A stretch of DNA of 38,806 nt from a virus. Where the stretch lies: the IMG/VR virus record IMGVR_UViG_3300029578_000027; one strand, written 5' to 3'. This document shows positions 1 to 38,806 of this stretch, one piece after another (the first letter of the stretch is position 1; the number at the start of each line of letters is the position of its first letter). The position numbers and the translations under genes were made by a program. The notes under the pieces are model-generated. The model saw only the letters and a list, made by a program, of their open reading frames with translations, was not told where the DNA came from and ran no database searches.

Positions 1-99
1 CACGGCCAACCATGGAAAACAGGGTCTTCCACCGAGGCCGTCCGTCAGCGGTGTAGGTGCACATCCAAAGCGCCGTCAGGAATTGCTCCCACAGGAAAA
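1..99. repeat. Terminal direct repeat copy 1 (identical to 38708-38806); assembly overlap of a circular or permuted genome
   Basis: The same 99 nt (cacggccaaccatggaaaac...ctcccacaggaaaa) is read at both ends. It lies inside the terL coding frame, so it is not a physical end or an att site. Confidence 0.95.
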
Positions 100-292
100 G
101 GTCTTTATACGGAAAATAGCGGGACAAACTCAGGTACCGCCGAAGCTGCTCTGTATCCACCCGCAGATCTTCTGTCTCAAAGCACCGCCGGATATGCGCC
201 GCCAGGGCGTGCTGTTCCGGGCAGGCCCGGGGCTTATCTGCCTCCACTGCCTCCAGATACGCCGCAACCTCTGGCGGCAGCTTACAGCTCAT
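1..292 (-). CDS. terL: Terminase large subunit, N-terminal part (continues across the circular junction into 37329-38806)
   Basis: ATG at 292 overlaps the terS stop by 11 nt. The frame stays open to base 1 and joins in frame to ORF 37329-38771 through the 99-bp overlap (MSCKLPPEVAAYLEAVEADKPRACPEQH...WMCTYTADGRPRW). Confidence 0.85.
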   Translation of the reverse strand, partial: MSCKLPPEVAAYLEAVEADKPRACPEQHALAAHIRRCFETEDLRVDTEQLRRYLSLSRYFPYKDLFLWEQFLTALWMCTYTADGRPRWKTLFSMVGR

Positions 293-617
293 CGTCCATG
301 CCTCCCGGCACGTCCGATTTTGCGGCGGCGTCCTTAAAGCCCAGTGCCGTCCATACGGCCAACATTTGCCGGGCCACCTGAATTTCCAGAGACACGCTGC
401 GGTTTTCCGTAATGCGGCCCCGGTCATCTATCACGGAGAGACCGCGCTCAGCCACATCCGTCTGCAATTCCTGCCGCCGCACCCAGAAGTCCAGATACTC
501 GTCCACCTTGTCGGTGTACGCTTTTTCCAAAAGGCCTCTGGCTTCCAGATTATCTAACATAGACTTTTTCAGTTCCCGGTACTGTTTGGTTTTTCTCCAG
601 TCCTTTGCCTGCTCCAT
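282..617 (-). CDS. terS: Terminase small subunit (P27-like)
   Basis: Tracked ORF 282-650. The preferred start is ATG 617, preceded by GGGAGGAG. It sits immediately upstream of and overlaps terL. Sequence style (EQAKDWRKTKQYRELKKSMLDNLEARGL) resembles small terminases of HNH-associated cos phages. Confidence 0.75.
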   Translation of the reverse strand: MEQAKDWRKTKQYRELKKSMLDNLEARGLLEKAYTDKVDEYLDFWVRRQELQTDVAERGLSVIDDRGRITENRSVSLEIQVARQMLAVWTALGFKDAAAKSDVPGGMDDEL

Positions 618-739
618 AAAGCTCCTCCCGCTTCTTTCCGTCCGGCGCACACGGCGGCTCTCGCATGGCAGCCAGAGCCGCCAACAGGAGGATTAAACCC
701 GCTGCGGCGCAAGCGCCGCCGTGCACACCGGAAGTATGT

Positions 740-752
740 GTCCGAATCGGAC
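740..752. repeat. Dispersed palindrome copy 1, GTCCGAATCGGAC
   Basis: Perfect 13-mer in the non-coding region between the HNH gene and terS. Confidence 0.95.
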
Positions 753-1000
753 CGTGCCGCCCCACCGCGTCTACGTCAATACCCCGCGCATCCAGCGCAG
801 ACCTTCGGCGCAGGCAGGGCGGCAACTCCGGCCCATGACCCGGCCTCCGTGGTAGGTCACGGAGACCGGAAGGGAAGAAAGAGTGAAGCCGGCACAGGGG
901 CCGGGTCACAAGCCGGGTCGTGTTTTTTCATCAGCCAAAATCAGGCCTGGGCTCTACCGGACTCTGATAGCTCCAGCTGGACGCCTTCGGCAACCGAATC

Positions 1001-1140
1001 CCCTTCTGTGCCCTTTAGCCCGGCAGCATGTGTCCAAATCAGACCATCCTCCGTTTCTGTGCCCTTGCACCCGACAGCATGTCTCCAAATCGGTCCATCC
1101 ACTGCTTCTGTGCCCTTGAAACCGGCAGAATCATTTCCGC
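1001..1140. repeat. Tandem repeats with 51-bp period in the non-coding cos-like region
   Basis: TTCTGTGCCCTT occurs at 1004, 1055 and 1106. Units 1 and 2 also share CAGCATGTSTCCAAATCRGWCCATCC, containing degenerate palindrome copies at 1032-1044 and 1083-1095. Confidence 0.85.
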
Positions 1141-1250
1141 GCCCGCGCCGCCTGCGCGTCACGGCGCCGCGCACGCCCGTCGGCCCCTCTTTTGTCCTGG
1201 ACCCACCCGATTAGCAGCGAAAGGGTCAAAGCCGTTTTTCTCAAGGGGGG

Positions 1251-1622
1251 TCAATCCCACCGCTCAGCAGTGATTGGCAAGGCTTTCGGCTGAAATTGCC
1301 GCTGGCTCTCTGGATGCTCCAGCTCGTGGCATTGCTTGCACAGCGTCTCAAGCTGACGTTGGCCCGTATCCGGGTCAAACACGCTCAAAGCCAGGTCAGG
1401 CCGCTGCCGAAGGTGCTTGACGTGATGCACGATGTACCCCTTGCGGTAACGCCCAGCCGCCTTGCAGTGCTGGCACTCGTACCGATCCAGCCGGAGGACT
1501 TCCAGCCGCAGTGCCCTCCACTCAGGCCAAGAATAAAATTTATACTCATGGCCCGCCGCCAGCAGTGAGATCAGCTCCTGAAGTCTTGCGCCAGAGATAC
1601 CGGCACCGGCCATCTGTTCCAC
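1251..1622 (-). CDS. HNH endonuclease (packaging-associated type)
   Basis: Motifs CQHC...HHVKH...CKQCHELEH. GTG start at 1622 lies 8 nt after GGAGGT. Its position upstream of terS is typical of cos phages that use HNH plus terminase. Confidence 0.85.
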   Translation of the reverse strand: MEQMAGAGISGARLQELISLLAAGHEYKFYSWPEWRALRLEVLRLDRYECQHCKAAGRYRKGYIVHHVKHLRQRPDLALSVFDPDTGQRQLETLCKQCHELEHPESQRQFQPKALPITAERWD

Positions 1623-1640
1623 GGGCTATCACCTCCGGGC

Positions 1641-1695
1641 AAAAACAAAAGCCGATGCCAATACCCGCCGCAACGGCGGAGCATTAGCACCGGCT
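1641..1695 (-). terminator. Intrinsic terminator T1 (minus strand)
   Basis: A 15-bp outer stem (1650-1664 with 1681-1695) contains three G-U pairs only in the minus-strand RNA; these are C-A mismatches on the plus strand. Inner hairpin CCGCCG-TTG-CGGCGG. The U-run is encoded by aaaaacaaaa at 1641-1650. Confidence 0.7.
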
Positions 1696-1720
1696 ACAAG
1701 AGCACAGGCCAAAAACAATG

Positions 1721-1772
1721 CAAAACAAAAACCGGCACCGATGCCCCCAACGCTGGGGATCATCGGCACCGG
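1721..1772 (-). terminator. Intrinsic terminator T2 (minus strand)
   Basis: A 12-bp stem (1732-1743 with 1761-1772) has two G-U pairs only in the minus-strand RNA. Inner 5-bp stem at 1745-1758. Followed on the minus strand by TTTTTGTTTTG. Confidence 0.7.
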
Positions 1773-1960
1773 CTAATCATCGAGCACTGGCCACGGTCAA
1801 TTTTCACAAGATGGATCGCTTTGCAGTTTCGGCACCAGAGCTGGAGATTATCCGCCACGGTGTCCGGTCTGATTGCCTGACTGGTCTTGTGTCGGCAGAC
1901 CGGGCAAACTGCATATCCATCCTTTATGGCAAGTTTATCACCTTTTCTAATTGTTTGCAA
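1760..1960 (-). CDS. Cysteine-rich KTR-type small zinc-ribbon protein
   Basis: CPVCRHKT...LWCRNCK pattern in about 66 aa. TTG start is preceded by GAGGG. Confidence 0.6.
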   Translation of the reverse strand: MQTIRKGDKLAIKDGYAVCPVCRHKTSQAIRPDTVADNLQLWCRNCKAIHLVKIDRGQCSMISRCR

Positions 1961-2021
1961 GGCTTTTCCCTCACTTTCTTGCGGTTGTCCGTAGATATTC
2001 CGTAGGTTTCAAGAGGATACG

Positions 2022-2035
2022 CTATCTATAGATAG
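2022..2035. repeat. Perfect 14-nt palindrome CTATCTATAGATAG in an AT-rich gap
   Basis: Read directly. It lies in the only strongly AT-rich intergenic stretch (about 2005-2068), just downstream of the HUH Rep-like gene. Confidence 0.8.
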
Positions 2036-2068
2036 ATAATACTAAACTTTGTTATTAAAATAAAAGCG

Positions 2069-2773
2069 CTATTTCTCAGGCAGCAGATACCGGCTGTAGC
2101 CGTACAGCCCCCACCCGCCCAGCTGAGGACGGTCACGGCCCTGCATGGGCAGCGGCGTGGCGCCCTTGGGCAGCCGCACCATGCCGCTCTTGCAGGTGGT
2201 CACTTCCGGAGGCGGAAGGTACTTACTCAGCGCTCGGGAGCAGCCCCACGGGTGGCGGCCCACCTCCGGGACCTCCTTGGTGAAATAGATCGCCAGCCCA
2301 CGGTAGCCGCCCTCTGACAGCACCCGCGCCCGGTCCCAGCGCACGTCGTAGGCATTACCCCAGGTCCAGAGGTATTGCACCACGGCAGGTGGGAAATCTT
2401 GGTCACGCAAAAATGCGTGGATGTGGTAGCGGTGGTCACCGTGTAAGCCCTCCATCCGGTAAATGTAGAAATCTACAGGCTTGCGGCTCCATCTCCGGAG
2501 CCGCTTGAGGAAGGCATCCCACACGCGCTCTACACCGGCCCAGTTAGCCGGAAGATGGGCATTGTCAAAGTTGAGGCTGTAAAAAATGCCGTCGTAGCCA
2601 AACAACGCCAGGCGCAGCTCCAGCTTGTCCAGGCTGGTGCGGCTGAGGGCCGGCCCGCACCGGCCCCGCACCGCATCCGGTCCGTAGCGACGGAGATATC
2701 CGTAGTTGTCCGTCACCAGCGCCTTGACCAACGGCCCCGCCCGCTGCCGGACGCACACAAACGGATCAGCCAT
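2069..2773 (-). CDS. HUH-superfamily Rep-like endonuclease (rolling-circle initiator type)
   Basis: Three ordered motifs: FYSLNF (motif I-like), HRYHIHAFL (HUH) and AIYFTKE (YxxK catalytic Tyr). Confidence 0.6.
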   Translation of the reverse strand: MADPFVCVRQRAGPLVKALVTDNYGYLRRYGPDAVRGRCGPALSRTSLDKLELRLALFGYDGIFYSLNFDNAHLPANWAGVERVWDAFLKRLRRWSRKPVDFYIYRMEGLHGDHRYHIHAFLRDQDFPPAVVQYLWTWGNAYDVRWDRARVLSEGGYRGLAIYFTKEVPEVGRHPWGCSRALSKYLPPPEVTTCKSGMVRLPKGATPLPMQGRDRPQLGGWGLYGYSRYLLPEK

Positions 2774-2776
2774 ACC

Positions 2777-3115
2777 TTACCTCCCGTATTTGATCTTTTT
2801 CGCGTTTGGATACCGATCCGGGAACCGGATCAGCTCTGCCTTCCCGCTGATAATCTCCGCAAGCACACGGTCCATGTGTTCCTGGCGCACGTCCGCCTCC
2901 GGGTTCCGGCAGTCCAGTGCCGGTTTGTACTCCCGCTGGACGGCAATCCAGTTATGGGTGATCCGCATGATCCGGTCATAGCCCCAGCCCTCCGTCTGGT
3001 GGAGGGCCATCTGGAGCGTGTCCATGGCGAACTGCATCGCCATCGCCGCCCCGGCGTTGAAGGTGGCATCCAGCTCCGCCTCCCGGCGTTGCAAGTATCC
3101 CGACTGTTTAGCCAT
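2777..3115 (-). CDS. Hypothetical early protein
   Basis: Tracked ORF 2777-3211. The likely start is ATG 3115, overlapping the upstream stop. Part of a tightly packed co-directional operon. Confidence 0.6.
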   Translation of the reverse strand: MAKQSGYLQRREAELDATFNAGAAMAMQFAMDTLQMALHQTEGWGYDRIMRITHNWIAVQREYKPALDCRNPEADVRQEHMDRVLAEIISGKAELIRFPDRYPNAKKIKYGR

Positions 3116-3377
3116 CCCCGCCGTCCTTTCTCTCGCCGTGACTGCAAAAGCCTTCATTTGGCATGGCACAATTAAACAGTCCGCAGCCGCCGATCTCTCC
3201 GATTTCCTCACCCATGTCCTTGTATATCCGATGCTTGCAGTCCTTGCACCGCGTCACGATCACGGCATCCACGGTGGGAATGCTATCGACCAGATCAAGG
3301 ATTGTATCCTCGTCAACGGAAGATAGGGACGCATCCATAAGGGCCAGAATAAATTTATCGGCGTCAATCGTCCGCAT
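3108..3377 (-). CDS. Hypothetical Cys-containing early protein
   Basis: ATG 3377 is preceded by GGAGGTG. The motif VTRCKDCKH...GFCSHGERK is common in Firmicutes phage early regions. Confidence 0.6.
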   Translation of the reverse strand: MRTIDADKFILALMDASLSSVDEDTILDLVDSIPTVDAVIVTRCKDCKHRIYKDMGEEIGEIGGCGLFNCAMPNEGFCSHGERKDGGDG

Positions 3378-3594
3378 GGTCAGCACCTCCAAATTCCGCC
3401 TCGTACTGTTCCGGCGTGATAATCTCAATGTCCTTTGCGGAGTAGCCCAAGGTGTCGAGGCATATCAGCTTCGCCAGTTTGTCTTTGTCAAGGGCCGCCG
3501 CAGCGTCCTCATAGGATACGCCTGGTTTTGCCTCAAAGCTGATTTGAGCGCCAAACGCCCCAGCCACGCTAAAGCAGATTTTGTATTCAGCCAT
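3364..3594 (-). CDS. Hypothetical early protein
   Basis: ATG 3594 is preceded by GGAGGG and overlaps its neighbours. Confidence 0.55.
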   Translation of the reverse strand: MAEYKICFSVAGAFGAQISFEAKPGVSYEDAAAALDKDKLAKLICLDTLGYSAKDIEIITPEQYEAEFGGADHADD

Positions 3595-3823
3595 TATCAG
3601 CCCTCCTGTTCCATTTTTCAGCATACTCTCCCGGATAACCCGTTTCCGGATTTGCGTCTCCAGCCCCTAAAACAAAAGGCTGATTTATGTCGTTAAGGAC
3701 ACAATCTGTATCATCGTGCATCCAGTATTGCTTAATGATGCGCTTTCCGAAACGATTCACATAGTTCTCCCGGTAAAAGTTCAGTTTACCGCCGCAGAAC
3801 GGGCACGGTTTTAGGTCATCCAT
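3587..3823 (-). CDS. Lar-family restriction-alleviation-like protein
   Basis: N-terminal KPCPFCGG zinc ribbon and C-terminal AEKWNRRA motif are characteristic of the Lar family. Confidence 0.65.
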   Translation of the reverse strand: MDDLKPCPFCGGKLNFYRENYVNRFGKRIIKQYWMHDDTDCVLNDINQPFVLGAGDANPETGYPGEYAEKWNRRADNG

Positions 3824-4388
3824 CCTTCATCGCCTCCACATAGCACCAGCTCTGGGGCGGTCGCTTGATGTCACCGCCCAATTTTTTGCAGTCTGTGCAT
3901 TCCCATGTGTATTCTGCATGGCAAGAATCGCACGGGTCAGTTGCACGCCGGAACTCGCTTAGTTCCCGCAGCTGGGCATAGATCAGCAGGTCGGAGATGT
4001 GCCAGCCGTAGCCCTGGCAATTGCCAAGATAGCCGTGCAACTCATCGTCTGTCATAGCCACACACAGGCCACACTTTTCTTCGGCCGCATGCTTGTAAAC
4101 GGATAGGCCCCCGGCCTTAAAAAGAAAATCCGTACTATCCTTGTCAATCTTGTAAATCCGGTCACAGGTAAACTCCCCAATGACCTTGCCGCCGCCGTAA
4201 AACTGTGGCCTTGGATAGTCCGTCGCAATGAAGTCCTCGTGCGGATATTTTGGCAGCGTGCAGTAGATGTAACATTTGAACGGCGTGTCCAGCTTCGGCC
4301 TGGTCTTTCGGACTTCGATGGTCTTTTTGCCGTTGGCGATCTTCTCGCACCACTTCGGGAGGATGCTCAGCATAACAGCCTTACTCAT
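3816..4388 (-). CDS. ASCH (PUA-like) domain protein with Cys-rich C-terminus
   Basis: N-terminus SILPKWCEKIANGKKTIEVRKTRP...YIYCT matches the ASCH pattern. Confidence 0.6.
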   Translation of the reverse strand: MSKAVMLSILPKWCEKIANGKKTIEVRKTRPKLDTPFKCYIYCTLPKYPHEDFIATDYPRPQFYGGGKVIGEFTCDRIYKIDKDSTDFLFKAGGLSVYKHAAEEKCGLCVAMTDDELHGYLGNCQGYGWHISDLLIYAQLRELSEFRRATDPCDSCHAEYTWECTDCKKLGGDIKRPPQSWCYVEAMKDG

Positions 4389-4416
4389 CCTTCATTTCCT
4401 CCATTCTGAGCCTCGC

Positions 4417-4683
4417 TCACGGCTTTCCCTCCCATGGTGTCTCAAGCCATTTTTTGATTTCCTTCCAGGTTCCGGGCATAGTTGAAATGCCAGCAATGTA
4501 TTTCATTTCTGCATCGCTCCGAAATTTGGAAAAGAGGCCTATCAATTCATTGTCCGTCATGCTTCGGATCCGATCGGCGATGGTAACGGGCCATGTGCGA
4601 TACGGGCACTTTTCGATTGCGGCGCAGTTTTCAAAGTCATAGCCCATCTGCATGGGGCAGTTTTCACCGGTGCATTTTTTCAT
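4417..4683 (-). CDS. Hypothetical early protein
   Basis: ATG 4683 is preceded by GGAGGG and forms an ATGA overlap with the upstream stop. Confidence 0.55.
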   Translation of the reverse strand: MKKCTGENCPMQMGYDFENCAAIEKCPYRTWPVTIADRIRSMTDNELIGLFSKFRSDAEMKYIAGISTMPGTWKEIKKWLETPWEGKP

Positions 4684-5084
4684 AGGTTTCCCTCCTTCGG
4701 CGGTTCCGGCAGCGGCATCCACGCCAAAGCACGAGCATTTATTCCATTGGCAACTTCACCGCCCCAGCTCCCGTTGTTTTGATATCCGAGTGCATAATTT
4801 ACAAACATTCCATTAAAGTCTCCATAGCGGAAATACTCACCCCAACACAGCACTTTCCGAAAATTCTCCGGTAGCCGTTCCTCCACCGGGATCCAGTGGG
4901 GCACCTGCCCCCGCAGCTTCTCAATTTCCTGCTGGAGCGCCGCGATGTGTGCGTTTTGATTCTCCAGCCGGTCAGCGGCTGCAAACAGGTCTTTTTCCAG
5001 CCCTCCCAGCGGATCCATCATGTCCCCATTTTCCCACCAATCTGCGTGTTCCCGCAGCTTATTTACGAGTTCTTGATCTCTCAA
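4680..5084 (-). CDS. DUF551-like domain protein with N-terminal coiled coil
   Basis: C-terminal half WIPVEERLPE...ALAWMPLPEPPKE matches the DUF551 signature. Confidence 0.6.
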   Translation of the reverse strand: MRDQELVNKLREHADWWENGDMMDPLGGLEKDLFAAADRLENQNAHIAALQQEIEKLRGQVPHWIPVEERLPENFRKVLCWGEYFRYGDFNGMFVNYALGYQNNGSWGGEVANGINARALAWMPLPEPPKEGNL

Positions 5085-5488
5085 AACGGCAGATCTCCTT
5101 CCTCATCCTCCGGGATCTCCCGGAAGTCCCCGGACGCAGGCGGTGCGGACGCTGTGTCCGATTCGGACCGCTTGCTGTCTCCAAAATACACATGCTCCGC
5201 CACCACCTCGGCGGAGCGCCGCTTGCCGCCGTCCTTGTCGGTCCAGTCCCGGAGCTGCAAGCGGCCCTCCACCACGGCCATGCGGCCCTTGGTAAAAAAC
5301 TTGTTCACGAAGTCCGCCGTGGAGCGCCACGCCACGATGTCCACGAAATCCGTCTCCTTCTCGCCGGACTGGCCCTTGTAGTCCCGGTCAACAGCCAGAG
5401 AGAAAGACGCCACGGCGGTTCCGTTTCCGGTGTGCCGCAGCTCAGGGTCGCGGGTCAGACGGCCCATCAGTACGATATGATTCAGCAT
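5081..5488 (-). CDS. ssb: Single-stranded DNA-binding protein
   Basis: OB-fold N-terminus MLNHIVLMGRLTRDPELRHT, and an acidic tail ending DEEGDLPF. Confidence 0.92.
   Translation of the reverse strand: MLNHIVLMGRLTRDPELRHTGNGTAVASFSLAVDRDYKGQSGEKETDFVDIVAWRSTADFVNKFFTKGRMAVVEGRLQLRDWTDKDGGKRRSAEVVAEHVYFGDSKRSESDTASAPPASGDFREIPEDEEGDLPF
5156..5168. repeat. Dispersed palindrome copy 2, GTCCGATTCGGAC
   Basis: Perfect 13-mer inside the disordered C-terminal linker of ssb, read as SESD. Confidence 0.95.
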
Positions 5489-5694
5489 GATTTCTCCTTT
5501 TTCCAGCGGCCCGGCATATAGCGTCGCCGCCGATCTTTGATGTATTCCGCCATGTCCTCCCGCTCCTTGTGGGACGGCATGGCCGCCAGCTCTGCCCTAT
5601 GGATCTCCTCATAGGCCGCCCACCGGGGGCAGACCGCCGGATCGTGACATCCGATCCGGCGATCCGGGCAGTTTAGGCACGGAGGCGCGGTCAT
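5482..5694 (-). CDS. Small Cys-rich protein
   Basis: CLNCPDRRIGCHDPAVCPRW. ATGA coupling at both ends. Confidence 0.55.
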   Translation of the reverse strand: MTAPPCLNCPDRRIGCHDPAVCPRWAAYEEIHRAELAAMPSHKEREDMAEYIKDRRRRYMPGRWKKEKSC

Positions 5695-5810
5695 AGGGCC
5701 ATGCCCTTAGCCGCTACCGTCAGAAGGATCACGGCGGCCACGGCGGCCGCCAGAGTCAGCACCGGGAGGACCCGGCTTCTGCGCTTCTCGCGCCCTGTGT
5801 ATCGGATCAT
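5691..5810 (-). CDS. Small membrane peptide (39 aa)
   Basis: Below the ORF-track cutoff. Encodes MIRYTGREKRRSRVLPVLTLAAAVAAVILLTVAAKGMAL. ATGA overlaps with both neighbouring genes suggest translational coupling. Confidence 0.45.
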   Translation of the reverse strand: MIRYTGREKRRSRVLPVLTLAAAVAAVILLTVAAKGMAL

Positions 5811-6067
5811 GAGCCACCGCCTTTTGTGTCCAAGTCCATCACTTTTGCATTTTTGACTGCGTTAGCCTCCCAAAATTGTGGGTCCGTTGCCATGCGCTCT
5901 ATAGATTTTGCAAATAAGCGTGCAAATGTGGGGTGATTACGCTCAAGGCCCATATATATGCCTCGCAGCATATACCCAGTCTCAGCGATGATTTGTACAG
6001 GGTCCCCGCGCATATCGATCTCGCACGGACACTTATCACCTTGCAATTTTACCGTTACTTTAATCAT
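5807..6067 (-). CDS. Hypothetical early protein
   Basis: ATG 6067 overlaps the ParB stop. The tracked ORF 5807-6139 has a non-credible N-terminal extension. Confidence 0.55.
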   Translation of the reverse strand: MIKVTVKLQGDKCPCEIDMRGDPVQIIAETGYMLRGIYMGLERNHPTFARLFAKSIERMATDPQFWEANAVKNAKVMDLDTKGGGS

Positions 6068-7478
6068 TTCCGTCTCCTTTCCCTGCCGCTGGGACAGGCG
6101 GCAGCCGCATCCACCAGGCCACGGGGGCCTGTGCCTCAATGCCGCCCGGCATCATCCAGTGTTGGCCATCCCAGTCAAAAAACCGTTTCACAAGTTTTCC
6201 GTCGCCCAGGTCCACATAGGCCGCGAACTCTCCCGGCTCCGCCGGGTTGGTGCTGCCGGGCATCCATCCGGCGATCATCAGCTGGCCCTCCGGCAGCGCC
6301 GGCGGCGTAGGATCGTCCGTCAGGCCGTAGAGGTAGTCCGTACTGACGCCGAAGCACAGCGCCAGCTTGGCGATTTTCTCAGATCCGCACATGGAGGCGT
6401 TCTCGCACGCGCTGTATGTCCCCGGGAATTCGTCAATGCTCTGAGCAAATTCCTTCCGGCTCATGCCGGTCTGGATCCGCAGCTCCTTCACCCGCTGGCA
6501 GAAGGTGGGAACCATCACCTTGTAGTCCAGTCGGGGGTCCTTCACCGCCGGATTCACGGCCGGGGCTTCCGGCTCCTCCACCGGCTTTTTCTCCACATAC
6601 TGGCAGGCCGCCGGGCAGGTGTCCCGGTCCAGACAGTTCAGGCAGCAGTTGGAACCGTGCCACTCGCCGTATCGGTAGTCATGGTCATACATCCGCTCCG
6701 CGTTCTCGCACATCCGGCCGGTGTGCTCACAGCTCCGGCAAGCCATTGTATAGCAGGTAAAGAACTTCCGCACCTCGTTGATAGTGAGGCTCCGTCTCTT
6801 GTCGATGATCCAGTCCAGCAGCCGGTACTGCTCGTCAATGTCCATCCGGGCGATCTGCAAGGCCGCCGCCTCCGGGATCTCGTCCCGCTTCCATCGATCC
6901 ACCAGTCCCGGCACCTTGAGACCGTTCTTGATGGCCGACAGGTTAGCAACCTTGGTGGCCTTGACTTGCAGGGCCTCCGCCACATAGTCCCGGATGCGGC
7001 CCGGAAGCTGCTCACCGGCCTCCCGGCGCTTGATGTAGGCCTCCGTCAGACGCGCCGCCTCCTCGGCCAGCAGGGCATTGGACTTCACCCGCTGGCGGTT
7101 GGCCTCGATCACCGCCGCCTGCTCCTGCCCCTCCGACATTGGGGGCAGCACCCGGCACAGGATCTTGGCAAATCGCGCCCAGTCCTCCTCGGTGCCGTCC
7201 TCCCACATGCTTCGGATCGCCGCCAAACGGCTGTGGCCGGAGATCAGGCGATAGGTGCCGTCACCGGCAGGGACCACCGTAGGAGGCTCCAGCAAGCCGT
7301 TGGCCCGGATGGAGTCCGCCAGCGCCCGCAGTGCTTGAGGGTCGGGCGTCGGGTAGAAGTTCCGGGGATTGTCCCGGATATCGTCGATGGGAATCTCCAG
7401 CATGGTGTCCGCCACACCGGCCAGCTGCTCACCCAGCACGTCCATCACGTTAAATTTCCGCTTTTCCATCCTCAGCAC
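6060..7478 (-). CDS. parB: ParB/Srx N-terminal domain protein fused to a Cys-rich segment, an XRE-type HTH and a DUF551-like C-terminus
   Basis: IRDNPRNFY...LLEPPTVVP...YRLISGHSRLAAI is the ParB-N box. A ten-Cys block lies around CRSCEHTGRMC...CCLNCLDRDTCPAAC. HTH segment MSRKEFAQSIDEF...STDYLYGLTDD. C-terminal end is VAWWMRLPPVP. Overlaps the parA stop. Confidence 0.75.
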   Translation of the reverse strand: MLRMEKRKFNVMDVLGEQLAGVADTMLEIPIDDIRDNPRNFYPTPDPQALRALADSIRANGLLEPPTVVPAGDGTYRLISGHSRLAAIRSMWEDGTEEDWARFAKILCRVLPPMSEGQEQAAVIEANRQRVKSNALLAEEAARLTEAYIKRREAGEQLPGRIRDYVAEALQVKATKVANLSAIKNGLKVPGLVDRWKRDEIPEAAALQIARMDIDEQYRLLDWIIDKRRSLTINEVRKFFTCYTMACRSCEHTGRMCENAERMYDHDYRYGEWHGSNCCLNCLDRDTCPAACQYVEKKPVEEPEAPAVNPAVKDPRLDYKVMVPTFCQRVKELRIQTGMSRKEFAQSIDEFPGTYSACENASMCGSEKIAKLALCFGVSTDYLYGLTDDPTPPALPEGQLMIAGWMPGSTNPAEPGEFAAYVDLGDGKLVKRFFDWDGQHWMMPGGIEAQAPVAWWMRLPPVPAAGKGDGND

Positions 7479-8251
7479 CTCCCGGAGATCTCTTTCACCA
7501 GCGCGGCGTAGTCCTTGCTGGCCGCGCAGTAGGGACGGGCCACCGGCAGCGGCACTTTCTGGAAGGTCGCGCTGGGCACAGCCTTGGAGAACCGGATCGC
7601 CGTCTCAAACACCGGAAGCGCCCCGCCCCGGATGGCCGCGAGGGCCTCCTTCTCGTCCGCCATGTGGGTGAACTGCGTCACCAGCACGCCCAGCACCGAC
7701 AACCGGGGATTGATGGCCCGCATGTGCTGGAGCTGCTCCGCCAGATTGGCCATGCCGCCGGTGGAGTAGTAGTCCAGCCGGATGGGGATAATCACCTCAT
7801 CCGCAGCGGCCAGCGCCGCCGTGCAGGCTGCCGACAGGGCCGGCGGGCAGTCGATCAGGATGAGATCGTAGGCGTTGTCCTGGTCCGCGTCCTCCTCGAT
7901 GGCGTCCCGCAGATCCGCGATGGCCCGCTGCATCCGGCCTACGCCGCTCTGGGCCATGTGCCGGTCTGCTACCAGCAGGTTGATGTCAGAGGGGATCAGG
8001 TCGATCCCGTCAAAAATGGTGGGCGTCACAAACTCCGGATAGTACCCGGCGCCCTCGGTCAGGAGGGCCAGCGTGTCCGCGCCCTCCTCCGCGTCGATCC
8101 CGAAGGACATGCTCAGATTGCCCTGACTGTCCCCGTCGATCAGTAGGATCCGCTTGCCCTGCTTCGCCAGCAGATACGCCAGCGTGGCGGTGGTGACGGT
8201 TTTGCCGACCCCGCCCTTGAAATTTAATACCGCGATTGTTTTCATATTCAC
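7472..8251 (-). CDS. parA: ParA/Soj-type partition ATPase
   Basis: Deviant Walker A motif NFKGGVGKTVTT, and typical ParA length and layout. Confidence 0.9.
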   Translation of the reverse strand: MNMKTIAVLNFKGGVGKTVTTATLAYLLAKQGKRILLIDGDSQGNLSMSFGIDAEEGADTLALLTEGAGYYPEFVTPTIFDGIDLIPSDINLLVADRHMAQSGVGRMQRAIADLRDAIEEDADQDNAYDLILIDCPPALSAACTAALAAADEVIIPIRLDYYSTGGMANLAEQLQHMRAINPRLSVLGVLVTQFTHMADEKEALAAIRGGALPVFETAIRFSKAVPSATFQKVPLPVARPYCAASKDYAALVKEISGRC

Positions 8252-8269
8252 CTTTCCCCCTTGTTTGCG

Positions 8270-8485
8270 TCAGACCGCAGTGCTTACGGCCTTGAAATGC
8301 GGCGCCAGCTCAGGCCAGAAGGCCTCCCGCCACCGCTCTCCGGTGATTGGATTGCAGAACTCCACCGTGTAGTACCGCCCCGCCGGGTGGATGTAGATCA
8401 CCCGCGCCGGGATCGACCCTACAGTGCCCAGCCCGCTGGTCGCCTCCAGCGTCGGTTCGATGTTCAAGATATCTCCGATTTTCAT
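8270..8485 (-). CDS. Hypothetical small protein
   Basis: Clean 71-aa ORF overlapping the helicase stop; co-directional with its neighbours. Confidence 0.55.
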   Translation of the reverse strand: MKIGDILNIEPTLEATSGLGTVGSIPARVIYIHPAGRYYTVEFCNPITGERWREAFWPELAPHFKAVSTAV

Positions 8486-9825
8486 GTTTTCTTTTCCTCC
8501 GGGAAAACCTCGTCAATGTCACCGCGATCCTCCACAAGCTCCATCTGGACGCCGCGTCCCTCCCAGCCGTAAGCCCGCTTAGGGTCCCCGGTCTGATCCT
8601 GAAAGAAACGACGGGACTTCTTGTCGAAGTCAAGCCACTGGTGTCTGTGGGAGCCGTAGTCCCGGTTCTTCAGGATCTGCAGCAGAGGCTTTTCCTTGCC
8701 GTCCGTCTGATGGGTGGTGAGAAAAAACACATTGTCTGCCCGGTTAGTGATGTCTCCGGAACCGCTGACATCGTCTGAGGTGATTTTAGCGTTATTGTCA
8801 CTGGTAGATTTCCGAGGGTGCACCACCAGATGGGTGTGGACACCCCGGCGCTTGGAGAAGGTTACCAGCATTTGCGTGAATTTTGACTGCACACGGTTGA
8901 AGTCCCGCTCTGTGGAGTTGTCAAAGTCCACGGACATGATGTTATCGACCAGAAATACATCTGCGTTGTAGCGCATGTGGGCGTACTCAAACTGCCGCAG
9001 AATGGTCTCCGGATCGTGCCGGGTGTTGCGCTCCAAGTCAAAGAGCCAGAATCGCTCGTTGAGCCACTCGGAGATCTGCTTGTCCGCCAGAGCGTCCGCG
9101 GATGCCAGTTTTTTCCCGGTGGCCTGATCCGTGATGTACCGGATGTGCTCGGGACCCGCCGCTTGCAGATATGTCCACTCCCGGAACTGCTCCTTCGGCA
9201 GCTCACCGGAATACGCGCAGACGGTGTGTCCCTGATCCAAAGCCTCTAAAAGCATCTGGCTCAGCAGCGTGCTCTTGCCGATGCCTCGCTTGCCGGTCCA
9301 AACGGACAACTCCCCGGAGTAAAACCCGCCGATGCTGCTGTCAAGCACGGAAAACCGGGAGAGGGTCCGGGGAATCTTGCTCATGTCCCGCCGGGGGACT
9401 TCCGCCAGATTCAGCAAGCCATAGGCGGGCAGCTCCTCCGCTCCGGATAGGATATCCGGGAGGTGGGCCGCTCCGTACAGAGCCACATAGTCCTCAACGG
9501 TCTTACAGTTCCGCCAGCCGGCATCGGTAACGACGTATATACAGCTGGCCGGGAGCCGGGGGCGCAGTTCCGCCACCATCCGCTCTCTGGCGATGGCGTT
9601 GGCGGTGACGATCACCAAATAGGGGAACGCCTCTAAAAACGGACGGCAGCGCACAACATCATCCCAACTGCACCCCAGTCCAAGGCACACGGCATTCTCC
9701 CGAATAGCCGCCGCCTCCACAACGGTATCGCAGATCCAGAGACCTTGCGGTTTTTCCGGATCAATAAAAGCCGGTGAGAAGGTCAGGTATTTGCTGGCCT
9801 GCTCCATAGCTGCTTTAAATTCCAT
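8482..9825 (-). CDS. DnaB-family replicative helicase-like ATPase
   Basis: Walker A GKRGIGKST and Walker B DVFLVDNIM. The start is taken as ATG 9825 (MEFKAAMEQ), overlapping the upstream stop by 11 nt. The tracked N-terminal extension to 9960 lies inside the previous gene. Confidence 0.75.
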   Translation of the reverse strand: MEFKAAMEQASKYLTFSPAFIDPEKPQGLWICDTVVEAAAIRENAVCLGLGCSWDDVVRCRPFLEAFPYLVIVTANAIARERMVAELRPRLPASCIYVVTDAGWRNCKTVEDYVALYGAAHLPDILSGAEELPAYGLLNLAEVPRRDMSKIPRTLSRFSVLDSSIGGFYSGELSVWTGKRGIGKSTLLSQMLLEALDQGHTVCAYSGELPKEQFREWTYLQAAGPEHIRYITDQATGKKLASADALADKQISEWLNERFWLFDLERNTRHDPETILRQFEYAHMRYNADVFLVDNIMSVDFDNSTERDFNRVQSKFTQMLVTFSKRRGVHTHLVVHPRKSTSDNNAKITSDDVSGSGDITNRADNVFFLTTHQTDGKEKPLLQILKNRDYGSHRHQWLDFDKKSRRFFQDQTGDPKRAYGWEGRGVQMELVEDRGDIDEVFPEEKKT

Positions 9826-10573
9826 CCGTGTCACCTGCCTCCCAGCTCTCACTCCGGTCCGAATCGGACCGCCCCGGCAGCTCGTCCTCCCACCGGCGGC
9901 CGTTGAGCCATGTGGCGGGGTAGGGGATGTACGCCCCGCCGTCCCGCGTCCACTGCTCACAGGATGCCTGCGCCTTCAACGCCCGGAGGATGGTCTCCAC
10001 CAGCGCCTCGTCCGGCTTCAGCTTCGCCCAGGCCTTCCGCGCCCGCTGCTTGTCCACATGGCGGGGATACGCCGACCAAAACAAATCGAAGTGCGCATCT
10101 GCGCAGGGGGCTATAGGGGTATTTTTATTATTATCTTTTATACATTTAAAGGGGGGTGAAATTTTCTTCACCCCTGGGGTGCAGATTTTTTCAGGGGTGA
10201 AATTTTCTTCACCCCCCTGCGCATCGTCCGGAATCGCTGCCAGAGACCGCCCGATGTAGATCCGCCGACCGGTCCGCACCGTGCCGCTTTTATCCGGAGG
10301 AAGGGGGCCGTTATCCGTGTGGATGTGCCCCCGCTCTTGCAGCTCCGCCAGCATGGCCTGTACCGTCCGCTCAGACAGCACCCGCACGGAGCCGTCCTCG
10401 TCCACGGCAGTCATGTCCTCGATCAGCGTTGCGTTGGTTGCGTAGCAGAATCCCACCCGGTTGGCCCGCCGCGCGATCCGTGCGTATAGGATCAGCGACC
10501 GGGGCCGAAGCCCCGGATCGTCCAAAACCGGGCCGGGGATCCATGCCCCATAGCCGCAGTCATACCTTGCCAT
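9815..10573 (-). CDS. Replisome organiser / replication initiator-like protein
   Basis: N-terminal winged-helix-like part. The C-terminal motif FWSAYPRHVDKQRARKAWAKL...PYPATWLNGRRWED is typical of Firmicutes phage replication proteins. Contains an internal AT-rich repeat region. Confidence 0.7.
   Translation of the reverse strand: MARYDCGYGAWIPGPVLDDPGLRPRSLILYARIARRANRVGFCYATNATLIEDMTAVDEDGSVRVLSERTVQAMLAELQERGHIHTDNGPLPPDKSGTVRTGRRIYIGRSLAAIPDDAQGGEENFTPEKICTPGVKKISPPFKCIKDNNKNTPIAPCADAHFDLFWSAYPRHVDKQRARKAWAKLKPDEALVETILRALKAQASCEQWTRDGGAYIPYPATWLNGRRWEDELPGRSDSDRSESWEAGDTDGI
9855..9871. repeat. Dispersed palindrome copy 3 (17-nt form CGGTCCGAATCGGACCG)
   Basis: Perfect core at 9857-9869, in the C-terminal tail of the replisome organiser (read as SDSD). 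Confidence 0.95.
10119..10215. repeat. Candidate origin of replication: an AT-rich tract followed by two copies of the 22-nt hairpin repeat GGGGTGAAATTTTCTTCACCCC
   Basis: Copies at 10153-10174 and 10194-10215, with starts 41 bp apart. Each is an inverted repeat (GGTGAA/TTCACC). Preceded by gtatttttattattatcttttatacatttaaa. Embedded in the initiator gene, as in lambda-type ori. Confidence 0.6.
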
Positions 10574-10582
10574 ATTGCCCCC

Positions 10583-10906
10583 TTATCTTTCCAACCAGCA
10601 TCGCAGAAGTTCTTCAAACAGACGTTCATTCTTTTCATATGCAAAGATTGCTTGATTACTCTTAGCGGTTCTGGGAGATCCCCAGAAGCATTCCGGATTC
10701 TGCGTTGATTCAGAAATTGTTTGAACAAGCTCATCTGCCAAAACAGAGCATAATTTCCCAGCGAAATAGTCATCTTTTAAAGCTTCAAACAACTGCTGTT
10801 TTGCAGTCCTATACTGATGCATTTTGATTCCGCGCTGAGAATCTCCTCTGCTACACGGCTGTTGGCCAGCATCTATAAAATTCTTGTAAAGCCTTTCAAT
10901 ATCCAT
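10583..10906 (-). CDS. Hypothetical protein of the low-GC island
   Basis: ATG 10906 is preceded by AGGTGA. The tracked ORF starts at GTG 10915. Confidence 0.55.
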   Translation of the reverse strand: MDIERLYKNFIDAGQQPCSRGDSQRGIKMHQYRTAKQQLFEALKDDYFAGKLCSVLADELVQTISESTQNPECFWGSPRTAKSNQAIFAYEKNERLFEELLRCWLER

Positions 10907-10915
10907 TTCTTTCAC

Positions 10916-11752
10916 CTACCAATTAATTGTTTTATTAACTGCGTCCTGCTGCTGCTCTTTTGTCATCCGAGTATAAATTGCTGTCGTTGAAACGCTGGAA
11001 TGGCCAAGAACATCTGCCAGAAGAGATATGTTGTTGTTCCGCCGCAGGAATTGGACTGCAAACATGTGCCGAAAAGAGTGTGGATGCATGACTTTTTTAT
11101 CAATCCCATACCGCGCAGCAAACGTCATAAGCATTTGAGAAACGCCTCTGGTCGTGATTTGCCCTCCGTCTCGTCCAACAGCAAGAAAATCGTCCGGCCC
11201 AAAACCCGAATAATACCCATCAGCTTCATCCAGAAATGATTTCGGAATGTAAATCCTTCTAATTTTACCTTTCGTCCACATTTCCGCGTACCCTCTTGAA
11301 AAATCTGTTTTTTTTAGCCGCACATACTCACTAACACGGCAGCCAGTCGAAGCCAGTAACTTGATATTGTAATACCAGCGCATATTTCCATCATTTTTCA
11401 ATCCATCCAGCAGCTTTTTGTAGTCTTGTTCGGATATAACATTACTAACAGCTGTAGCCTGATGGACGCGCATCGTCTTGACTTTGCTTCCATCATCGTG
11501 AACCATCCCGCAGAACGAATTAAATGCATTGAGCTTAATGTTGATGGATTTCGCCTTCAATCCTTTTTCCTGTAGTTCCCGTTTCCAATCGAGGCCGTTT
11601 TTCTTTGATATTTTTCCGAATGATGAAAAGTACTGTTCCATCGCAGTTATGTATGCCCTTACGGTATTGTCAGACAGCTCTTTATCCTCGAGGTACTCAC
11701 GGAAAGACTCTATTTGATTTTTGCACGCCTCACCGCTTCGTCTTTTGCCCAC
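10916..11752 (-). CDS. Tyrosine recombinase (XerC/D-like), second copy in this genome
   Basis: N-terminal SAM-like domain (FREYLEDKELSDNTVRAY). Catalytic signature: TGCRVSE, HSFRHMFA, LGHSSVSTTAIYTRM. Confidence 0.85.
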   Translation of the reverse strand: MGKRRSGEACKNQIESFREYLEDKELSDNTVRAYITAMEQYFSSFGKISKKNGLDWKRELQEKGLKAKSINIKLNAFNSFCGMVHDDGSKVKTMRVHQATAVSNVISEQDYKKLLDGLKNDGNMRWYYNIKLLASTGCRVSEYVRLKKTDFSRGYAEMWTKGKIRRIYIPKSFLDEADGYYSGFGPDDFLAVGRDGGQITTRGVSQMLMTFAARYGIDKKVMHPHSFRHMFAVQFLRRNNNISLLADVLGHSSVSTTAIYTRMTKEQQQDAVNKTINW

Positions 11753-12207
11753 GGGTGTTCATCCCCTCCTCTGTGAAATCTTGCCTGAATCTCGTCGTAG
11801 TGCTTTTGACAAACCTTTTTCCCTTCTAAAGCCGGAGAATCACAAAACCAACATAGCCCATTTTTAATACGTTCTCTACGAGGGTCTCCGCGCAATGCGC
11901 GTTGTTGCTTTTCTTTTTCATGCCTTCTCTGATGTTTCATATAGCACTCAAGACATAGCTGACCTTTTACTGCCGCTTTGCCACAGATTGGGCATAATCC
12001 AGCGGATATACGGGCATCCCGCTTTTCTTTTCTTCTCTGGTAATAATTGCGTTCCCTTTCGAGGCTCCTGTATTTTATGTTATTTAGCGTCGCTTTTTCT
12101 AAACATTCTGGGCACTTCTGTCTCCCGTTAAATGCATCACGCTGTCCGCAGGAAACGCATATTTTATGCTCTATATACCATTGGCGAAGAGGAACGCTAT
12201 TTCCCAT
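11710..12207 (-). CDS. Triple zinc-ribbon basic protein
   Basis: Three modules: CVSCG...CPEC, CPICG...CLEC and CWFC...CQKH, separated by Arg/Lys-rich linkers. Low GC. Confidence 0.6.
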   Translation of the reverse strand: MGNSVPLRQWYIEHKICVSCGQRDAFNGRQKCPECLEKATLNNIKYRSLERERNYYQRRKEKRDARISAGLCPICGKAAVKGQLCLECYMKHQRRHEKEKQQRALRGDPRRERIKNGLCWFCDSPALEGKKVCQKHYDEIQARFHRGGDEHPWAKDEAVRRAKIK

Positions 12208-12283
12208 GCAACCACCTCAAATCCTACAAATTAAAAGAAAATCTGCATTGCCCCTCACAATCCGACAATACCACTATCTTCAG

Positions 12284-12382
12284 TTAATTCCGAAAACCCT
12301 CCATCAGATCCACGATCCGCAGTGGGATTGCCGCCACCGTCGCCACGCCGACGACCATGAAAAACATCGCCCAACCGGTCAC
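12284..12382 (-). CDS. Possible 32-aa membrane peptide
   Basis: GTG start forms a GTGA overlap with the stop of 12379-12957. Encodes VTGWAMFFMVVGVATVAAIPLRIVDLMEGFRN. Below the ORF-track cutoff. Confidence 0.3.
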   Translation of the reverse strand: MTGWAMFFMVVGVATVAAIPLRIVDLMEGFRN

Positions 12383-12957
12383 AGGGATACGCCCCCTTCC
12401 CGGCGAAAATTAGGGCTTGCGTGCAGCGTGGACCTTGTGCTATAATTGATACATCCAGTGGTTGATCCAATACCACACACTTTTTCCCCTGAACGCTCTG
12501 AGGTGCCAGCCTCGGGGCGTTCTCTTTTTGCGCCTGAGTAGATCACCTGGTAGATGGCCGCCATGGTCTCCCGCAGCTCCACCACGATGGAATCGAACTC
12601 CGGCCGCTCAGCCTCGTCAATCACGCCGTCCTCCGCGATCCGGAGCAGGGCATCCAACCGGCCAGTCGCGTCTTGCAGACGGTTCCGCAGGGCGATGCTC
12701 GCCATTGGAAGCGGCCTTGGCGTCACCTCCGGCATCACGCCCAGCGTGTCCGTGGCCTGCGCGTGCTCCAATGCCAACCATGGGCAGCTGTACGCCTCCA
12801 CCATCTTGGCCACCGTCTCATCCTTGGGCACCGTCTTGCCGCCCTCGTACTGTTTCAGACTTTCCGGCGACAGTCCAAGCAGCTCCGCTGCACGTTCTTG
12901 GCTCATTCCGGTACTCAGCCTTGCCCTCTGGTACAAATTCGGGTACTTCCGCTCCAT
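12379..12957 (-). CDS. XRE-family HTH protein with extended C-terminal domain
   Basis: N-terminal segment ARLSTGMSQERAAELLGLSPESLKQYEGGKTVP is an XRE helix-turn-helix. Confidence 0.7.
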   Translation of the reverse strand: MERKYPNLYQRARLSTGMSQERAAELLGLSPESLKQYEGGKTVPKDETVAKMVEAYSCPWLALEHAQATDTLGVMPEVTPRPLPMASIALRNRLQDATGRLDALLRIAEDGVIDEAERPEFDSIVVELRETMAAIYQVIYSGAKRERPEAGTSERSGEKVCGIGSTTGCINYSTRSTLHASPNFRREGGVSL

Positions 12958-12978
12958 TGTCTTTTCCTCCTTCCTGCG

Positions 12979-13191
12979 CTACCATGTAACCATCCACCGT
13001 GCCAATGGTACAATGGGGATGATGTAGCGCTTCCCAACTTTCTTGGCCGGGAAGCCGGCATTGTGGACCAGTGCGTCCCAGTCCAGACCCAGCAGTTTGC
13101 AGGCCTGATCCTTGGTCAGAACCTCCTGCTCCGGGAATTTTGCCTGCAAGGATTGCAGCTGATCCCGAAAGCTCTCACGCTCTCGTGCCAT
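12979..13191 (-). CDS. Excisionase-type (MerR-like) HTH DNA-binding protein
   Basis: ATG 13191 is preceded by GGGAGGAG. LTKDQACKLLGLDWDALVHNAGFPAKKVGKRYIIPIVPLARW fits the excisionase-family HTH pattern. Confidence 0.6.
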   Translation of the reverse strand: MARERESFRDQLQSLQAKFPEQEVLTKDQACKLLGLDWDALVHNAGFPAKKVGKRYIIPIVPLARWMVTW

Positions 13192-13207
13192 GTCCGCTCC
13201 TCCCTTC

Positions 13208-13411
13208 TCACGCGCTCTCCGTCCGCTGGACGATCTCCTCGATGGGGACACCGAAGATCAGCGTCATGCGAAAAACTCTCTCCAGCTCCGGGGTCCGCTG
13301 GCCCAGCTCCCACTTGCTCACCGTGGGGACGGTGACGCCCAGCTGGTCAGCCAGCGCCTTCTGGGTCATGCCGGCCGCCGTCCGCAGCTCCTTGACTCTG
13401 TTAACGATCAT
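13208..13411 (-). CDS. Cro-like XRE HTH regulator
   Basis: 67 aa, RVKELRTAAGMTQKALADQLGVTVPTVSKWELGQRTP. Divergent from the CI-like gene. Confidence 0.8.
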   Translation of the reverse strand: MIVNRVKELRTAAGMTQKALADQLGVTVPTVSKWELGQRTPELERVFRMTLIFGVPIEEIVQRTESA

Positions 13412-13429
13412 GATTGCTCCTTTCCCGCC

Positions 13430-13458
13430 TTGACGGCGTTGCCCCGGTGTGGTATATT
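13430..13458 (+). promoter_or_regulatory. Sigma-A-type promoter reading rightwards toward the CI-like gene
   Basis: TTGACG (13430-13435), a 17-nt spacer, then TATATT (13453-13458) preceded by TGg (extended -10). Confidence 0.6.
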
Positions 13459-13489
13459 GTCCTCGGGGCTATGTCCTCTATGGATATAA
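13442..13489. repeat. 48-bp promoter/operator cassette, copy 1 (46/48 identical to 14229-14276)
   Basis: CCCCGGTGTGGTATATTGTCCTCGGGGCTATGTCCTCTATGGATATAA. Contains the inverted repeat GCCCC...GGGGC around the -10. Confidence 0.9.
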
Positions 13490-13559
13490 ATTATCACTCA
13501 ATTTAGCGTTTGTAAAGTAGTTTTCGCTATTTTTAATGATTTTGGAGGTTCGTACAAAA

Positions 13560-13814
13560 ATGAACCATATAGGCTTGTACAAATCCCCAAATATAGCGGA
13601 TTGCGTTAAAGCCATGGCTAAGACGCAAGGTGTGACAATCAAAACCATGCTGACAGACTTAGAACTGGGTTCTAATACGATGTCCAATATGCGGCATGAT
13701 CGGATGATTGCCGCAGACAGTCTCGCCAAGATCGCTGATTATCTGGACTGCTCCGTGGACTACCTCTTGGGCCGCACAGACGACCCGCAGAGCCACCGAA
13801 AGGAGCACGGATGA
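13560..13814 (+). CDS. CI-like XRE repressor
   Basis: XRE HTH ending in the typical DYLLGRTDDP. ATG 13560 follows GGAGG at 13544. The tracked ORF begins at 13536. Confidence 0.75.
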   Translation: MNHIGLYKSPNIADCVKAMAKTQGVTIKTMLTDLELGSNTMSNMRHDRMIAADSLAKIADYLDCSVDYLLGRTDDPQSHRKEHG

Positions 13815-13987
13815 ACGGGCCAAAGATCCACCGTGAAATATTGGAGAGCAGCAAAGAAATTTGTCGGCGCCAGAAAAAAGAAACCAAGAAAAAAGCGCTT
13901 AAAAGCTGGCTGGCCGCAAATATCATTGCAATTTTGGCGCTGATCGTCAGCGTCGTCTCCGTCCTCATTTCAGCATTGCGAGAATAG
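13811..13987 (+). CDS. 58-aa C-terminally membrane-anchored protein, translationally coupled to the CI-like gene
   Basis: ATGA overlap at 13811-13814. Encodes MNGPKIHREILESSKEICRRQKKETKKKALKSWLAANIIAILALIVSVVSVLISALRE. Below the ORF-track cutoff. Confidence 0.45.
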   Translation: MNGPKIHREILESSKEICRRQKKETKKKALKSWLAANIIAILALIVSVVSVLISALRE

Positions 13988-14048
13988 CGGATGTAATGGC
14001 AAGCAGCATTGCCAGCAGGCTGATCCAATTTTTCCGAAGAAAGTTCAT
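13965..14048 (-). CDS. 27-aa hydrophobic peptide
   Basis: ATG 14048 is preceded by GAGGAGG. Encodes MNFLRKNWISLLAMLLAITSAILAMLK. Its 5-prime region (18 nt) is identical to that of the peptide gene at 14199. Confidence 0.45.
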   Translation of the reverse strand: MNFLRKNWISLLAMLLAITSAILAMLK

Positions 14049-14118
14049 GCGGCGCCTCCTCTCTTGATGTTTTGGCACCTTGCCAACTTCGTAGTGGGCT
14101 TTCTTTCCGGCGTCCTTG

Positions 14119-14199
14119 CTACAGTAGCTGCAGCCTTGATAAGACAAGCAGTGCTGCGATAATTCCGCAGATATAGCCAAGGACGTAAGTCCCTTTCAT
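14119..14199 (-). CDS. 26-aa hydrophobic peptide
   Basis: ATG 14199 is preceded by GAGGAGG. Encodes MKGTYVLGYICGIIAALLVLSRLQLL. Shares the upstream 18-mer GCCTCCTCTCTTGATGTT (plus-strand reading, 14207-14224 versus 14054-14071). Confidence 0.45.
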   Translation of the reverse strand: MKGTYVLGYICGIIAALLVLSRLQLL

Positions 14200-14216
14200 T
14201 CCTTGTGCCTCCTCTC

Positions 14217-14245
14217 TTGATGTTCTGGCCCCGGTGTGTTATATT
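14217..14245 (+). promoter_or_regulatory. Sigma-A-type promoter (paralogue of 13430-13458) toward the XRE gene at 14346
   Basis: TTGATG (14217-14222), a 17-nt spacer, then TATATT (14240-14245) preceded by TGt. Confidence 0.6.
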
Positions 14246-14276
14246 GTCCTCGGGGCTATGTCCTCTATGGCTATAA
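14229..14276. repeat. 48-bp promoter/operator cassette, copy 2
   Basis: CCCCGGTGTGTTATATTGTCCTCGGGGCTATGTCCTCTATGGCTATAA, with two mismatches to copy 1. Confidence 0.9.
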
Positions 14277-14282
14277 TATACT

Positions 14283-14336
14283 CGGTACTTTCGGTACTGT
14301 CAACACTTTTGGGACTATTTCGTTACTTTCGGTACT
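14283..14336 (+). repeat. Four CGGTACT heptads (two 16-nt direct repeats) in the leader of the XRE gene
   Basis: CGGTACTTTCGGTACT at 14283-14298 and CGTTACTTTCGGTACT at 14321-14336. Confidence 0.8.
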
Positions 14337-14345
14337 TTACACAAA

Positions 14346-14672
14346 GTGCAGGGCGGTGTTTTTGTGTTTTATGATAATTTCATAAGGGCATGTAATTCTG
14401 TTGGGAAAACACCGTCTGCTGTTTTGCTTGAACTCGGAATAGGCAAATCAGCTAATACTCGGTGGAAAAACGGCCACGCCCCAACTGATGCCATTTTGCA
14501 AAAATTGGCTGATTATTTCAAAATAACAAAAGAGGAACTCTTAGGCAAAGAGAAACGCCCGTCCCCCGAAGGGGACGAGCGTCCAGAATGCTGGGACCTG
14601 CTTACCCGCGAGGAGCGGGAGAAGGCGCGGGAGTATATCGAGATGCTAATAGCTGCGCGAGGTAAGCGTTGA
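14346..14672 (+). CDS. XRE-family HTH regulator
   Basis: FYDNFIRACNSVGKTPSAVLLELGIGKSANTRWKNG. The start is GTG 14346 or GTG 14364. C-terminal motif LLTREEREKAREYIEMLIAAR. Confidence 0.75.
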   Translation: MQGGVFVFYDNFIRACNSVGKTPSAVLLELGIGKSANTRWKNGHAPTDAILQKLADYFKITKEELLGKEKRPSPEGDERPECWDLLTREEREKAREYIEMLIAARGKR

Positions 14673-14769
14673 CTTGCTCACGCTCCTCCGGCGTCAACTG
14701 GCGATAGAGCGCCAGGGTCATGTGGTCGCGGTCCGAATCGGACACCGTGCGGGTGATCTGGTTGCTCAT
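14602..14769 (-). CDS. 55-aa protein resembling the C-terminal motif of the convergent XRE regulator
   Basis: ATG 14769 is preceded by GGGAGG at 7-nt spacing. Encodes MSNQITRTVSDSDRDHMTLALYRQLTPEEREQVNAYLAQLLASRYTPAPSPAPRG. The 3-prime 71 nt overlap the convergent gene 14346-14672. Confidence 0.4.
   Translation of the reverse strand: MSNQITRTVSDSDRDHMTLALYRQLTPEEREQVNAYLAQLLASRYTPAPSPAPRG
14731..14743. repeat. Dispersed palindrome copy 4, GTCCGAATCGGAC
   Basis: Perfect 13-mer. It lies in the small minus-strand ORF (read as SDSD), between plus-strand genes. Confidence 0.95.
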
Positions 14770-14841
14770 GGTGATGCCTCCCAAACATATATTCAAGGCC
14801 CAAGCCTCGGGCCTAATTTTAACAGATTGGATGTGGAGCGA

Positions 14842-15270
14842 ATGAAAAGGGGATTTTTAGCCGGAGTTCTGGCGACGCTGCTGGTCATGTGCCTGGTCAG
14901 CACGGCAGGCGCCACCAGCGGCAAGGTACAGCAGGAAATTGAGTATCGTGATATCAAGGTATCTCTGGACGGTCAGGTGCTGGATCTGCGGGACGCCAAG
15001 GGCAACACCGTTGAGCCCTTCATGTTCGCCGGAACGAACTATATCCCCGCCCGCGCTCTGGCGGAGTCTCTGGGCCTTCAGGTGGCGTGGGACGGCTCCA
15101 CCGCTACCGTGGTGCTGACGCACCCGGAAGCCTCCAAGCCTACCTACATCACCCGCACCGGCAGCAAATACCACAACGATCCCCATTGCAACGGTGGCAC
15201 CTACTGGGAAGTGCCTTACAGCACCGCCACCGGCATGGGCCTGACGCCCTGCGACAAGTGCGTCCACTGA
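14842..15270 (+). CDS. Secreted protein with a copper-amine-oxidase-N-like (stalk) domain and a C-terminal His/Cys motif
   Basis: Signal peptide MKRGFLAGVLATLLVMCLVSTAGA. NYIPARALAESLGLQVAWDGSTATVVL fits the Cu-amine-oxidase N1 repeat. Tail is TGSKYHNDPHCNGG...TPCDKCVH. Confidence 0.6.
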   Translation: MKRGFLAGVLATLLVMCLVSTAGATSGKVQQEIEYRDIKVSLDGQVLDLRDAKGNTVEPFMFAGTNYIPARALAESLGLQVAWDGSTATVVLTHPEASKPTYITRTGSKYHNDPHCNGGTYWEVPYSTATGMGLTPCDKCVH

Positions 15271-15273
15271 CTT

Positions 15274-15684
15274 ATGGGCTGGAGATATCGCAAAAGCGTT
15301 AAAGCAGGCCCGTTCCGCCTGAACTTTAGCAAATCCGGCATAGGGTACAGCGTCGGAAGCAAACGCTACCGCGTCACCAAAACCGCCAAGGGCACCGTCC
15401 GGGAGACCGTCACGCTGCCCGGTGGCCTGTCCCATGTGACGGAGCACAAAATCGGCAGCGGCGCAAAAAACAGCGCTCCCCAGCGCCGCCCCCGGTTCCG
15501 GGCAAAGATCGTCTGGGGCGTGCTGTTTCTCATAAGCGGCGCGGCCTATGGCGTCAAAGATCCGGAAACGGCATGGTTGACGTGCCTCGTGGGAGCCGTC
15601 CTGATCGGATGGGGCGTGTGCATCCGCAGAAAACTCAAAAATTCGGAACGTCCTGTTGCTGAGACGTCAGAAGAAGATAAATAA
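15274..15684 (+). CDS. DUF4236-like membrane protein
   Basis: N-terminus MGWRYRKSVKAGPFRLNFSKSGIGYSVG matches the DUF4236 signature. Two predicted C-terminal TM helices. Confidence 0.6.
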   Translation: MGWRYRKSVKAGPFRLNFSKSGIGYSVGSKRYRVTKTAKGTVRETVTLPGGLSHVTEHKIGSGAKNSAPQRRPRFRAKIVWGVLFLISGAAYGVKDPETAWLTCLVGAVLIGWGVCIRRKLKNSERPVAETSEEDK

Positions 15685-15688
15685 GTAA

Positions 15689-15733
15689 GTGCCCCGTCGC
15701 CTCTGCAACAAGCGGCGGGGCACTTTGCGTTTC
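15689..15733 (+). terminator. Intrinsic terminator (plus strand)
   Basis: A 12-bp stem, GTGCCCCGTCGC (15689-15700) with GCGGCGGGGCAC (15712-15723), including one G-U pair, followed by TTTGCGTTTC. Confidence 0.7.
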
Positions 15734-15889
15734 CGGCAGAGGGGGCGTCTGCCTGTCCGCAAGGAAACCGTACCAGAAATGGGTTTGGCAGCGCAATGCC
15801 CAAATTGGGGAAATGTGCAGTATACTGCCGGACCGGATTTGAGACTTTACCTGCCCATATTGGGAAATTTAACACAGGAGGGCGATTTT

Positions 15890-16303
15890 TTGACGATACA
15901 AGATCTATGCAGAGATAAAAAAGCCGCGTTGCACATGACGGCGCAAGACATCGCGGATCAATCGGGCGTGCCGCTGTCCACCGTCAATAACTTTTTTGCA
16001 AATGCGTCAAAAGCGCCATCCATCAATACCGCGGGGCCGATCTGCGCTGTCCTGGGGATTTCCATTGATGAGTTTTTTGGCATAGGGAATCACTATACGG
16101 CCACGGAAGAAACCTTGCAGGCTGAGAAAGTCGGCCTTGAGAAGCGTCTATCCAACAAACGTGAGATCATTACGATGATAAAGCAGGGCGTCAAGACCCG
16201 GAACCGCATCATTGCCGCCCTGATCGTGCTCCTGTTCCTGGCCATCCTGTACGGCCTGTATCTGGATTTCAGCTGCGTCCAGGTCGGCTTCTGGCGGGGG
16301 TAA
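15890..16303 (+). CDS. Membrane-anchored XRE HTH protein
   Basis: TTG start at 15890 lies 6 nt after AGGAGGG. HTH segment MTAQDIADQSGVPLSTVNNFF. C-terminal TM helix IIAALIVLLFLAILYGLYL. The tracked ORF starts at 15689 inside the terminator. Confidence 0.6.
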   Translation: MTIQDLCRDKKAALHMTAQDIADQSGVPLSTVNNFFANASKAPSINTAGPICAVLGISIDEFFGIGNHYTATEETLQAEKVGLEKRLSNKREIITMIKQGVKTRNRIIAALIVLLFLAILYGLYLDFSCVQVGFWRG

Positions 16304-16306
16304 CTC

Positions 16307-17341
16307 ATGGCAAGATACCCGAAATACTACGTCCGGCCTGACGGCCTCCATGAGACCATCCTCCGGATCAACGGCAAGCGCAAAGCCTTCCGGGGAAAAA
16401 CCGATAAAGAAGTCTGGGAAAAGGTCAAGGCATTTGACCGGGAGGCGGACCGCATCGAAACGGAAAAGGCCGCCGTATTTGAGAAAATCGCGGACGCATG
16501 GTGGTCGGAGATCGAACCGACCTTAGAGCACAATACCCAAAAAAGCTACCGTCCGGCGCTGGCCAGGGCCAAGAAGGAATTTGCCGGACGGCCCCCCGGC
16601 GAGATCACCGCGAAGGAGATCGACCAGTATATCAAGGACTTCTCCGCAACCCGCGCCCGGAAAACCGTGGTGACCCAGTTGCAGATCATCCGGCAGATCT
16701 TCCGCAAGGCCGAAGTGGACGGCATTGTGAGCTACAACCCGGCCAGCGCCGTAAAGCCGCCCCGGAACCTGACGCAGACCCACCGGGACGCGCCCCCTCC
16801 GGAGCAGATCGAACTCATAAAAAAAAGCGCAGGCCTCCCCTTCGGCCTGTTTGCCTTCCTCGTCTATTACACCGGCTGCCGCCGGGGCGAAGCGCTGGCC
16901 CTCACCGGCGCCGACATCGACCGGAAGAAAAATCTTGTACACATCAAAAAATCCGTGTATCATGTAGGCAACTCGCCCCATATCAAACAGCCGAAGTCTG
17001 ACGCCGGATGCCGGGACGTTCCGCTGCTTCCGGCGCTGGCCAAGCTGCTCCCCAAAAAGCTGGGAAAAGGCTACCTGTTCGCGGAGCCGGACGGCGGCCT
17101 CCTGACAAACGACCATTTTACCGCGCTGTATGATGCGTACCGGGACGCCAGCGGTGTCACCGTCACGCCGCACCAGATCCGACACGGCTACGCCACCGCC
17201 CTGCTGGAAAGCGGAGTGGACCCCAAAACGGCGCAGGTGCTCCTTGGGCACGCCCAGCTGTCCACCACCATGGACATCTACACCCACGTCCGGGACGGCC
17301 AGCTGAAGGCCGCTGCGGAAAAGATGGAAAAGGGCTTCTAA
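16307..17341 (+). CDS. int: Tyrosine integrase
   Basis: Catalytic signature TGCRRGEAL, HQIRHGYAT, LGHAQLSTTMDIYTHV. Adjacent to a tRNA-end fragment. Confidence 0.92.
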   Translation: MARYPKYYVRPDGLHETILRINGKRKAFRGKTDKEVWEKVKAFDREADRIETEKAAVFEKIADAWWSEIEPTLEHNTQKSYRPALARAKKEFAGRPPGEITAKEIDQYIKDFSATRARKTVVTQLQIIRQIFRKAEVDGIVSYNPASAVKPPRNLTQTHRDAPPPEQIELIKKSAGLPFGLFAFLVYYTGCRRGEALALTGADIDRKKNLVHIKKSVYHVGNSPHIKQPKSDAGCRDVPLLPALAKLLPKKLGKGYLFAEPDGGLLTNDHFTALYDAYRDASGVTVTPHQIRHGYATALLESGVDPKTAQVLLGHAQLSTTMDIYTHVRDGQLKAAAEKMEKGF

Positions 17342-17357
17342 ACACATATTTTCCGGC

Positions 17358-17377
17358 TGAACACACTTCTGAACACA
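17358..17377 (+). repeat. Arm-type direct repeats TGAACACA x2 (12-bp spacing), left of core
   Basis: Copies at 17358-17365 and 17370-17377. Confidence 0.8.
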
Positions 17378-17413
17378 GAAACCCGCAGATCGTTGAAAAC
17401 AGCCGGAAAGAAT

Positions 17414-17440
17414 AGGGTTCAAATCCCTCCTTCCGCGCCA
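17414..17440 (+). other. tRNA 3-prime-end fragment (T-arm, acceptor 3-prime strand and CCA): probable attP core
   Basis: AGGGTTCAAATCCCTCCTTCCGCGCCA. Contains a GGTTCAAATCC T-loop, a 7-nt acceptor strand, discriminator G and CCA. No matching 5-prime acceptor strand (GCGGAAG) lies upstream, so this is not a whole tRNA. Confidence 0.75.
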
Positions 17441-17449
17441 AATGAAAAA

Positions 17450-17486
17450 CCGCTGGAATTGCTTGCAACGCTTGCAATTCCAGCGG
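17450..17486. terminator. Bidirectional hairpin terminator
   Basis: 13-bp stem CCGCTGGAATTGC / GCAATTCCAGCGG, flanked by AAAAA upstream and TTTTT downstream. Confidence 0.75.
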
Positions 17487-17545
17487 TTTTTCGCCGTTTT
17501 TAGCTGACAGTTAAAACCAGATAGAACCGGTTATGATGGGATGTG

Positions 17546-17565
17546 TGAACACAGTTCCGAACACA
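17546..17565 (+). repeat. Arm-type direct repeats TGAACACA / CGAACACA (12-bp spacing), right of core
   Basis: Copies at 17546-17553 and 17558-17565, in the same orientation as the left pair. Confidence 0.8.
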
Positions 17566-17572
17566 GTCGGCC

Positions 17573-18070
17573 CTACTTTCCCGCTTGGACGATACCGAAA
17601 TAGTAGGCAGCCAGCTTGTCCCGAAAACCAGGACCGTCTTTGTCAAACAAAAATGCTTGCGCCATCTCGCCAAAAAAGCCAACGGTCTTGATCCCATAGT
17701 GCAGCGCTACCTCGCTGTAGTCGGCGTACATCATATTTACGGTGATCCACCAGCACCACGGGGGTACCTGATCCGCAGAGATCCCCATGCTGTCCGCCAA
17801 AGCGCTGGTCTGCTCAATAGGCCAATGTGGGCCAGTTGTGCCATCAGCGTTTTCCAAGCCAGCCGCCCATTTTTCCGCTTCCGTTTTGGTAAAATCCATT
17901 TTCCAGCGGAGTAGCACGTCTCGTCTGGTCAAAGATTTTTCCGCCGAAGCGGTAATGTTAAGCTGAGATCGGATGGCGTAAAGGATCGACAACCGTTCAT
18001 AGTTTTTCCAACTGGACGGCTCCGCCTCCAACCGTTTGATCCACAAGGACAACTCCTGCTCATCGATCAT
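17573..18070 (-). CDS. Cargo cassette protein 8 (165 aa, unknown function)
   Basis: Clean ORF and last gene before attP. Conserved-looking segment ENADGTTGPHWPIEQT. Confidence 0.6.
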   Translation of the reverse strand: MIDEQELSLWIKRLEAEPSSWKNYERLSILYAIRSQLNITASAEKSLTRRDVLLRWKMDFTKTEAEKWAAGLENADGTTGPHWPIEQTSALADSMGISADQVPPWCWWITVNMMYADYSEVALHYGIKTVGFFGEMAQAFLFDKDGPGFRDKLAAYYFGIVQAGK

Positions 18071-18084
18071 GGGGCCGCACCCCC

Positions 18085-18450
18085 TTATCCCTCCACGGCG
18101 TCCATGCAGCGCTGGATCGCGCTACGAATGGTATCATCATCAGCATCGTCCAGCATATCCCGGAGCTGACGGCGCATAGATTCCCGGCCGTCGTCGCGGC
18201 TGTAATGGCCACGGACATAATGTCTCCGGGCATAGGAGCTGCCACGGCTATAACCGCGCAGATCATCGTCCAGATACCGCCCGGAATAGCCGCGCTCGTC
18301 CATCGCCTCGATCTTGTCGATGTTTTTGATGGTATCGGTCAGCTTGTGGGCAATGTCCAGATCCCCGGCACCCAGCTCGCCCTTGCGGATCAGCTCGTCA
18401 AGTTCCTTGCAGAGCATATCCCGCAGTTCATACATAGATTTCATTCCCAT
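18085..18450 (-). CDS. Cargo cassette protein 7 (121 aa; helical ends with an Arg/Tyr/Ser/Gly-rich centre)
   Basis: ATG 18450 is preceded by AAAGGAG. Low-complexity core GYSGRYLDDDLRGYSRGSSYARRHYVRGHYSRDDG. Confidence 0.6.
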   Translation of the reverse strand: MGMKSMYELRDMLCKELDELIRKGELGAGDLDIAHKLTDTIKNIDKIEAMDERGYSGRYLDDDLRGYSRGSSYARRHYVRGHYSRDDGRESMRRQLRDMLDDADDDTIRSAIQRCMDAVEG

Positions 18451-18464
18451 TGTGTTCTCCTTTC

Positions 18465-18890
18465 TCAGCAAACTCTGGTAATGATAAGGTTCGCGTTTCT
18501 CACGTCAATGTCCTCGCCACTAACGTTGCGGATGGACAGCGACGCGCAGCAGCCCTTTGTAACGTCAACGTACTCGGATGCCGCCACGTTAAAAAATGCC
18601 CCCGCCGCTGTGGGCGTCACCGTCGCAACGGAGGACGGCAGAGGCTCACCGTCAACCGCAATGGCAACGGAGATGGGGCCGGGGGTTCCGCCGGTGCTTA
18701 CGGCGATGTTGCCGATAAAGTCCACCTTGTAGCGGATGCGGCACTGGGAACAGTTCCCCCGAAGATTAAACAGGCCAGAGCCTACCCGGTGAGTGACAAG
18801 GCCCTTTGTGCAGGGGATCGGTGCCTCGGTAAAAAGCACGTTCTGATTTGCCGCCACAGTCTGCGTGGCAATCGCAGTGTATTCAGGCAT
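18465..18890 (-). CDS. Cargo cassette protein 6 (141 aa; beta-rich, Cys-containing, possibly C1q/BclA-C-like jelly roll)
   Basis: ATG 18890 is preceded by AAAGGAG. The alternating beta-strand pattern and Cys pairs (GNCSQC, KGCC, terminal RVC) suggest the fold, but the fold call is inference only. Confidence 0.55.
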   Translation of the reverse strand: MPEYTAIATQTVAANQNVLFTEAPIPCTKGLVTHRVGSGLFNLRGNCSQCRIRYKVDFIGNIAVSTGGTPGPISVAIAVDGEPLPSSVATVTPTAAGAFFNVAASEYVDVTKGCCASLSIRNVSGEDIDVRNANLIITRVC

Positions 18891-18904
18891 AGAAAACTCC
18901 TTTC

Positions 18905-18938
18905 ATAAAATCAGCGGCAGGGCTATTGCCCCGCCGCT
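18905..18938 (-). terminator. Intrinsic terminator inside the cargo cassette
   Basis: Minus-strand RNA forms an 11-bp stem (AGCGGCGGGGC-AAUA-GCCCUGCCGCU, one G-U pair), followed by GAUUUUAU. Confidence 0.65.
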
Positions 18939-19005
18939 TTGGTTTAGCATCGACACGGGGCCGATCATTTTGCCATTATCGGCAAAAAGCTACGCTATGC
19001 AGTTG

Positions 19006-19728
19006 TCAGCAGCCGCAACCGGCAAACTGGTTGCAGCAATAGGGGTTCTGCACCGTGTAGGCCGGAATGGGAGAGGGCCGGAGCTGAGACACCAGATAGC
19101 TGTTCTGTGCCGCCTGAGATGCGGCCAGCTTCAAGCCCTGATTCTCGCTCTGGAGATCCTGCAGCTTGCTCTGGGTCAGGAAATCGAGGATCGCGCGGCT
19201 GTTGCTGTTGGCATTGTCGATAATGTCCCGGGTGGCGTTCTGCACCGTGTTCCGGGTGTCGCAAGCCTGCGCCGCCATATCATAGCGCACGCCCTCGATG
19301 CTGCGCTGGGTGTTGCAGCAGCACTCGGCGGCCTGCATCTGCATGGCAGTCAGCTGCTGCATGAGTGCCGCCTGCTGGTTGGCGCGGGAAAGCTCGGCCT
19401 GTCCGAAGCCGTTTGCCATTGCCATGTTGGTGTTGTTGATGAGCTGCGCCTGCTGGTAAAAACCGTTGCACAGGCCGTCGTTTACACTGTCGATCTTGCG
19501 CTCAACATTGGCAAAGTCAGAGGTCAGCACATAGCCGTCGACCACGCCGCCGCCATTGCCGCCGTTGTTGCCCCAGCCGTTGCCGCCCCAGCCGCAAAAA
19601 ACAAACAAAAACAGGATAATGATCCACCATGCACCGTCACCGCCCCAGCCAAAGCCGCCGCTGCCGCCGGAATTTGCGGGAGCCACAGGCATCGTCAGCA
19701 TGGGAGCGCCGTCAGAGGAAAGAGACAT
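19006..19728 (-). CDS. Cargo cassette protein 5 (240 aa; Gly/Trp-rich transmembrane N-terminus, Gln/Asn-rich coiled coil, Cys-rich ends)
   Basis: ATG 19728 is preceded by AAAGGAG. N-terminus GGSGGFGWGGDGAWWIIILFLFVFCGWGGNGWGNNGGNGGG resembles YjcZ-type sporulation peptides. Also has an AECCCN motif and ends NPYCCNQFAGCGC. Confidence 0.6.
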   Translation of the reverse strand: MSLSSDGAPMLTMPVAPANSGGSGGFGWGGDGAWWIIILFLFVFCGWGGNGWGNNGGNGGGVVDGYVLTSDFANVERKIDSVNDGLCNGFYQQAQLINNTNMAMANGFGQAELSRANQQAALMQQLTAMQMQAAECCCNTQRSIEGVRYDMAAQACDTRNTVQNATRDIIDNANSNSRAILDFLTQSKLQDLQSENQGLKLAASQAAQNSYLVSQLRPSPIPAYTVQNPYCCNQFAGCGC

Positions 19729-19760
19729 AGAAAAACTCCTTTCGATTTTTTATTCATCAA

Positions 19761-19774
19761 ATCGTGGCCACGAT
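19761..19774. repeat. Perfect 14-nt palindrome ATCGTGGCCACGAT upstream of the 240-aa gene
   Basis: Read directly in the 51-bp gap between 19728 and 19780. Confidence 0.8.
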
Positions 19775-19779
19775 GTTGA

Positions 19780-19992
19780 TTACTTTATAAGCCCTTGAAA
19801 CTGTTTCGCCATTTCCTGCAGCTGGTTCAACTGGCTCTGAGACATTTTGCCGGATTGCAGAAGTTTCTCCACTTCCGCCTTCGGGTCCCCCTGAAACGAG
19901 GAGCGGAATTGATTAAACTGCTGCATCATCTGCTGAAACCGGCCTACCGGCGTGTTCCCGCCGCCAAGCGCGTTGAAAAATGGGTTAGCCAT
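19780..19992 (-). CDS. Cargo cassette protein 4 (70 aa, Gln/Met-rich helical)
   Basis: Clean ORF encoding MANPFFNALGGGNTPVGRFQQMMQQFNQFRSSFQGDPKAEVEKLL... Confidence 0.55.
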   Translation of the reverse strand: MANPFFNALGGGNTPVGRFQQMMQQFNQFRSSFQGDPKAEVEKLLQSGKMSQSQLNQLQEMAKQFQGLIK

Positions 19993-20419
19993 CCGCGTCC
20001 GCCTCCTTCGCCTTCTTTTTGCCCTTCATGCCGTCCACGACCGCCGCCAGCGCGTCAAATTCTTCTCGGGTGACAAACTTCACCGGGTCTGTCGTGGGCG
20101 CTGTATGGGGCGTTTCTGCGCGTTCTACGAGGTCGTAGATCGTAAGTGAGGGTTTACCGCTGGCATCTGCCTTTTTGAGGTACACCGTAGGCGCGGAGCT
20201 ATCCCACAACGCCACAGCGGCGTTGGGCGCGATCATCCAGTTTCGGGCCTCCTGTTCCCCACTGACCCACTGCACGCCGCTCTGCGCCACCGGGTTTTGC
20301 GGGGCCTGCGGCATCTGGGGTGTCATGGGCTGCATCTGCTGCTGGCGCATCTGCATGAGGTTATCCGGCATAGGCGGTGCGTAATAGGGATTTTGCCATC
20401 CGTAAGGTGTGTAAGCCAT
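19985..20419 (-). CDS. Cargo cassette protein 3 (144 aa; Pro/Gln/Met-rich N-terminus plus a small globular domain)
   Basis: ATG 20419 lies 9 nt after AAGGAGG. N-terminus AYTPYGWQNPYYAPPMPDNLMQMRQQQMQPM. Confidence 0.55.
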   Translation of the reverse strand: MAYTPYGWQNPYYAPPMPDNLMQMRQQQMQPMTPQMPQAPQNPVAQSGVQWVSGEQEARNWMIAPNAAVALWDSSAPTVYLKKADASGKPSLTIYDLVERAETPHTAPTTDPVKFVTREEFDALAAVVDGMKGKKKAKEADADG

Positions 20420-20420
20420 T

Positions 20421-20801
20421 TTAGTCATCCTCCTTGACCCAGTAATACAAGATATTCTCGTTGCTGCTGTCCCAACTGTCCCAGATCATGCCGTCGCAAA
20501 CGCAGACCACATGGCCGGATAGCGCCAGAATATAGGTGCCTTTGGGGTGATCCTCCGCAAATTGACCCACCGTGTAGCAGTCCGGGCAGGTGTCCGGCAC
20601 GATGTACCGCCGATATCCGATGCTGCGGAGATACCGCCCCCAACAAGCGTTTGCCGACGGCATATCACCATCCAGATACCCTTGGATGCACAGCCGCAAA
20701 TAAATTTCGCCCCAATCCTTGCCGGTAGCCTTTACGATTGCCCGCACGGTGCAATCCCCCACATTTTTCCCGCAGGGGTTGGGGTTGAAATGGTTATACA
20801 T
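20421..20801 (-). CDS. Cargo cassette protein 2 (about 126 aa; Cys/His-containing, possibly papain-like)
   Basis: GDCTVRAI ... SGHVVCVCDG ... WDSWD ordered as Cys-His-Asp. The start at 20801 overlaps the upstream stop. The fold assignment is inference. Confidence 0.5.
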   Translation of the reverse strand: MYNHFNPNPCGKNVGDCTVRAIVKATGKDWGEIYLRLCIQGYLDGDMPSANACWGRYLRSIGYRRYIVPDTCPDCYTVGQFAEDHPKGTYILALSGHVVCVCDGMIWDSWDSSNENILYYWVKEDD

Positions 20802-20931
20802 ATTCCCTCCGGTCATCGTATAAAAGCTCAATCATGCGCACACAGCGTTCCAGCTCCGCCGGATCGGTCTGCGCAACAATATCTCGCGCCAACTCCGCCG
20901 GATACCCGCAGGCCAAAAGCCGCTCGTACAT
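20794..20931 (-). CDS. Cargo cassette protein 1 (45 aa)
   Basis: ATG 20931 lies 8 nt after AGGAGG. The tracked ORF extends to 21060 through a terminator hairpin, which is not credible. Confidence 0.45.
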   Translation of the reverse strand: MYERLLACGYPAELARDIVAQTDPAELERCVRMIELLYDDRREYV

Positions 20932-20952
20932 TGTGTGCGCCTCCTTTACACC

Positions 20953-21020
20953 TATATAGTACAAAAAATCCGGACAGCCAAACTGCCCGGAAACTGCCTG
21001 TATTCTGCCCTCAAACTGCC
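20953..21020 (-). promoter_or_regulatory. Candidate regulated promoter of the cargo cassette: three phased GGCAGTTT repeats upstream of a TACTATATA -10-like element
   Basis: In plus-strand reading, AAACTGCC occurs at 20980, 20991 and 21013 (spacings 11 and 22 bp). The -10-like element is at 20953-20961. No recognisable -35. Confidence 0.4.
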
Positions 21021-21055
21021 CGAAAAAAGCCGTGTCCGATTCGGACACGGCTTTT
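21021..21055 (-). terminator. Intrinsic terminator built around dispersed palindrome copy 5
   Basis: Perfect 31-nt palindrome AAAAGCCGTGTCCGATTCGGACACGGCTTTT (21025-21055), with the core 13-mer at 21034-21046. On the minus strand it is followed by TTTTTT. Confidence 0.75.
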
Positions 21056-21056
21056 C

Positions 21057-21293
21057 TCATCCCTGCATATCATCCGCAATCTTGGCGTAGGCACGCCGCC
21101 GGATTTTCGCGAGGCCGTCCACGCTGACGTGGAGCAGCGCCGCCGCCTGTAGGCAACTTTGCCCGTTGACGTCCACCGCCAGCACCGCCGTCTCCTCGTC
21201 AGGCGGAAGCCCTACCAGCCGGACGGCCTGCGCCGCCCGGGCCGGGGCCATGGATGACAACAGCGCCCGGATCTCTCGGTTTGTTTTTTCCAT
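21057..21293 (-). CDS. Small sigma-70 region-4-like HTH protein
   Basis: LPPDEETAVLAVDVNGQSCLQAAALLHVSVDGLAKIRRRAYAKI parallels the region 4.2 pattern (LPxxxRxVLxL...S..EIA..LGxSxGTVKSRL.RA). Confidence 0.6.
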   Translation of the reverse strand: MEKTNREIRALLSSMAPARAAQAVRLVGLPPDEETAVLAVDVNGQSCLQAAALLHVSVDGLAKIRRRAYAKIADDMQG

Positions 21294-21362
21294 GGGTTCC
21301 CCAGACTTGCAGAGCGCGTTCCCGCGTGGGTGTTGCCATCTTCTGGCCCTCCTCTCAATAGT

Positions 21363-21764
21363 TTAGCCCGTCCAGTCGGAGCGTTTCTCCCGGACGTCAA
21401 TGTGGGTAAAGCCCTTCTTGGCGTAGACGCCCACGCCACCCCAATCGGGCATCAGTGTCCGGGCGAACGCCGCCACCGTCTCCGGCTTCTGGCCGCTGAC
21501 GGAAATATCCGCCGCCATGCCATAGCAGTGCTGGCTGTGGGCCGCGCCGTTCACTTTCGCGTTGTGCTGCGGCGTGCGGTAGGCGCTGTGAATGACCACC
21601 GGAGCGCCGAAGTGGGCGCGGATGGTTTCCAGCACCATTACCAGCCGGGGCGCGACCAAAACCGCGTCGCTGCCGTCTCCACACGCAAACTCCCGCACCT
21701 TAAAATGCGCAGAAAGCTGCTTGCCCCCGGAGGCGGCTTTGCTGTAAGCGTGGATCTCAACCAT
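21363..21764 (-). CDS. Peptidase M15A-type (zinc D-Ala-D-Ala carboxypeptidase-like) endolysin
   Basis: Zn ligand pattern SAYRTPQHN ... HCYGMAADI ... THIDV. Located in the lysis cassette. Confidence 0.8.
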   Translation of the reverse strand: MVEIHAYSKAASGGKQLSAHFKVREFACGDGSDAVLVAPRLVMVLETIRAHFGAPVVIHSAYRTPQHNAKVNGAAHSQHCYGMAADISVSGQKPETVAAFARTLMPDWGGVGVYAKKGFTHIDVREKRSDWTG

Positions 21765-22437
21765 GGTTATCCCCCCAGATCTGATACAGCGCCCGGACCA
21801 TGTCGGCGCGGGTCACGGTCTCCCCGGCGTTGGCGTCCGTTAGCAGGCCGTGAGCCTTGCCCCATACGAGGGATTGATCTTCCGTCTTGGCAGACCGTTC
21901 CCAGAACAGCAGCATGGTAGGCACCTTTCGGGTGCTGACCACCTTCCCGCTGGGGAAAATGCCCTGCGTGGAGCCGCCGCCGTCCAGCATCAGGGCGTCC
22001 ACCACGCCCAGCCCCAGCAGCTTGTTCTGAAGCTGCTCACGGGTCAGGCTGGCCTTGTCGCACCACAGGCATACCTTGCCGTTGGGCATCCAGCCCACCG
22101 CCGTCCGGGCAGCGGGACGGGCCACGTCGGCGGTCAGGCCCCGGTAGAGCTTGGACCCGGCCTTGAGGATGGGCACGCCGGACAAAAACGATCCGCCCCG
22201 GTCCGTCAGCATCTGCGGCTTGCCGTCACTGCCGATGGACACGCCCCAGTCCTGGTATTTGTCCCGGCTGATGACCTTGCCGTCGATCACGCACCAGCCA
22301 ACTGGAATGAAGCGCCCGTTGAACAGATAGCCGTTGATAATGTGGGTGCAGCCGGTCTTGGCCTTGATCTGCGCCGGGGTCAGCTTGCCGGTGTTGTGGT
22401 AGATCTGCGCTCTCGCGCAGTCGAACGTATCAACCAT
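21757..22437 (-). CDS. Phosphodiester glycosidase (NAGPA/DUF2233) family protein
   Basis: RTAVGWMPNGKVCLWCDKASLTREQLQNKLLGLGVVDALMLDGGGSTQ matches the family core, including LDGGGS. C-terminal ETVTRADMVRALYQIW is weakly SLH-like. Confidence 0.65.
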   Translation of the reverse strand: MVDTFDCARAQIYHNTGKLTPAQIKAKTGCTHIINGYLFNGRFIPVGWCVIDGKVISRDKYQDWGVSIGSDGKPQMLTDRGGSFLSGVPILKAGSKLYRGLTADVARPAARTAVGWMPNGKVCLWCDKASLTREQLQNKLLGLGVVDALMLDGGGSTQGIFPSGKVVSTRKVPTMLLFWERSAKTEDQSLVWGKAHGLLTDANAGETVTRADMVRALYQIWGDNHG

Positions 22438-22756
22438 TGACTCTCACAGCCTTTTCAGGATGACCGCCCTCGTCCCACGTAATATCGTAGGTGCCCTCCG
22501 GGGTCTCCGCCCGCACGGTCTGACCGGCCTTCGCGACATCGTACCGCATATAGTCATGCAGGTGCTTCACGTCCTCCGGCTGGGTTTCTGCGGGGATGAA
22601 GCCCTCTTTCATCTCCTGCTCCGTCCAGTTGGCCACGCCGCCGTCGGAATTCAGGTGGAAGTTGGCACCGGCCTCCTTCAGCTCTGCGTTGATGGTCTCC
22701 ACGGCCTTGCCGTTCTTCTTGCCCTCGCTGATGATGTTCTCGTAGATCTTTTCCAT
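22430..22756 (-). CDS. Hypothetical lysis-cassette protein
   Basis: ATG 22756 is preceded by GAAAGGGG. Lies between the holin and the enzymes. Confidence 0.55.
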   Translation of the reverse strand: MEKIYENIISEGKKNGKAVETINAELKEAGANFHLNSDGGVANWTEQEMKEGFIPAETQPEDVKHLHDYMRYDVAKAGQTVRAETPEGTYDITWDEGGHPEKAVRVNG

Positions 22757-22800
22757 GGTATGTACCCCTTTCAAATTTTCGGTTGAGTGTTCAACCGGTT

Positions 22801-22992
22801 TCAACCGTTTTTGTCCTCGGCTACCCGCTGGGTGCCGAAGTAGAATGCGATGACCGTGGTGAAGATGGTCAAAAACTCCGTCCCGGTAATATCCCCACGC
22901 AGTGCCAGCACCGCGAACACCACCGTCAGCGTGATGGTCACCAGGCTTTTTACCGCCAGCAGATTGCCCAGCCGTTTCTTGATGTTTTCCAT
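22801..22992 (-). CDS. Holin (two-TM, 63 aa)
   Basis: Two hydrophobic helices and a charged C-terminus (RVAEDKNG). AAAGGAG RBS. Positioned upstream of the endolysins. Confidence 0.7.
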   Translation of the reverse strand: MENIKKRLGNLLAVKSLVTITLTVVFAVLALRGDITGTEFLTIFTTVIAFYFGTQRVAEDKNG

Positions 22993-23004
22993 AGCGTTCT
23001 CCTT

Positions 23005-23229
23005 TCAGCGTTCACTGATATGCTCCAGATCCTGGATCCGGTGATTGATTACCTTGATCTGTTCCTCGATCACCGGCACCCGCTGGGCGAAGCTGTTGTG
23101 CTCCCGCACCTCGCGGGTCAGCTCGTCTAATTTGGTGTCGGTGATCGCCTGCTGTTTGCCGTTGGCGATGAGCACGCCCATCAGCGTCAGCCCCCCTGTG
23201 ATGAGGGCGCAGATTATCGTCTCCGTCAT
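23005..23229 (-). CDS. N-terminally membrane-anchored coiled-coil protein of the lysis cassette
   Basis: ATG 23229 lies 7 nt after AAGGAG. Encodes MTETIICALITGGLTLMGVLIANG followed by a heptad-like helix. The tracked ORF extends to 23355 through a terminator. Confidence 0.6.
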   Translation of the reverse strand: MTETIICALITGGLTLMGVLIANGKQQAITDTKLDELTREVREHNSFAQRVPVIEEQIKVINHRIQDLEHISER

Positions 23230-23281
23230 AACACACTCCTTAAAAAGTTGCAGTTTTAAGGCGTCTACATGCTTTCCGATC

Positions 23282-23316
23282 AAAAAAAGCCGCCTTGTCA
23301 TCCTTGACAAAGCGGC
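23282..23316 (-). terminator. Strong intrinsic terminator (minus strand)
   Basis: Minus-strand RNA forms a 12-bp stem with an AGGA loop (GCCGCUUUGUCA-AGGA-UGACAAGGCGGC), followed by UUUUUUU. Confidence 0.8.
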
Positions 23317-23332
23317 GTGGGCATGTATATAA
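23304..23332 (+). promoter_or_regulatory. Consensus sigma-A promoter on the plus strand (antisense RNA promoter)
   Basis: TTGACA (23304-23309), a 17-nt spacer, then TGtTATAAT (23324-23332). No plus-strand ORF follows. Confidence 0.75.
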
Positions 23333-23339
23333 TAGGGCC

Positions 23340-23436
23340 AGTAAGGACGGCTCACTTTGGTCGGTGCAGGTCGTTCCCCAACAGATTTAGAATCCGTAGA
23401 AAAGCCGCTGCCGATTTAGGTGGCGGTTATTTCTTT
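23340..23436 (+). ncRNA. Candidate antisense sRNA of about 100 nt (type I antitoxin-like)
   Basis: Predicted start is just after the consensus promoter. It would end at a hairpin (23404-23427, 8-9 bp with two G-U pairs valid only on the plus-strand RNA) followed by UUAUUUCUUU. It is complementary to the 3-prime part of the peptide mRNA. Confidence 0.5.
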
Positions 23437-23504
23437 AGGTCAACGCCTAATTTGATAGCCGCAATCACAAGCATAAGTAACGCAATGGTTTCTGCTGTGC
23501 TCAT
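23427..23504 (-). CDS. 25-aa hydrophobic peptide, holin-like toxin / type I toxin candidate
   Basis: MSTAETIALLMLVIAAIKLGVDLKK. ATG 23504 is preceded by AAGGGGGTGA. Has its own promoter. The RBS can pair with an upstream CCCC tract. Confidence 0.55.
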   Translation of the reverse strand: MSTAETIALLMLVIAAIKLGVDLKK

Positions 23505-23557
23505 GCGGTCACCCCCTTTACGGGGAAACAACCGTACCGCTCTTACTGGCGAACCCC

Positions 23558-23586
23558 ATCATACACGATTCGCCTTGCTTTGTCAA
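23558..23586 (-). promoter_or_regulatory. Near-consensus sigma-A promoter for the peptide gene
   Basis: Minus strand reads TTGACA (plus coordinates 23581-23586), a 17-nt spacer, then TATGAT (23558-23563). Confidence 0.7.
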
Positions 23587-23594
23587 TTTTCTGC

Positions 23595-23620
23595 GCCGCC
23601 CACTGGGCGGCTCTTTTGTT
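23595..23620 (+). terminator. Hairpin GCCGCCC-ACT-GGGCGGC followed by TCTTTTGTT (plus-strand orientation)
   Basis: 7-bp GC stem at 23595-23611. The T-run is present only on the plus strand. Confidence 0.5.
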
Positions 23621-23780
23621 ACTCCACCTTCGCCGTGCCCCCAAACTCCGCAGGCACCAGCTCCGGCAGACCGCACTCGTTGATTAGGATTTCCGCCACC
23701 TGCTGCTTCAGCTTCGCGGGGACCTTCTCAAACTCGGTCTTCCCCAGAATCACTCTTTGCGCAAACAACATAGCCATCAT
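23619..23780 (-). CDS. Hypothetical 53-aa tail-fibre-module protein
   Basis: ATG 23780 lies 8 nt after AAAGGAG. Encodes MMAMLFAQRVILGKTEFEKVPAKLKQQVAEILINECGLPELVP. Confidence 0.5.
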   Translation of the reverse strand: MMAMLFAQRVILGKTEFEKVPAKLKQQVAEILINECGLPELVPAEFGGTAKVE

Positions 23781-23838
23781 GTCTCTTGCTCCTTTCGATA
23801 GTAAAAAATATAGGGTCAGGGCGGCCTCCGCCCAGAAC

Positions 23839-24180
23839 TCACGCATAGACGATCGCCGCCATCTCGGCGATGCACTCCTCGTAAAACTCCGCCTGATCCG
23901 CCTGAGCGCTCACCTGCTCCCGCAGCAGCTTGTTTTCGTTTTCCAGCTTCGCCACCCGCTCGTCCGTGGTGGGAGGCTCCGGCTTCGGGTCTGGTGCCGC
24001 ACCGGCAGTCATGTTGACCACTACGCCGTCCTCTGCCTTAATCTCAACAAAAGGAAACGTCTTCGGGATCTCCATCCACTCCGGGACTGCCGCCCAGCCA
24101 TTCGGAACGGGCAATAGCCCACTGGTGGTTTGATTGCGGTGAGCTCCGTTTTTCAACGGTGCAAGTTCAATGATAATCAT
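23839..24180 (-). CDS. Hypothetical tail-fibre-associated protein (113 aa)
   Basis: Clean ORF directly downstream of the fibre gene, with a coiled-coil C-terminus. Confidence 0.55.
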   Translation of the reverse strand: MIIIELAPLKNGAHRNQTTSGLLPVPNGWAAVPEWMEIPKTFPFVEIKAEDGVVVNMTAGAAPDPKPEPPTTDERVAKLENENKLLREQVSAQADQAEFYEECIAEMAAIVYA

Positions 24181-24192
24181 TTTGTTTCTCCT

Positions 24193-25137
24193 TTATCCGA
24201 TAGCAACGTAGTAATAAGTGGTTCCAGATTCATTGCACTGGTTTGTTGCCGACCTCGAACTATGCCAGTATAGTGTCTTGTCCTGTAACGTAAATAGTTT
24301 ATCAGAGGTATACCCCGGCTGGCCAATGTATATAAAAGTAGCTTGGCTCCCTAACCCTGTAAGTGTTTCCTTCATCACAATGACGATTTTAGGTACAAAA
24401 TTAAATGTCAAACTGTTTTGATTATCCGAAGTGTATACGCCAGAGCCTACGTAGGTTCCAGTCTGTATTTGCAACTTGTCGCCTATCTTTCCCAGCGCAT
24501 CATACTGAATGCCACCTACAACGCCGCTAGGATACGCATCAGCATTCGGAGAATTGAGATACTGTGCAGGGCCTAAAGTGAACTCCGAGTATTGTGCATA
24601 TCCTTCAAAAATAGCATCGTAGGGTGGGTCGCGTTTAGTAACTCGATAGAAGGTATTTACGGGCCACGAATCCTCGACATATGGATAAAGCATGTATTTT
24701 CCAATAACCTTGTCCCATTCAACGGATCCATTGGACTGATTTACAATTTTGTGCTCTCCAACCCCCACAATTTTTTTGTTAGTCAAATCTAGCTGCACTG
24801 AGTCGTAATAATAAAACGTATCATCTTCTGGCATTCTCCCTAACGAGCTAGGTTCAGTGGCCTCTTTGAGTACGCCGGAAATTGATTGCTTTCGCCATAA
24901 ATAATCATCGCCCAGATGTGTGTGCAATCGAGAAAGTATTTGCAAAACATCATCCGGAAATGAATCGGCCCCGAGTCCAAAAGATTCCGCTGTTTTGTCT
25001 TTGAGCAAACTCGCCTTGTTCAAATGCGTGCCTTCCTGCGTCGGCTGGTCAGCGCGGACCAGGTCGAAGGTGTTTTCCTGCCCGGGCACCGGCGTCAGCT
25101 TTACCCGGCCCGGATACAAAGATACTCTGTCTTGCAT
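24193..25137 (-). CDS. Tail fibre / receptor-binding protein
   Basis: Conserved phage-fibre N-terminus MQDRVSLYPGRVKLTPVPGQENTFDLVRADQPTQEGTHLNKASLL. The C-terminal two thirds are visibly lower in GC. Confidence 0.7.
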   Translation of the reverse strand: MQDRVSLYPGRVKLTPVPGQENTFDLVRADQPTQEGTHLNKASLLKDKTAESFGLGADSFPDDVLQILSRLHTHLGDDYLWRKQSISGVLKEATEPSSLGRMPEDDTFYYYDSVQLDLTNKKIVGVGEHKIVNQSNGSVEWDKVIGKYMLYPYVEDSWPVNTFYRVTKRDPPYDAIFEGYAQYSEFTLGPAQYLNSPNADAYPSGVVGGIQYDALGKIGDKLQIQTGTYVGSGVYTSDNQNSLTFNFVPKIVIVMKETLTGLGSQATFIYIGQPGYTSDKLFTLQDKTLYWHSSRSATNQCNESGTTYYYVAIG

Positions 25138-25149
25138 ACCATTCTCCTT

Positions 25150-25764
25150 TCACACTTCTCCGGCGTACAGCTCGCCGGAGAAGTACCACGATTTTATGAG
25201 TTTGTTGATCAGCGCATCAAGGTCAAGCAAGATCTGCTCGATGTTGTTGGCCCGGATGTAGTCCAGCTGCCGGATCGTCTCCGGCGTTTCCGGCGTGGAC
25301 TGCATCACTGCGATCTGCCGCCGCAGGGTGGCAATGTTCTGCCGGTACGTCTCCATCTGGCTGGCCGTTGGTGTGTCCGATTCGGACCAGTCCTTTTTCA
25401 CGCTTACCGGGCAATCATAGCCAAGCGCCTGGAACCGTCCCGCTACATACTCAACCGCCGCACCTACCCGGTTGAGGTCCGTGGCGTTGTAAAACCCCTT
25501 CGCAGTCTTGTTCGCCACATCCATCGCCGTCCGGTCTGTAACGAGAGTCAGTAGCCCGTAGTAGAGCGTCAGGTCAAAGTTGGTGCTTGTCCCCGCCGCA
25601 TTGGCGGCGGTGAGGGCAACGTGATAGGTATCATCCACTGCCCGGTCCACCGTAGCCGTCCACGCCCCCTCGATCAGCGTCCATGTGTAGGCCGTCCCGT
25701 TGACGGTGCCCGTCACATAAATGATCTCAGAGGGCAGCGTGACGCTTAAAACCTGCGTGCTCAT
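25150..25764 (-). CDS. Tail fibre component (204 aa)
   Basis: YNATDLNRVGAAVEYV...LDYIRANNIEQILLDLD...SWYFSGELYAGEV is a pattern seen in Clostridia prophage fibre proteins. Confidence 0.6.
   Translation of the reverse strand: MSTQVLSVTLPSEIIYVTGTVNGTAYTWTLIEGAWTATVDRAVDDTYHVALTAANAAGTSTNFDLTLYYGLLTLVTDRTAMDVANKTAKGFYNATDLNRVGAAVEYVAGRFQALGYDCPVSVKKDWSESDTPTASQMETYRQNIATLRRQIAVMQSTPETPETIRQLDYIRANNIEQILLDLDALINKLIKSWYFSGELYAGEV
25375..25387. repeat. Dispersed palindrome copy 6, GTCCGATTCGGAC
   Basis: Perfect 13-mer inside the fibre component gene (read as SESD). Confidence 0.95.
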
Positions 25765-26663
25765 ACGATCTCTACCGCGATCACCATCGACTTGCCCGCG
25801 TCAACTGGGTTGGGCGTGATGGTGGCCGACTTGATGACCGGCACGGAGGTGTCCAGCGTCACCGTCCGGGAGACCGTGGTCTTCTGGCCCGCCGCGTCCT
25901 TGGCCGTCACCACAATGGTGTTGCTGCCCTCCCGCAGCGTCACCGACTTGGTAAAACTGCCGTTGGAGGCCACCGTCACCGCGCCCTGATCCACGCCGTT
26001 GAGGGTGATGCTGATGGTCACGGGGCTGCTGGTGGCATCGTTGGTGGTTCCCGCCACTGTCTGGGCCGGGGATGCCGTGATGAGGCCCGCCACGGGTGCC
26101 GTGATGTTAAGGGTGGGCGGTACGGTGTCCACCTTGAAGGTGGTGGTCTTCTGCGCCGCCGCGTTGCCGTCATGGTCACGGCAGTCCACCGTGACGGTGT
26201 GACTGCCGTCCTTGAGGGCCGTGGCCGGTGTGTACGTCACCTGGTAGCCGTTGGCGATGGCCGTGGAGGTAATGGCGGAGGACGCCACCGCCACGCCGTC
26301 CTGCTTGACCACCAGCGTGGACAGATCCACGCCGGAGCCGTCCGCCTCGTCCACAACGGTAAAGACCACTGGCTGCTTGCTGTTGCTGACGTATGCGCCG
26401 GTAGACGGCGAAATAATGGTGATGACGGGAGCCACCCGCTCTTTCACCACCAGTTTCAGCCCCGCCATAGTGGAGGCGTCCGCCGTGCCGACCGTCCCGG
26501 CCTCGTTGGTGGCCTTGACCTGTACGTTGTAGTAGCCGTCGGGCTGGTTGAAGGACGTTTTTCCCGGCGCTGTGATGGTAGCCTCGTACTTGCCCGTCCC
26601 GCTGTTGAGGGTCAGGGTGTACGATTGGCCGTTGATAATTGCCTGTACTGTTTTGATCGCCAT
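25761..26663 (-). CDS. Ig-like (Big-type) repeat tail protein
   Basis: Repeated about 90-aa beta-sandwich-like segments rich in T/V/A/G (VTVDCRDHDGNAA, VTAKDAAGQKTT). Confidence 0.65.
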   Translation of the reverse strand: MAIKTVQAIINGQSYTLTLNSGTGKYEATITAPGKTSFNQPDGYYNVQVKATNEAGTVGTADASTMAGLKLVVKERVAPVITIISPSTGAYVSNSKQPVVFTVVDEADGSGVDLSTLVVKQDGVAVASSAITSTAIANGYQVTYTPATALKDGSHTVTVDCRDHDGNAAAQKTTTFKVDTVPPTLNITAPVAGLITASPAQTVAGTTNDATSSPVTISITLNGVDQGAVTVASNGSFTKSVTLREGSNTIVVTAKDAAGQKTTVSRTVTLDTSVPVIKSATITPNPVDAGKSMVIAVEIV

Positions 26664-26664
26664 G

Positions 26665-26832
26665 TTAAACCTCCCCGGCGTAGATCTCGCCGGAATACCA
26701 GATCTCCGGCTCTAAAACAATGGTTTCCTCTGTGACCGTTACTGTCAGCTTTGTTTTTGCGTTGATGTCCACAGGATTTGGCGTAAAGTTCACTGATGTG
26801 ATTTTAGGAAGGAGCATTGTGTAATCACTCAT
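26665..26832 (-). CDS. 55-aa protein: one Ig-like strand set plus the WYSGEIYAGEV tail motif
   Basis: ATG 26832 lies 4 nt after AAGGAGG and forms an ATGA overlap with the upstream stop. Encodes MSDYTMLLPKITSVNFTPNPVDINAKTKLTVTVTEETIVLEPEIWYSGEIYAGEV. Below the ORF-track cutoff. Confidence 0.5.
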   Translation of the reverse strand: MSDYTMLLPKITSVNFTPNPVDINAKTKLTVTVTEETIVLEPEIWYSGEIYAGEV

Positions 26833-28949
26833 GCTTCCTCCTTATCCCAATAGACCACCGCGCAGCCGGAAGCGCCCATCGCGCCATCCGCACCAACGCC
26901 AGGATAACTGTAGATTTTCCAATAGCTGTGAGAAAAACCACCTTCATCTTCCCACGTTATTTTTTGCCGCCGCCCCTGCGTGCCGCCGATGCCCTTCGCC
27001 CCGCCGTCTCCGGTTCCCGCTCTGGGCTTTGCCACGCCCGTCCGGGCGAAGCTGTCGCCGCTGGCCACGTCTGTGTAGCCGTTATCGTAGCGCTTGCCGT
27101 TGGCGGAGGAGTACGCGCCGAAGGTGGTGTCCTCGCCGAAGGCCACTGGAAACTCTTGCCCATCGTTAATGTTGATGGTTGCGGCCCATACCAGACCGCC
27201 CAGACCGTCCACGCCGTCCGCACCGGCAGCGTCCCATGTGCCATCCTGTCCGCGGGTGCCGTCGCCGCCCTTGCTCACGAGGATGACCCGCAGAGACTTT
27301 TTCCCCGCCGGGGCCTTCCATGTGCCGGGTGTGGTGATGATCTCCCGCCCTTGATACAGAAAGCTGCCGTCTGCCTGTAGCAGCTGGCTCTGGCAGCCCT
27401 GCATGACGCCATTGGAAAACTGGAACGTCTGCATAGTCAGCCGCGCCGTGGTGGCCTGACTTTCGTCCAGCCACACTGTCTCCACGTCCCCAATCTCGGA
27501 GGACGGATCGCCCCGGCCCGTCAGATCCAGCACGTTACCGCCGTAGGTGGAGAGAATGAGCCGCGCCGCCGCCAGCGCCTGCGCCTCAGTTTTAATGAAC
27601 GGATTGTCGATGCTCACCGTCTCACTGGACGATGTGGCATTGCCGGACACGATGTATTTCGTACCCGACCCATCGTTTAGGGTAAAGATCAGCGCCGCCA
27701 CGTCCCCGTTGGCCTTCATAACCGGGTAGCCGTTGAGGTTGTCCAGTGTCACTTTGTTGCCCTCGCTCCAAAGCGGCTCAGCGGTTAGGTCTCCAGTGGA
27801 GGCGTCCGCCCGGGGCCATGTGCCCGTGGCCTGACACACCCAGCGGAGAATGTCCCCGCACTTCTTTCCCTGCACATTCTCTGCCGTCCGCACCGTCACC
27901 GGCAGGGCCGTGTAGTTGGGGTCCACGTGCCAGCGATCCTTGAAATTCACGCCCAGCTGCGCCGCCAGCGCCCCGATCCACCCGCCCAGCGTAGTGGGGA
28001 AGGTGGCAGGTGCCAGAAATTCCCGGTTTGCCAGCAGGCCGATAATGTCCACCAGATTCCACTGCATCGTCAGGCCGTTGTCGCCGGTTTTCCAGCCGCC
28101 GGAGTACTGGTAGAAGATCCCCAGCCGCTTGTACTCGTCCGTGCCGTCCGCCAGCCGGACGCCCAGCGAGACGTCAATCCCCTGCCGCTCCTCGATGGAC
28201 TGAAACAGTCCGTTTTTCTTTCGTGGCTCAAACCGCCGGGAGAGGTTGTCGATCTTGAGGATGCACGTGCCATACGGCAGCGCCGTGGCTGCGATGTTGC
28301 CCTGCTGCTTCACGCTGAACTCCGCAATCATACCGCCGTCCCAGCCCTCGTACACGCCGGGGACGATCTCCACCACCCGCATCCGCCGACCGGGCCGGGA
28401 CCATTTGGTCACCGTCACCCGGATGGCGTCCGGATTGTTGACCGTGAAGCCCTCCAGCGATACGGAGGATGCCGTGTTGCCGGTGTACGTCCGCGTGTGG
28501 TATGCCGTACCGCCCTGCTTGACCTCCACCGTAAAATCCTCCGGAAGCCCGTCATAGTCATTGCCCGGGAAATATACCGAGCACGCCTGCAAGACAGACA
28601 CGCCGGAGAATTGCAGCTCCACCCACGGCGGCGTGGAAAACGTCCCGTCCGTGCTGGAAAGAACGTTGCCAATGTAGCCCATCTGGCCCACCGCCTGAGT
28701 GGGATCGTCCGGGAGAAGGTCCCACGTCCCGTCCAGCGCCCACCGATCACGCTCTAACGTAGCGTACTTGGCGGGATTTCCAAAAACCTTATTGTGGAGC
28801 TGCTCCGGCTTGCTCCACGGAATCTGCCCGGAGGCCTCCCCGGCGCCAAACACGATGTCCGGGGAAATGATGTCAATGACCGCCCGCAGCAGCACCCGCC
28901 GCGCGTCTCCTGTGATCGCCGCATGATACGCCTGCCCGCTTTTAATCAT
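26829..28949 (-). CDS. Tail tip / tail-associated lysin-like protein with Gly-rich C-terminal domain
   Basis: 706 aa, directly after the small tail protein and the tape measure. C-terminus GGDGTRGQDGTWDAAGADGVDGLGG...GTGDGGAKGIGG. Confidence 0.7.
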   Translation of the reverse strand: MIKSGQAYHAAITGDARRVLLRAVIDIISPDIVFGAGEASGQIPWSKPEQLHNKVFGNPAKYATLERDRWALDGTWDLLPDDPTQAVGQMGYIGNVLSSTDGTFSTPPWVELQFSGVSVLQACSVYFPGNDYDGLPEDFTVEVKQGGTAYHTRTYTGNTASSVSLEGFTVNNPDAIRVTVTKWSRPGRRMRVVEIVPGVYEGWDGGMIAEFSVKQQGNIAATALPYGTCILKIDNLSRRFEPRKKNGLFQSIEERQGIDVSLGVRLADGTDEYKRLGIFYQYSGGWKTGDNGLTMQWNLVDIIGLLANREFLAPATFPTTLGGWIGALAAQLGVNFKDRWHVDPNYTALPVTVRTAENVQGKKCGDILRWVCQATGTWPRADASTGDLTAEPLWSEGNKVTLDNLNGYPVMKANGDVAALIFTLNDGSGTKYIVSGNATSSSETVSIDNPFIKTEAQALAAARLILSTYGGNVLDLTGRGDPSSEIGDVETVWLDESQATTARLTMQTFQFSNGVMQGCQSQLLQADGSFLYQGREIITTPGTWKAPAGKKSLRVILVSKGGDGTRGQDGTWDAAGADGVDGLGGLVWAATININDGQEFPVAFGEDTTFGAYSSANGKRYDNGYTDVASGDSFARTGVAKPRAGTGDGGAKGIGGTQGRRQKITWEDEGGFSHSYWKIYSYPGVGADGAMGASGCAVVYWDKEEA

Positions 28950-29316
28950 GCGGCGTCACCTCCCGCAGCGTAAAGCCTACATTGTGCCACAGCCCTACAC
29001 CATTCCGAGAAAAAGCGTAGGTTGGCTGTGTCATGGATTCCACTAAAAACGTGCCGGTGGACATAGTGTCGGAATCGTCCGGCAGATACACCACCGGGAA
29101 CGCCTTACCGGAGCGCAGCACCGCCGCCAGCTGCCGCCAGAGGGCGTTGCCCATGTAATCGTAACTCCATGTGATCATCTGCACATGGCCCCGGACCTCC
29201 TGTACCGTCCGGCCGGAGATCATCTGCACGTTAACAGACAATTCTCCGGGATAGCATTGATACTTGTCCCTGCTGGTTTCCGGCAGATAAATGCCGTTGA
29301 TAATCAACTGTGTCAT
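28942..29316 (-). CDS. Small tail component (distal-tail-protein position)
   Basis: 124 aa, overlapping the tape-measure stop and the tail-tip start. The function is assigned by position only. Confidence 0.5.
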   Translation of the reverse strand: MTQLIINGIYLPETSRDKYQCYPGELSVNVQMISGRTVQEVRGHVQMITWSYDYMGNALWRQLAAVLRSGKAFPVVYLPDDSDTMSTGTFLVESMTQPTYAFSRNGVGLWHNVGFTLREVTPHD

Positions 29317-31136
29317 GCCGTTGCCACCTCCGGGTTGCTTCTGGCCGCGTCCCGCAGATCAGGCAGAAGCCAGCTGGCGATCTGCTGGCCGTTTTGCAGG
29401 ATGAGGTTGATCGTATAGCTGCCGCCGGGGCTTCCGGCGCTCTGTGCCGCAAGTCCGTTCACCAGACCGGCAGCGGCATTATAGACGGTATCCACCGTCG
29501 GCGTGGGGATGGCGTCCTGGATCCCGGCGGTGACGCTCTGCATCTGCTTTTCAAAGCCCTGCCCCAGACCCAGCGCCATATTCTGGCCGATTCCGGCAAA
29601 CACCCGGGAGGGCGAGTGGATCCCCAGCACGCCTTTGACGCCGTCCACGAGGCCGCCGACAAAGCCGGAGACCTTTTCTCCGATCCAGCTGGCCATAGCC
29701 TTGATGCCTTCCCACAGCCCCCGGACGATGTCCTTGCCGACCTCGATGATGTCCGGAAGGGAATCCAAAAAGGTACTGATGATGGTATCTACCAGCGCCA
29801 GCGTACCCCGGAGCAGTTCCGGCAGATTTTGCGCCAGCCCCTTTACCAGAGATACGATCAACTGAATGCCCAGCTTCAGCACCTCCGGCAGCTTTTCCGT
29901 AGCATAGGCCACAAACCTTGTGATCATGTCCGGCCCCTGTTCCCTTACGGTTTCTGCAATGTTCTTCACCACGGACTCAATGACCGGCAGCACGTTTTTC
30001 GCCACATTTCCGGCGCTCTGGATCAGTTCCTCGGTCAGAGCGCCGATATCGGCGTTCTGATCGCCCAGACCCGTGACAAAATTCTGATATGCCGCCTTCA
30101 TGGAGTTGATAGAGCCCTCCACGGTGGTGGATGCCTCCAGTGCCGTAGTACCGGTGATCCCCATTTCCGTCTGGACCGTGTGGATGGCGTCCACAATATC
30201 CGCGTAGCTCTCAATGCTGTAATTGGTGTAGTTGCCCTGAGCGGCATTCAAGGCGTTGGCATCGTCGATCAGCCGCTGCATTTCCTCCTTCGTGCCGCCA
30301 TATCCCAGTTTCAGGTTGTCCAGCATGGTATAGTTTTGCTTGGCGAAGCCCTGATAGGCGTTCTGGATAGACTGCATGTCCGTGCCCATCTTGTTGGCGT
30401 TGTCCGACATATCCGTGAGCGCCAGATCCGCCTTTTTAGCCGCGGCTTCCGTGTCATTGCCCATGGACTGGAGCAGGGACGCGGAGAAGCTGGTCACCGT
30501 TTCCATATAGGCGTTGGCGGAAAGGCCCGCCGTTTTGTAGGCGTTCTCCGCGTTTTTGATCACCGTGTCGGCAGAGCTGCCAAACAGTGTTTCCACGCCG
30601 CCCACCAGCTGCTCATACTCACCGTAGCCCTCAATAGCGCCGCTGATGAGAGACTTGATCCCGCTGGCTACTGCCTTGATGCCGGACACGATAGCGCTGC
30701 CCAGCAGATTTGCTTTCAGCACATCGCCAAAAACGCTGGTTTTCTGTCCAGCGCCGTCCATGGCGTCGCCTACGCCTTCCACGCCGGTCTCCAGCTCGTT
30801 GAGCTGCTTTTTCGTGCGGTTTACATCGGTGGTGGCGTTGTTCAGCGCCTGCTGCCACCGCTGTACCTCACTGCTGTTTTCAGAGTAGTTGGCCTTGGCG
30901 TAGTCCAGTGCCTTCTGCACCTCGCCCAGGCGCTGCTGCTGGACTTCCAACTGCCGGTTCAGCACGTCGGACTGCGCCGCCAGCTTTTTCTGGCTGTCGT
31001 TGTCAACGTCAAAAGCGGAGGTCACCGCCTTCATCTCCGTACCAAGAGTTTTAAGCTGCTGTCCCATGGTTCGGAGGGATTCTCTAAATTCCTTTTCGCC
31101 GTCAATGCCGATTTTCGGGCCAATATCGACCGCCAT
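29313..31136 (-). CDS. Tape measure protein
   Basis: 607 aa, helical and Ala/Gly/Gln-rich. Follows the frameshifted chaperone pair. Confidence 0.85.
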   Translation of the reverse strand: MAVDIGPKIGIDGEKEFRESLRTMGQQLKTLGTEMKAVTSAFDVDNDSQKKLAAQSDVLNRQLEVQQQRLGEVQKALDYAKANYSENSSEVQRWQQALNNATTDVNRTKKQLNELETGVEGVGDAMDGAGQKTSVFGDVLKANLLGSAIVSGIKAVASGIKSLISGAIEGYGEYEQLVGGVETLFGSSADTVIKNAENAYKTAGLSANAYMETVTSFSASLLQSMGNDTEAAAKKADLALTDMSDNANKMGTDMQSIQNAYQGFAKQNYTMLDNLKLGYGGTKEEMQRLIDDANALNAAQGNYTNYSIESYADIVDAIHTVQTEMGITGTTALEASTTVEGSINSMKAAYQNFVTGLGDQNADIGALTEELIQSAGNVAKNVLPVIESVVKNIAETVREQGPDMITRFVAYATEKLPEVLKLGIQLIVSLVKGLAQNLPELLRGTLALVDTIISTFLDSLPDIIEVGKDIVRGLWEGIKAMASWIGEKVSGFVGGLVDGVKGVLGIHSPSRVFAGIGQNMALGLGQGFEKQMQSVTAGIQDAIPTPTVDTVYNAAAGLVNGLAAQSAGSPGGSYTINLILQNGQQIASWLLPDLRDAARSNPEVATA

Positions 31137-31140
31137 CGTC

Positions 31141-31691
31141 TCACCTCACATTTGGGATAATTTCGTCATCTGTCAAAGCGTGCTTGGGGGCAAAACCCTC
31201 CCGCTTGATCTGCTCAATGGCGATATAGTCCAGCAGCTCTCCAAACGGCACATCCAGCGCCTCGGTGTAGGTCAGGCCGACAGCCATTCCATACCACAAA
31301 AACCACTCCGGCGCTAAGGGGCCGCCGGAGTGGTTTCCGCGTTTTTTCCGGGGTCCGCCTCCACGTGAGTCTCTCTGCCGGAGACTACAGCCTCCGTGAT
31401 TTTTGTACGGAGCTGGCCAAAATCGTTCAGATCCATCACGTCCAGCAGTTCATCCGCTGTTAACGGAGGCGCGGTTTCCAGTCCGTTTATTTTGGCATAC
31501 CGGGCGCCGCCGTCCATCATGGTCGCCAGCAGCCACACCGCCTCATCCAGTGCCTTGAGCGGGTCACCGGCTGAGAGTGCCGTATCAATGTGCTCCACGC
31601 CGCCGTAGCGTTCCGTCACTGCCCGGACCACCCGTGCGGAAAAGCACAGCAGGTGCGCCTTTCCGCCGATTTCAATACTGGCCGTTCTCAT
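31141..31691 (-). CDS. Tail assembly chaperone, -1 frameshift fusion product (gpGT-like, about 183 aa)
   Basis: Slippery A_AAA_AAC is in the correct phase at 31341-31347. The -1 frame stays open for 67 codons (GKKRGNHSGGPLAPEWFLWYGMAVGLTYTEALDVPFGELLDYIAIEQIKREGFAPKHALTDDEIIPNVR) to the TGA at 31141-31143, just before the tape-measure start. Confidence 0.7.
31301..31347 (-). promoter_or_regulatory. Programmed -1 frameshift signal: slippery heptamer plus 13-bp hairpin
   Basis: AAAAAAC (31341-31347), a 5-nt spacer, then a perfect stem AACCACTCCGGCG / CGCCGGAGTGGTT (31323-31335 with 31301-31313). The zero-frame stop lies in the loop. Confidence 0.7.
31314..31691 (-). CDS. Tail assembly chaperone (gpG-like, zero-frame product)
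   Basis: 125 aa, between the major tail and tape measure genes. Confidence 0.75.
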   Translation of the reverse strand: MRTASIEIGGKAHLLCFSARVVRAVTERYGGVEHIDTALSAGDPLKALDEAVWLLATMMDGGARYAKINGLETAPPLTADELLDVMDLNDFGQLRTKITEAVVSGRETHVEADPGKNAETTPAAP

Positions 31692-32290
31692 GCTGCCACC
31701 GTGATCGAGAGGCGATTCTTGATATACGCCTCAGCCTGAGCCTCTGTGGTGAAGGTCGCTTCGCGCTTCCACATGTGAGTGGGGGAATCATCCCGCATGA
31801 TGGTGCCGGTCAGCTCCGGGGTCTGCCACTCGATAGACTCGCCCTGCGTGGTGGCCGCGTCTTCCGGCACGGAAAACATGACCTTTGGCAGCACCACGCC
31901 CCGCCACTTATACGCGCCGTTGACCTTCTTCTTGATGATGAACCCAACGCCCAGATAGGGGGTCACCTGCGTATCATCGTAAACCAGCTCCTTTACGGAG
32001 GTATCCGTCACGCCATCGATCCCGGTGATCGCCTGCTCCGTCAGGCCCAGAATGGCCTTGCTGACCTCCTGACTCAGATCGGTAGTAGACAGGGTCAGGG
32101 TGCCGTTGGCAAAGCGACGATCTGTTTCCGCCAGTCCGTTGTCGCCATAGAGGTTGTTGTCCTCCGTAGTCTCAATGGAGATATTGGCCTCTGTGGCCTT
32201 GCCCATTACCGCACCGTCAGAATAGCTCACCACGCCGCCGGCTTCGGCATAGATGGCGTAATACGGCTTGCTCAAACCAATGGTTGCCAT
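31688..32290 (-). CDS. Major tail protein
   Basis: ATG 32290 is preceded by AAAGGAG. Encodes MATIGLSKPYYAIYAE... in the style of phi13/TP901-type major tail proteins. The tracked ORF's GTG extension to 32323 covers the palindrome. Confidence 0.8.
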   Translation of the reverse strand: MATIGLSKPYYAIYAEAGGVVSYSDGAVMGKATEANISIETTEDNNLYGDNGLAETDRRFANGTLTLSTTDLSQEVSKAILGLTEQAITGIDGVTDTSVKELVYDDTQVTPYLGVGFIIKKKVNGAYKWRGVVLPKVMFSVPEDAATTQGESIEWQTPELTGTIMRDDSPTHMWKREATFTTEAQAEAYIKNRLSITVAA

Positions 32291-32308
32291 GTGCGCTCCT
32301 TTCTCGCG

Positions 32309-32321
32309 GTCCGATTCGGAC
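32309..32321. repeat. Dispersed palindrome copy 7, GTCCGATTCGGAC
   Basis: Perfect 13-mer in the 37-bp gap between the gp10-like gene and the major tail gene. Confidence 0.95.
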
Positions 32322-32327
32322 ACGCGC

Positions 32328-32816
32328 TCACTTCATAATTTTGTTGATCTCGCTCTCCGCCCGCTTCTGCATAGCGGTAAGCGCCTGCTTTTTCACCCGG
32401 CTCACAGCCTTGCCTACAAAACGGTTTTTGCTCATCCAACTGGTACCGCTTTCAATGGCCCGGGCAACCATTTGATTCGGTTGCCCCTGGGGCCAGCGCT
32501 TGGAGCGGATGTTGTTATACCCGTCAAAACCGATTTTGACGTTATACATTCCGTCATTGTCCTTCTGCATGGATGTGATACCGAGGGTCCCCAGCAGCGC
32601 AGCCTTTTGCGTTTTCTTGGGTCCGCGGACTGGATTCTCCTGCGTGCCCCAGCCCTCGTCTGTGGGAACAGTCTGCAATTCTGCCCGGATGGCATCAGCC
32701 ACAACCTTTGCTCCGTCATGGATGGCAGGGCCGCAGACTTTTTCCACAGCCTCTTTTTCCAGCCGGGTAAGCTTCAGCATATATTCCTCGCCGCTTTTAA
32801 ACGTAATGGTTGCCAT
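32328..32816 (-). CDS. HK97 gp10-family tail-completion protein
   Basis: MATITFKSGEEYMLKLTRLEKEA...MVARAIESGTSWMSKNRF fits the gp10 family. ATG 32816 overlaps the upstream stop. Confidence 0.7.
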   Translation of the reverse strand: MATITFKSGEEYMLKLTRLEKEAVEKVCGPAIHDGAKVVADAIRAELQTVPTDEGWGTQENPVRGPKKTQKAALLGTLGITSMQKDNDGMYNVKIGFDGYNNIRSKRWPQGQPNQMVARAIESGTSWMSKNRFVGKAVSRVKKQALTAMQKRAESEINKIMK

Positions 32817-33133
32817 CAGGACACCTCCCACACCCACTCATAGTGGGTAAAGCCGGTGTCCGCCTCGTACTGGACGGAGTTCAGCGTCCAGGAAATGCCA
32901 TGGACGCTGAAGCTCTCGCCCAGCTGCTCCACCCAAGGGTCAAACTCGGATTTGGTAAACAGATCCGTGGTGCCGGTGACGGCGGTCTCCCCGTGGCCGT
33001 TGTCTCCGGGAAGATCATGGCTGCCGTCCTCCTGCCACACAAAATAGCGGTCGGATTTGAGTCGGGCGGCGTGGCTCACCGCGTCCGTCACCGCCCGGTG
33101 GGCGGCGATCACTCGCTCATACCAGGTGGTCAT
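32816..33133 (-). CDS. Head-tail joining protein (105 aa, position-based call)
   Basis: Clean ORF between the head-closure gene and the gp10-like gene. Confidence 0.5.
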   Translation of the reverse strand: MTTWYERVIAAHRAVTDAVSHAARLKSDRYFVWQEDGSHDLPGDNGHGETAVTGTTDLFTKSEFDPWVEQLGESFSVHGISWTLNSVQYEADTGFTHYEWVWEVS

Positions 33134-33515
33134 GGGGCACCTCGTATTTCTGCTCGATCCGCAGCAGCGTCAGATCCATGCTTTCCGGGAAAACGTCGGT
33201 TGTTGTCTGGATCAGATCGATGCGGTACTGCTTGCCGTCCTCCGTTACAGCCACATCCTGACTGCTTACGCCTGGGACCCGTGGAACCCGCAGCACCCGC
33301 TCGATCTGAGCCTGATTCTGTTTTCCCTCGTAATACCGCTGGATGCCAAGACGCCGCTCCTCGTACCGCAAAGCGGCCTTGAATGTCAAACCCTCCACAG
33401 GCTTGTAGCCCGGCGCCGCCGTATCTGCAACGGCATAGACCTTGACCAGTCCGTCGGAATAGGTTTGAGTGACCTCGCTGTCACGGCGAGGGCGATACGG
33501 CGCTTTCCATGGCAT
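33117..33515 (-). CDS. Head closure protein (SPP1 gp16-like)
   Basis: VKVYAV...FKAALRYEERRLGIQRYYEGKQNQAQIERVLRVPR...YRIDLIQ is the pattern of the head-tail joining family. Confidence 0.7.
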   Translation of the reverse strand: MPWKAPYRPRRDSEVTQTYSDGLVKVYAVADTAAPGYKPVEGLTFKAALRYEERRLGIQRYYEGKQNQAQIERVLRVPRVPGVSSQDVAVTEDGKQYRIDLIQTTTDVFPESMDLTLLRIEQKYEVPHDHLV

Positions 33516-33807
33516 ACGCGTTCACCCGCCTTTCGCTCTGCATACTCAAAATGAGAGATTGATAGTTGTTTTCAAATACGTCCAAAGCGCTGTCTCTGGC
33601 GTAGCGGACGTATTCCATCAGCAGCGTCCGGGCGTCGCCGTCCGCTGTATAGTCCTGCGGGCTTCCGGCCTTCTTGTCCAGGTACCCCATCCCGGAGGCG
33701 ATGAGCCCGGATACCTTGGTATCCGTGGCCTCATCGCTCCAGGTGATGTTCAGGTAGTTTTCCACATCGGACAGCAGGCCGGGCGGCAGGCTGTTCCGAT
33801 CCGCCAT
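33481..33807 (-). CDS. Head-tail connector (gp6-like)
   Basis: VENYLNITWSDEATDTKVSGLIASGMGYLDKKAG...LLMEYVRYARD. Positioned right after the capsid gene. Confidence 0.7.
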   Translation of the reverse strand: MADRNSLPPGLLSDVENYLNITWSDEATDTKVSGLIASGMGYLDKKAGSPQDYTADGDARTLLMEYVRYARDSALDVFENNYQSLILSMQSERRVNAYAMESAVSPSP

Positions 33808-35282
33808 CAGCTCTTAGTAACGGTGACCGTGTAGGTCTTCTTGGCGGTGCCGTCAGCGGCGGTGACGTTGACCTTCACCGTGTTGCTGCCGGTCTGCCAG
33901 GTGGCGGCGCTGCCGTTGTCGATCTTGCGGTTGTTCACTAGCACCTCGATCTCCGCGCCTGCGTCAGAGGGGACAGCGGTCACGGTGTTGGTGGCGTTGG
34001 TGGTCTCCGCCGTGTAGGTCACGGTGCTGGCGGCAAAAGCGGGGGACAGGGCCTGAGAGCCAATAGACAGGGCGCTCAGAGTGGCGTCGTCAGAGGGTGC
34101 GGTCTCCGTTACCTGCGTCACCTTCCAGGTGGCGGGCTTCAAGCCGGAAATATCCAGCAGCAGGAAGGCGTTGTTGTCCAGAGGCATACCGTTGGCGTAG
34201 CCCTTAATGAGATACACCCGCTCGTCCTCCAGGAAATGGTAGTGGTCGCTGTACTCAATGCGGCCATTGGGCGCGGTGCCCGCCATAGCCAGATACCGGT
34301 TGGAGAGGCCCATCACTGCCTTGCCCCGGCTCAGCGCGGGGGTCTGAATAATGGTCATGGGATACGGCATCACGTCGTTGCGATAGGTGCCGTCGGGGGC
34401 CATCAGCGTAGTGGCGGGCATGACCTTCTGGTAATAGTCCTGCGGGTTGACCAGCATGATCACATCGCGCACACGGCGCGCCTTGCCGTTGGGGTCGGCC
34501 GCCATGATGGAGATGAGGTTACCCACGGTGGAGGGGTTCAGGTCGGTGACCTTGACCGCCGCCTTCTCGGGATACGCGCCGCCGGTCACGACCACGTTGT
34601 CGCCCACCTGGCGGGTCATGCCGATGGGCTTCTTGTCGCCGTCGCCGGTTACGATGCCCGCCTCCATGCCGTTGGCGAATGCCTCGTACATCACTTCGCG
34701 CACATAGCGGTCCAGCCACTCGGGGCCAAGATCCAGCATGGCCTTGCACACCGGCAAGAAAGCGGAGAGCTTCAGCAGCTGGGCGGGGATCTTCTTAAAG
34801 CCGGAGGTCAGCTCCTTGACGATGTCGTCGCAGAGATCGCCCCACGCCGCCTCCTCGTAGCCGTTGGTGTTCACCATGATCTCCACGGCGCCGCCGGTGG
34901 CCCGGAAGTTGATGCGGCTCAGCAGGGGGTGATTGGTCTGGAGATCCTCAAAAACGGAGTCGATCACCGTCTTGGGCAGCACAGCGTCCATGCCGGTCAC
35001 GGCCTGCCGGGGATCAATGGCCTTCATGGCCTCGCCCAGCTTCTGGTAGTAAGCGTGCTCCTCGCCGGTGAGCTGGTGGACGCCCCGGGCCGTCAGGATA
35101 CGGCTGTCCATTTCCTGGCGAAGGTCGGCAAGCTGCTGCTCATACTCCTGCTTTACGTCCAGGCCCACACGCTGGAGCATTTCGTCAAAAGCTGCCTGGA
35201 AGCTGGCAGGGTCATTGTCGGCAACTGCCTTCTGGATGAGTGTGCGGAGCTCCTCGCGGCTCCGGATGTCATTGTTCTGCAT
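33807..35282 (-). CDS. Major capsid protein (HK97 fold) with a C-terminal cadherin-like beta-sandwich domain
   Basis: 491 aa, following the ClpP-like protease. The last 90 or so aa (LSALSIGSQALSPAFAASTVTYTAETTNATNTVTAVP...GSNTVKVNVTAADGTAKKTYTVTVTKS) match the cadherin-like beta-sandwich pattern. Confidence 0.85.
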   Translation of the reverse strand: MQNNDIRSREELRTLIQKAVADNDPASFQAAFDEMLQRVGLDVKQEYEQQLADLRQEMDSRILTARGVHQLTGEEHAYYQKLGEAMKAIDPRQAVTGMDAVLPKTVIDSVFEDLQTNHPLLSRINFRATGGAVEIMVNTNGYEEAAWGDLCDDIVKELTSGFKKIPAQLLKLSAFLPVCKAMLDLGPEWLDRYVREVMYEAFANGMEAGIVTGDGDKKPIGMTRQVGDNVVVTGGAYPEKAAVKVTDLNPSTVGNLISIMAADPNGKARRVRDVIMLVNPQDYYQKVMPATTLMAPDGTYRNDVMPYPMTIIQTPALSRGKAVMGLSNRYLAMAGTAPNGRIEYSDHYHFLEDERVYLIKGYANGMPLDNNAFLLLDISGLKPATWKVTQVTETAPSDDATLSALSIGSQALSPAFAASTVTYTAETTNATNTVTAVPSDAGAEIEVLVNNRKIDNGSAATWQTGSNTVKVNVTAADGTAKKTYTVTVTKS

Positions 35283-35300
35283 AATGTTCTCCTTTCATTT

Positions 35301-36107
35301 TTAGCCAAACAGGCTCATAATACGGTTTTTCTGCTGGGGTTCGGGCTGAGGCTCCGGGTCTTTCGGATCAGGAGGGCAAGGCGGTTTATGACCAGTGTCC
35401 GCCGTCAACTGCCGGAGCTGGGCGGCAAGACTTTTCTGCACGGTGATCCGCTGCTCCAAAGTCAGGTTGGCCTTTTGCAGCAGAGCCGCAGCCTGGGTCA
35501 TGTCCGCGTCCTTTTCCGCGTAGCGGTCGGCCAATCCCAGCTCCATGCACTGTTCAGCCGTCAGCCAGGTCTCCGCGTCATACATTTCCTTCAGGGTATC
35601 CGGGTCCAGCTTGTCACCGGCTTTTTGGAGATAGGCTTCCATCCCCGCCTGATTGATGGTGTCCAGATTGTCTGCGGCCTTTCGCAGCTCAGCTGCGTTT
35701 CCGTAAATGCCCATGCTCATGTTGTGGATCATCATGAGGGCGTTGCGCGGCATCACCACCGTGTCGCCGGCCATTGCGATGACCGAGGCGATGGAACAGG
35801 CAAAGCCGTCCACATACACCGTCTTGTGGGCGCTGTGCCGCTTGAGCTGGTTGTAGATGGCCGTGCCCTCAAATACACTGCCGCCGTAGCTGTTGATGTA
35901 CACGGCGATCTCCGTCGCCTCCGGATGCTCCGCCAGCGCGTCCCGGAAGGCGTTGGCGCTGGTCTCGCTCTGGATCGTCTCGTCGGTCCACCAGTCATAG
36001 CTGTCGCCCTCCACGTCTCCGTAGATGTAAAGCTCCAGTGTCTTGGCGTCCTCCGCCCGCTGCTTAAGCGCCCACATCCTCCGTTCCTTCTGCTTGGGAT
36101 TACTCAT
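35301..36107 (-). CDS. Prohead protease (ClpP/S14-like)
   Basis: YINSYGGSVFEGTAIYNQL...GFACSIASVIAMAGD...MMIHN. Overlaps the portal stop. Confidence 0.85.
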   Translation of the reverse strand: MSNPKQKERRMWALKQRAEDAKTLELYIYGDVEGDSYDWWTDETIQSETSANAFRDALAEHPEATEIAVYINSYGGSVFEGTAIYNQLKRHSAHKTVYVDGFACSIASVIAMAGDTVVMPRNALMMIHNMSMGIYGNAAELRKAADNLDTINQAGMEAYLQKAGDKLDPDTLKEMYDAETWLTAEQCMELGLADRYAEKDADMTQAAALLQKANLTLEQRITVQKSLAAQLRQLTADTGHKPPCPPDPKDPEPQPEPQQKNRIMSLFG

Positions 36108-37296
36108 TCCCGCTGTCTCCTTTCTGTGCGTTCATCTGCTGCGCGGCTTCTAGGATCCGCGCGATGTTCAAAGTCAAAAAGTGCTCGTCGGCCCACGGTT
36201 CGTTGATGGTGGCCTGATTGGCCGCCCGCAGCACATCGTTGACCGAGAAGGCGCCACTGCCCACCAGCTTTTCCACGTTGGCAGCGTTGGCAAACATGTC
36301 AAAGTGGAGGATGGCGGAGGAATCAACCCGGACAAAATTGCCCTGTTTCCAACCGTCAAAGCCGTACCGCTTTCGGGTGATCTCCTCCTGGAGCTGATCG
36401 CAGATGGGGTCAATACACTGGGTCAAAAAGCGGCTGTTGGCGTCCGCTGTGCCCTGAACGGTGCCGTTCACCAGCACAGCGGGGATCAGAAAGCCCCGGG
36501 CGGTAAAATCAAAAATGTCCTCGATCAGGTTCCGCACGTCCCGGCTGTCGCTTTGCTTTCCCTCGCCAGTTTTATTGACCTGCTGGTAGTCATAGCCGTC
36601 AAACTCCGGGAGCACCGCCGCGCCGCTGCCAAAAAACGGTTTGATCTGCTGCTCGATGATTTTGGCAAAATTTTGCTCAAAATCCTGCGTGCCGGATGCG
36701 ATCTGATTGACGTGGACCTTCCAGTGCTGCCCACGCTCCCACTGATAGCGGCTCATAGCCGCTGCCACCAGCCGCATGTAGGACTGGCACAGACCGTCCA
36801 CCACCGGGCGCATGGCGTTGTGGTGGAGTTTTAAATGCAGCACCTCGTTTTCCCGGAAGGTTTTTTCATAGGCGGTGTCGCCCACCGTCACGTTGATGTA
36901 CTCATTCATCCGCATCGGCCAGAAGGTGTTCTGCTGCCAGCTGTCCGCCACCATCACCGCGTCCATGCCGTCCCGCCGCTTACTGGAGATCACCAGCGCT
37001 TCATTGTCCAAAAACAGCTTGGCGATCAGTTTGTGCCAGAATGCGGAGCTGTTCTGGTTCACGTTGGGCTCCACATTCCACAGGTAATACTCCTGCTCCT
37101 GGATCTCCTCCCGCCCCCGGAAGGTCTTTACCTCGCAGCGGCCCACGGCGTTGGCCACCATGTTCACGCAGGTCCAGAAGGAAAGCTGCCGCGCCTGAAA
37201 GTCTTCGGCCGCCGCCAATAGCTCCTGACAGGAGACCTCCGCCGTGGCGGTTCGTCCACCCTTTCCCGCCAGCCATTCAAAAAATCTCAATCCCAT
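36100..37296 (-). CDS. Portal protein (HK97 family)
   Basis: 398 aa between terL and the protease. GGAGAAAGG RBS. Confidence 0.85.
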   Translation of the reverse strand: MGLRFFEWLAGKGGRTATAEVSCQELLAAAEDFQARQLSFWTCVNMVANAVGRCEVKTFRGREEIQEQEYYLWNVEPNVNQNSSAFWHKLIAKLFLDNEALVISSKRRDGMDAVMVADSWQQNTFWPMRMNEYINVTVGDTAYEKTFRENEVLHLKLHHNAMRPVVDGLCQSYMRLVAAAMSRYQWERGQHWKVHVNQIASGTQDFEQNFAKIIEQQIKPFFGSGAAVLPEFDGYDYQQVNKTGEGKQSDSRDVRNLIEDIFDFTARGFLIPAVLVNGTVQGTADANSRFLTQCIDPICDQLQEEITRKRYGFDGWKQGNFVRVDSSAILHFDMFANAANVEKLVGSGAFSVNDVLRAANQATINEPWADEHFLTLNIARILEAAQQMNAQKGDSGNE

Positions 37297-37311
37297 AGTT
37301 CAGCCTTTCTC

Positions 37312-37328
37312 CGGTCCGATTCGGACCG
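37312..37328. repeat. Dispersed palindrome copy 8 (17-nt form CGGTCCGATTCGGACCG)
   Basis: Core at 37314-37326, filling the gap between the terL stop (37329) and the portal RBS. Confidence 0.95.
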
Positions 37329-38806
37329 CTATAGTCTGATGGCCCCCATCAACGGGGCCGCCAGCGGAGCACCGGTGCCCAGCAGCGGTTCGATCGTCAT
37401 ACTGGCCACCAATGCCATAAAGGGGTCTGTCTTTCGGCTTTTTGCCTCGATTTTGGCGTAGATAAAGTTTCCGGTATCGACTCCCTGCTTCCGTGAGCTG
37501 CGGACCCGCTTGGTGTTATTCACGCCCCATCGAAGGTGCGGCTGGTCGCCCCAGTAAAACAGCTCCCGGTCAAAGCATTCTTGGATCACCGGCTCCACCT
37601 GCATAATGTCTGATGGCCGTACCAGCTTCACCCGGTTCTTGTCCGCAGCGTCAAAGCCGATGGCGCGCATACTTTCGGAAACCAGCGTCCACCGGTAGTG
37701 GTCCATTGCCAGCGCCTTGATGTTGTAGCATCTGGCAGCGTCCTGGATGTATGCCGCAATCAGATCAGGGCTGATGCTCACATCGTCCACCGCCGTCAGG
37801 TGTCCTTCCTTCGCCCACGTCTGCCACGGAGCCTTGATCCGCGGCAGGGTTTTGGATTGAAGGCAAATCCATGCGTGGTTGATGTCAAACCGGTCTGCAC
37901 CCCGCCGGAAATGGAGGTTGACTGCCGCCCAGTCGCTCAGCTCCGCATAGTCCAGCCCTACCGTGCAGGTCCAGCCACGCAGATCAGGCTGTGGCTTATT
38001 GGTCTTGAGGATCTTTTCATAGTCCGTCACGCTGATCTCTTGAAATCCAGCCCGCAAGCCCATTCGCTTTGTCAGAAAATCGCCGTTTTGCTCCGGGTGC
38101 TCCACCCAGTCCCGGTATTCGTCCGCCGTCTCCTGAAACAGATCCGGCAAATAAAACAGGGACGGGTTTGCCATGTACCAGTTTTCCGGGTCATGGACCT
38201 GCTCCCGGGTCTCCAGACAGCAGATGAAGGGAAGAAAGCCGTTGTCCGGCTCGTTTTCAAATAAGATCCGCCGTCCTCTGGCCAGATAGTCATCCAAAGG
38301 CCCGTCATTGATTTCGCCGTTGGAGGTAAAGATCCCCACGCGGGGCTGAGCCACCTTACCCTGACCGGTGATAAATACCTTGATGTTGTTGTAGTTTTCA
38401 AACTGGTGGACCTCGTTAAAGATCACCATGCCGGAGCGCATACCGTCCCGTCCCTTGGGGTTGTTGGTGCGCCCTTTGACTACGCCCCGGTTTTTCCGCC
38501 CCTGCACCAGCTCCTTTGTGTGGTAGTAAAACCGCTTCAGCTTTGCTTCGCTCTTGGGAAGTTCCAGCGTGTTCACCAAATCCAGCACCGGCGTCATGGC
38601 CTGCTCCTCGTTATTGGCGCAGATGTCTACGTTGTAGCTGCCCACCGGATTGTAGGGAGAGGTAGAGCACATAGAAACAAATGCGATAAATCCGTCCTTT
38701 CCCGCGCCACGGCCAACCATGGAAAACAGGGTCTTCCACCGAGGCCGTCCGTCAGCGGTGTAGGTGCACATCCAAAGCGCCGTCAGGAATTGCTCCCACA
38801 GGAAAA
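37329..38806 (-). CDS. terL: Terminase large subunit, main part (N-terminus wraps to 1-292)
   Basis: Tracked 480-aa ORF plus open frame to the window end. P-loop-like VGRGAGKDGF. Lies between terS and portal. The combined product is about 556 aa. Confidence 0.9.
   Translation of the reverse strand, partial: FLWEQFLTALWMCTYTADGRPRWKTLFSMVGRGAGKDGFIAFVSMCSTSPYNPVGSYNVDICANNEEQAMTPVLDLVNTLELPKSEAKLKRFYYHTKELVQGRKNRGVVKGRTNNPKGRDGMRSGMVIFNEVHQFENYNNIKVFITGQGKVAQPRVGIFTSNGEINDGPLDDYLARGRRILFENEPDNGFLPFICCLETREQVHDPENWYMANPSLFYLPDLFQETADEYRDWVEHPEQNGDFLTKRMGLRAGFQEISVTDYEKILKTNKPQPDLRGWTCTVGLDYAELSDWAAVNLHFRRGADRFDINHAWICLQSKTLPRIKAPWQTWAKEGHLTAVDDVSISPDLIAAYIQDAARCYNIKALAMDHYRWTLVSESMRAIGFDAADKNRVKLVRPSDIMQVEPVIQECFDRELFYWGDQPHLRWGVNNTKRVRSSRKQGVDTGNFIYAKIEAKSRKTDPFMALVASMTIEPLLGTGAPLAAPLMGAIRL
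38708..38806. repeat. Terminal direct repeat copy 2 (identical to 1-99)
   Basis: See copy 1. Confidence 0.95.

Follow-up and report, generated by a model that had tools for sequence, protein, structure and literature searches.

Invariant palindromes scattered through the genome are known from a few groups of phages and for the most part still lack an explanation. The linear plasmid-prophage N15, which persists only as a plasmid, carries four identical dispersed palindromic sopC-like centromere sites and encodes ParA/ParB-type proteins, and RK2 harbours 12 OB sites. Among described systems, the closest precedents for the array reported here are the KorA/KorB operators of RK2, the stoperators of Cluster A mycobacteriophages, the SPBRE element of Bacillus prophage SPbeta and the 17-bp repeats of Cluster O mycobacteriophages. 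RK2 encodes the ParB-family CTPase KorB, a ParA protein (IncC) and the small dimeric HTH protein KorA, acts at a distance and has its operators (KorB-OB and KorA-OA, 12-13-bp perfect palindromes) dispersed over the mobile element (PMC11790492). Stoperators are asymmetric, transcription-oriented sites that are read by the monomeric immunity repressor, with which they co-evolve; they are believed to halt transcript elongation and keep the prophage silent (PMC9283540, PMC6550527). SPBRE (~15 bp, about ten places) lies in promoter regions and is bound by MrpR, a protein with a catalytically dead tyrosine-recombinase fold; this reader was unknown for 24 years and was then found to be the master repressor (PMC10516654). 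The Cluster O repeats are dyads (TGTTCGGNNNCCGAACA, 34 copies in Corndog) for which that study predicted a dimeric binding protein, their function being unknown (PMC4351075).

The window analysed here (the whole stretch of 38,806 nucleotides, IMG/VR virus record IMGVR_UViG_3300029578_000027) is a circular phage assembly with a terminal overlap of 99 bp and a unique length of 38,707 bp. The first-pass annotation described eight exact copies of a 13-bp palindrome, GTCCGAWTCGGAC, around this circle, and all eight are present where it placed them (starting at 740, 5156, 9857, 14731, 21034, 25375, 32309 and 37314). None of 100 shuffled controls contained any match, and a scan of the window allowing up to two mismatches added position 1032 as the sole extra site. 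Other details of that description likewise hold: the gap across the junction is 2133 bp on the 38,707-bp circle, the flanks directly display the K...M bases, the palindrome extends to 17 nt at 9855 and 37312 and reaches 31 nt at 21025-21055, and the assignments of copies to the terL/portal boundary, the tail and cos regions, the 3' side of the sigma-like gene and gene interiors are correct. Compared with 200,000 random placements, the sites are more regularly spaced than random (gap CV 0.277, P=7e-4), and the largest inter-site gap (6934 bp) gave P=0.002.

Copy 1 (tGTCCGAATCGGACc, 740-752) is upstream of terS in non-coding DNA on the cos side, 3 nt away from a DUF3800-VIII RNA match, and its homologue is kept in relatives with other terminase modules. 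Copy 2 (5156-5168) falls in the C-terminal tail of SSB, where the minus strand reads S-E-S-D, and the DnaD-like initiator gene has copy 3 (9857-9869, in the 17-nt palindrome from 9855) in its 3' end, read as S-D-S-D, with the DnaB-like start 32 nt further downstream. Copy 4 (14731-14743) belongs to the lysogeny module and sits either between a 102-aa XRE gene and a 142-aa secreted-protein gene or among the first codons of a minus-strand ORF of 55 aa, in which case it would be translated as S-D-S-D. Copy 5 (21034-21046) forms the tip of a terminator hairpin immediately downstream of the sigma-region-4-like gene; this intrinsic terminator, the 31-nt palindrome with its T-run (21025-21055, minus strand), has a core that is fixed among relatives and a variable outer stem. 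Copy 6 (25375-25387) is read as S-E-S-D inside a 204-aa tail gene. Copy 7 (32309-32321) fills the gap from the stop codon of a 169-aa gene to the Shine-Dalgarno sequence of the major-tail-like gene, and copy 8 (37314-37326, in the 17-nt palindrome from 37312) fills that from the terL stop codon to the portal Shine-Dalgarno sequence. Of the eight copies, four fall within coding sequence and three occupy gaps too small for a promoter, and inspection of the flanks revealed no consistent -10 element downstream of the copies. Every coding copy is read in the single frame S-E/D-S-D, in protein tails and linkers. A 51-bp tandem repeat (three copies, 999-1150) contains degenerate motif-like cores (GTCCAAATCAGAC at 1032, CTCCAAATCGGTC at 1083), which may be weak sites of the array, their membership being uncertain.

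A search of related phages, which the first-pass annotation had proposed, found the motif kept even in non-homologous modules. Among these relatives, mostly partial contigs from phylogenetically non-independent lineages, nearly complete genomes carry 7-8 perfect copies each, and the twelve tiled genomes with the sigma-like gene hold 84 perfect copies along with 5 one-mismatch and 11 two-mismatch near-matches. The median of 95 non-redundant gaps in the family is 4.6 kb, with only 3% below 2 kb. Even where the structural module has no more in common than a protease of 37% identity, a copy occurs every 3.8-4.3 kb, and two unrelated initiator types as well as two ParB N-terminal variants each possess a copy; exchanged modules would, then, each bring their own site. 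Selection on the DNA sequence itself is clear from the single coding frame together with this conservation in non-homologous modules. An L265-type genome, which is heteroimmune, contains eight perfect canonical copies, and type C has three perfect and three one-mismatch copies. Lineage B lacks perfect copies and retains five homologous sites with one or two mismatches; a replacement repeat was looked for in this lineage and none appeared. In lineage R, the site positions are kept in the absence of the sigma-like gene, and eight of 12 half-sites bear the same T-to-C change (GCCCGA) with few changes besides, which looks like a surviving reader with changed specificity. Group D (about half of the phages with the sigma-like gene) has a single copy, beside that gene, within 20 kb. 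From these comparisons, the array is evidently a property of the phage lineage.

The phage family originates from the human gut, and its hosts are probably Dysosmobacter and related Oscillospiraceae. The window type integrates beside ctsR-clpC and lineage R at tRNA/asnS. A scan of the whole collection for the motif was swamped by chance matches; in the host/ICE flanks of four integrated copies (9.8 + 9.7 + 6.4 + 7.5 kb, ~33.5 kb), neither copies nor near-copies with up to two mismatches occur. The generic host repeat that the first-pass annotation had named as a refuting outcome is not seen in this flank DNA, and a host genome-wide repeat of the REP/BIME, uptake-sequence, Chi or HIP-like kind was rejected on the same sample.

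The likeness to the Cluster O repeats, which extends to invariant arms, genome-wide distribution, intergenic and intragenic positions mostly off promoters, and central bases without orientation bias (PMC4351075), is one of kind only, as the sequences are unrelated. The Cluster O geometry is 7-3-7 against 6-1-6 in the window, and its density of ~1 per 2 kb is skewed to one genome end, whereas the present sites are evenly placed at ~1 per 4.8 kb with 7-8 per genome. Furthermore, Cluster O phages are not obviously temperate, their repeats rarely occur at rearrangement junctions, and neither decay lineages nor a candidate reader are reported there (PMC4351075). With stoperators the window shares a temperate phage and many 13-bp sites inside transcription units instead of at promoters; nevertheless, the site is a perfect palindrome without orientation bias and not an asymmetric oriented sequence. 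A stoperator-type immunity repressor was likewise rejected as the reader, because heteroimmune relatives such as the L265-type have the same motif. Resemblance to RK2 lies in the dispersed palindromes and in the presence of ParA and ParB beside a small HTH protein with a KorA-like model. The RK2 operators are unrelated in sequence and lie mainly in or near promoters, while the window sites are mostly inside operons or genes, and ParB type does not track the motif in the window family. SPBRE differs in its promoter positions and in its reader, since the Xer-like recombinase of the window (10916-11752) is missing from most array-bearing relatives. N15 also scatters identical palindromic sites over a phage genome with ParA/ParB-type proteins, but the window phage integrates, has 7-8 evenly spaced sites and encodes a ParB that fits poorly as reader.

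The consensus site spans 15 bp (KGTCCGAWTCGGACM), with (CG or GT)GTCCGA as the half-site. In all 110 half-sites examined, position -1 is G or T and +1 is mirrored as A or C, and the two flanks vary independently: among 32 non-terminator site classes, a count by eye gave only 12 with complementary flanks. The central W shows no bias (28 A vs 27 T in 55 site classes oriented by the local coding strand). This form points to a dimeric protein that would recognise one duplex-DNA site in each ~5-kb module. Some selection on structure, which would speak against reading at the DNA level alone, is hinted at by decayed sites: these have symmetric double changes and, as judged by eye, seem to have G.U-compatible changes in excess. 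An alternative would be a small hairpin (GUCCG-AWU-CGGAC) in RNA or single-stranded DNA that is bound by a sequence-specific RNA-binding protein or nuclease and marks points of processing, stability or pausing at ~5-kb intervals in long operons. Besides the stem-preserving double changes of decayed lineages (GTTCGATTCGAAC, and GCCCGAWTCGGGC at several sites) and the apparent sense-strand excess of G.U-compatible transitions (by eye), it draws on intergenic copies that fit exactly into the space from a stop codon to the following Shine-Dalgarno sequence and on the copy at 21034, the tip of a true terminator. This is the only copy with an extended stem and T-run, however, and the 84 perfect copies display no covariation. 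The symmetric K/M rule applies to flanks that are unpaired in 20 of 32 classes, the central base has no strand bias, the 13-mer as a bare RNA hairpin is weak (-4.9 kcal/mol) and no Rfam family covers the motif, the one match being to the neighbouring DUF3800-VIII RNA; the hairpin is most improbable. Intrinsic terminators and structured RNA elements were rejected as a class, as outside copy 5 there is neither an extended stem with a T-run nor a match of the motif to a known RNA family. The palindromes could also be recombination hot spots or linkers between modules of co-resident mosaic phages, site-specific or driven by microhomology and perhaps served by conserved HUH Rep-like (phrog_3584, E=8e-23) or Xer-like enzymes, with concerted evolution keeping the copies identical. 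Each exchangeable module has roughly one site, the junction of the ParB N-terminal swap coincides with a copy, and breakpoints of homology between the window and relatives are enriched near sites (of 136 unique ones, 11 fall no more than 20 bp from a site, against 0.85% expected, and four no more than 10 bp, against 0.43% expected); one variant spread over many lineage R sites would also fit gene conversion. Nevertheless, ~90% of the breakpoints are elsewhere, about half of the sites are at gene boundaries, where mosaic junctions cluster regardless, and a full palindrome core would permit inversions besides exchanges. The HUH protein is intact in lineage B despite the decay of the sites, and only a minority of the array phages carry the Xer-like gene; this explanation is very unlikely. 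REP-RAYT/HUH hairpin sites were also rejected, as lineage B keeps the HUH and Tyr motifs with decayed sites and the repeats do not flank the HUH gene.

The core proposal of the first-pass annotation, a genome-wide binding array for a dimeric protein, is the reading with the best support from these comparisons, while the readers it named (ParB and XRE proteins) are not supported. A binding array is preferred to a host repeat because of the conservation in non-homologous modules, absence from host flanks, independent half-site flanks, even spacing and decay in some lineages. The atypical ParB (6060-7478, minus strand) comprises ParB_N (26.5 bits, residues 26-89), HTH, a Cys-rich region, HTH_3 and a DUF551-like C-terminus, matches PHROG ParB-like families and is encoded together with a ParA ATPase (AAA_31, E=2e-43), the combination of a CTPase-type ParB-family protein with ParA that characterises ParABS and KorB-OB systems. 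The palindromes might thus be parS/OB-like loading sites at which CTP-dependent clamps load, then slide over a few kb in the manner of KorB on RK2 and coat the genome for partition, condensation or long-range silencing. The motif shares the 13-bp 6-1-6 geometry of the KorB OB core, TTTAGCGGCTAAA (PMC11790492), and perfect invariant sites with distance-limited 'coverage' spacing are what clamp loading predicts. Relatives with type-b ParA have a copy in the first codons of parB, lineage R with its shifted motif has a different ParB recognition helix, and the pair appears functional, since the ParB N-terminal peptide co-varies with ParA type. Low ParB identity alone is compatible with shared specificity, as in chromosomal ParBs. 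Even so, the motif is common to at least three central-domain types (two of them 35-39% and 26-30% identical to that of the window), the L265-type ParB lacks the HTH_3 region with the array intact, and lineage B retains an intact type-1 ParB (75% identity) with the HTH of array-bearing relatives and all its sites decayed. Site specificity does not, then, track the ParB DNA-binding domain, and ParB is an unlikely reader. Despite its decayed sites, lineage B preserves the recognition helix of the 192-aa XRE protein, and the immunity/Cro regulators are swapped in a relative with an intact array (the L265-type CI/Cro cassette is different, its Cro-like protein being 36% identical); the switch region (13412-13559) contains no motif copy. 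If, instead, a host-encoded DNA-binding factor read the sites, the array would be a phage adaptation to a host protein, and a move to hosts without the factor, or with a variant of it, would lead to decay (B) or a motif shift (R). In agreement with this, no phage gene was found in all of A, type 2, the L265-type, C and R yet missing from B, and the directional GCCCGA shift arose in a lineage without the sigma-like gene and with another integration site (tRNA/asnS). The ~33.5 kb of host flank without a copy or near-copy argues against it, as does group D, whose lysis and right-arm modules are 94-100% identical to those of the window, so that it presumably has the same hosts, and which has no arrays; a host reader is decidedly unlikely.

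The best candidate reader found is the 78-aa sigma-70-region-4/KorA-like HTH protein (21057-21293, minus strand), an assignment that is possible but doubtful. It matches Pfam Sigma70_r4_2 with E=1.4e-4, below the curated cutoff, and its AF2 model (pLDDT 93.6) resembles DNA-bound SigmaE (ECF) region 4 (Foldseek TM 0.64, E=0.04) and KorA (TM 0.52, E=0.2). A profile search of PDB sequences with this protein returned nothing significant, and sequence homology to KorA or KorB was not detected. A motif copy lies 14-17 nt past the stop codon of its gene in 78 of 80 relatives, set in three different outer terminator stems. The gene is present at 96-98% identity in all nine window-type tiled array genomes and in the type-2 phage, and the L265-type protein has an identical recognition helix. 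In lineage B, it is cleanly deleted, the endolysin gene being followed by a terminator with a one-mismatch core. Several findings stand against this protein. Homologues of 40-55% identity with the same synteny are followed by ordinary unrelated terminators. The gene is insufficient for an array, as group D has it with only the adjoining copy within 20 kb, and it is absent from lineage R, where endolysin and holin are followed by the host tRNA and asnS. Since lineage R shifts the motif without the gene, the reader may instead be a host factor. The sigma-like gene was also unseen in the stretches searched of type C, which keeps perfect copies, and a 96%-identical relative has the same endolysin-holin end. 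The first-pass annotation had cited the gene merely as a landmark.

On balance, the copies probably serve a sequence-specific DNA-binding protein of two-fold symmetry as docking sites in a genome-wide 'coverage' array; binding, the identity of the reader and the effect of binding are what we infer from the sequence comparisons. Selection would keep roughly one perfect site per ~5-kb module and would not retain redundant close copies, so that the whole phage circle would lie within about 2-3.5 kb of bound protein, a layout that implies a bound protein with a distance-limited effect. This effect could be to insulate or silence transcription across the genome, through roadblocks or through spreading over short distances; alternatively, it could be to compact the DNA. 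A roadblock role is hard to reconcile with expression of the sigma-like gene together with the late operon, if this occurs, because blocks within that operon would be counter-productive. More tentatively, the free-standing sigma-region-4 protein, or another small phage or host factor, might mark the chromosome at these sites and form an even scaffold that insulates, silences or compacts the genome. Such a scaffold would be inherited module by module through mosaic exchange, with loss of the reader leading to decay (lineage B) and a shift in specificity to co-evolution (GTCCGA to GCCCGA, lineage R), and would, if true, amount to phage 'chromatin' of a kind not described before, governed by a spacing rule. 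Were the reader a ParB-type clamp or a stand-alone sigma-region-4 domain, this would be a case of a temperate phage organising or silencing its entire chromosome through a system that survives modular recombination. What this family adds is the strict spacing rule (7-8 copies per ~38-kb genome), and its intact, decaying and shifted arrays constitute, in one large natural family, the variation needed for finding the reader through genome comparison. The motif also serves as a sharp metagenome marker for the phage supercluster.

The 13-bp palindrome GTCCGAWTCGGAC occurs exactly eight times in the window, at 740, 5156, 9857, 14731, 21034, 25375, 32309 and 37314, and none of 100 dinucleotide-preserving shuffles of the window contains a match; the claim of the first-pass annotation that these eight perfect copies exceed chance is thus borne out. 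Allowing two mismatches adds just one further site, at 1032. Since 99 bp are repeated at both ends, the window represents a circular assembly with a unique length of 38,707 bases, and the gap of 2133 bp that had been given across the junction holds. The eight gaps vary little in length (coefficient of variation 0.277), an evenness reached in 0.07% of 200,000 random placements, and a largest gap as small as the observed 6934 bp was obtained in 0.2% of 200,000. The bases flanking each core follow a K...M rule (G or T before, A or C after), and the longer palindromes reported earlier (17 nt at 9855 and 37312, 31 nt at 21025-21055) are likewise confirmed by the flanks. Between the HNH gene and terS, three tandem 51-bp repeats (999-1150) each carry a degenerate motif-like core (1032, GTCCAAATCAGAC; 1083, CTCCAAATCGGTC); the repeats could represent weak sites or else serve in cos/terS recognition.

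Relatives were gathered by an IMG/VR scan together with protein-anchored searches, and form a large family of human-gut contigs with a highly mosaic make-up; the comparisons rest on partial contigs and ORF-based gene calls, with several of the variant-type counts made by eye. The 12 tiled genomes with a gene for the sigma-like protein (a 78-aa helix-turn-helix protein with a predicted fold resembling sigma region 4 and KorA) hold 84 perfect copies, five one-mismatch copies and 11 two-mismatch near-matches, with 7-8 perfect copies per nearly complete genome. The type-2 phage, whose structural genes share just a 37%-identical protease with the window, carries a copy every 3.8-4.3 kb, and the motif lies near the 3' end in each of two unrelated initiator types. 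Gaps across the family have a median of 4.6 kb, and 3% of the 95 non-redundant gaps are below 2 kb, while a Poisson process of equal density would, by our own calculation, place about 35% of them there. The DNA flanking integrated prophages (~33.5 kb) contains neither a copy nor a near-copy. Conservation across the family, along with these ~33.5 kb of empty host flank, indicates at the sequence level that the motif is selected on the phage, module by module, and is not a host background repeat; a generic host REP-like element, the alternative raised in the first-pass annotation, is rejected on the same ground. A 14-mer scan of genome contigs was uninformative on the host background, as the matches listed comprised only single chance ones in unrelated taxa.

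Half of the copies (4/8) are coding and share one sense-strand frame, S-E/D-S-D, in the C-terminal tail of SSB, the C-terminus of the initiator, a tail protein and a small ORF; relatives add the N-terminal peptide of ParB as a fifth coding context with the frame unchanged. The copies at 32309 and 37314 fill the entire gap between a stop codon and the following Shine-Dalgarno sequence, a placement that is seen again in unrelated modules of relatives. The copy at 21034 forms the tip of the terminator hairpin immediately 3' of the sigma-like gene. Directly 3' of this terminator, a block conserved in many relatives (20969-21030, minus strand) contains a second terminator (20969-20991) and three to four GGCAGTTT repeats. 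A distance of 3 nt separates the copy at 740 from a match to the Rfam DUF3800-VIII RNA (RF03075; 756-823, minus strand; 50.1 bits against a gathering score of 40.2). The surrounding block (642-916) retains 85-87% identity among phages whose terminase modules are of three unrelated kinds, and these phages include lineage B, in which the array has decayed.

Lineage B (IMGVR 3300013936_000141 and two other contigs) has early genes as in the window, and the five homologous sites seen in it each carry 1-2 mismatches, with no perfect copy and no replacement repeat; this decay indicates that the constraint on the sites can be lost. Type C retains three perfect and three one-mismatch copies, and many other terL relatives hold one-mismatch relics only, which are far above chance (~0.02 expected per 20 kb by our calculation). 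Within 10 kb on either side of the C-type terL, no gene was found that discriminates intact from relic-only loci. In lineage R (IMGVR_UViG_3300014949_000022; loci L399, L441 and L479), 8 of 12 half-sites read GCCCGA instead of GTCCGA, while site positions are kept and few other positions are altered, and site specificity can apparently shift in this manner. The sequence GTCCAATTCGGAC, found in types C and R, was considered as a terminator relic and rejected, as it lies in a baseplate-like gene. Lineage R also carries an Xer-like integrase between its tail genes and the endolysin.

All 110 half-sites examined have G or T at position -1 and, as its mirror, A or C at position +1, while the two flanks are complementary in only 12 of the 32 non-terminator site classes (counted by eye). 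As the flanks are mostly non-complementary, each half-site appears to be constrained independently, as (CG or GT)GTCCGA, and such independence points, on sequence grounds, to a symmetric dimer bound to duplex DNA and not to a longer hairpin. The central base is also without strand bias (28 A vs 27 T). An RNA hairpin element would account for the symmetric and G.U-compatible changes in decayed sites, but sits poorly with the non-complementary flanks and with the weak fold of the bare hairpin (-4.9 kcal/mol); a known RNA family was likewise rejected, the Rfam match being limited to the adjacent DUF3800-VIII RNA. A role of the half-site as a -35 promoter element was discarded because inspection of the flanks revealed no consistent -10 element downstream, and intergenic copies leave no room for one. 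The sites might instead serve as recombination linkers, since homology breakpoints are ~10-fold enriched within 20 bp of them, but 90% of breakpoints fall elsewhere. The element is therefore best described as a candidate 15-bp protein-binding site. Half-site symmetry and family conservation fit the earlier proposal of a binding array for a dimeric protein, whereas the readers named with it, ParB and the XRE regulators, are disfavoured.

If the sites were ParB loading sites, the motif should follow the ParB type, which it fails to do: it is unchanged alongside ParB central domains that are 35-39% and 26-30% identical to that of the window, and lineage B retains a type-1 ParB with an identical HTH, its sites having decayed nonetheless. 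Profile and sequence comparison thus disfavour ParB, and a separate parS-like cluster was not found near parAB. Distant ParBs can share a parS, and for this reason ParB is still a possible reader. ParB is a mosaic protein (6060-7478 and 7472-8251, minus strand; relatives L262, L265, L267, L276 and L399): its N-terminal peptide changes in step with the ParA type, and at least three types exist of the central ParB_N and HTH domain, behind which come a Cys-rich segment, an HTH_3 of the XRE type and a DUF551-like C-terminal domain that is conserved. The 192-aa XRE protein (12379-12957) has an identical recognition helix in lineage B, where the sites have decayed, and the HUH Rep-like protein is intact there; both were set aside, as was the 70-aa Xis-like protein (12979-13191), which is missing from several array phages. 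The Cro-like 67-aa HTH protein (13208-13411, minus strand) was rejected because the heteroimmune L265-type phages carry a 36% homologue in its place with a full array (8 perfect copies). This protein is 98-100% conserved in typical array phages, and equally so over 22 nucleotide variants, and 29 of 36 variable sites in its gene are synonymous, reflecting strong purifying selection; its promoter region holds no motif copy. Relatives differ in the divergent CI-like gene (13560-13814), which has been swapped with a breakpoint at 13488/13489, and the switch region (13412-13559) has two TGTCC direct repeats in its conserved half. Reading of the array by a host factor is also possible.

Only the sigma-like gene was found to combine presence in every intact-array genome with absence from lineage B, where it is cleanly missing and the endolysin runs into a terminator with a one-mismatch core. 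All nine tiled window-type array genomes and the type-2 phage share the protein at 96-98% identity, and the diverged L265-type copy has an identical recognition helix. A perfect motif lies 14-17 nt past the stop codon in 78 of 80 relatives, placed within at least three different outer terminator stems. An AF2 model (pLDDT 93.6) suggests similarity to ECF sigma region 4 on -35 DNA (TM 0.64) and to the plasmid global repressor KorA (TM 0.52). Perfect copies are associated with presence of the gene (Fisher test of perfect vs imperfect copies, odds ratio 14, P=4e-7), though the genomes are not independent and the odds ratio overstates the support. Several findings speak against this protein as the reader. 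About half of the phages that carry the gene (group D, devoid of the array) have just the single adjoining copy within 20 kb, and the terminators that follow homologues at 40-55% identity are ordinary ones. Lineage R lacks the gene, as established by a walk to the prophage end at the holin, next to a host tRNA and asnS, yet displays a directional motif shift and not decay. In type C, the stretches searched contained no sigma-like gene, and a close relative ends in the same endolysin-holin arrangement. A covariation test in distant homologues was abandoned, the terminators being unrelated and the loci free of repeats. Overall, the comparisons make the sigma-like protein the leading candidate reader, an assignment that is tentative and rather unlikely to prove correct. 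The gene itself has a weak ribosome-binding site; upstream (21294-21362, minus strand), a 47-codon low-complexity ORF starts from an ATG at 21338 behind a strong Shine-Dalgarno sequence and overlaps the sigma-like start out of frame.

The spacing rule is the strongest mechanistic clue. With no large gaps, almost no close pairs and a constant 7-8 copies, selection appears to act on coverage: each site would serve ~2-3.5 kb on either side, redundant sites would not be maintained, and every exchangeable module would carry its own. The bound protein would then have a distance-limited effect, which could take the form of roadblocks or insulators halting stray transcription within a few kb, like stoperators; of clamps or filaments spreading outward from a loading site for a few kb, like KorB and ParB; or of regular looping for compaction. 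Genome-wide insulation or silencing, by either of the first two, is proposed as the most likely function. The nearest parallel described is in Cluster O mycobacteriophages, which carry invariant 17-bp dyad repeats of unknown function (PMC4351075), while Cluster A stoperators (PMC9283540), SPBRE/MrpR of SPbeta (PMC10516654) and the KorB-OB and KorA-OA operators of RK2 (PMC11790492) are functionally understood analogues. In contrast to all of these, the present array combines an even spacing rule with a constant copy number, is independent of the immunity repressor, is embedded in frame in coding linkers and has a different candidate reader. Among the papers searched, none contains the exact motif string.

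The array is set in a genome of 57% G+C with nearly all genes on the minus strand, the lysogeny module (13560-17341) being the exception. It comprises terS, the HNH gene and a non-coding cos-side region (650-1250), a head-tail-lysis block, the small sigma-region-4-like gene (21057-21293, minus strand), an accessory-gene 'right arm', a tyrosine integrase, the divergent CI-like/Cro-like pair, several XRE proteins, and a DnaD-like initiator, a DnaB-like helicase, ParA, an atypical ParB, SSB and the HUH Rep-like protein. A sigma-like homologue in a Dysosmobacter sp. MAG makes a human-gut bacterium of the Oscillospiraceae the probable host. Integrated copies are flanked by the ctsR-mcsA-clpC region and an ArdA/DUF4314/DUF3849 ICE-like element (loci L242-L248, L286-L290, L241/L285 and L244/L288). 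Contigs that measure 77-79 kb and have an intact attP resemble head-to-tail dimers, which suggests concatemers that are being replicated or packaged. The HUH-type Rep-like protein (2069-2773, minus strand; phrog_3584, HxH and YFTKE motifs) is 83-97% conserved in the family and coexists, in this temperate siphovirus, with a complete theta-type replication module. The 'right arm' (17573-20831, minus strand), which runs from the lysis genes to attP, has genes for DUF7841, a BclA_C-like protein and proteins rich in Gly and Cys, and is 80-99% identical in a separate group of ~43-kb phages without the array.

Follow-up and report, generated by a model that had tools for sequence, protein, structure and literature searches.

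The question raised by this locus is what role a ParABS system has in a phage that integrates. The locus lies in a 38,806-nt stretch of viral DNA (IMGVR_UViG_3300029578_000027), hereafter the window, in which bases 1-99 equal bases 38708-38806, so that the assembly is circular with a unit of 38,707 bp. This 38.7-kb unit is a temperate phage of gut Oscillospiraceae, and in the nearest MAG, G001 (1.7 Mb), the phage is the largest contig. The parAB genes are placed within an early, lytic-direction operon where rep, dnaB and ssb genes adjoin them, and a consensus scan found no promoter of their own. Both ORFs proved real with the boundaries that had been assigned to them (Table 1), the end of the ParA gene overlapping the start of the ParB gene. 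ParA is canonical, as the initial annotation had read from its KGGVGKT motif: it matched AAA_31 (2e-43) and CbiA (2e-21) in Pfam and phrog_164 'ParA-like partition protein' (2e-64), and its closest solved structure is T. thermophilus Soj (1wcv, 2e-31).

Table 1. Positions of the partition genes, protein domains, integration module and palindromes in the window
Feature	Position	Strand	Evidence or context
ParA, small Soj-type deviant Walker-A ATPase, 259 aa	7472..8251	-	Pfam, PHROG and PDB matches
ParB-family fusion, whole gene, 472 aa	6060..7478	-	Pfam, family profile, AF2 model, Foldseek
Disordered N-terminal peptide, residues 1-25	7404..7478	-	pLDDT <50
ParB N-terminal (CTPase-fold) domain, residues 26-130	7089..7403	-	PF02195 and family profile
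Linker helix and ParB-type HTH DNA-binding domain, residues 131-245	6744..7088	-	pLDDT 90-98, Foldseek
Cys-rich block, residues 246-300	6579..6743	-	Cysteine conservation
XRE/Cro-C1-type HTH, residues 325-390	6309..6506	-	PF01381, pLDDT ~90
C-terminal beta-rich DUF551-like domain, residues 400-465	6084..6281	-	pLDDT ~90, BFVD fold search
Tyrosine integrase, 344 aa	16307..17341	+	PF00589 5e-23, Phage_int_M 2e-9
attP core AGGGTTCAAATCCCTCCTTCCGCGCCA	17414..17440	+	Identical to last 27 nt of tRNA-Ser(GCT)
Palindrome 1, GTCCGAATCGGAC	740..752	.	Divergent intergenic region, ~90 nt 5' of small terminase gene (from L004 gene calls)
Palindrome 2	5156..5168	.	Within ssb 3' tail; encodes RSESDTAS
Palindrome 3	9857..9869	.	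rep 3' end, ~30 nt 5' of dnaB-like helicase start
Palindrome 4	14731..14743	.	At/upstream of 5' end of first int-side operon gene (Cu_amine_oxidN1 protein)
Palindrome 5	21034..21046	.	Between convergent genes; centre of 31-nt perfect palindrome AAAAGCCGTGTCCGATTCGGACACGGCTTTT
Palindrome 6	25375..25387	.	28-nt gap 5' of 136-aa gene, by relatives' gene calls
Palindrome 7	32309..32321	.	Between two tandem minus-strand genes, directly 5' of RBS
Palindrome 8	37314..37326	.	32-nt gap between terL stop and portal start, adjoining portal RBS

The partner protein had been described as a four-part fusion made of a ParB/Srx N-domain, a ten-cysteine block, an XRE-type HTH and a tail resembling the DUF551-like protein at 4680-5084. 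The named parts are real; the parts number five, however, a canonical ParB-type HTH at residues ~158-245 having been overlooked. Likewise, the layout, taken to differ from that of a standard ParB, does so in its C-terminal half only, whereas the N-domain and HTH are those of a standard ParB. Pfam ParB_N (PF02195) covers residues 26-89 at 26.5 bits, barely over the 26.3 cut-off; searched with the family profile of the fusion, Noc scored 3e-17 and ParB/Spo0J about 1e-12 to 1e-11. AF2 modelled residues 26-245 at pLDDT >90, and they superpose on Noc (7nfu) and ParB (6t1f) with a TM score of 0.68 and on KorB (8qa9) with 0.64, in Foldseek alignments of 213-232 columns that include the DNA-binding domain. 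Across the family, conservation peaks in the HTH core (residues 158-190), at 58% identity in pairs that are <40% identical overall, while the XRE domain is weakly conserved across distant relatives (24%).

Within the N-domain, N40, F41, Y42, G81, H82, R84, N127 and R130 are invariant in the family. The window has SGHSR (SGHSRLAA) followed by IEANRQR where the family consensus is SGHRR; that is, the first Arg of the pair in the GERRxRA motif is Ser in the window's clade. The ENLQR box of the family holds one extra residue, before the Asn. Considering that GHSR stands in place of GERR/GHRR and that the ENLQR box is extended, CTP binding or hydrolysis by the ParB fusion may be altered or lost. 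At its N-terminus the protein reads MLRMEKRKFNVMDVLGEQL, and the family consensus MAKxKFDxSxF, with F9 conserved in at least 90%, contains a conserved basic-x-F-[DN]-hydrophobic motif. The ParA-binding motif of ParB N-termini is defined as (L/F/I)G[KR]G(L/F/I) (PMC12704722), and this motif, with its canonical LG[KR]GL form, is absent from the N-terminus of the fusion. Residues 1-25 are presumed to be a ParA-contact peptide.

The Cys-rich block contains nine cysteines in residues 242-292 rather than ten, and its pattern is C250-x6-C257-x20-C278-C279-x2-C282-x5-C288-x3-C292. C250, C257, C278, C279, C282 and C292 are 87-99% conserved, C288 65% and H266 59%. The block was modelled at pLDDT 59-77 and had no match in Pfam or the PDB; it includes a C-x2-C-x5-C pattern, as for a [4Fe-4S] or zinc cluster domain, and judging by this pattern and its conservation it is presumed to be a metal site. 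The XRE-type HTH was matched by HTH_3 (PF01381) over residues 330-383 at 24.5 bits, against a gathering threshold of 23, and the family profile matched ICEBs1 ImmR (7t8i) at 3.5e-3 through this domain. The C-terminal domain, with W405, P412, W456 and the end WWMRLPPVP, resembles DUF551 at the level of the fold: the top match and ~20 of the best 50 in a BFVD fold search were named DUF551, with TM scores of 0.45-0.6 and weak E-values (1e-3 to 6e-2). Membership of DUF551 at the sequence level was rejected. DUF551 (PF04448) did not match the window's tail in Pfam even at E = 10, none of 24 family tails matched Pfam at E <= 0.01, and comparison with the neighbouring protein, which itself matches PF04448 at 5e-10, gave a BLASTP E of 0.1. 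The hhalign probability was 57% over 30 columns. For residues 246-472, PDB profile and fold searches returned no match to the canonical ParB C-terminal dimerisation domain. This five-domain architecture is absent from the main text and supplements, as far as available, of a 2025 survey of ParB-fold fusions (PMC12704722).

The window contains eight perfect copies of the 13-bp palindrome GTCCGAWTCGGAC, against 0.02 expected, and the distribution of matches is bimodal, with eight perfect and none with one mismatch. At a density of ~1 per 4.8 kb, the copies are more regular in their spacing than random placement would give, by the spread of the gaps (P(sd <= observed) = 0.0007) as well as by the largest one (P(max gap <= observed) = 0.002). 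Most are at gene borders: at least five of the eight lie in short intergenic gaps or directly 5' of gene starts (terS, portal, helicase and others), and two are within coding sequence. All eight exact sites of MAG G001 are on the phage contig, and none occurs in 1.66 Mb of its host contigs, by which host repeats were rejected; hairpins were also rejected, as a 1-nt loop cannot fold. In another MAG (G403), seven of eight degenerate sites fall inside a prophage encoding ParA and the ParB fusion.

The ParB fusion belongs to a family of more than 1300 homologue clusters at 90% identity from human-gut Oscillospiraceae phages; clustering at 50% gives 2866 representatives, a large number of which are full length. 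We compared 80 related viral loci (1.35 Mb) with relatives at 26-94% identity; since these loci were chosen for carrying the ParB fusion, the association of sites with it rests on within-genome controls. Sites of the family GYCCRANTYGGRC number 165 across the 1.35 Mb, against one in the reversed sequence. ParA adjoins the ParB fusion in all 77 loci with upstream DNA. Most relatives have one copy of the site inside the 5' end of parB, within the stretch for the N-terminal peptide, and this palindrome is lost in the window's own parB. The in-parB site tracks the peptide, VSESDT corresponding to GTGTCCGAATCGGACAC, VPESGT to GTGCCCGAATCGGGCAC and a third variant, VSN/KLDT, to GTGTCCAAxTTGGACAC, and both half-sites change together. 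In view of the family-wide co-occurrence and of the in-parB copy with its co-changing halves, the palindromes most likely serve as parS and are recognised through the ParB HTH. A recognition code linking GTCCGA, GCCCGA or GTCCAA sites to the ParB or XRE helices was also sought and none was clear; T or C at site position 2 varies within single genomes, and also where the helices are identical. In G168, a distant relative that is integrated, the ParB fusion and the sites are present and no ParA was detectable, and the ParB fusion can thus apparently work without ParA.

An integrase with a tRNA-type attP had been annotated at 16307-17572, and both are present within narrower bounds (Table 1). ARAGORN found no whole tRNA within the window. 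A free tRNA-Ser(GCT) gene is present in an Oscillibacter MAG (G403:C19), two loci (L118 and L121) show an attL in which the intact tRNA runs into the phage arm and host genes follow, and close relatives whose ParB is 89% identical have tRNA-Ser(GCT) as their integration site, host rsmI-ctsR-mcsA-clpC lying past the junction. As far as its sequence tells, the integration module of the element looks working. Contigs of >60 kb with an intact int-attP junction were considered as a megaplasmid or second integration route and rejected, being tandem double prophages at the same tRNA. The stop of homology with L004 and L005 at 17376 was likewise rejected as an att junction; it marks an inserted cassette beside int, which carries an IS3-type transposase and an AAA ATPase. 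An integrase related to that of the window is found in ~35 loci, and the family includes chromosomal prophages (Cormatin of F. plautii YL31, G403:C4, G358:C6 and G168:C1). Among PLSDB plasmids, none matched the ParB fusion over 80% or more of its length. Because parAB and integrase occur together across the family, in chromosomal prophages and on no PLSDB plasmid, the combination of ParA, ParB fusion and integrase looks like a regular trait of phages that integrate and not like a two-lifestyle switch. As such, the initial annotation of an element equipped for both integration and plasmid-like segregation holds for the integration module and a complete-looking partition set (Soj-like ParA, HTH ParB and eight candidate parS), but we found no sign of a plasmid-like prophage.

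Our preferred reading, to which we give a probability of about 0.6, is that the locus is a chromosomal-type (Soj/Spo0J-like) ParABS in the early/replication operon of an integrating temperate siphophage, with the eight palindromes as parS. The binding of the sites by ParB rather than another protein, its nucleotide-dependent spreading and the biological role are what we infer. The ParB fusion would bind the eight palindromes via its conserved ParB-type HTH, which is the likely reader because its core is the most conserved segment while the XRE domain diverges and the sites are conserved. By analogy with ParB, Noc and KorB, it would probably load at the sites as a nucleotide-dependent clamp and then spread, and at one site per ~4.8 kb ParB could cover the whole genome. 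ParA would act on the ParB complexes through the N-terminal peptide of ParB, and the two would position or segregate non-chromosomal phage DNA after infection, after excision or during replication. Transcription could be damped or timed as well by spreading from gene-border sites, an effect that KorB has on RK2. Dimerisation and extra regulatory or protein contacts would presumably come from the Cys block, the XRE HTH and the DUF551-like tail, which stand in for the usual C-terminal dimerisation domain.

The palindromes might instead be bound by the XRE domain of the fusion, by another phage regulator or by a packaging or recombination factor, with a different target for ParB. That the fusion carries a second HTH, and that the ParB recognition helix lacks a clear residue-to-base code, would suit this explanation, but the sites persist, as do ParA and ParB, across swaps of int, rep, helicase and structural genes, the XRE segment has diverged strongly where sites and ParB HTH are conserved, and most lineages have a site inside parB; we regard it as very improbable. 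It also seems unlikely, if less so, that the element leads a dual life, either as a prophage integrated at tRNA-Ser or as a low-copy plasmid partitioned by ParABS, its Xer-like recombinase resolving dimers. This would be in line with a full ParA/ParB/parS set beside rep, dnaB and ssb, with the second, XerC/D-like tyrosine recombinase at 10916-11752, and with a natural variant (L008, a 35-kb contig) in which parAB and six sites are retained although the Xer-like gene and most of int are missing. Many relatives are stand-alone 35-39-kb contigs, and the circular window and the rank of the phage as largest G001 contig point the same way, although virion or replicating DNA would be equally expected to give stand-alone or circular contigs. 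Close relatives, however, are integrated, many relatives pair an integrase with parAB, members are chromosomal prophages, plasmids with at least 80% protein coverage number zero in PLSDB, and the Xer-like gene is absent in most close relatives. Action on non-integrated phage DNA like that of KorB or N15, or gene regulation, fits better than a dual lifestyle, and the conserved parABS probably does something other than replace integration.

A tentative possibility is that the fusion is mainly a genome-wide regulator like KorB or BisD, in which border-loaded ParB clamps silence or time transcription, the XRE domain and a possibly redox- or metal-sensing Cys block tie it to the immunity circuit, and ParA is accessory. 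The placement of at least five sites in short gaps or 5' of genes in a densely coding genome argues for it, as do a site density comparable to that of KorB sites on RK2, the KorB fold match and the relative with ParB and sites but no ParA. BisD, a ParB-like CTP clamp, moreover activates genes on an integrating element (PMC12409273). On the other hand, the constant adjacency of ParA (77/77 loci) speaks for ParA being integral, two sites lie in coding sequence, the intergenic placement may reflect that a 13-bp palindrome fits genes poorly, and no KorA- or TrbA-like clamp-locking partner was identified. A further idea, which we put forward as rather doubtful, is that a ParB coat, self-loaded from the evenly spaced sites over the entire genome, would be a clamp 'chromatin' with a function beyond segregation, a genome-wide switch silencing, timing or shielding phage DNA. 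Its conserved Cys block (Fe-S/zinc) would be the sensor of redox or metal state, and its link to the lysis-lysogeny circuit would be made by the XRE and DUF551-like domains.

With ParABS on an integrating phage as the preferred reading, the closest sequence and fold matches to the window's ParAB are Soj/Spo0J and Noc of Firmicutes, and in B. subtilis spo0J a parS likewise lies inside the parB gene itself. The window's site is 13 bp, whereas theirs is the 16-bp TGTTNCACGTGAAACA, and its ParB lacks LG[KR]GL, differs at the C-terminus and is phage-borne. KorB-IncC of RK2, a plasmid of ~60 kb with KorB sites at ~1 per 5 kb, is similar in combining an HTH ParB-family protein and a small ParA partner with many dispersed sites of 13-bp palindromic core (KorB's TTTAGCGGCTAAA), and KorB shares with the fusion a disordered N-terminal peptide, which in the fusion is the presumed ParA contact, and, over NTD and DBD, the fold (8qa9). 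KorB has 12 binding sites with this 13-bp core on RK2, where partition and long-range silencing are both among its functions (PMC11790492). In contrast to RK2, a plasmid (IncP-1), the window is an integrating phage; the C-terminal half of the fusion is Cys block, XRE HTH and DUF551-like domain where KorB has a linker and CTD, the family has GHSR/GHRR where KorB has the canonical arginine patch, no KorA- or TrbA-like partner was seen in the window, and regulation by the fusion is putative. SopA/SopB of N15, a linear plasmid-prophage, is also a phage-borne ParABS with several inverted-repeat sites, which are dispersed along the genome. N15 has four such centromere sites (IR1-4; PMC7205306) against eight evenly spaced ones in the window; it does not integrate at any stage and depends on partition, its SopA is a type Ia ParA of large size whereas the window's is small, and SopB has a standard C-terminal dimerisation domain. 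BisD of ICEclc, a ParB-family CTP clamp with long-range action on genes of its own element (PMC12409273), is similarly a ParB-family protein on a normally integrated element, but it is an activator on an ICE with BisC as its partner, and the likeness considered here is that of the ParB fold. Flavonifractor phage Cormatin (ON453905), an inducible chromosomal prophage of F. plautii YL31, encodes a five-part 516-aa 'hypothetical protein' next to an annotated ParA; it shares the rep-dnaB-parA-parB order with the window and has four members of the window's site family. In contrast with the window, its protein is ~30% identical and without ParB annotation, and its sites are mostly TGTCCAACTTGGACA.

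ParB clamps are increasingly recognised as general DNA switches, as for KorB, Noc and BisD. Here, a large and abundant family has a ParB that has lost the usual dimerisation domain and acquired a DUF551-like domain and a further HTH along with a Cys block, and its parS candidates are spread evenly genome-wide and embedded in relatives' parB, alongside integration. DUF551 thereby gains a first functional context, and a cultured model is available in Cormatin, whose host F. plautii YL31 belongs to the OMM12 consortium. If true, the coat acting as a switch would put the ParB clamp to a new regulatory use in phages of strict anaerobes that integrate.

The initial annotation had called ParA canonical, which its Pfam and PHROG matches (listed in the table) bear out, and its closest solved structures are chromosomal Soj proteins (1wcv, 2e-31). 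The partner protein had been read as a four-part ParB fusion. All of the named parts were recovered, but the count was short by one, since a canonical ParB HTH, the DNA-binding domain that separates the N-domain from the Cys block, had been overlooked. Pfam placed ParB_N on residues 26-89, barely over threshold, and HTH_3 on residues 330-383. A family profile built from 40 members matched Noc at 3e-17 and ParB/Spo0J at ~1e-12, and for the second HTH the profile matched ImmR, the Xre regulator of ICEBs1, at 3.5e-3. In the AlphaFold model (mean pLDDT 83), residues 26-245 scored above 90, the Cys block (246-310) 59-77, and the XRE domain and the β-rich tail (405-465) ~90 each. In a Foldseek search, 213-232 columns of the N-terminal half aligned with Noc (7nfu), Caulobacter ParB (6t1f) and KorB (8qa9) at TM scores of 0.64-0.68; HMM searches and structure prediction on the gene found the extra domains C-terminal to this ParB half. 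The Cys block contains nine cysteines instead of the ten first counted, and six of these are 87-99% conserved. As for the proposed resemblance of the tail to DUF551, the predicted tail fold retrieved mainly DUF551 proteins from BFVD, whereas Pfam DUF551 gave no match to the tail and the alignment with the neighbouring DUF551 protein was weak. The likeness is real for the modeled fold, and at fold level only. Small early ORFs near parB also carry short Cys motifs (CLNCPDRRIGCHDPAVCP; CTGENCP...CAAIEKCP; CDSCHAEYTWECTDC) reminiscent of the Cys block, and both may be related, putative metal-binding modules.

Features of the window and their coordinates
Feature	Position	Strand	Description
ParA	7472-8251	-	259-aa deviant Walker-A ATPase; Pfam AAA_31, 2e-43; phrog_164, 2e-64
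ParB fusion	6060-7478	-	472 aa; Pfam ParB_N and HTH_3
Palindrome copies, GTCCGAWTCGGAC	starts 740, 5156, 9857, 14731, 21034, 25375, 32309, 37314		exact matches
Terminal repeat	1-99; 38708-38806		exact repeat
51-nt tandem repeat	1003-1128		2.5 copies, in or near the ORF adjoining the small terminase
Small early ORFs	5482-5694; 4417-4722; 3816-4388	-	short Cys motifs
GGGGTGAAATTTTCTTCACCCC array	10150-10218		inverted and tandem, within rep gene (9815-10573)
Second tyrosine recombinase	10916-11752	-	XerC/D-like, 278 aa, between immunity genes and rep
61-nt direct repeat	13429-13489; 14216-14276		immunity region; 89% identical, 787 nt apart
Strong promoter	14303-14275		opposes the 61-nt units
attP core	17414-17440		identical to 3' end of tRNA-Ser(GCT)

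The candidate parS site of the ParB fusion is a 13-bp palindrome, GTCCGAATCGGAC, and the window has eight exact copies of GTCCGAWTCGGAC against 0.02 expected. The distribution of matches is bimodal, with eight perfect copies and none carrying a single mismatch. Successive gaps measure 4416, 4701, 4874, 6303, 4341, 6934, 5005 and 2133 nt, a spacing much more even than random placement would give (P(sd) = 0.0007; P(max gap) = 0.002). Judged from the gene calls of relatives, at least five of the eight palindromes sit either in a short intergenic gap or immediately ahead of a gene start. One separates terL from the portal gene, one precedes terS and another the helicase gene; a fourth is the centre of a 31-nt palindrome in a convergent gap, and a fifth is in the gap before a 136-aa gene. 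Two others are within coding sequence, one of them in the ssb tail. The nearest genome to the window, MAG UMGS1766 ('uncultured Clostridiales'; G001), holds the same phage as a separate contig of 38,764 bp at 87-95% identity; this contig carries 8/8 of the exact palindromes, and the remaining 1.66 Mb has none. Each unit of the 51-nt tandem repeat contains a decayed palindrome copy (GTCCAAATCAGAC and CTCCAAATCGGTC), and the repeat is possibly either a former site array or a region connected with pac.

The ParB fusion has more than 1300 homologues after clustering at 90% and 2866 representatives after clustering at 50%, and many are 450-520 aa long with the layout unchanged. We retrieved 80 IMG/VR loci, mostly from 30-40-kb contigs, in which the fusion is 26-94% identical to that of the window. 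ParA is directly upstream in all 77 loci with upstream DNA, and an integrase related to the 344-aa integrase of the window was seen in ~35. The 1.35 Mb of these loci contain the degenerate site GYCCRANTYGGRC 165 times, versus once in reversed sequence, and three main site types were distinguished: GTCCGA-N-TCGGAC, TGCCCGA-N-TCGGGCA and TGTCCAA-N-TTGGACA. Across whole genomes, the sites concentrate in prophages encoding the fusion; for example, seven of the eight in genome G403 fall within the prophage at C4:33.4-61.5 kb, 3-9 kb apart. A distant integrated relative (G168:C1:360-368 kb) has the fusion and three TGTCCAA-type sites, and tblastn detected no ParA near its fusion gene.

Most lineages have one site 50-60 nt into the parB ORF, where it codes for a conserved N-terminal peptide. 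The peptide tracks the palindrome, reading VSESDT, VPESGT or VSN/KLDT for the three site types, so that both half-sites change together. Such covariation is the signature that selection on the DNA palindrome, not on the peptide, would leave. The in-gene site is lost from parB of the window, which reads GVADT. In one clade (L059, L061, L063 and L087), the linker from the XRE domain to the tail holds a second in-gene sequence that resembles a site and codes for VSKSDT or PVPKSDT.

Across the parts of the protein, in pairs below 40% identity overall, conservation peaks at 58% identity in the ParB HTH core (residues 158-190), versus 24% for the XRE domain, 21% for the Cys block and 22% for the tail. 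The XRE segment is nearly unrecognisable in clades that retain the sites. Judged by conservation, the ParB HTH fits the conserved site family as the candidate site reader. No residue-to-base code between the helices of the fusion and the site types was readable, and site position 2 varies between T and C inside genomes having an identical helix.

The terminal repeat indicates that the window is a circular assembly, with a genome of 38,707 bp. Besides genes for the terminase, portal, tail and lysis, this genome has an immunity region, a replication block and two tyrosine recombinases. The XerC/D-like recombinase is found in some close relatives only (L004-L007, L021, L040, L106 and L111) and many are without it; dimer resolution and a second integration route are both candidate roles. 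The 61-nt repeats each combine an inverted repeat (CCCCGG...CCTCGGGG) with a promoter close to consensus (TTGACG-17-TATATT), and are probably duplicated operator/promoter units. The GGGGTGAAATTTTCTTCACCCC array resembles an iteron-bearing origin located within the initiator gene.

The tyrosine integrase with a tRNA-type attP, also described initially, was corroborated, as close relatives are integrated at tRNA-Ser(GCT). The tRNA gene is intact in an Oscillibacter MAG. Two metagenome contigs, whose ParB is 89% identical to that of the window, join the phage arm (DUF7841 gene and hairpin) to an intact tRNA-Ser(GCT), followed in order by tRNA-Ser(TGA), rsmI, ctsR, mcsA and clpC; this junction is attL in a chromosome. 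One of the two contigs, a single 98.8-kb record (NODE_106, comprising L007 and L121), carries two diverged phage copies in tandem at one tRNA-Ser(GCT). The copies meet at an attP-type junction, and attL is on the host side; this arrangement accounts for long contigs in which such a junction is intact. Chromosomal prophages also occur among the more distant members, at G403:C4, G358:C6 and G168:C1 and in F. plautii YL31, whose prophage Cormatin (a Flavonifractor phage) has been induced (PMC10197239). The Cormatin genome has four sites, and the same five-part protein is annotated there as 'hypothetical protein' adjoining an annotated ParA. In two relatives, L111 (11206-15063) and L112, two IS3-type transposase copies flank an AAA_15/AAA_21 ATPase gene directly after int, at the place of attP in the window, where homology to the window ends at 17376. 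This insertion is composite-transposon cargo in a prophage, and its ATPase gene is possibly a defence gene.

Taken all together, the locus is best supported as a Soj/Spo0J-type ParABS with dispersed candidate parS sites, standing as part of an integrating phage. A plasmid-prophage state of the phage is possible but less likely. In one natural variant, the 35.1-kb contig L008, the Xer-like gene and the bulk of int are missing, and parAB and six palindromes are kept. Among PLSDB plasmids, no match covered ≥80% of the ParB fusion, and ParBs of C. perfringens plasmids resemble only its ParB half, at ~30%.

Among known systems, KorB binds RK2 at 12 sites that share a 13-bp palindromic core, and it serves partition as well as long-range silencing (PMC11790492); N15 SopAB uses four IR sites (PMC7205306). 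The integrating-phage ParABS resembles KorB-IncC in its several dispersed 13-bp palindromic sites and SopAB in having multiple sites, but differs from both: its ParB has another C-terminal half, its sites are spaced evenly along the entire genome, most lineages carry a site within parB (lost in the window), and it coexists with integration. A 2025 survey of ParB-CTPase fusions lists phage proteins joined to DUF3850, DUF4417 or methyltransferases and describes the DUF3850 fusion as the sole one with parA consistently beside it; its text and accessible supplements contain no mention of XRE, HTH_3 or DUF551 (PMC12704722). For the phage, the system would position or segregate non-integrated DNA, or it may exert KorB-like transcription control, alone or combined with positioning or segregation.

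What the first reader, a model, noticed from the sequence alone, without database searches (positions are those of the whole stretch)
10574..12254. 1.7-kb low-GC insertion with a second tyrosine recombinase and a triple zinc-ribbon protein, flanked by an 8-bp direct repeat
The three genes 10583-10906 (unknown), 10916-11752 (XerC/D-like recombinase with the full R...HxxR...H...Y signature) and 11710-12207 (three CxxC...CxxC modules) are visibly AT-richer than the GC-rich flanks. ATTGCCCC occurs at both borders (10574-10581 and 12247-12254).

Removing the insert with one repeat copy would join ...TGTGAGGGGCAAT directly to the ATG of the replisome organiser gene. That gives a normal RBS spacing, as expected for a clean insertion into an ancestral intergenic site.

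This could be a small recombinase-driven hitchhiker element inside a phage early operon. Alternatively the recombinase could be an invertase/resolvase serving the phage, for example dimer resolution for an episomal state together with ParAB.
Basis: partly seen in the sequence, partly recalled or inferred. Interest (0 to 1): 0.62.

Follow-up and report, generated by a model that had tools for sequence, protein, structure and literature searches.

The report
Mobile recombinase trio inside gut phage
A 1.7-kb AT-rich three-gene cassette (a zinc-ribbon protein, a small tyrosine recombinase and a helical protein) was inserted recently into this gut Clostridia phage; it belongs to an unnamed family that turns up at many different gene boundaries in phage genomes and may be a minimal cargo-free mobile element.

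Summary
The low-GC block and its three genes are real: GC is 0.431 against 0.581 for the rest of the window, and GC3 is 0.36-0.46 against 0.72-0.87.

At least five phages with 93-97% identical flanks lack the block. They place the junctions at 10590-10593 and 12300-12303, with a 4-bp TCCA on each side. The insert is therefore 10594-12303 (1,710 bp). The second ATTGCCCC copy lies inside the insert and is a chance match.

The same element (93% nt identity, same ends) sits at a different site in another phage. More diverged copies occur in at least 12 contexts, always as zinc-ribbon gene, then Xer-like recombinase, usually then ORF3. All copies stay at 43-47% GC whatever the host phage GC (47-66%).

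The recombinase has all catalytic residues and dN/dS of about 0.1. In one relative the zinc-ribbon protein is fused to it. ORF3 runs across the element's 3' end.

Best reading (about 0.55): a cargo-free, self-mobilising tyrosine-recombinase element of phage genomes. Main rival (about 0.3): a passive cassette shuffled by microhomology, with the recombinase serving the phage, for example in multimer resolution.

Two unfollowed first-reader notes on other DNA describe the same cassette.

The parts
10594..12303 (-). Inserted cassette: 1,706 bp unique plus one copy of the 4-bp junction repeat, 1,710 bp in all
   Evidence: BLAST to relatives breaks at window 10589-10596 and resumes at 12299-12309 in L003, L004, L006, L007, L008, L009, L011, L012, L013 and L020. 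It is continuous in L001, L005 and L019. Junction sequences were read directly.
10590..10593 (.). TCCA, left junction copy (TGGA in gene orientation)
   Evidence: The empty site reads ...CTTATCTT-TCCA-TCCGATCC.... The occupied site has TCCA at both ends.
12300..12303 (.). TCCA, right junction copy
11710..12207 (-). Triple zinc-ribbon protein, 165 aa (C17/C20/C32/C35; C72/C75/C85/C-or-H88; C119/C122/C133/H136), with basic helical linkers and a conserved HPW motif
   Evidence: Alignment A1. AF2 pLDDT 85 with no PDB fold match. Only sub-threshold DZR hits in Pfam. Always found upstream of the recombinase. Fused to the recombinase in L039.
10916..11752 (-). Xer-like simple tyrosine recombinase, 278 aa, with core-binding and catalytic domains and no arm-binding domain. 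The GTG start lies inside the HPW codons of the zinc-ribbon gene, in the -1 frame, with a 43-nt overlap.
   Evidence: Pfam, NCBIfam and PDB hits. Catalytic residues. Conserved start-in-HPW arrangement. dN/dS about 0.10.
10583..10906 (-). ORF3, about 107 conserved residues, a four-helix bundle (FWGS motif, ...RLFEELLRCW end). Its last three codons and stop (10583-10593) come from the phage flank.
   Evidence: Alignment A2. AF2 pLDDT 92.8 with no PDB match. Homology among copies ends at the W107 codon in eight contexts.
12208..12299 (-). 92-nt 5' leader. The terminal motif GGGTTTTCGGAATTAACTG (12281-12299) is the conserved 5' end of this element type.
   Evidence: The same end, to within 1 nt, is seen in five contexts: window, L023/L050, L228, L230 and L399.
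12247..12254 (+). It is internal to the leader and is not a border.
10574..10581 (+). It is the native RBS/spacer of the replisome-organiser gene and is also present in empty-site phages.
12284..12382 (-). Small hydrophobic ORF (32 aa, VTGWAMFFMVVGVATVAAIPLRIVDLMEGFRN). The insertion changes its natural tail ...DRMER* to ...DLMEGFRN*.
   Evidence: Translation. The peptide is conserved with conservative changes in empty-site relatives L003 and L008, read.
9815..10573 (-). Replisome-organiser-like gene immediately downstream. It must be read through the insert.
   Evidence: No minus-strand terminator or promoter stands out in the insert.

Best explanation
**What it is.** Positions 10594-12303 are a discrete, recently acquired 1.7-kb mobile cassette. 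It carries no cargo, only three co-transcribed genes:
- a triple zinc-ribbon protein;
- a simple (arm-less) Xer-like tyrosine recombinase, translationally coupled to the zinc-ribbon gene;
- a four-helix protein (ORF3) whose reading frame runs across the element's 3' end.

**Most likely mechanism.** The element moves itself.
1. The recombinase is targeted by the zinc-ribbon protein, which acts as a trans-supplied N-terminal DNA-binding module.
2. The recombinase excises the element as a circle. In the circle the 3' end (...GCGATGCTGG) is joined to the 5' end (GGGTTWTCGGAATTA...).
3. It then recombines that joint with short, purine-rich, Shine-Dalgarno-like sequences (TGGA, GATGGAGG) at gene boundaries of co-infecting phages.
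4. This leaves a short junction repeat: 4 bp here, 13 bp in L400.

**Shown:**
- It is an insertion rather than a deletion, and the junctions are exact.
- Two or more independent sites share the same ends.
- The gene trio is conserved and under purifying selection.
- A natural zinc-ribbon-recombinase fusion exists.
- Composition does not ameliorate towards the host phage.

**Inferred:**
- The element's own recombinase performs the insertion.
- There is a circular intermediate.
- The roles of the zinc-ribbon protein and ORF3.
For: 1. **Empty sites.** Phages with 93-97% identical flanks (L003, L006, L011, L012, L013, plus more distant ones) lack exactly this block. Three records carry it.
2. **Second site, same ends.** A 93.4% identical copy with the same ends (window 12298..10588) sits in a different place, the repressor-gene region, of a different phage: L023/L045/L050.
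3. **End precision.** Copies of 66-85% identity in further contexts (L228, L230, L399) start at the same GGG(Y)TWKYGGAATTA motif within 1 nt. All copies lose homology at the same TGG codon of ORF3.
4. **Trio conservation.** The trio recurs in at least 12 phage contexts: before the replisome organiser, between DnaB and ParA, between TerL and portal, and among early genes.
5. **More empty sites.** Two more occupied/empty pairs were found, L046 against L239/L251/L253 and L051 against L317-319. L400 is flanked by a perfect 13-bp direct repeat, ATCGAGATGGAGG, that rebuilds the target gene's natural C-terminus.
6. **Composition.** Element GC stays at 0.43-0.47 in phages of GC 0.47-0.66, even between copies only about 66% identical.
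7. **Functional genes.** The recombinase has intact catalytic residues and dN/dS of 0.10. ORF3 has dN/dS of 0.2-0.5.
8. **Fusion.** In L039 the zinc-ribbon protein and the recombinase form a single 435-aa ORF.
9. **Literature.** Published classification holds that MGE recombinases differ from Xer by gaining an N-terminal DNA-binding domain (PMC8138268). That fits a trans-acting or fused zinc-ribbon partner.
Against: - No terminal inverted repeats and no dyad-symmetric core site were found at the ends.
- The junction repeat length is inconsistent: 4 bp in the window, 13 bp in L400, about 2-4 bp or none in others.
- In L051 the insert carries 17 nt beyond the 5' motif and 26 nt beyond the 3' TGG. 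In L046 about 10 nt of target are replaced. Both look like microhomology or illegitimate joins.
- Several copies lack the leader and 5' motif altogether (L046, L048, L049, L400, L024). L024 and L049 lack ORF3.
- The TerL-portal slot used by L046 also holds at least three unrelated inserts with nearly the same borders. These phages therefore shuffle cassettes at gene boundaries without this recombinase.
- The element is single-copy and rare. It was found in 1 of 401 genomes of the order by DNA and 1 of 399 genomes of the class by profile.
- No circle junction or excision product has been observed.
Confidence: 0.55

Rival explanations
1. Passive accessory cassette (moron). The trio is moved between phages by microhomology-driven or relaxed homologous recombination at gene boundaries and RBS-like sequences, not by its own enzyme. 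The recombinase and its partners serve the phage. One candidate role is Cre/lox-like resolution of multimers of an episomal, ParAB-maintained prophage or of replication concatemers, at a site inside the cassette.
For: - The window phage, L051 and L048 carry ParA and/or ParB near the trio.
- Junctions in L051 and L046 are imprecise and microhomology-like.
- The TerL-portal slot holds several unrelated alternative inserts at the same borders.
- The element has no inverted-repeat ends.
- It is single-copy and rare.
- By sequence the recombinase is closest to the Xer resolvases.
Against: - Near-isogenic ParAB phages lack the trio.
- No dyad-symmetric resolution site is visible, and several copies have almost no non-coding DNA.
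- The 5' end coincides within 1 nt in five unrelated contexts. Random joins do not predict this.
- GC never ameliorates towards the host phage. That argues for short residence times rather than a retained useful gene.
Confidence: 0.3
2. The block is ancestral in this phage lineage, and the 'empty' relatives lost it by a clean deletion between the two TCCA copies.
For: A 4-bp direct repeat could mediate a slipped deletion.
Against: - The block's GC and GC3 are foreign to the phage.
- The same block with the same ends lies at other sites in other phages.
- The empty sites preserve an intact conserved small ORF whose tail the block disrupts.
- Empty sites occur in both close and distant relatives.
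Confidence: 0.04
3. DNA invertase or phase-variation switch acting on an invertible segment of the phage, as in a shufflon or Rci-type system.
For: Small tyrosine recombinases include invertases. There are weak sub-threshold NCBIfam hits to tyrosine-type invertases, with E of 0.0015-0.006.
Against: - No inverted repeats of useful length lie in or around the cassette.
- The cassette is dispensable in isogenic phages.
- The invertase model scores (16-18 bits) are far below their cut-offs (221-222 bits).
Confidence: 0.03

Closest known systems
Xer-family simple tyrosine recombinases (archaeal XerA, PDB 4a8e/5hxy; bacterial XerC/XerD)
   Same: The best sequence matches are XerA 4a8e at 4e-23 and NF040815 at 2.8e-41. 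The two-domain architecture (core-binding plus catalytic) is the same, and the full R-K-H-R-H-Y set is present.
   Different: - Scores are far below the equivalog cut-offs: 142 against 220, and 111 against 335.
- The gene is encoded on an AT-rich cassette inside phages, not at a chromosomal locus.
- It is always paired with a zinc-ribbon protein.
- No dif-like site was seen.
Arm-less phage integrases of the Brujita type (Int_Brujita subgroup; from my own knowledge of Lunt & Hatfull 2016, not checked here)
   Same: A small tyrosine integrase without an arm-binding domain. It is expected to be simple, weakly directional and promiscuous in site choice.
   Different: - Those integrate a whole phage into the host chromosome.
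- Here the unit moved is only the recombinase module itself, and the target is phage DNA.
- The partner zinc-ribbon protein and ORF3 have no counterpart.
Tn554 (tnpA, tnpB, tnpC), and the Tn916/CTnDOT class of tyrosine-recombinase transposons
   Same: - A mobility module of three genes.
- No terminal inverted repeats.
- No regular target duplication.
- Short, variable junction (coupling-like) sequences.
- Insertion tolerant of heterology.
   Different: - Only one recombinase here, and it is not in the TnpA subgroup.
- No cargo, and 1.7 kb against 6.7 kb or more.
- No Xis or arm-binding domain.
- The hosts are phage genomes.
- Membership is not met (see the membership test).
Cre/loxP of phage P1 (a phage-borne simple tyrosine recombinase for multimer resolution)
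   Same: A simple tyrosine recombinase carried by a phage that also has partition genes. This is the model for the rival reading.
   Different: No lox-like 13-8-13 dyad was found. The cassette is dispensable in isogenic phages and is found at structural-gene positions.
Free-standing homing-endonuclease genes and other selfish inserts at phage gene boundaries
   Same: The same niche and footprint. It is a small, sporadically present insert between conserved phage genes, with presence/absence polymorphism among near-identical phages. The TerL-portal hot spot is an example.
   Different: The enzyme is a site-specific recombinase, not a nuclease. The only HNH signal is a sub-threshold PHROG hit (phrog_20467, E = 0.003) to residues 12-40 of the zinc-ribbon protein, i.e. 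its first zinc ribbon; no nuclease domain was detected in any of the three proteins.

Membership tests
Tyrosine recombinase superfamily (Pfam PF00589) | Catalytic domain with R...K...HxxR...H/W...Y | tested here: met
   PF00589 at 1.7e-23, 83.7 bits against a cut-off of 27.1. R139, K161/163, H225, R228, H251 and Y260 aligned to XerA 4a8e.
XerC/XerD/XerA chromosome-dimer resolvases (NCBIfam equivalogs) | Score above the curated equivalog cut-off | tested here: not met
   NF040815 scores 141.8 against 220. TIGR02224 scores 111 against 335. TIGR02225 scores 106.5 against 330.
XerC/XerD/XerA chromosome-dimer resolvases | Conserved chromosomal gene acting at a dif site | tested here: not met
   The gene is encoded in an AT-rich insert of phage genomes. 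It was found in 1 of 401 (DNA) and 1 of 399 (profile) sampled host-clade genomes. No dyad site was found.
Arm-binding phage/ICE integrases (complex YRs, PMC8138268) | N-terminal arm-binding domain on the same polypeptide | tested here: not met
   The 278-aa protein starts directly with the SAM-like core-binding domain, residues 14-80. A zinc-ribbon module is supplied in trans, and is fused only in L039.
Tn554 family | Two tyrosine recombinases (TnpA, TnpB) plus TnpC | tested here: not met
   There is only one PF00589 protein. The zinc-ribbon protein and ORF3 have no recombinase domain.
Tn554 family | No terminal inverted repeats and no regular target duplication | tested here: met
   No terminal IR. 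Junction repeats are 4 bp, 13 bp, or 0-4 bp in different insertions.
Bacterial insertion sequences (ISfinder sense) | Under 2.5 kb and encoding only mobility functions | tested here: inconclusive
   The element is 1.7 kb with three genes and no recognisable cargo. The functions of two of the genes are unknown.
Bacterial insertion sequences (ISfinder sense) | Terminal inverted repeats, fixed-length target duplication, and multiple copies per genome | tested here: not met
   No IRs. Junction repeats vary in length. There is a single copy per phage, and the element is rare in genomes.
Integron integrases | IntI-specific score and additional domain; adjacent attI and attC cassettes | tested here: not met
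   TIGR02249 scores 62 against 265. NF011946 scores 41 against 435. No repeat arrays were found.
Gamma-mobile-trio (GmtY/Z/X) | GmtY equivalog score | tested here: not met
   NF040693 scores 16.2 bits against 340.
Cre/lox-type phage resolution systems | A cis-acting dyad-symmetric site next to the recombinase gene | tested here: inconclusive
   No convincing dyad was found in the leader or at the ends. Activity cannot be tested with these tools.

The most novel reading that the evidence does not exclude
This is a previously undescribed class of prokaryotic transposable element. It is an IS-sized, cargo-free unit mobilised by a simple tyrosine recombinase whose DNA-targeting domain is a separate triple zinc-ribbon protein. 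It is specialised to parasitise phage genomes. It inserts, in operon orientation, into Shine-Dalgarno-like sequences at gene boundaries, so host-operon transcription reads through it and the element's last gene borrows its tail from the target.
Probability: 0.4. Interest if true: 0.8.

Novelty: new variant of a known kind. Interest (0 to 1): 0.66.

Why it matters
No cargo-free insertion-sequence-like element driven by a tyrosine site-specific recombinase is established in bacteria (my own knowledge of the IS literature, not checked here). Mobile elements that live in phage genomes are mostly known as homing endonucleases, introns or DDE insertion sequences.

A 1.7-kb self-contained tyrosine-recombinase unit would be interesting for three reasons:
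- It would be a new type of selfish DNA that shapes phage mosaicism. It appears to tolerate many targets and works in phages of very different GC content.
- It would be a natural example of a Xer-like enzyme gaining mobility through a trans-acting or fused DNA-binding partner.
- It could serve as a compact recombination tool.

It would also give a first functional context to a large unnamed zinc-ribbon protein family of about 2,900 clusters at 50% identity.

If the rival reading is right, the cassette is an ordinary but still unannotated phage accessory module.

Tried and rejected
The 8-bp ATTGCCCC repeat is rejected as the border by the empty sites and by a chance estimate.
- **Terminal or dyad repeats.** None were found at the element ends.
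- **Programmed -1 frameshift fusing zinc-ribbon protein and recombinase.** The -1 frame relation is conserved. However, a conserved (A/G)TG start inside the HPW codons with an upstream GGAGG, and the lack of a conserved slippery heptamer, point to translational coupling. L034 has the two genes separated by a gap. L039 is a true in-frame fusion.
- **Fold searches.** Searches with good models of the zinc-ribbon protein (pLDDT 85) and ORF3 (pLDDT 93) found no PDB match at E of 0.001 or better.
- **RNA and signals.** Rfam found nothing. The promoter and terminator scan found nothing significant on the gene strand.
- **23-mer scan for the element subtype.** Only the already known records came back.
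- **Circle or tandem junction scan in genome contigs.** There was one hit, in a Pirellulaceae MAG, with no homology to the element, so a chance match.
- **TCGGA motif.** Enrichment upstream of the zinc-ribbon gene was 7 observed against 2.3 expected (P about 0.009). The hits are partly related by descent, so this is treated only as a lead.
- **Cultured phages and plasmids.** Megablast of the region against the cultured-phage collection (INPHARED) found no match. A protein search found only a lone, distant zinc-ribbon homologue without a recombinase in Clostridium phage phiCp-D, plus homologues in two 55-57-kb C. perfringens plasmid records and two Subdoligranulum variabile records (215 and 387 kb).
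Full report
**1. Observation**

Region 10574-12254 does contain three tightly packed minus-strand ORFs.
- The middle one (10916-11752, 278 aa) is a tyrosine recombinase. It hits PF00589 at 1.7e-23 plus an N-terminal SAM-like core-binding domain. Its best relatives are Xer-type enzymes, all far below their family cut-offs: NF040815 XerA at 141.8 bits against 220, and PDB 4a8e at 4e-23. The alignment to XerA places R139, K161/163, H225-x-x-R228, H251 and Y260.
- The upstream ORF (11710-12207, 165 aa) has three invariant zinc ribbons separated by basic helices.
- The downstream ORF (10583-10906) has no family hit.

The composition contrast is real and extreme. GC is 0.431 for 10594-12299 against 0.581 for the rest, lower than any other 1.7-kb window (z = -4.6). 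GC3 is 0.36-0.46 against 0.72-0.87 in the neighbours.

ATTGCCCC does occur at 10574 and at 12247. Such an 8-mer is shared by 13.5% of comparable window pairs.

**2. True borders**

The window's own assembly is not held. Relatives of the replisome-organiser gene were fetched instead.
- Three records carry the block at about 95% identity: L001/L019 and L005.
- L003, L006, L011, L012 and L013 have 93-97% identical flanks and lack the block. So do the more distant L004, L007, L008, L009 and L020.

The junctions read as follows:

| Site | Sequence |
|---|---|
| Empty site | ...CATATTGCCCCCTTATCTT-TCCA-TCCGATCCACG... |
| Window, left | ...CTT-TCCA\|ACCAGC |
| Window, right | AACCC-TCCA\|TCAGATCC |

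The insert is therefore 10594-12303, which is 1,706 bp plus one copy of a 4-bp TCCA. The second lies 46 nt inside the insert, at a leader position that reads ATGGCAAC or ATGGTAAC in sister copies.

The insertion is not in empty intergenic DNA. It falls in the third-from-last codon of a conserved 32-aa hydrophobic ORF (12284-12382) and changes ...DRMER* to ...DLMEGFRN*.

**3. It is a discrete unit found elsewhere**

A copy that is 93.4% identical over window 12298..10588 lies in another phage, L023/L045, and also on the Logan contig L050. Its flanks are unrelated there, between repressor-like genes.

More diverged copies have the same limits:
- L228 is 85% identical and L230 is 66% identical.
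- L399 has the same 5' end.

In five contexts the element starts within 1 nt of GGG(T/C)T(T/A)(T/G)(C/T)GGAATTA. In eight contexts homology stops at the same TGG codon, W107 of ORF3 (...RLFEELLRCW). After that codon each copy reads a different tail from its flank.

**4. The family**

The zinc-ribbon gene and recombinase are always adjacent and in that order. A homologous ORF3 usually follows. At least 12 distinct phage contexts were seen:
- between DnaB and ParA (L051-54);
- between TerL and portal (L046/47; L024/25/30 lack ORF3);
- among early genes (L048, L049, L400, L401, L228, L229);
- in distant Lachnospiraceae prophage-like loci (L034-L041).

Further features of the family:
- The recombinase start codon, (A/G)TG, sits inside the conserved HPW codons of the zinc-ribbon ORF. 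It is always in the -1 frame, with a GGAGG upstream. This indicates translational coupling.
- In L039 the two proteins are one 435-aa ORF with a PF00589 domain.
- The recombinase is under strong purifying selection (dN/dS 0.10). ORF3 shows dN/dS of 0.2-0.5.
- One copy, L229, has a decayed ORF3.
- The zinc-ribbon profile finds about 2,900 clusters at 50% identity, 856 of them at 1e-10 or better. Most are stand-alone, multi-repeat and unnamed.
- Structure models of the zinc-ribbon protein (pLDDT 85) and ORF3 (pLDDT 93, four-helix bundle) have no PDB counterpart.
- The element keeps GC at 0.43-0.47 in phages of GC 0.47-0.66, even between copies that are only about 66% identical.
- It is rare in bacterial genomes. 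It was found in 1 of 401 genomes of the order by DNA and 1 of 399 genomes of the class by profile. In both cases the hit is the MAG that holds this same phage.

**5. How it got there**

Two further occupied/empty pairs and one self-evident junction were analysed.
- **L400.** The trio is bracketed by a perfect 13-bp direct repeat, ATCGAGATGGAGG (19 of 24 nt with its extension). This repeat rebuilds the natural C-terminus (...AFLIEMEG) of the target gene, as seen in 60 homologues. It is also the RBS of the next gene. It resembles the window's target GGATCGGATGGAAAG and its attL ATCTGATGGAGGG.
- **L046.** About 10 nt of target are replaced. The same TerL-portal slot holds at least three unrelated inserts (about 0.65, 0.85 and 1.56 kb) with nearly the same borders in sister phages.
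- **L051.** The insert carries 17 nt beyond the 5' motif and 26 nt beyond the 3' TGG, with only 2-4 nt of microhomology.

No terminal inverted repeats or dyad core were found.

The evidence is therefore mixed. The precision of the ends in the window-type copies, and the 13-bp core in L400, fit site-specific recombination by the element's own enzyme. The targets would be short, purine-rich, SD-like sequences, which would also explain the gene-boundary positions and, in most contexts, the operon orientation. L046 and L051, and the general cassette traffic at gene boundaries in these phages, fit passive transfer by microhomology.

**6. Verdict**

That the block is a recent horizontal insertion of a discrete, conserved three-gene unit is well supported (about 0.9). 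That the unit mobilises itself through its tyrosine recombinase, with the zinc-ribbon protein as DNA-targeting partner, is the best single explanation (about 0.55). The main rival is a passive accessory cassette whose recombinase serves the phage, for example in multimer resolution in ParAB phages (about 0.3). Deletion in the empty relatives and an invertase role are unlikely.

**7. Relation to known systems**

By sequence the enzyme is a simple Xer-like tyrosine recombinase, but it is not a member of the XerC, XerD or XerA equivalogs. By behaviour it is closest to arm-less promiscuous integrases and to Tn554/Tn916-type tyrosine transposons, which also lack inverted repeats and a regular duplication. 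It fails the Tn554 membership test because it has one recombinase and no cargo. It also fails the usual IS criteria of inverted repeats, fixed duplication and multiple copies.

The published classification of tyrosine recombinases (PMC8138268) states that MGE-borne enzymes evolved from Xer-like ones by gaining an N-terminal DNA-binding domain. The split or fused zinc-ribbon partner here looks like an independent version of that step.

Literature searches found no description of this trio. Two first-reader notes from other windows of this scan describe the same cassette on other DNA and were not followed up.

**8. Limits**

The L023, L228, L230 and L399 borders rest on loss of homology between copies, not on matched empty sites.

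Noticed in passing
window 12284-12382 (-): There is a conserved 32-aa hydrophobic ORF (VTGWAMFFMVVGVATVAAIPLRIVD...) between the XRE-type gene and the replisome organiser. Its start overlaps the upstream stop in a GTGA arrangement. The insertion rewrites its last residues.
   Followed up: partly
L046 2440-4078, and L237-L301 at the TerL/portal junction: In this phage family the few bases between the terminase large subunit and the portal gene are an insertion hot spot. Sister phages are empty, or carry the trio, or carry at least three other unrelated inserts (about 0.65, 0.85 and 1.56 kb). All have nearly the same borders at the RBS/start of the portal gene.
   Followed up: partly
L400 about 1800-1840 and 3440-3480: A perfect 13-bp direct repeat, ATCGAGATGGAGG, flanks the trio. 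The downstream copy restores the natural ...AFLIEMEG C-terminus of a dGTP_diPhyd_N-family gene and is the RBS of the next gene.
   Followed up: yes
L039 4482-5789: A natural in-frame fusion of the triple zinc-ribbon module and the tyrosine recombinase (435 aa) occurs in a Lachnospiraceae MAG.
   Followed up: yes
L054 (Logan contig, 1,775 nt): The contig equals the L051-type insert plus about 35 nt on each side. This is the pattern expected when occupied and empty alleles coexist in one sample and break the assembly graph at the junctions.
   Followed up: no
L229 1353-1571: This copy of the element has an internal deletion and frameshift in ORF3, so some copies are decaying.
   Followed up: partly
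window 12491-12522 (+): A strong terminator-like hairpin (14 pairs, then TCTTTTT) lies on the plus strand, inside the 3' part of the minus-strand XRE-type ORF 12379-12957.
   Followed up: no
Clostridium phage phiCp-D MW478291.1 49677-50147 (L396 3920-4390): This cultured C. perfringens phage, and two 55-57-kb C. perfringens plasmid records, carry a lone distant homologue of the triple zinc-ribbon protein with no adjacent recombinase. The zinc-ribbon family is therefore broader than the trio (about 2,900 clusters, unnamed).
   Followed up: partly
window leader 12208-12299 (-), and L051 3967-4000: T(N)TCGGA-type words recur near the 5' end and upstream of the zinc-ribbon start. There are two in the window leader and two 10 nt apart in L051. 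Enrichment is 7 observed against 2.3 expected. They may be protein-binding sites, but the evidence is weak.
   Followed up: partly

Follow-up and report, generated by a model that had tools for sequence, protein, structure and literature searches.

A widespread gene module of unknown function in gut phages

We analyzed a 38,806-nt stretch of viral DNA (IMG/VR record IMGVR_UViG_3300029578_000027), hereafter the window, in which eight co-directional genes (g1 to g8) lie on the minus strand between a strong terminator and a bidirectional terminator next to a tRNA-fragment attP. The preliminary description had reported these genes as a separately terminated cassette at the junction between lysis genes and attP, and this observation is confirmed. 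All eight ORFs exist with the lengths given there, and each is preceded by an AAGGAGG/AAAGGAG-type RBS, with several starts overlapping the previous stop. They are real coding genes, since dN/dS against five diverged alleles varies from 0.04 to 0.26, indicating purifying selection on all of them. Six of the eight hit PHROG families, all of unknown function. No Pfam, NCBIfam or PADLOC family fits the block, apart from one DUF.

Upstream of the block, a gene at 21057-21293 (minus strand) encodes a small HTH protein of 78 aa resembling sigma-70 region 4 only, with a Pfam Sigma70_r4_2 hit (E 1.4e-4, 21.9 bits) below the cut-off of 25.7. It is the last gene of the lysis operon, but we correct the preliminary description in that it belongs functionally with the block, being the candidate activator of its promoter. 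It travels with the block, being present upstream of it in all window-type loci, where its identity group co-varies with g1 and with the repeat type described below, and analogous small HTH genes sit upstream of the module in other lineages. An intrinsic terminator at 21021-21055 (minus strand; 18-bp stem followed by a T-run, dG -29.2 kcal/mol, z -7.2) closes the lysis/HTH transcription unit, and a hairpin plus T-run is found at this place in every sequence variant. Four direct repeats (GGGCAGTTTG-like on the minus strand) spaced exactly 11 nt apart (11, 11, 11) occupy 20979-21031 and are candidate operator/activator sites of the block promoter. Other lineages have different repeat words at what reads as the same 11-nt phasing, and in our reading the word co-varies with the HTH protein group, although this link rests on about five sequence groups. 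In locus L081 (L numbers denote retrieved relatives of the block), a 1.5-kb insertion separates the HTH gene from the block but leaves the repeats attached to g1. A second hairpin plus T-run (20969-20991, minus strand; dG -18.6, z -4.3) overlaps the last repeat and is followed by a -10-like TGTACTAT and the g1 RBS. It is conserved with changed loop/stem bases in L004-type loci.

The first gene, g1 (20794-20931), encodes a 45-aa helical peptide in which we read a UBA-like pattern (LLACGYPAELARDIV). It is an accessory member, found in 11 of 80 diverse loci and always upstream of g2/g3. The accessory gene g2 (20421-20801) encodes 126 aa from the ATG preceded by an RBS and is a predicted papain-like cysteine peptidase, matching phrog_3754 (E 1.6e-34) and having 1753 homologue clusters. 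Its invariant residues N8, D16-C17, R20-A21, H97 and D108 are consistent with the papain-like guess of the preliminary description, although no Pfam or PDB hit was found. The core gene g3 (19985-20419; 144 aa; phrog_21718) has 1946 representatives at 50% identity and occurs at position -2 relative to g5 in 74 of the 80 diverse loci. The protein has a disordered Pro/Gln/Met/Tyr-rich N-terminus, a small beta-alpha-beta-beta-beta domain (residues 48-100) and a C-terminal helix, with an AF2 pLDDT of 96-98 for residues 50-100 and no significant PDB fold match. The core gene g4 (19780-19992; 70 aa; phrog_22984) encodes a Gln/Met-rich helical protein found at position -1 in 61 of 80 loci.

The signature protein of the module is g5 (19006-19728; 240 aa; phrog_16490, E 4e-49), with at least 7984 homologue clusters, a family size that may be inflated by its low-complexity composition. 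It contains one Gly/Trp/Phe-flanked hydrophobic segment (residues 32-46), a Gln/Asn/Ala-rich helical coiled-coil region with an invariant CCC (AECCCN in this copy), the motif P-x-P-A-Y and a terminal Cys cluster (GCGC, within YCCNQFAGCGC). By hydropathy, g5 is the only protein of the block with a membrane-grade hydrophobic segment. A hairpin at 18913-18938 (minus strand; dG -24.6, z -4.4), absent from the preliminary description, separates g5 from g6 and is possibly a partial terminator or processing site.

The core gene g6 (18465-18890; 141 aa; phrog_20016) is the most constrained one, being about 95% identical across loci where the neighboring genes are 45-80% identical (dN/dS 0.047-0.13), and has a near-invariant G-C-C motif. 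It is predicted with confidence to fold as a stand-alone C1q/TNF/BclA-C-like jelly roll (AF2 pLDDT 89.7), as the preliminary description had guessed. The top Foldseek hits are F-BclA-CTD, ExsF/BxpB and BclA-CTD (9h38, 9h3d, 8d02, 7r1m and 1wck, TM 0.65-0.76), and BFVD hits reach TM 0.8-0.9. The BclA_C HMM is not reached by g6, with only sub-threshold hits in relatives. The core gene g7 (18085-18450; 121 aa) encodes helical ends flanking an Arg/Tyr/Ser/Gly/Asp-rich low-complexity core. It matches phrog_28802 (E 6e-10 here and 6e-84 for the L085 homologue) and is found downstream of g6 in 57 of 80 loci. The last gene, g8 (17573-18070; 165 aa), has a conserved N-terminal helix plus a DUF7841 domain (Pfam E 1.1e-16, above the cut-off) that includes the motif ENADGTTGPHW. 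This slot is variable and the window carries a minority variant, since most relatives have a g8 of ~105 aa sharing only the first ~35 residues. DUF7841 is also found in the module of Bacteroides phage C3_41T2LP (E 5e-16) and next to a BclA_C-like gene in L088.

The block is closed by a bidirectional hairpin with a 19-bp stem (17444-17492; dG -35.7, z -7.4). Directly after it, 17414-17440 reads as the 3' end of a tRNA (AGGGTTCAAATCCCTCCTTCCGCGCCA on the plus strand), the likely attP core, and the integrase (16307-17341, phrog_1) follows. ARAGORN finds no full tRNA in the window, but in related integrated prophages the block abuts a complete tRNA gene (tRNA-Leu or tRNA-Val) at the same place. 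This supports a position next to attP.

The preliminary description treated the block as eight private genes of this phage. Our main finding is that it is one allele of a very large conserved module. Genes g3-g4-g5-g6-g7 form a core that recurs in the same order in more than 160 retrieved loci: the order is fixed in 80 close viral loci, 7 genome loci and 80 distant viral loci, the distant set having g3 in 74, g4 in 61, g5 in 80, g6 in 59 and g7 in 57. The small HTH gene, g1, g2 and g8 are frequent accessories. Relatives of g5 occur in Clostridium perfringens phages, Bacteroides and crAss-like phages, and a virus of the methanogenic archaea Methanomassiliicoccales, and every annotated hit comes from faeces or from a gut host. 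Many carriers are Lachnospiraceae or Oscillospiraceae, and the closest cultured one is Vescimonas fastidiosa. The module behaves as mobile cargo, since it is found in at least four genomic contexts: after lysis and next to att (the window, L089 and the Vescimonas prophage), between the minor head protein and the scaffold, in the early/recombination region (CPD1 and C3_41T2LP), and near lysis, terS and the major capsid gene in a crAss-like phage (cr116_1).

The interpretation given in the preliminary description is only partly supported. Its separately terminated, co-directional cargo cassette and the jelly roll guessed for g6 are supported by our results, and the papain-like guess for g2 is consistent with them, but the spore-coat/exosporium function is not supported, the YjcZ resemblance proposed for g5 got no NCBIfam hit, and the defence slot got no PADLOC support.

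Among known systems, the BclA/ExsFA(BxpB) hairy nap of the Bacillus cereus-group exosporium, including the F-Anchor/ExsF and F-BclA parts of F-ENA, shares the jelly roll with g6, which is, like ExsF, a stand-alone domain of roughly 140-170 aa without a signal peptide. There, a fibrous partner carrying a Pro-rich peptide docks in the cleft between the subunits of the ExsF trimer and is proteolytically trimmed (PMC12357932). The module likewise offers a fibrous protein with a conserved Pro-rich motif (g5) and a predicted peptidase (g2). However, it has no collagen GXY stalk, the candidate stalk being an alpha-helical, Cys-rich protein with a hydrophobic anchor, no hit to the exosporium-leader model was found in NCBIfam, and it is encoded by phages, including those of non-sporulating bacteria and of archaea. 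Eukaryotic TNF-superfamily ligands have the same overall layout of a type II membrane anchor, stalk and trimeric jelly-roll head, and EDA-A1 and 4-1BBL are among the g6 fold matches, but here anchor/stalk and head would be two separate polypeptides of undetermined topology, with no sequence relationship and no indication of a receptor. Phage fibres with C1q/TNF-like knobs, and coiled-coil fibres such as fibritin, also combine a helical shaft with a C1q-like distal domain. The block differs in lying outside the tail module of this phage, in its hydrophobic anchor segment, in its knob being a separate gene, and in having three low-complexity companions and its own regulator. Membrane organisers and spanins (phi29 p16.7; i-spanin Rz) have an N-terminal membrane segment followed by a coiled coil and a functional C-terminus, with conserved Cys residues in the helical part. 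In comparison, g5 is larger, lacks an o-spanin partner and a recognizable DNA-binding domain, and is conserved across hosts with entirely different envelopes. Morons and lysogenic-conversion cassettes at prophage ends share the promoter-like region and terminators, the position at a module boundary next to att and the mobility between unrelated phage backbones. Typical morons, however, are one or two genes with narrow distribution, while this is a unit of 5-8 genes kept in order from Clostridia phages to Bacteroides phages, also occurring in genomes that look non-temperate.

Several other functions could be considered, all of them less likely than the one we propose below. The best placed, although doubtful, is a virion decoration, in which g5 and g6 would form a head, neck or tail fibre (a coiled-coil shaft with a C1q-like knob) added to finished particles and helping virions to stick to mucus, epithelium or cell-surface glycans in the gut, with g2, g3, g4 and g7 as assembly and maturation factors. 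C1q/TNF-like knobs are typical distal domains of phage fibres, and the g6 matches include the A-1(L) short-tail-fibre CBD, the phi812 spike knob and, in BFVD, a 'fibritin neck whiskers' entry and tail fibres. Depositors annotated crAss-like g5 homologues as 'spike' or 'viral fiber', both g5 and g6 have strong RBSs, and in many phages the module lies between the minor head protein and the scaffold/major capsid genes. A capsid-binding accessory could also move between viruses of bacteria and archaea, and would be gut-specific rather than host-specific. On the other hand, a strongly hydrophobic Gly/Trp-flanked segment is unexpected in a soluble fibre, the window phage has a full structural module elsewhere with the block behind a terminator after the lysis genes, CPD1 and C3_41T2LP carry the module among early/recombination genes, and five to seven conserved genes, three of them low-complexity, is a lot for a decoration. 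Superinfection exclusion or another phage-versus-phage or defence function, with a membrane-anchored g5 and its partners blocking DNA entry or the assembly of competing phages, is unlikely. The moron-like anatomy, the membrane protein, the patchy, mosaic and recombining distribution with homing endonucleases nearby, and an unrelated three-gene insertion at the same junction in L081 favor it. However, no PADLOC family hit reaches a convincing level, the conservation over huge distances with purifying selection on all genes is unlike fast-turnover defence islands, the module is present in crAss-like and other apparently non-temperate genomes and inside head-gene clusters, and the exclusion proteins described so far are single small membrane proteins.

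A late lysis or release accessory, in which the g5 complex would act after holin and endolysin to finish envelope disruption or free particles, as spanins or other last-step factors do, seems slightly less likely still. The block lies directly after holin and endolysin in the window, in L089 and in Vescimonas, and close to holin and L,D-carboxypeptidase in cr116_1, the HTH gene ends the lysis operon, and g5 has an i-spanin-like layout. However, the family occurs in viruses of monoderm Clostridia, diderm Bacteroides and archaea, whose envelopes need different last steps, no lipoprotein partner gene is present since no N-terminus is signal-like, and in several phages the module is far from the lysis genes. 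The least likely is the lysogenic conversion of the spore surface suggested in the preliminary description, with the proteins joining or forming a coat or exosporium-like layer in sporulating hosts. In its favor are the exosporium proteins as best structural matches of g6, the partners without signal peptide and several of them Cys-rich, as in coat proteins, the Arg/Tyr/Ser-rich core of g7 reminiscent of CotG/ExsB, the Pro-rich motif of g5 loosely like the exosporium leader, and the Lachnospiraceae and Oscillospiraceae carriers. However, g5 and DUF7841 occur in phages of Bacteroides, g5 in crAss-like phages and a g5 homologue in a virus of Methanomassiliicoccales, none of these hosts sporulating, and Vescimonas is a genus whose type species is described as non-spore-forming. 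There are no NCBIfam sporulation-family hits, including YjcZ and the exosporium leader, there is no collagen-like stalk, and the upstream region shows, by eye only, phased repeats for a phage-encoded HTH rather than a recognizable sigma-K or sigma-E promoter.

We tentatively suggest that the block is one allele of a horizontally mobile, self-regulated accessory module of tailed gut viruses, building a protease-matured, membrane-anchored stalk (g5) with a C1q-like, spore-hair-like head (g6). Our analysis establishes the terminator-insulated transcription unit with phased repeats in front of it, the purifying selection on its genes and their gene-by-gene recombination, the position at boundaries between phage functional modules, the predicted BclA-C/ExsF/C1q-TNF fold of g6 and the membrane-grade segment restricted to g5 among the components, whereas the mechanism that follows is inferred. 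The HTH protein, made at the end of the late/lysis operon, would bind the phased repeats and switch the block on. The g5 protein would insert into the cytoplasmic membrane through its Gly/Trp-flanked segment and oligomerise through its long helical region, with the CCC ring and the terminal Cys cluster stabilising or metal-linking the bundle. Insertion and topology are inferred from a short hydrophobic stretch (13-15 residues) whose flanks carry no clear positive-inside signal. The g6 trimer would dock on the near-invariant Pro-rich C-terminal motif of g5 (RPxPxPAY), resembling the way the ExsF trimer clamps the Pro-rich exosporium leader of BclA and F-Anchor, but adjacency is the only evidence linking both proteins. 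In Bacteroides/crAss-like phages and in CPD1, moreover, the gene after g5 encodes a beta-rich, Cys-containing protein with no detectable similarity to g6, so the head may be interchangeable, or unrelated, and a position inside head-gene clusters and near capsid genes fits a virion role equally well. The low-complexity proteins g3, g4 and g7 would act as chaperone or matrix partners, while the peptidase would mature one of the components. This is the papain-like g2 here, and HExxH proteins in the Bacteroides and crAss-like versions, the HExxH motifs of the crAss-like module being our reading and the C3_41T2LP protein being annotated by its depositors as a PolyVal metallopeptidase. None of the partners has a signal-peptide-like hydrophobic N-terminus, so the assembly is most simply placed on the cytoplasmic face of the membrane of the infected or induced cell. 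There it could tether virion or genome assembly, or prepare release, and its function must be independent of the host envelope type.

The phage genome is an essentially complete temperate siphovirus-type genome, read mostly on the minus strand. It carries, in this order, the terminase large subunit (37329-38771), the portal (36100-37296), the major head protein (33807-35282) and the tape measure (29313-31136), followed by a holin-like 63-aa gene and then lysis genes, including an endolysin at 21363-21764. The block of eight genes (g1 to g8) comes next, followed by a tyrosine integrase (16307-17341) and a regulator (15689-16303) on the plus strand. The lysis cassette is only partly assigned, since the putative holin (22801-22992) has only hits to PHROGs of unknown function, and the 226-aa gene upstream of the endolysin (21757-22437, minus strand), presumed to be lytic, matches only phrog_18955, also of unknown function. 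No cultured phage is related at the DNA level, but one MAG contig, "uncultured Clostridiales UMGS1766", is nearly the same phage.

What the preliminary description observed is correct. All eight ORFs are present with the lengths it gave, each behind an AAGGAGG/AAAGGAG-type ribosome-binding site (RBS), and several starts overlap the preceding stop. Four hairpins were found: a terminator with an 18-bp stem and a T-run at 21021-21055 (dG -29.2 kcal/mol, z -7.2), a second hairpin plus T-run at 20969-20991 (dG -18.6, z -4.3), a hairpin between g5 and g6 at 18913-18938 (dG -24.6, z -4.4) and a bidirectional hairpin closing the block at 17444-17492 (dG -35.7, z -7.4). Immediately beyond the last one, between it and the integrase, 27 nt on the plus strand (17414-17440) are identical in form to the 3' end of a tRNA (T-arm plus acceptor plus CCA) and are the likely attP core, while ARAGORN finds no complete tRNA in the window. 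In integrated relatives the block abuts a complete tRNA-Leu (locus L089) or tRNA-Val (Vescimonas) and then host genes, so that the placement of the block between lysis and attP holds. An Rfam search returned nothing in the block, except that the terminator hairpin matched weakly as "miRNA"; in the early-gene arm of the phage, 756-823 (minus strand) matches the DUF3800-VIII RNA motif above its gathering score (50.1 bits against 40.2, E 1.5e-6). The genes are real, as dN/dS against five diverged alleles is 0.04-0.26 for every one of them.

A scan of IMG/VR with g6 found 140 close relatives, and in the 80 loci fetched the order HTH-g1-g2-g3-g4-g5-g6-g7 is kept, where HTH is the small gene upstream of the block. 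In those loci g6 stays near 95% identical, while g1 (42-100%), g3 (42-98%), g4 (62-100%), g5 (69-99%), g7 (68-99%) and the HTH (43-98%) vary. Synonymous divergence of g6 is also low (0.2-0.3, against 0.8 to more than 2 for its neighbors), and its uniformity therefore combines recent allele spread with the strongest constraint, dN/dS being 0.047 where dS is saturated. Different genes of the block show different divergence in the same pair of phages, which indicates gene-by-gene recombination. Seven genome contigs, from Ruminococcus bicirculans, Lachnospiraceae, Acetatifactor, Hungatella and Eubacteriales, carry g2-g7 in order at 30-55% identity. A second IMG/VR scan, seeded with distant g5 homologues, gave 80 further loci, in which we called ORFs and ran jackhmmer from the window proteins. 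This found g3 in 74, g4 in 61, g5 in 80, g6 in 59, g7 in 57, g8 in 24, g2 in 22 and g1 in 11 of the 80 loci, at fixed relative positions, and the core is therefore g3-g4-g5-g6-g7. A 196-aa helical protein is an extra member between g6 and g7 in 41 of these 80 distant loci (for example L109 6238-6828) and in Clostridium perfringens phage CPD1 (CPD1_043; L091 6334-6861), although it is absent from the window; by eye it has a ferritin-like look, but it has no Pfam hit. The g5 family has at least 7984 clusters at 90% identity, a count that the low-complexity composition may inflate, g2 has 1753 clusters, g3 has 1946 representatives at 50% identity (591 of them with E at or below 1e-10), and g6 has 120 clusters by direct search and more by iteration.

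By tblastn against annotated phage records, g5 hits were found in C. perfringens phages (CPD1, XP41-N3, HMD-PC1, PMQ04, 17DYC), in many crAss-like genomes, where they are annotated "spike protein/glycoprotein" or "outer capsid protein/viral fiber", in Bacteroides uniformis phage C3_41T2LP and, through the crAss-like homologue, in viruses assigned to Methanomassiliicoccales, one of them annotated phrog_16490, the same PHROG as g5. The full-length architecture is shared, with a Gly/Trp/Phe-flanked hydrophobic segment, an invariant CCC, L-x-x-S-Q-x-A-Q, P-x-P-A-Y and a terminal GCGC. Every annotated hit comes from feces or from gut hosts. In CPD1 the neighbors are a g3 homologue (jackhmmer 1e-24), a g4-like Met/Gln-rich 77-aa protein, an HNH insertion, g5, a 125-aa beta-rich, Cys-containing protein and two more small proteins. 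In C3_41T2LP, g5 is followed by a 180-aa beta-rich, Cys-containing protein, a coiled-coil protein, a 77-aa Arg/Tyr/Asp-rich protein and a DUF7841 protein (E 5e-16), and then by a protein that the depositors call a PolyVal metallopeptidase. DUF7841 also lies three genes after a BclA_C-like g6 relative in another contig. However, hhalign of the g6 profile against the proteins after g5 in CPD1, the crAss-like cr116_1 and C3_41T2LP showed no similarity, and jackhmmer did not link g4, g6 or g7 to the Bacteroides or crAss-like versions. Homology between the Clostridia and Bacteroides versions is demonstrated only for g5 and, in C3_41T2LP, DUF7841, and for the other slots it is analogy by order, size and composition. 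In the archaeal virus Caudoviricetes sp. vir215 (Methanomassiliicoccales; L093 3152-5759), the g5 homologue sits directly after a diversity-generating-retroelement reverse transcriptase and is followed by a 396-aa repeat protein with a C-terminal membrane anchor, and then by the integrase.

The module occurs in four kinds of place: after the lysis genes, next to att (window type, L089 and Vescimonas); between the SPP1-gp7-like minor head protein and the scaffold/major capsid genes (Hungatella prophage L085 and a large IMG/VR lineage); among early/recombination genes (CPD1, C3_41T2LP); and between holin/carboxypeptidase/terS and the capsid gene in cr116_1. These are all boundaries between functional modules, which fits a mobile accessory unit. 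With its terminators and phased repeats, and with its presence in unrelated backbones, the block has the sequence features of a moron or accessory cassette, its autonomous expression being inferred. Homing-endonuclease genes (HNH, I-HmuI-like, HNH-AP2) are inserted inside or directly beside the module in three unrelated phages (L091 4044-4667, L094 4270-4890 and L085 2338-3195), which fits its DNA-level conservation among co-infecting phages. In the loci L081 (6470-7940) and L040, a 1.5-kb insertion of three opposite-strand genes, encoding a 206-aa zinc-ribbon-rich protein, a 112-aa Xre-like HTH protein and a 120-aa protein, lies exactly between the HTH terminator and the upstream repeats of the block, being a second cargo unit that uses the same junction. 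Vescimonas fastidiosa MM35, a cultured human gut isolate, carries the complete module at the end of a prophage on its 861-kb second replicon (L175; NZ_AP023416, about 245.5-254.6 kb), ending at tRNA-Val(GAC). In this copy g5 is 80% identical to the window but g6 only 46%, showing allele shuffling within the module.

In every sequence variant the HTH gene ends with a hairpin plus T-run. In the window, four direct repeats (GGGCAGTTTG-like on the minus strand) then follow, spaced exactly 11 nt apart. Other lineages have different words, GCAGAAT or GC(A/C)CTTTTC, which by our reading keep the same 11-nt phasing, and the word changes with the HTH sequence group. Downstream lie a -10-like TGTACTAT/TATCAT and the g1 RBS, and other lineages have unrelated small HTH genes in the same upstream position. 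We infer that the HTH protein binds the repeats and activates the block and, since it is the last gene of the lysis operon, the block would be switched on very late, although this is inference only. A true sigma factor was rejected, because regions 2 and 4 would both be expected and only a sub-threshold region-4 match exists in this 78-aa protein, which should be treated as an HTH regulator.

For g6, an AF2 model built with 45 homologues has pLDDT 89.7 and is a predicted jelly roll of the BclA_C/C1q-TNF type. The best PDB matches in Foldseek are F-BclA-CTD, ExsF/BxpB/ExsFA and BclA-CTD (E 5e-8 to 5e-6 and TM 0.65-0.76 to 9h38, 9h3d, 8d02 and 1wck), followed by EDA, C1q, 4-1BBL, Pgp3 and phage receptor-binding knobs, while in BFVD the best matches are stand-alone 130-145-aa proteins of uncultured gut sipho-, podo- and myoviruses. 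At the sequence level g6 has no Pfam hit, and distant relatives reach only 33.6 and 27 bits against the cut-off of 38 for BclA_C (PF18573). A G-C-C motif is near-invariant. Neither g5 nor g6 contains collagen GXY repeats, and an NCBIfam scan returned no family for them, including the exosporium leader (TIGR03720), so that a BclA-type collagen-like exosporium glycoprotein is not supported. Of all the products, g5 is the only one with a membrane-grade hydrophobic stretch (residues 32-46), and none of the others has a signal-like N-terminus. The YjcZ-like appearance of its N-terminus is in composition only, as there is no NCBIfam hit and g5 has 240 aa, against about 30-50 aa for those sporulation peptides. 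By eye, a double-glycine leader in g5 and a UBA-like g1 were also considered.

In g2, N8, D16-C17, R20-A21, H97 and D108 are invariant in 21 sequences down to 26% identity, in agreement with the order expected for a papain-like cysteine peptidase (oxyanion Asn/Gln, nucleophile Cys at a helix start, His and then Asp/Asn), while no Pfam, NCBIfam or PDB-sequence hit was obtained, nor any in a Pfam scan of 21 diverse g2 members. The g3 protein has a disordered N-terminus, a very confidently predicted small beta-alpha-beta-beta-beta domain and a C-terminal helix, with no significant PDB match in Foldseek (best E 0.17). PDB sequence searches with single sequences of g2, g3 and g8 and with profiles of g2, g3 and g6 gave nothing. 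The g4 protein is Gln/Met-rich, g7 has an Arg/Tyr/Ser/Gly/Asp-rich core, and g8 carries DUF7841 (PF25223, E 1.1e-16, 61.5 bits against a cut-off of 25.2). Altogether, Pfam, NCBIfam, PADLOC and PHROG scans of the eight proteins gave only DUF7841 and PHROGs of unknown function, apart from two chance-level coiled-coil hits in PADLOC (E 0.0016 and 0.028).

The most economical reading, which we hold only tentatively, is that g5 is a membrane-anchored, oligomeric helical stalk, that g6 is a trimeric head bound to the invariant Pro-rich C-terminus of g5 (candidate docking peptide QLRPSPIPAYTVQNPY), and that the low-complexity proteins and a putative peptidase act as assembly and maturation partners. 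The docking idea borrows from the ExsF trimer, which clamps the Pro-rich exosporium leader (IGPTFSALPPIYIPTG) in the cleft between its subunits; in BclA, the N-terminus is proteolytically trimmed (PMC12357932). The recurrence and order of the genes, their purifying selection and recombination, the hairpins and phased repeats, the hydrophobic segment of g5 and the predicted fold of g6 come directly from the analysis, whereas membrane anchoring, the trimeric state of g6, its docking on g5, peptidase activity, binding of the repeats by the HTH protein and the expression of the block are inferred from sequence, single-protein models and analogy alone.

Other readings seem less likely. A virion fiber or adhesin is unlikely, although it remains the strongest of the alternatives. 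An exclusion or defense function is more doubtful, with no PADLOC model matched beyond chance level, and a late release factor is about as doubtful. A two-component spanin, which would need an adjacent or embedded lipoprotein o-spanin gene and is restricted to phages of diderm hosts, is not supported, since no neighboring product has a signal- or lipobox-like N-terminus and the family also occurs in monoderm and archaeal viruses. The least likely is the spore-surface idea of the preliminary description, which fails on host range: module proteins occur in Bacteroides, crAss-like and Methanomassiliicoccales viruses and in the Vescimonas prophage, and the type species of that genus is described as non-spore-forming (PMC11334427). 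The earlier interpretation is supported in part, as an accessory cassette at a module boundary and in its guess of a jelly roll for g6, and not as a spore coat or a known defense system. A further possibility, which we consider unlikely, is a previously unrecognized multi-protein system shared by tailed viruses of Bacillota, Bacteroidota and methanogenic archaea in animal guts, consisting of a protease-matured, Cys-rich, membrane- or particle-anchored coiled-coil stalk with an exchangeable jelly-roll head and phase-separation-prone partner proteins. Its role would be tied to the gut habitat rather than to any one host envelope, for instance sticking particles or lysed-cell membranes to mucus or to other cells, or building a protective matrix around progeny, and it would have no counterpart among described phage functions.

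No paper, Pfam family (other than one DUF), NCBIfam model or defense catalogue was found to cover the module, and literature searches on DUF7841, on the Bacteroides phage host strain and on prophages with exosporium found nothing relevant. RefSeq labels the Vescimonas copies "hypothetical protein", and RefSeq, PHROGs and the depositors call the proteins hypothetical or give them names derived from coiled-coil artefacts. The individual folds have relatives, but the system as a whole has no described counterpart, and no component has an assigned function. The module is large and ordered, and it is one of the bigger remaining blocks of viral "dark matter" that can be attacked directly, and the cultured systems that carry it are the V. 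fastidiosa MM35 prophage, C. perfringens phage CPD1 and its relatives and B. uniformis phage C3_41T2LP. The finding also places the BclA/ExsF fold, as predicted for g6 and so far a hallmark of spore surfaces, in a phage context outside sporulation. A unit kept in order across Clostridia phages and recognizable in Bacteroides phages, with its signature protein also in crAss-like and archaeal viruses, points to a general and unexplored step of gut-virus biology.
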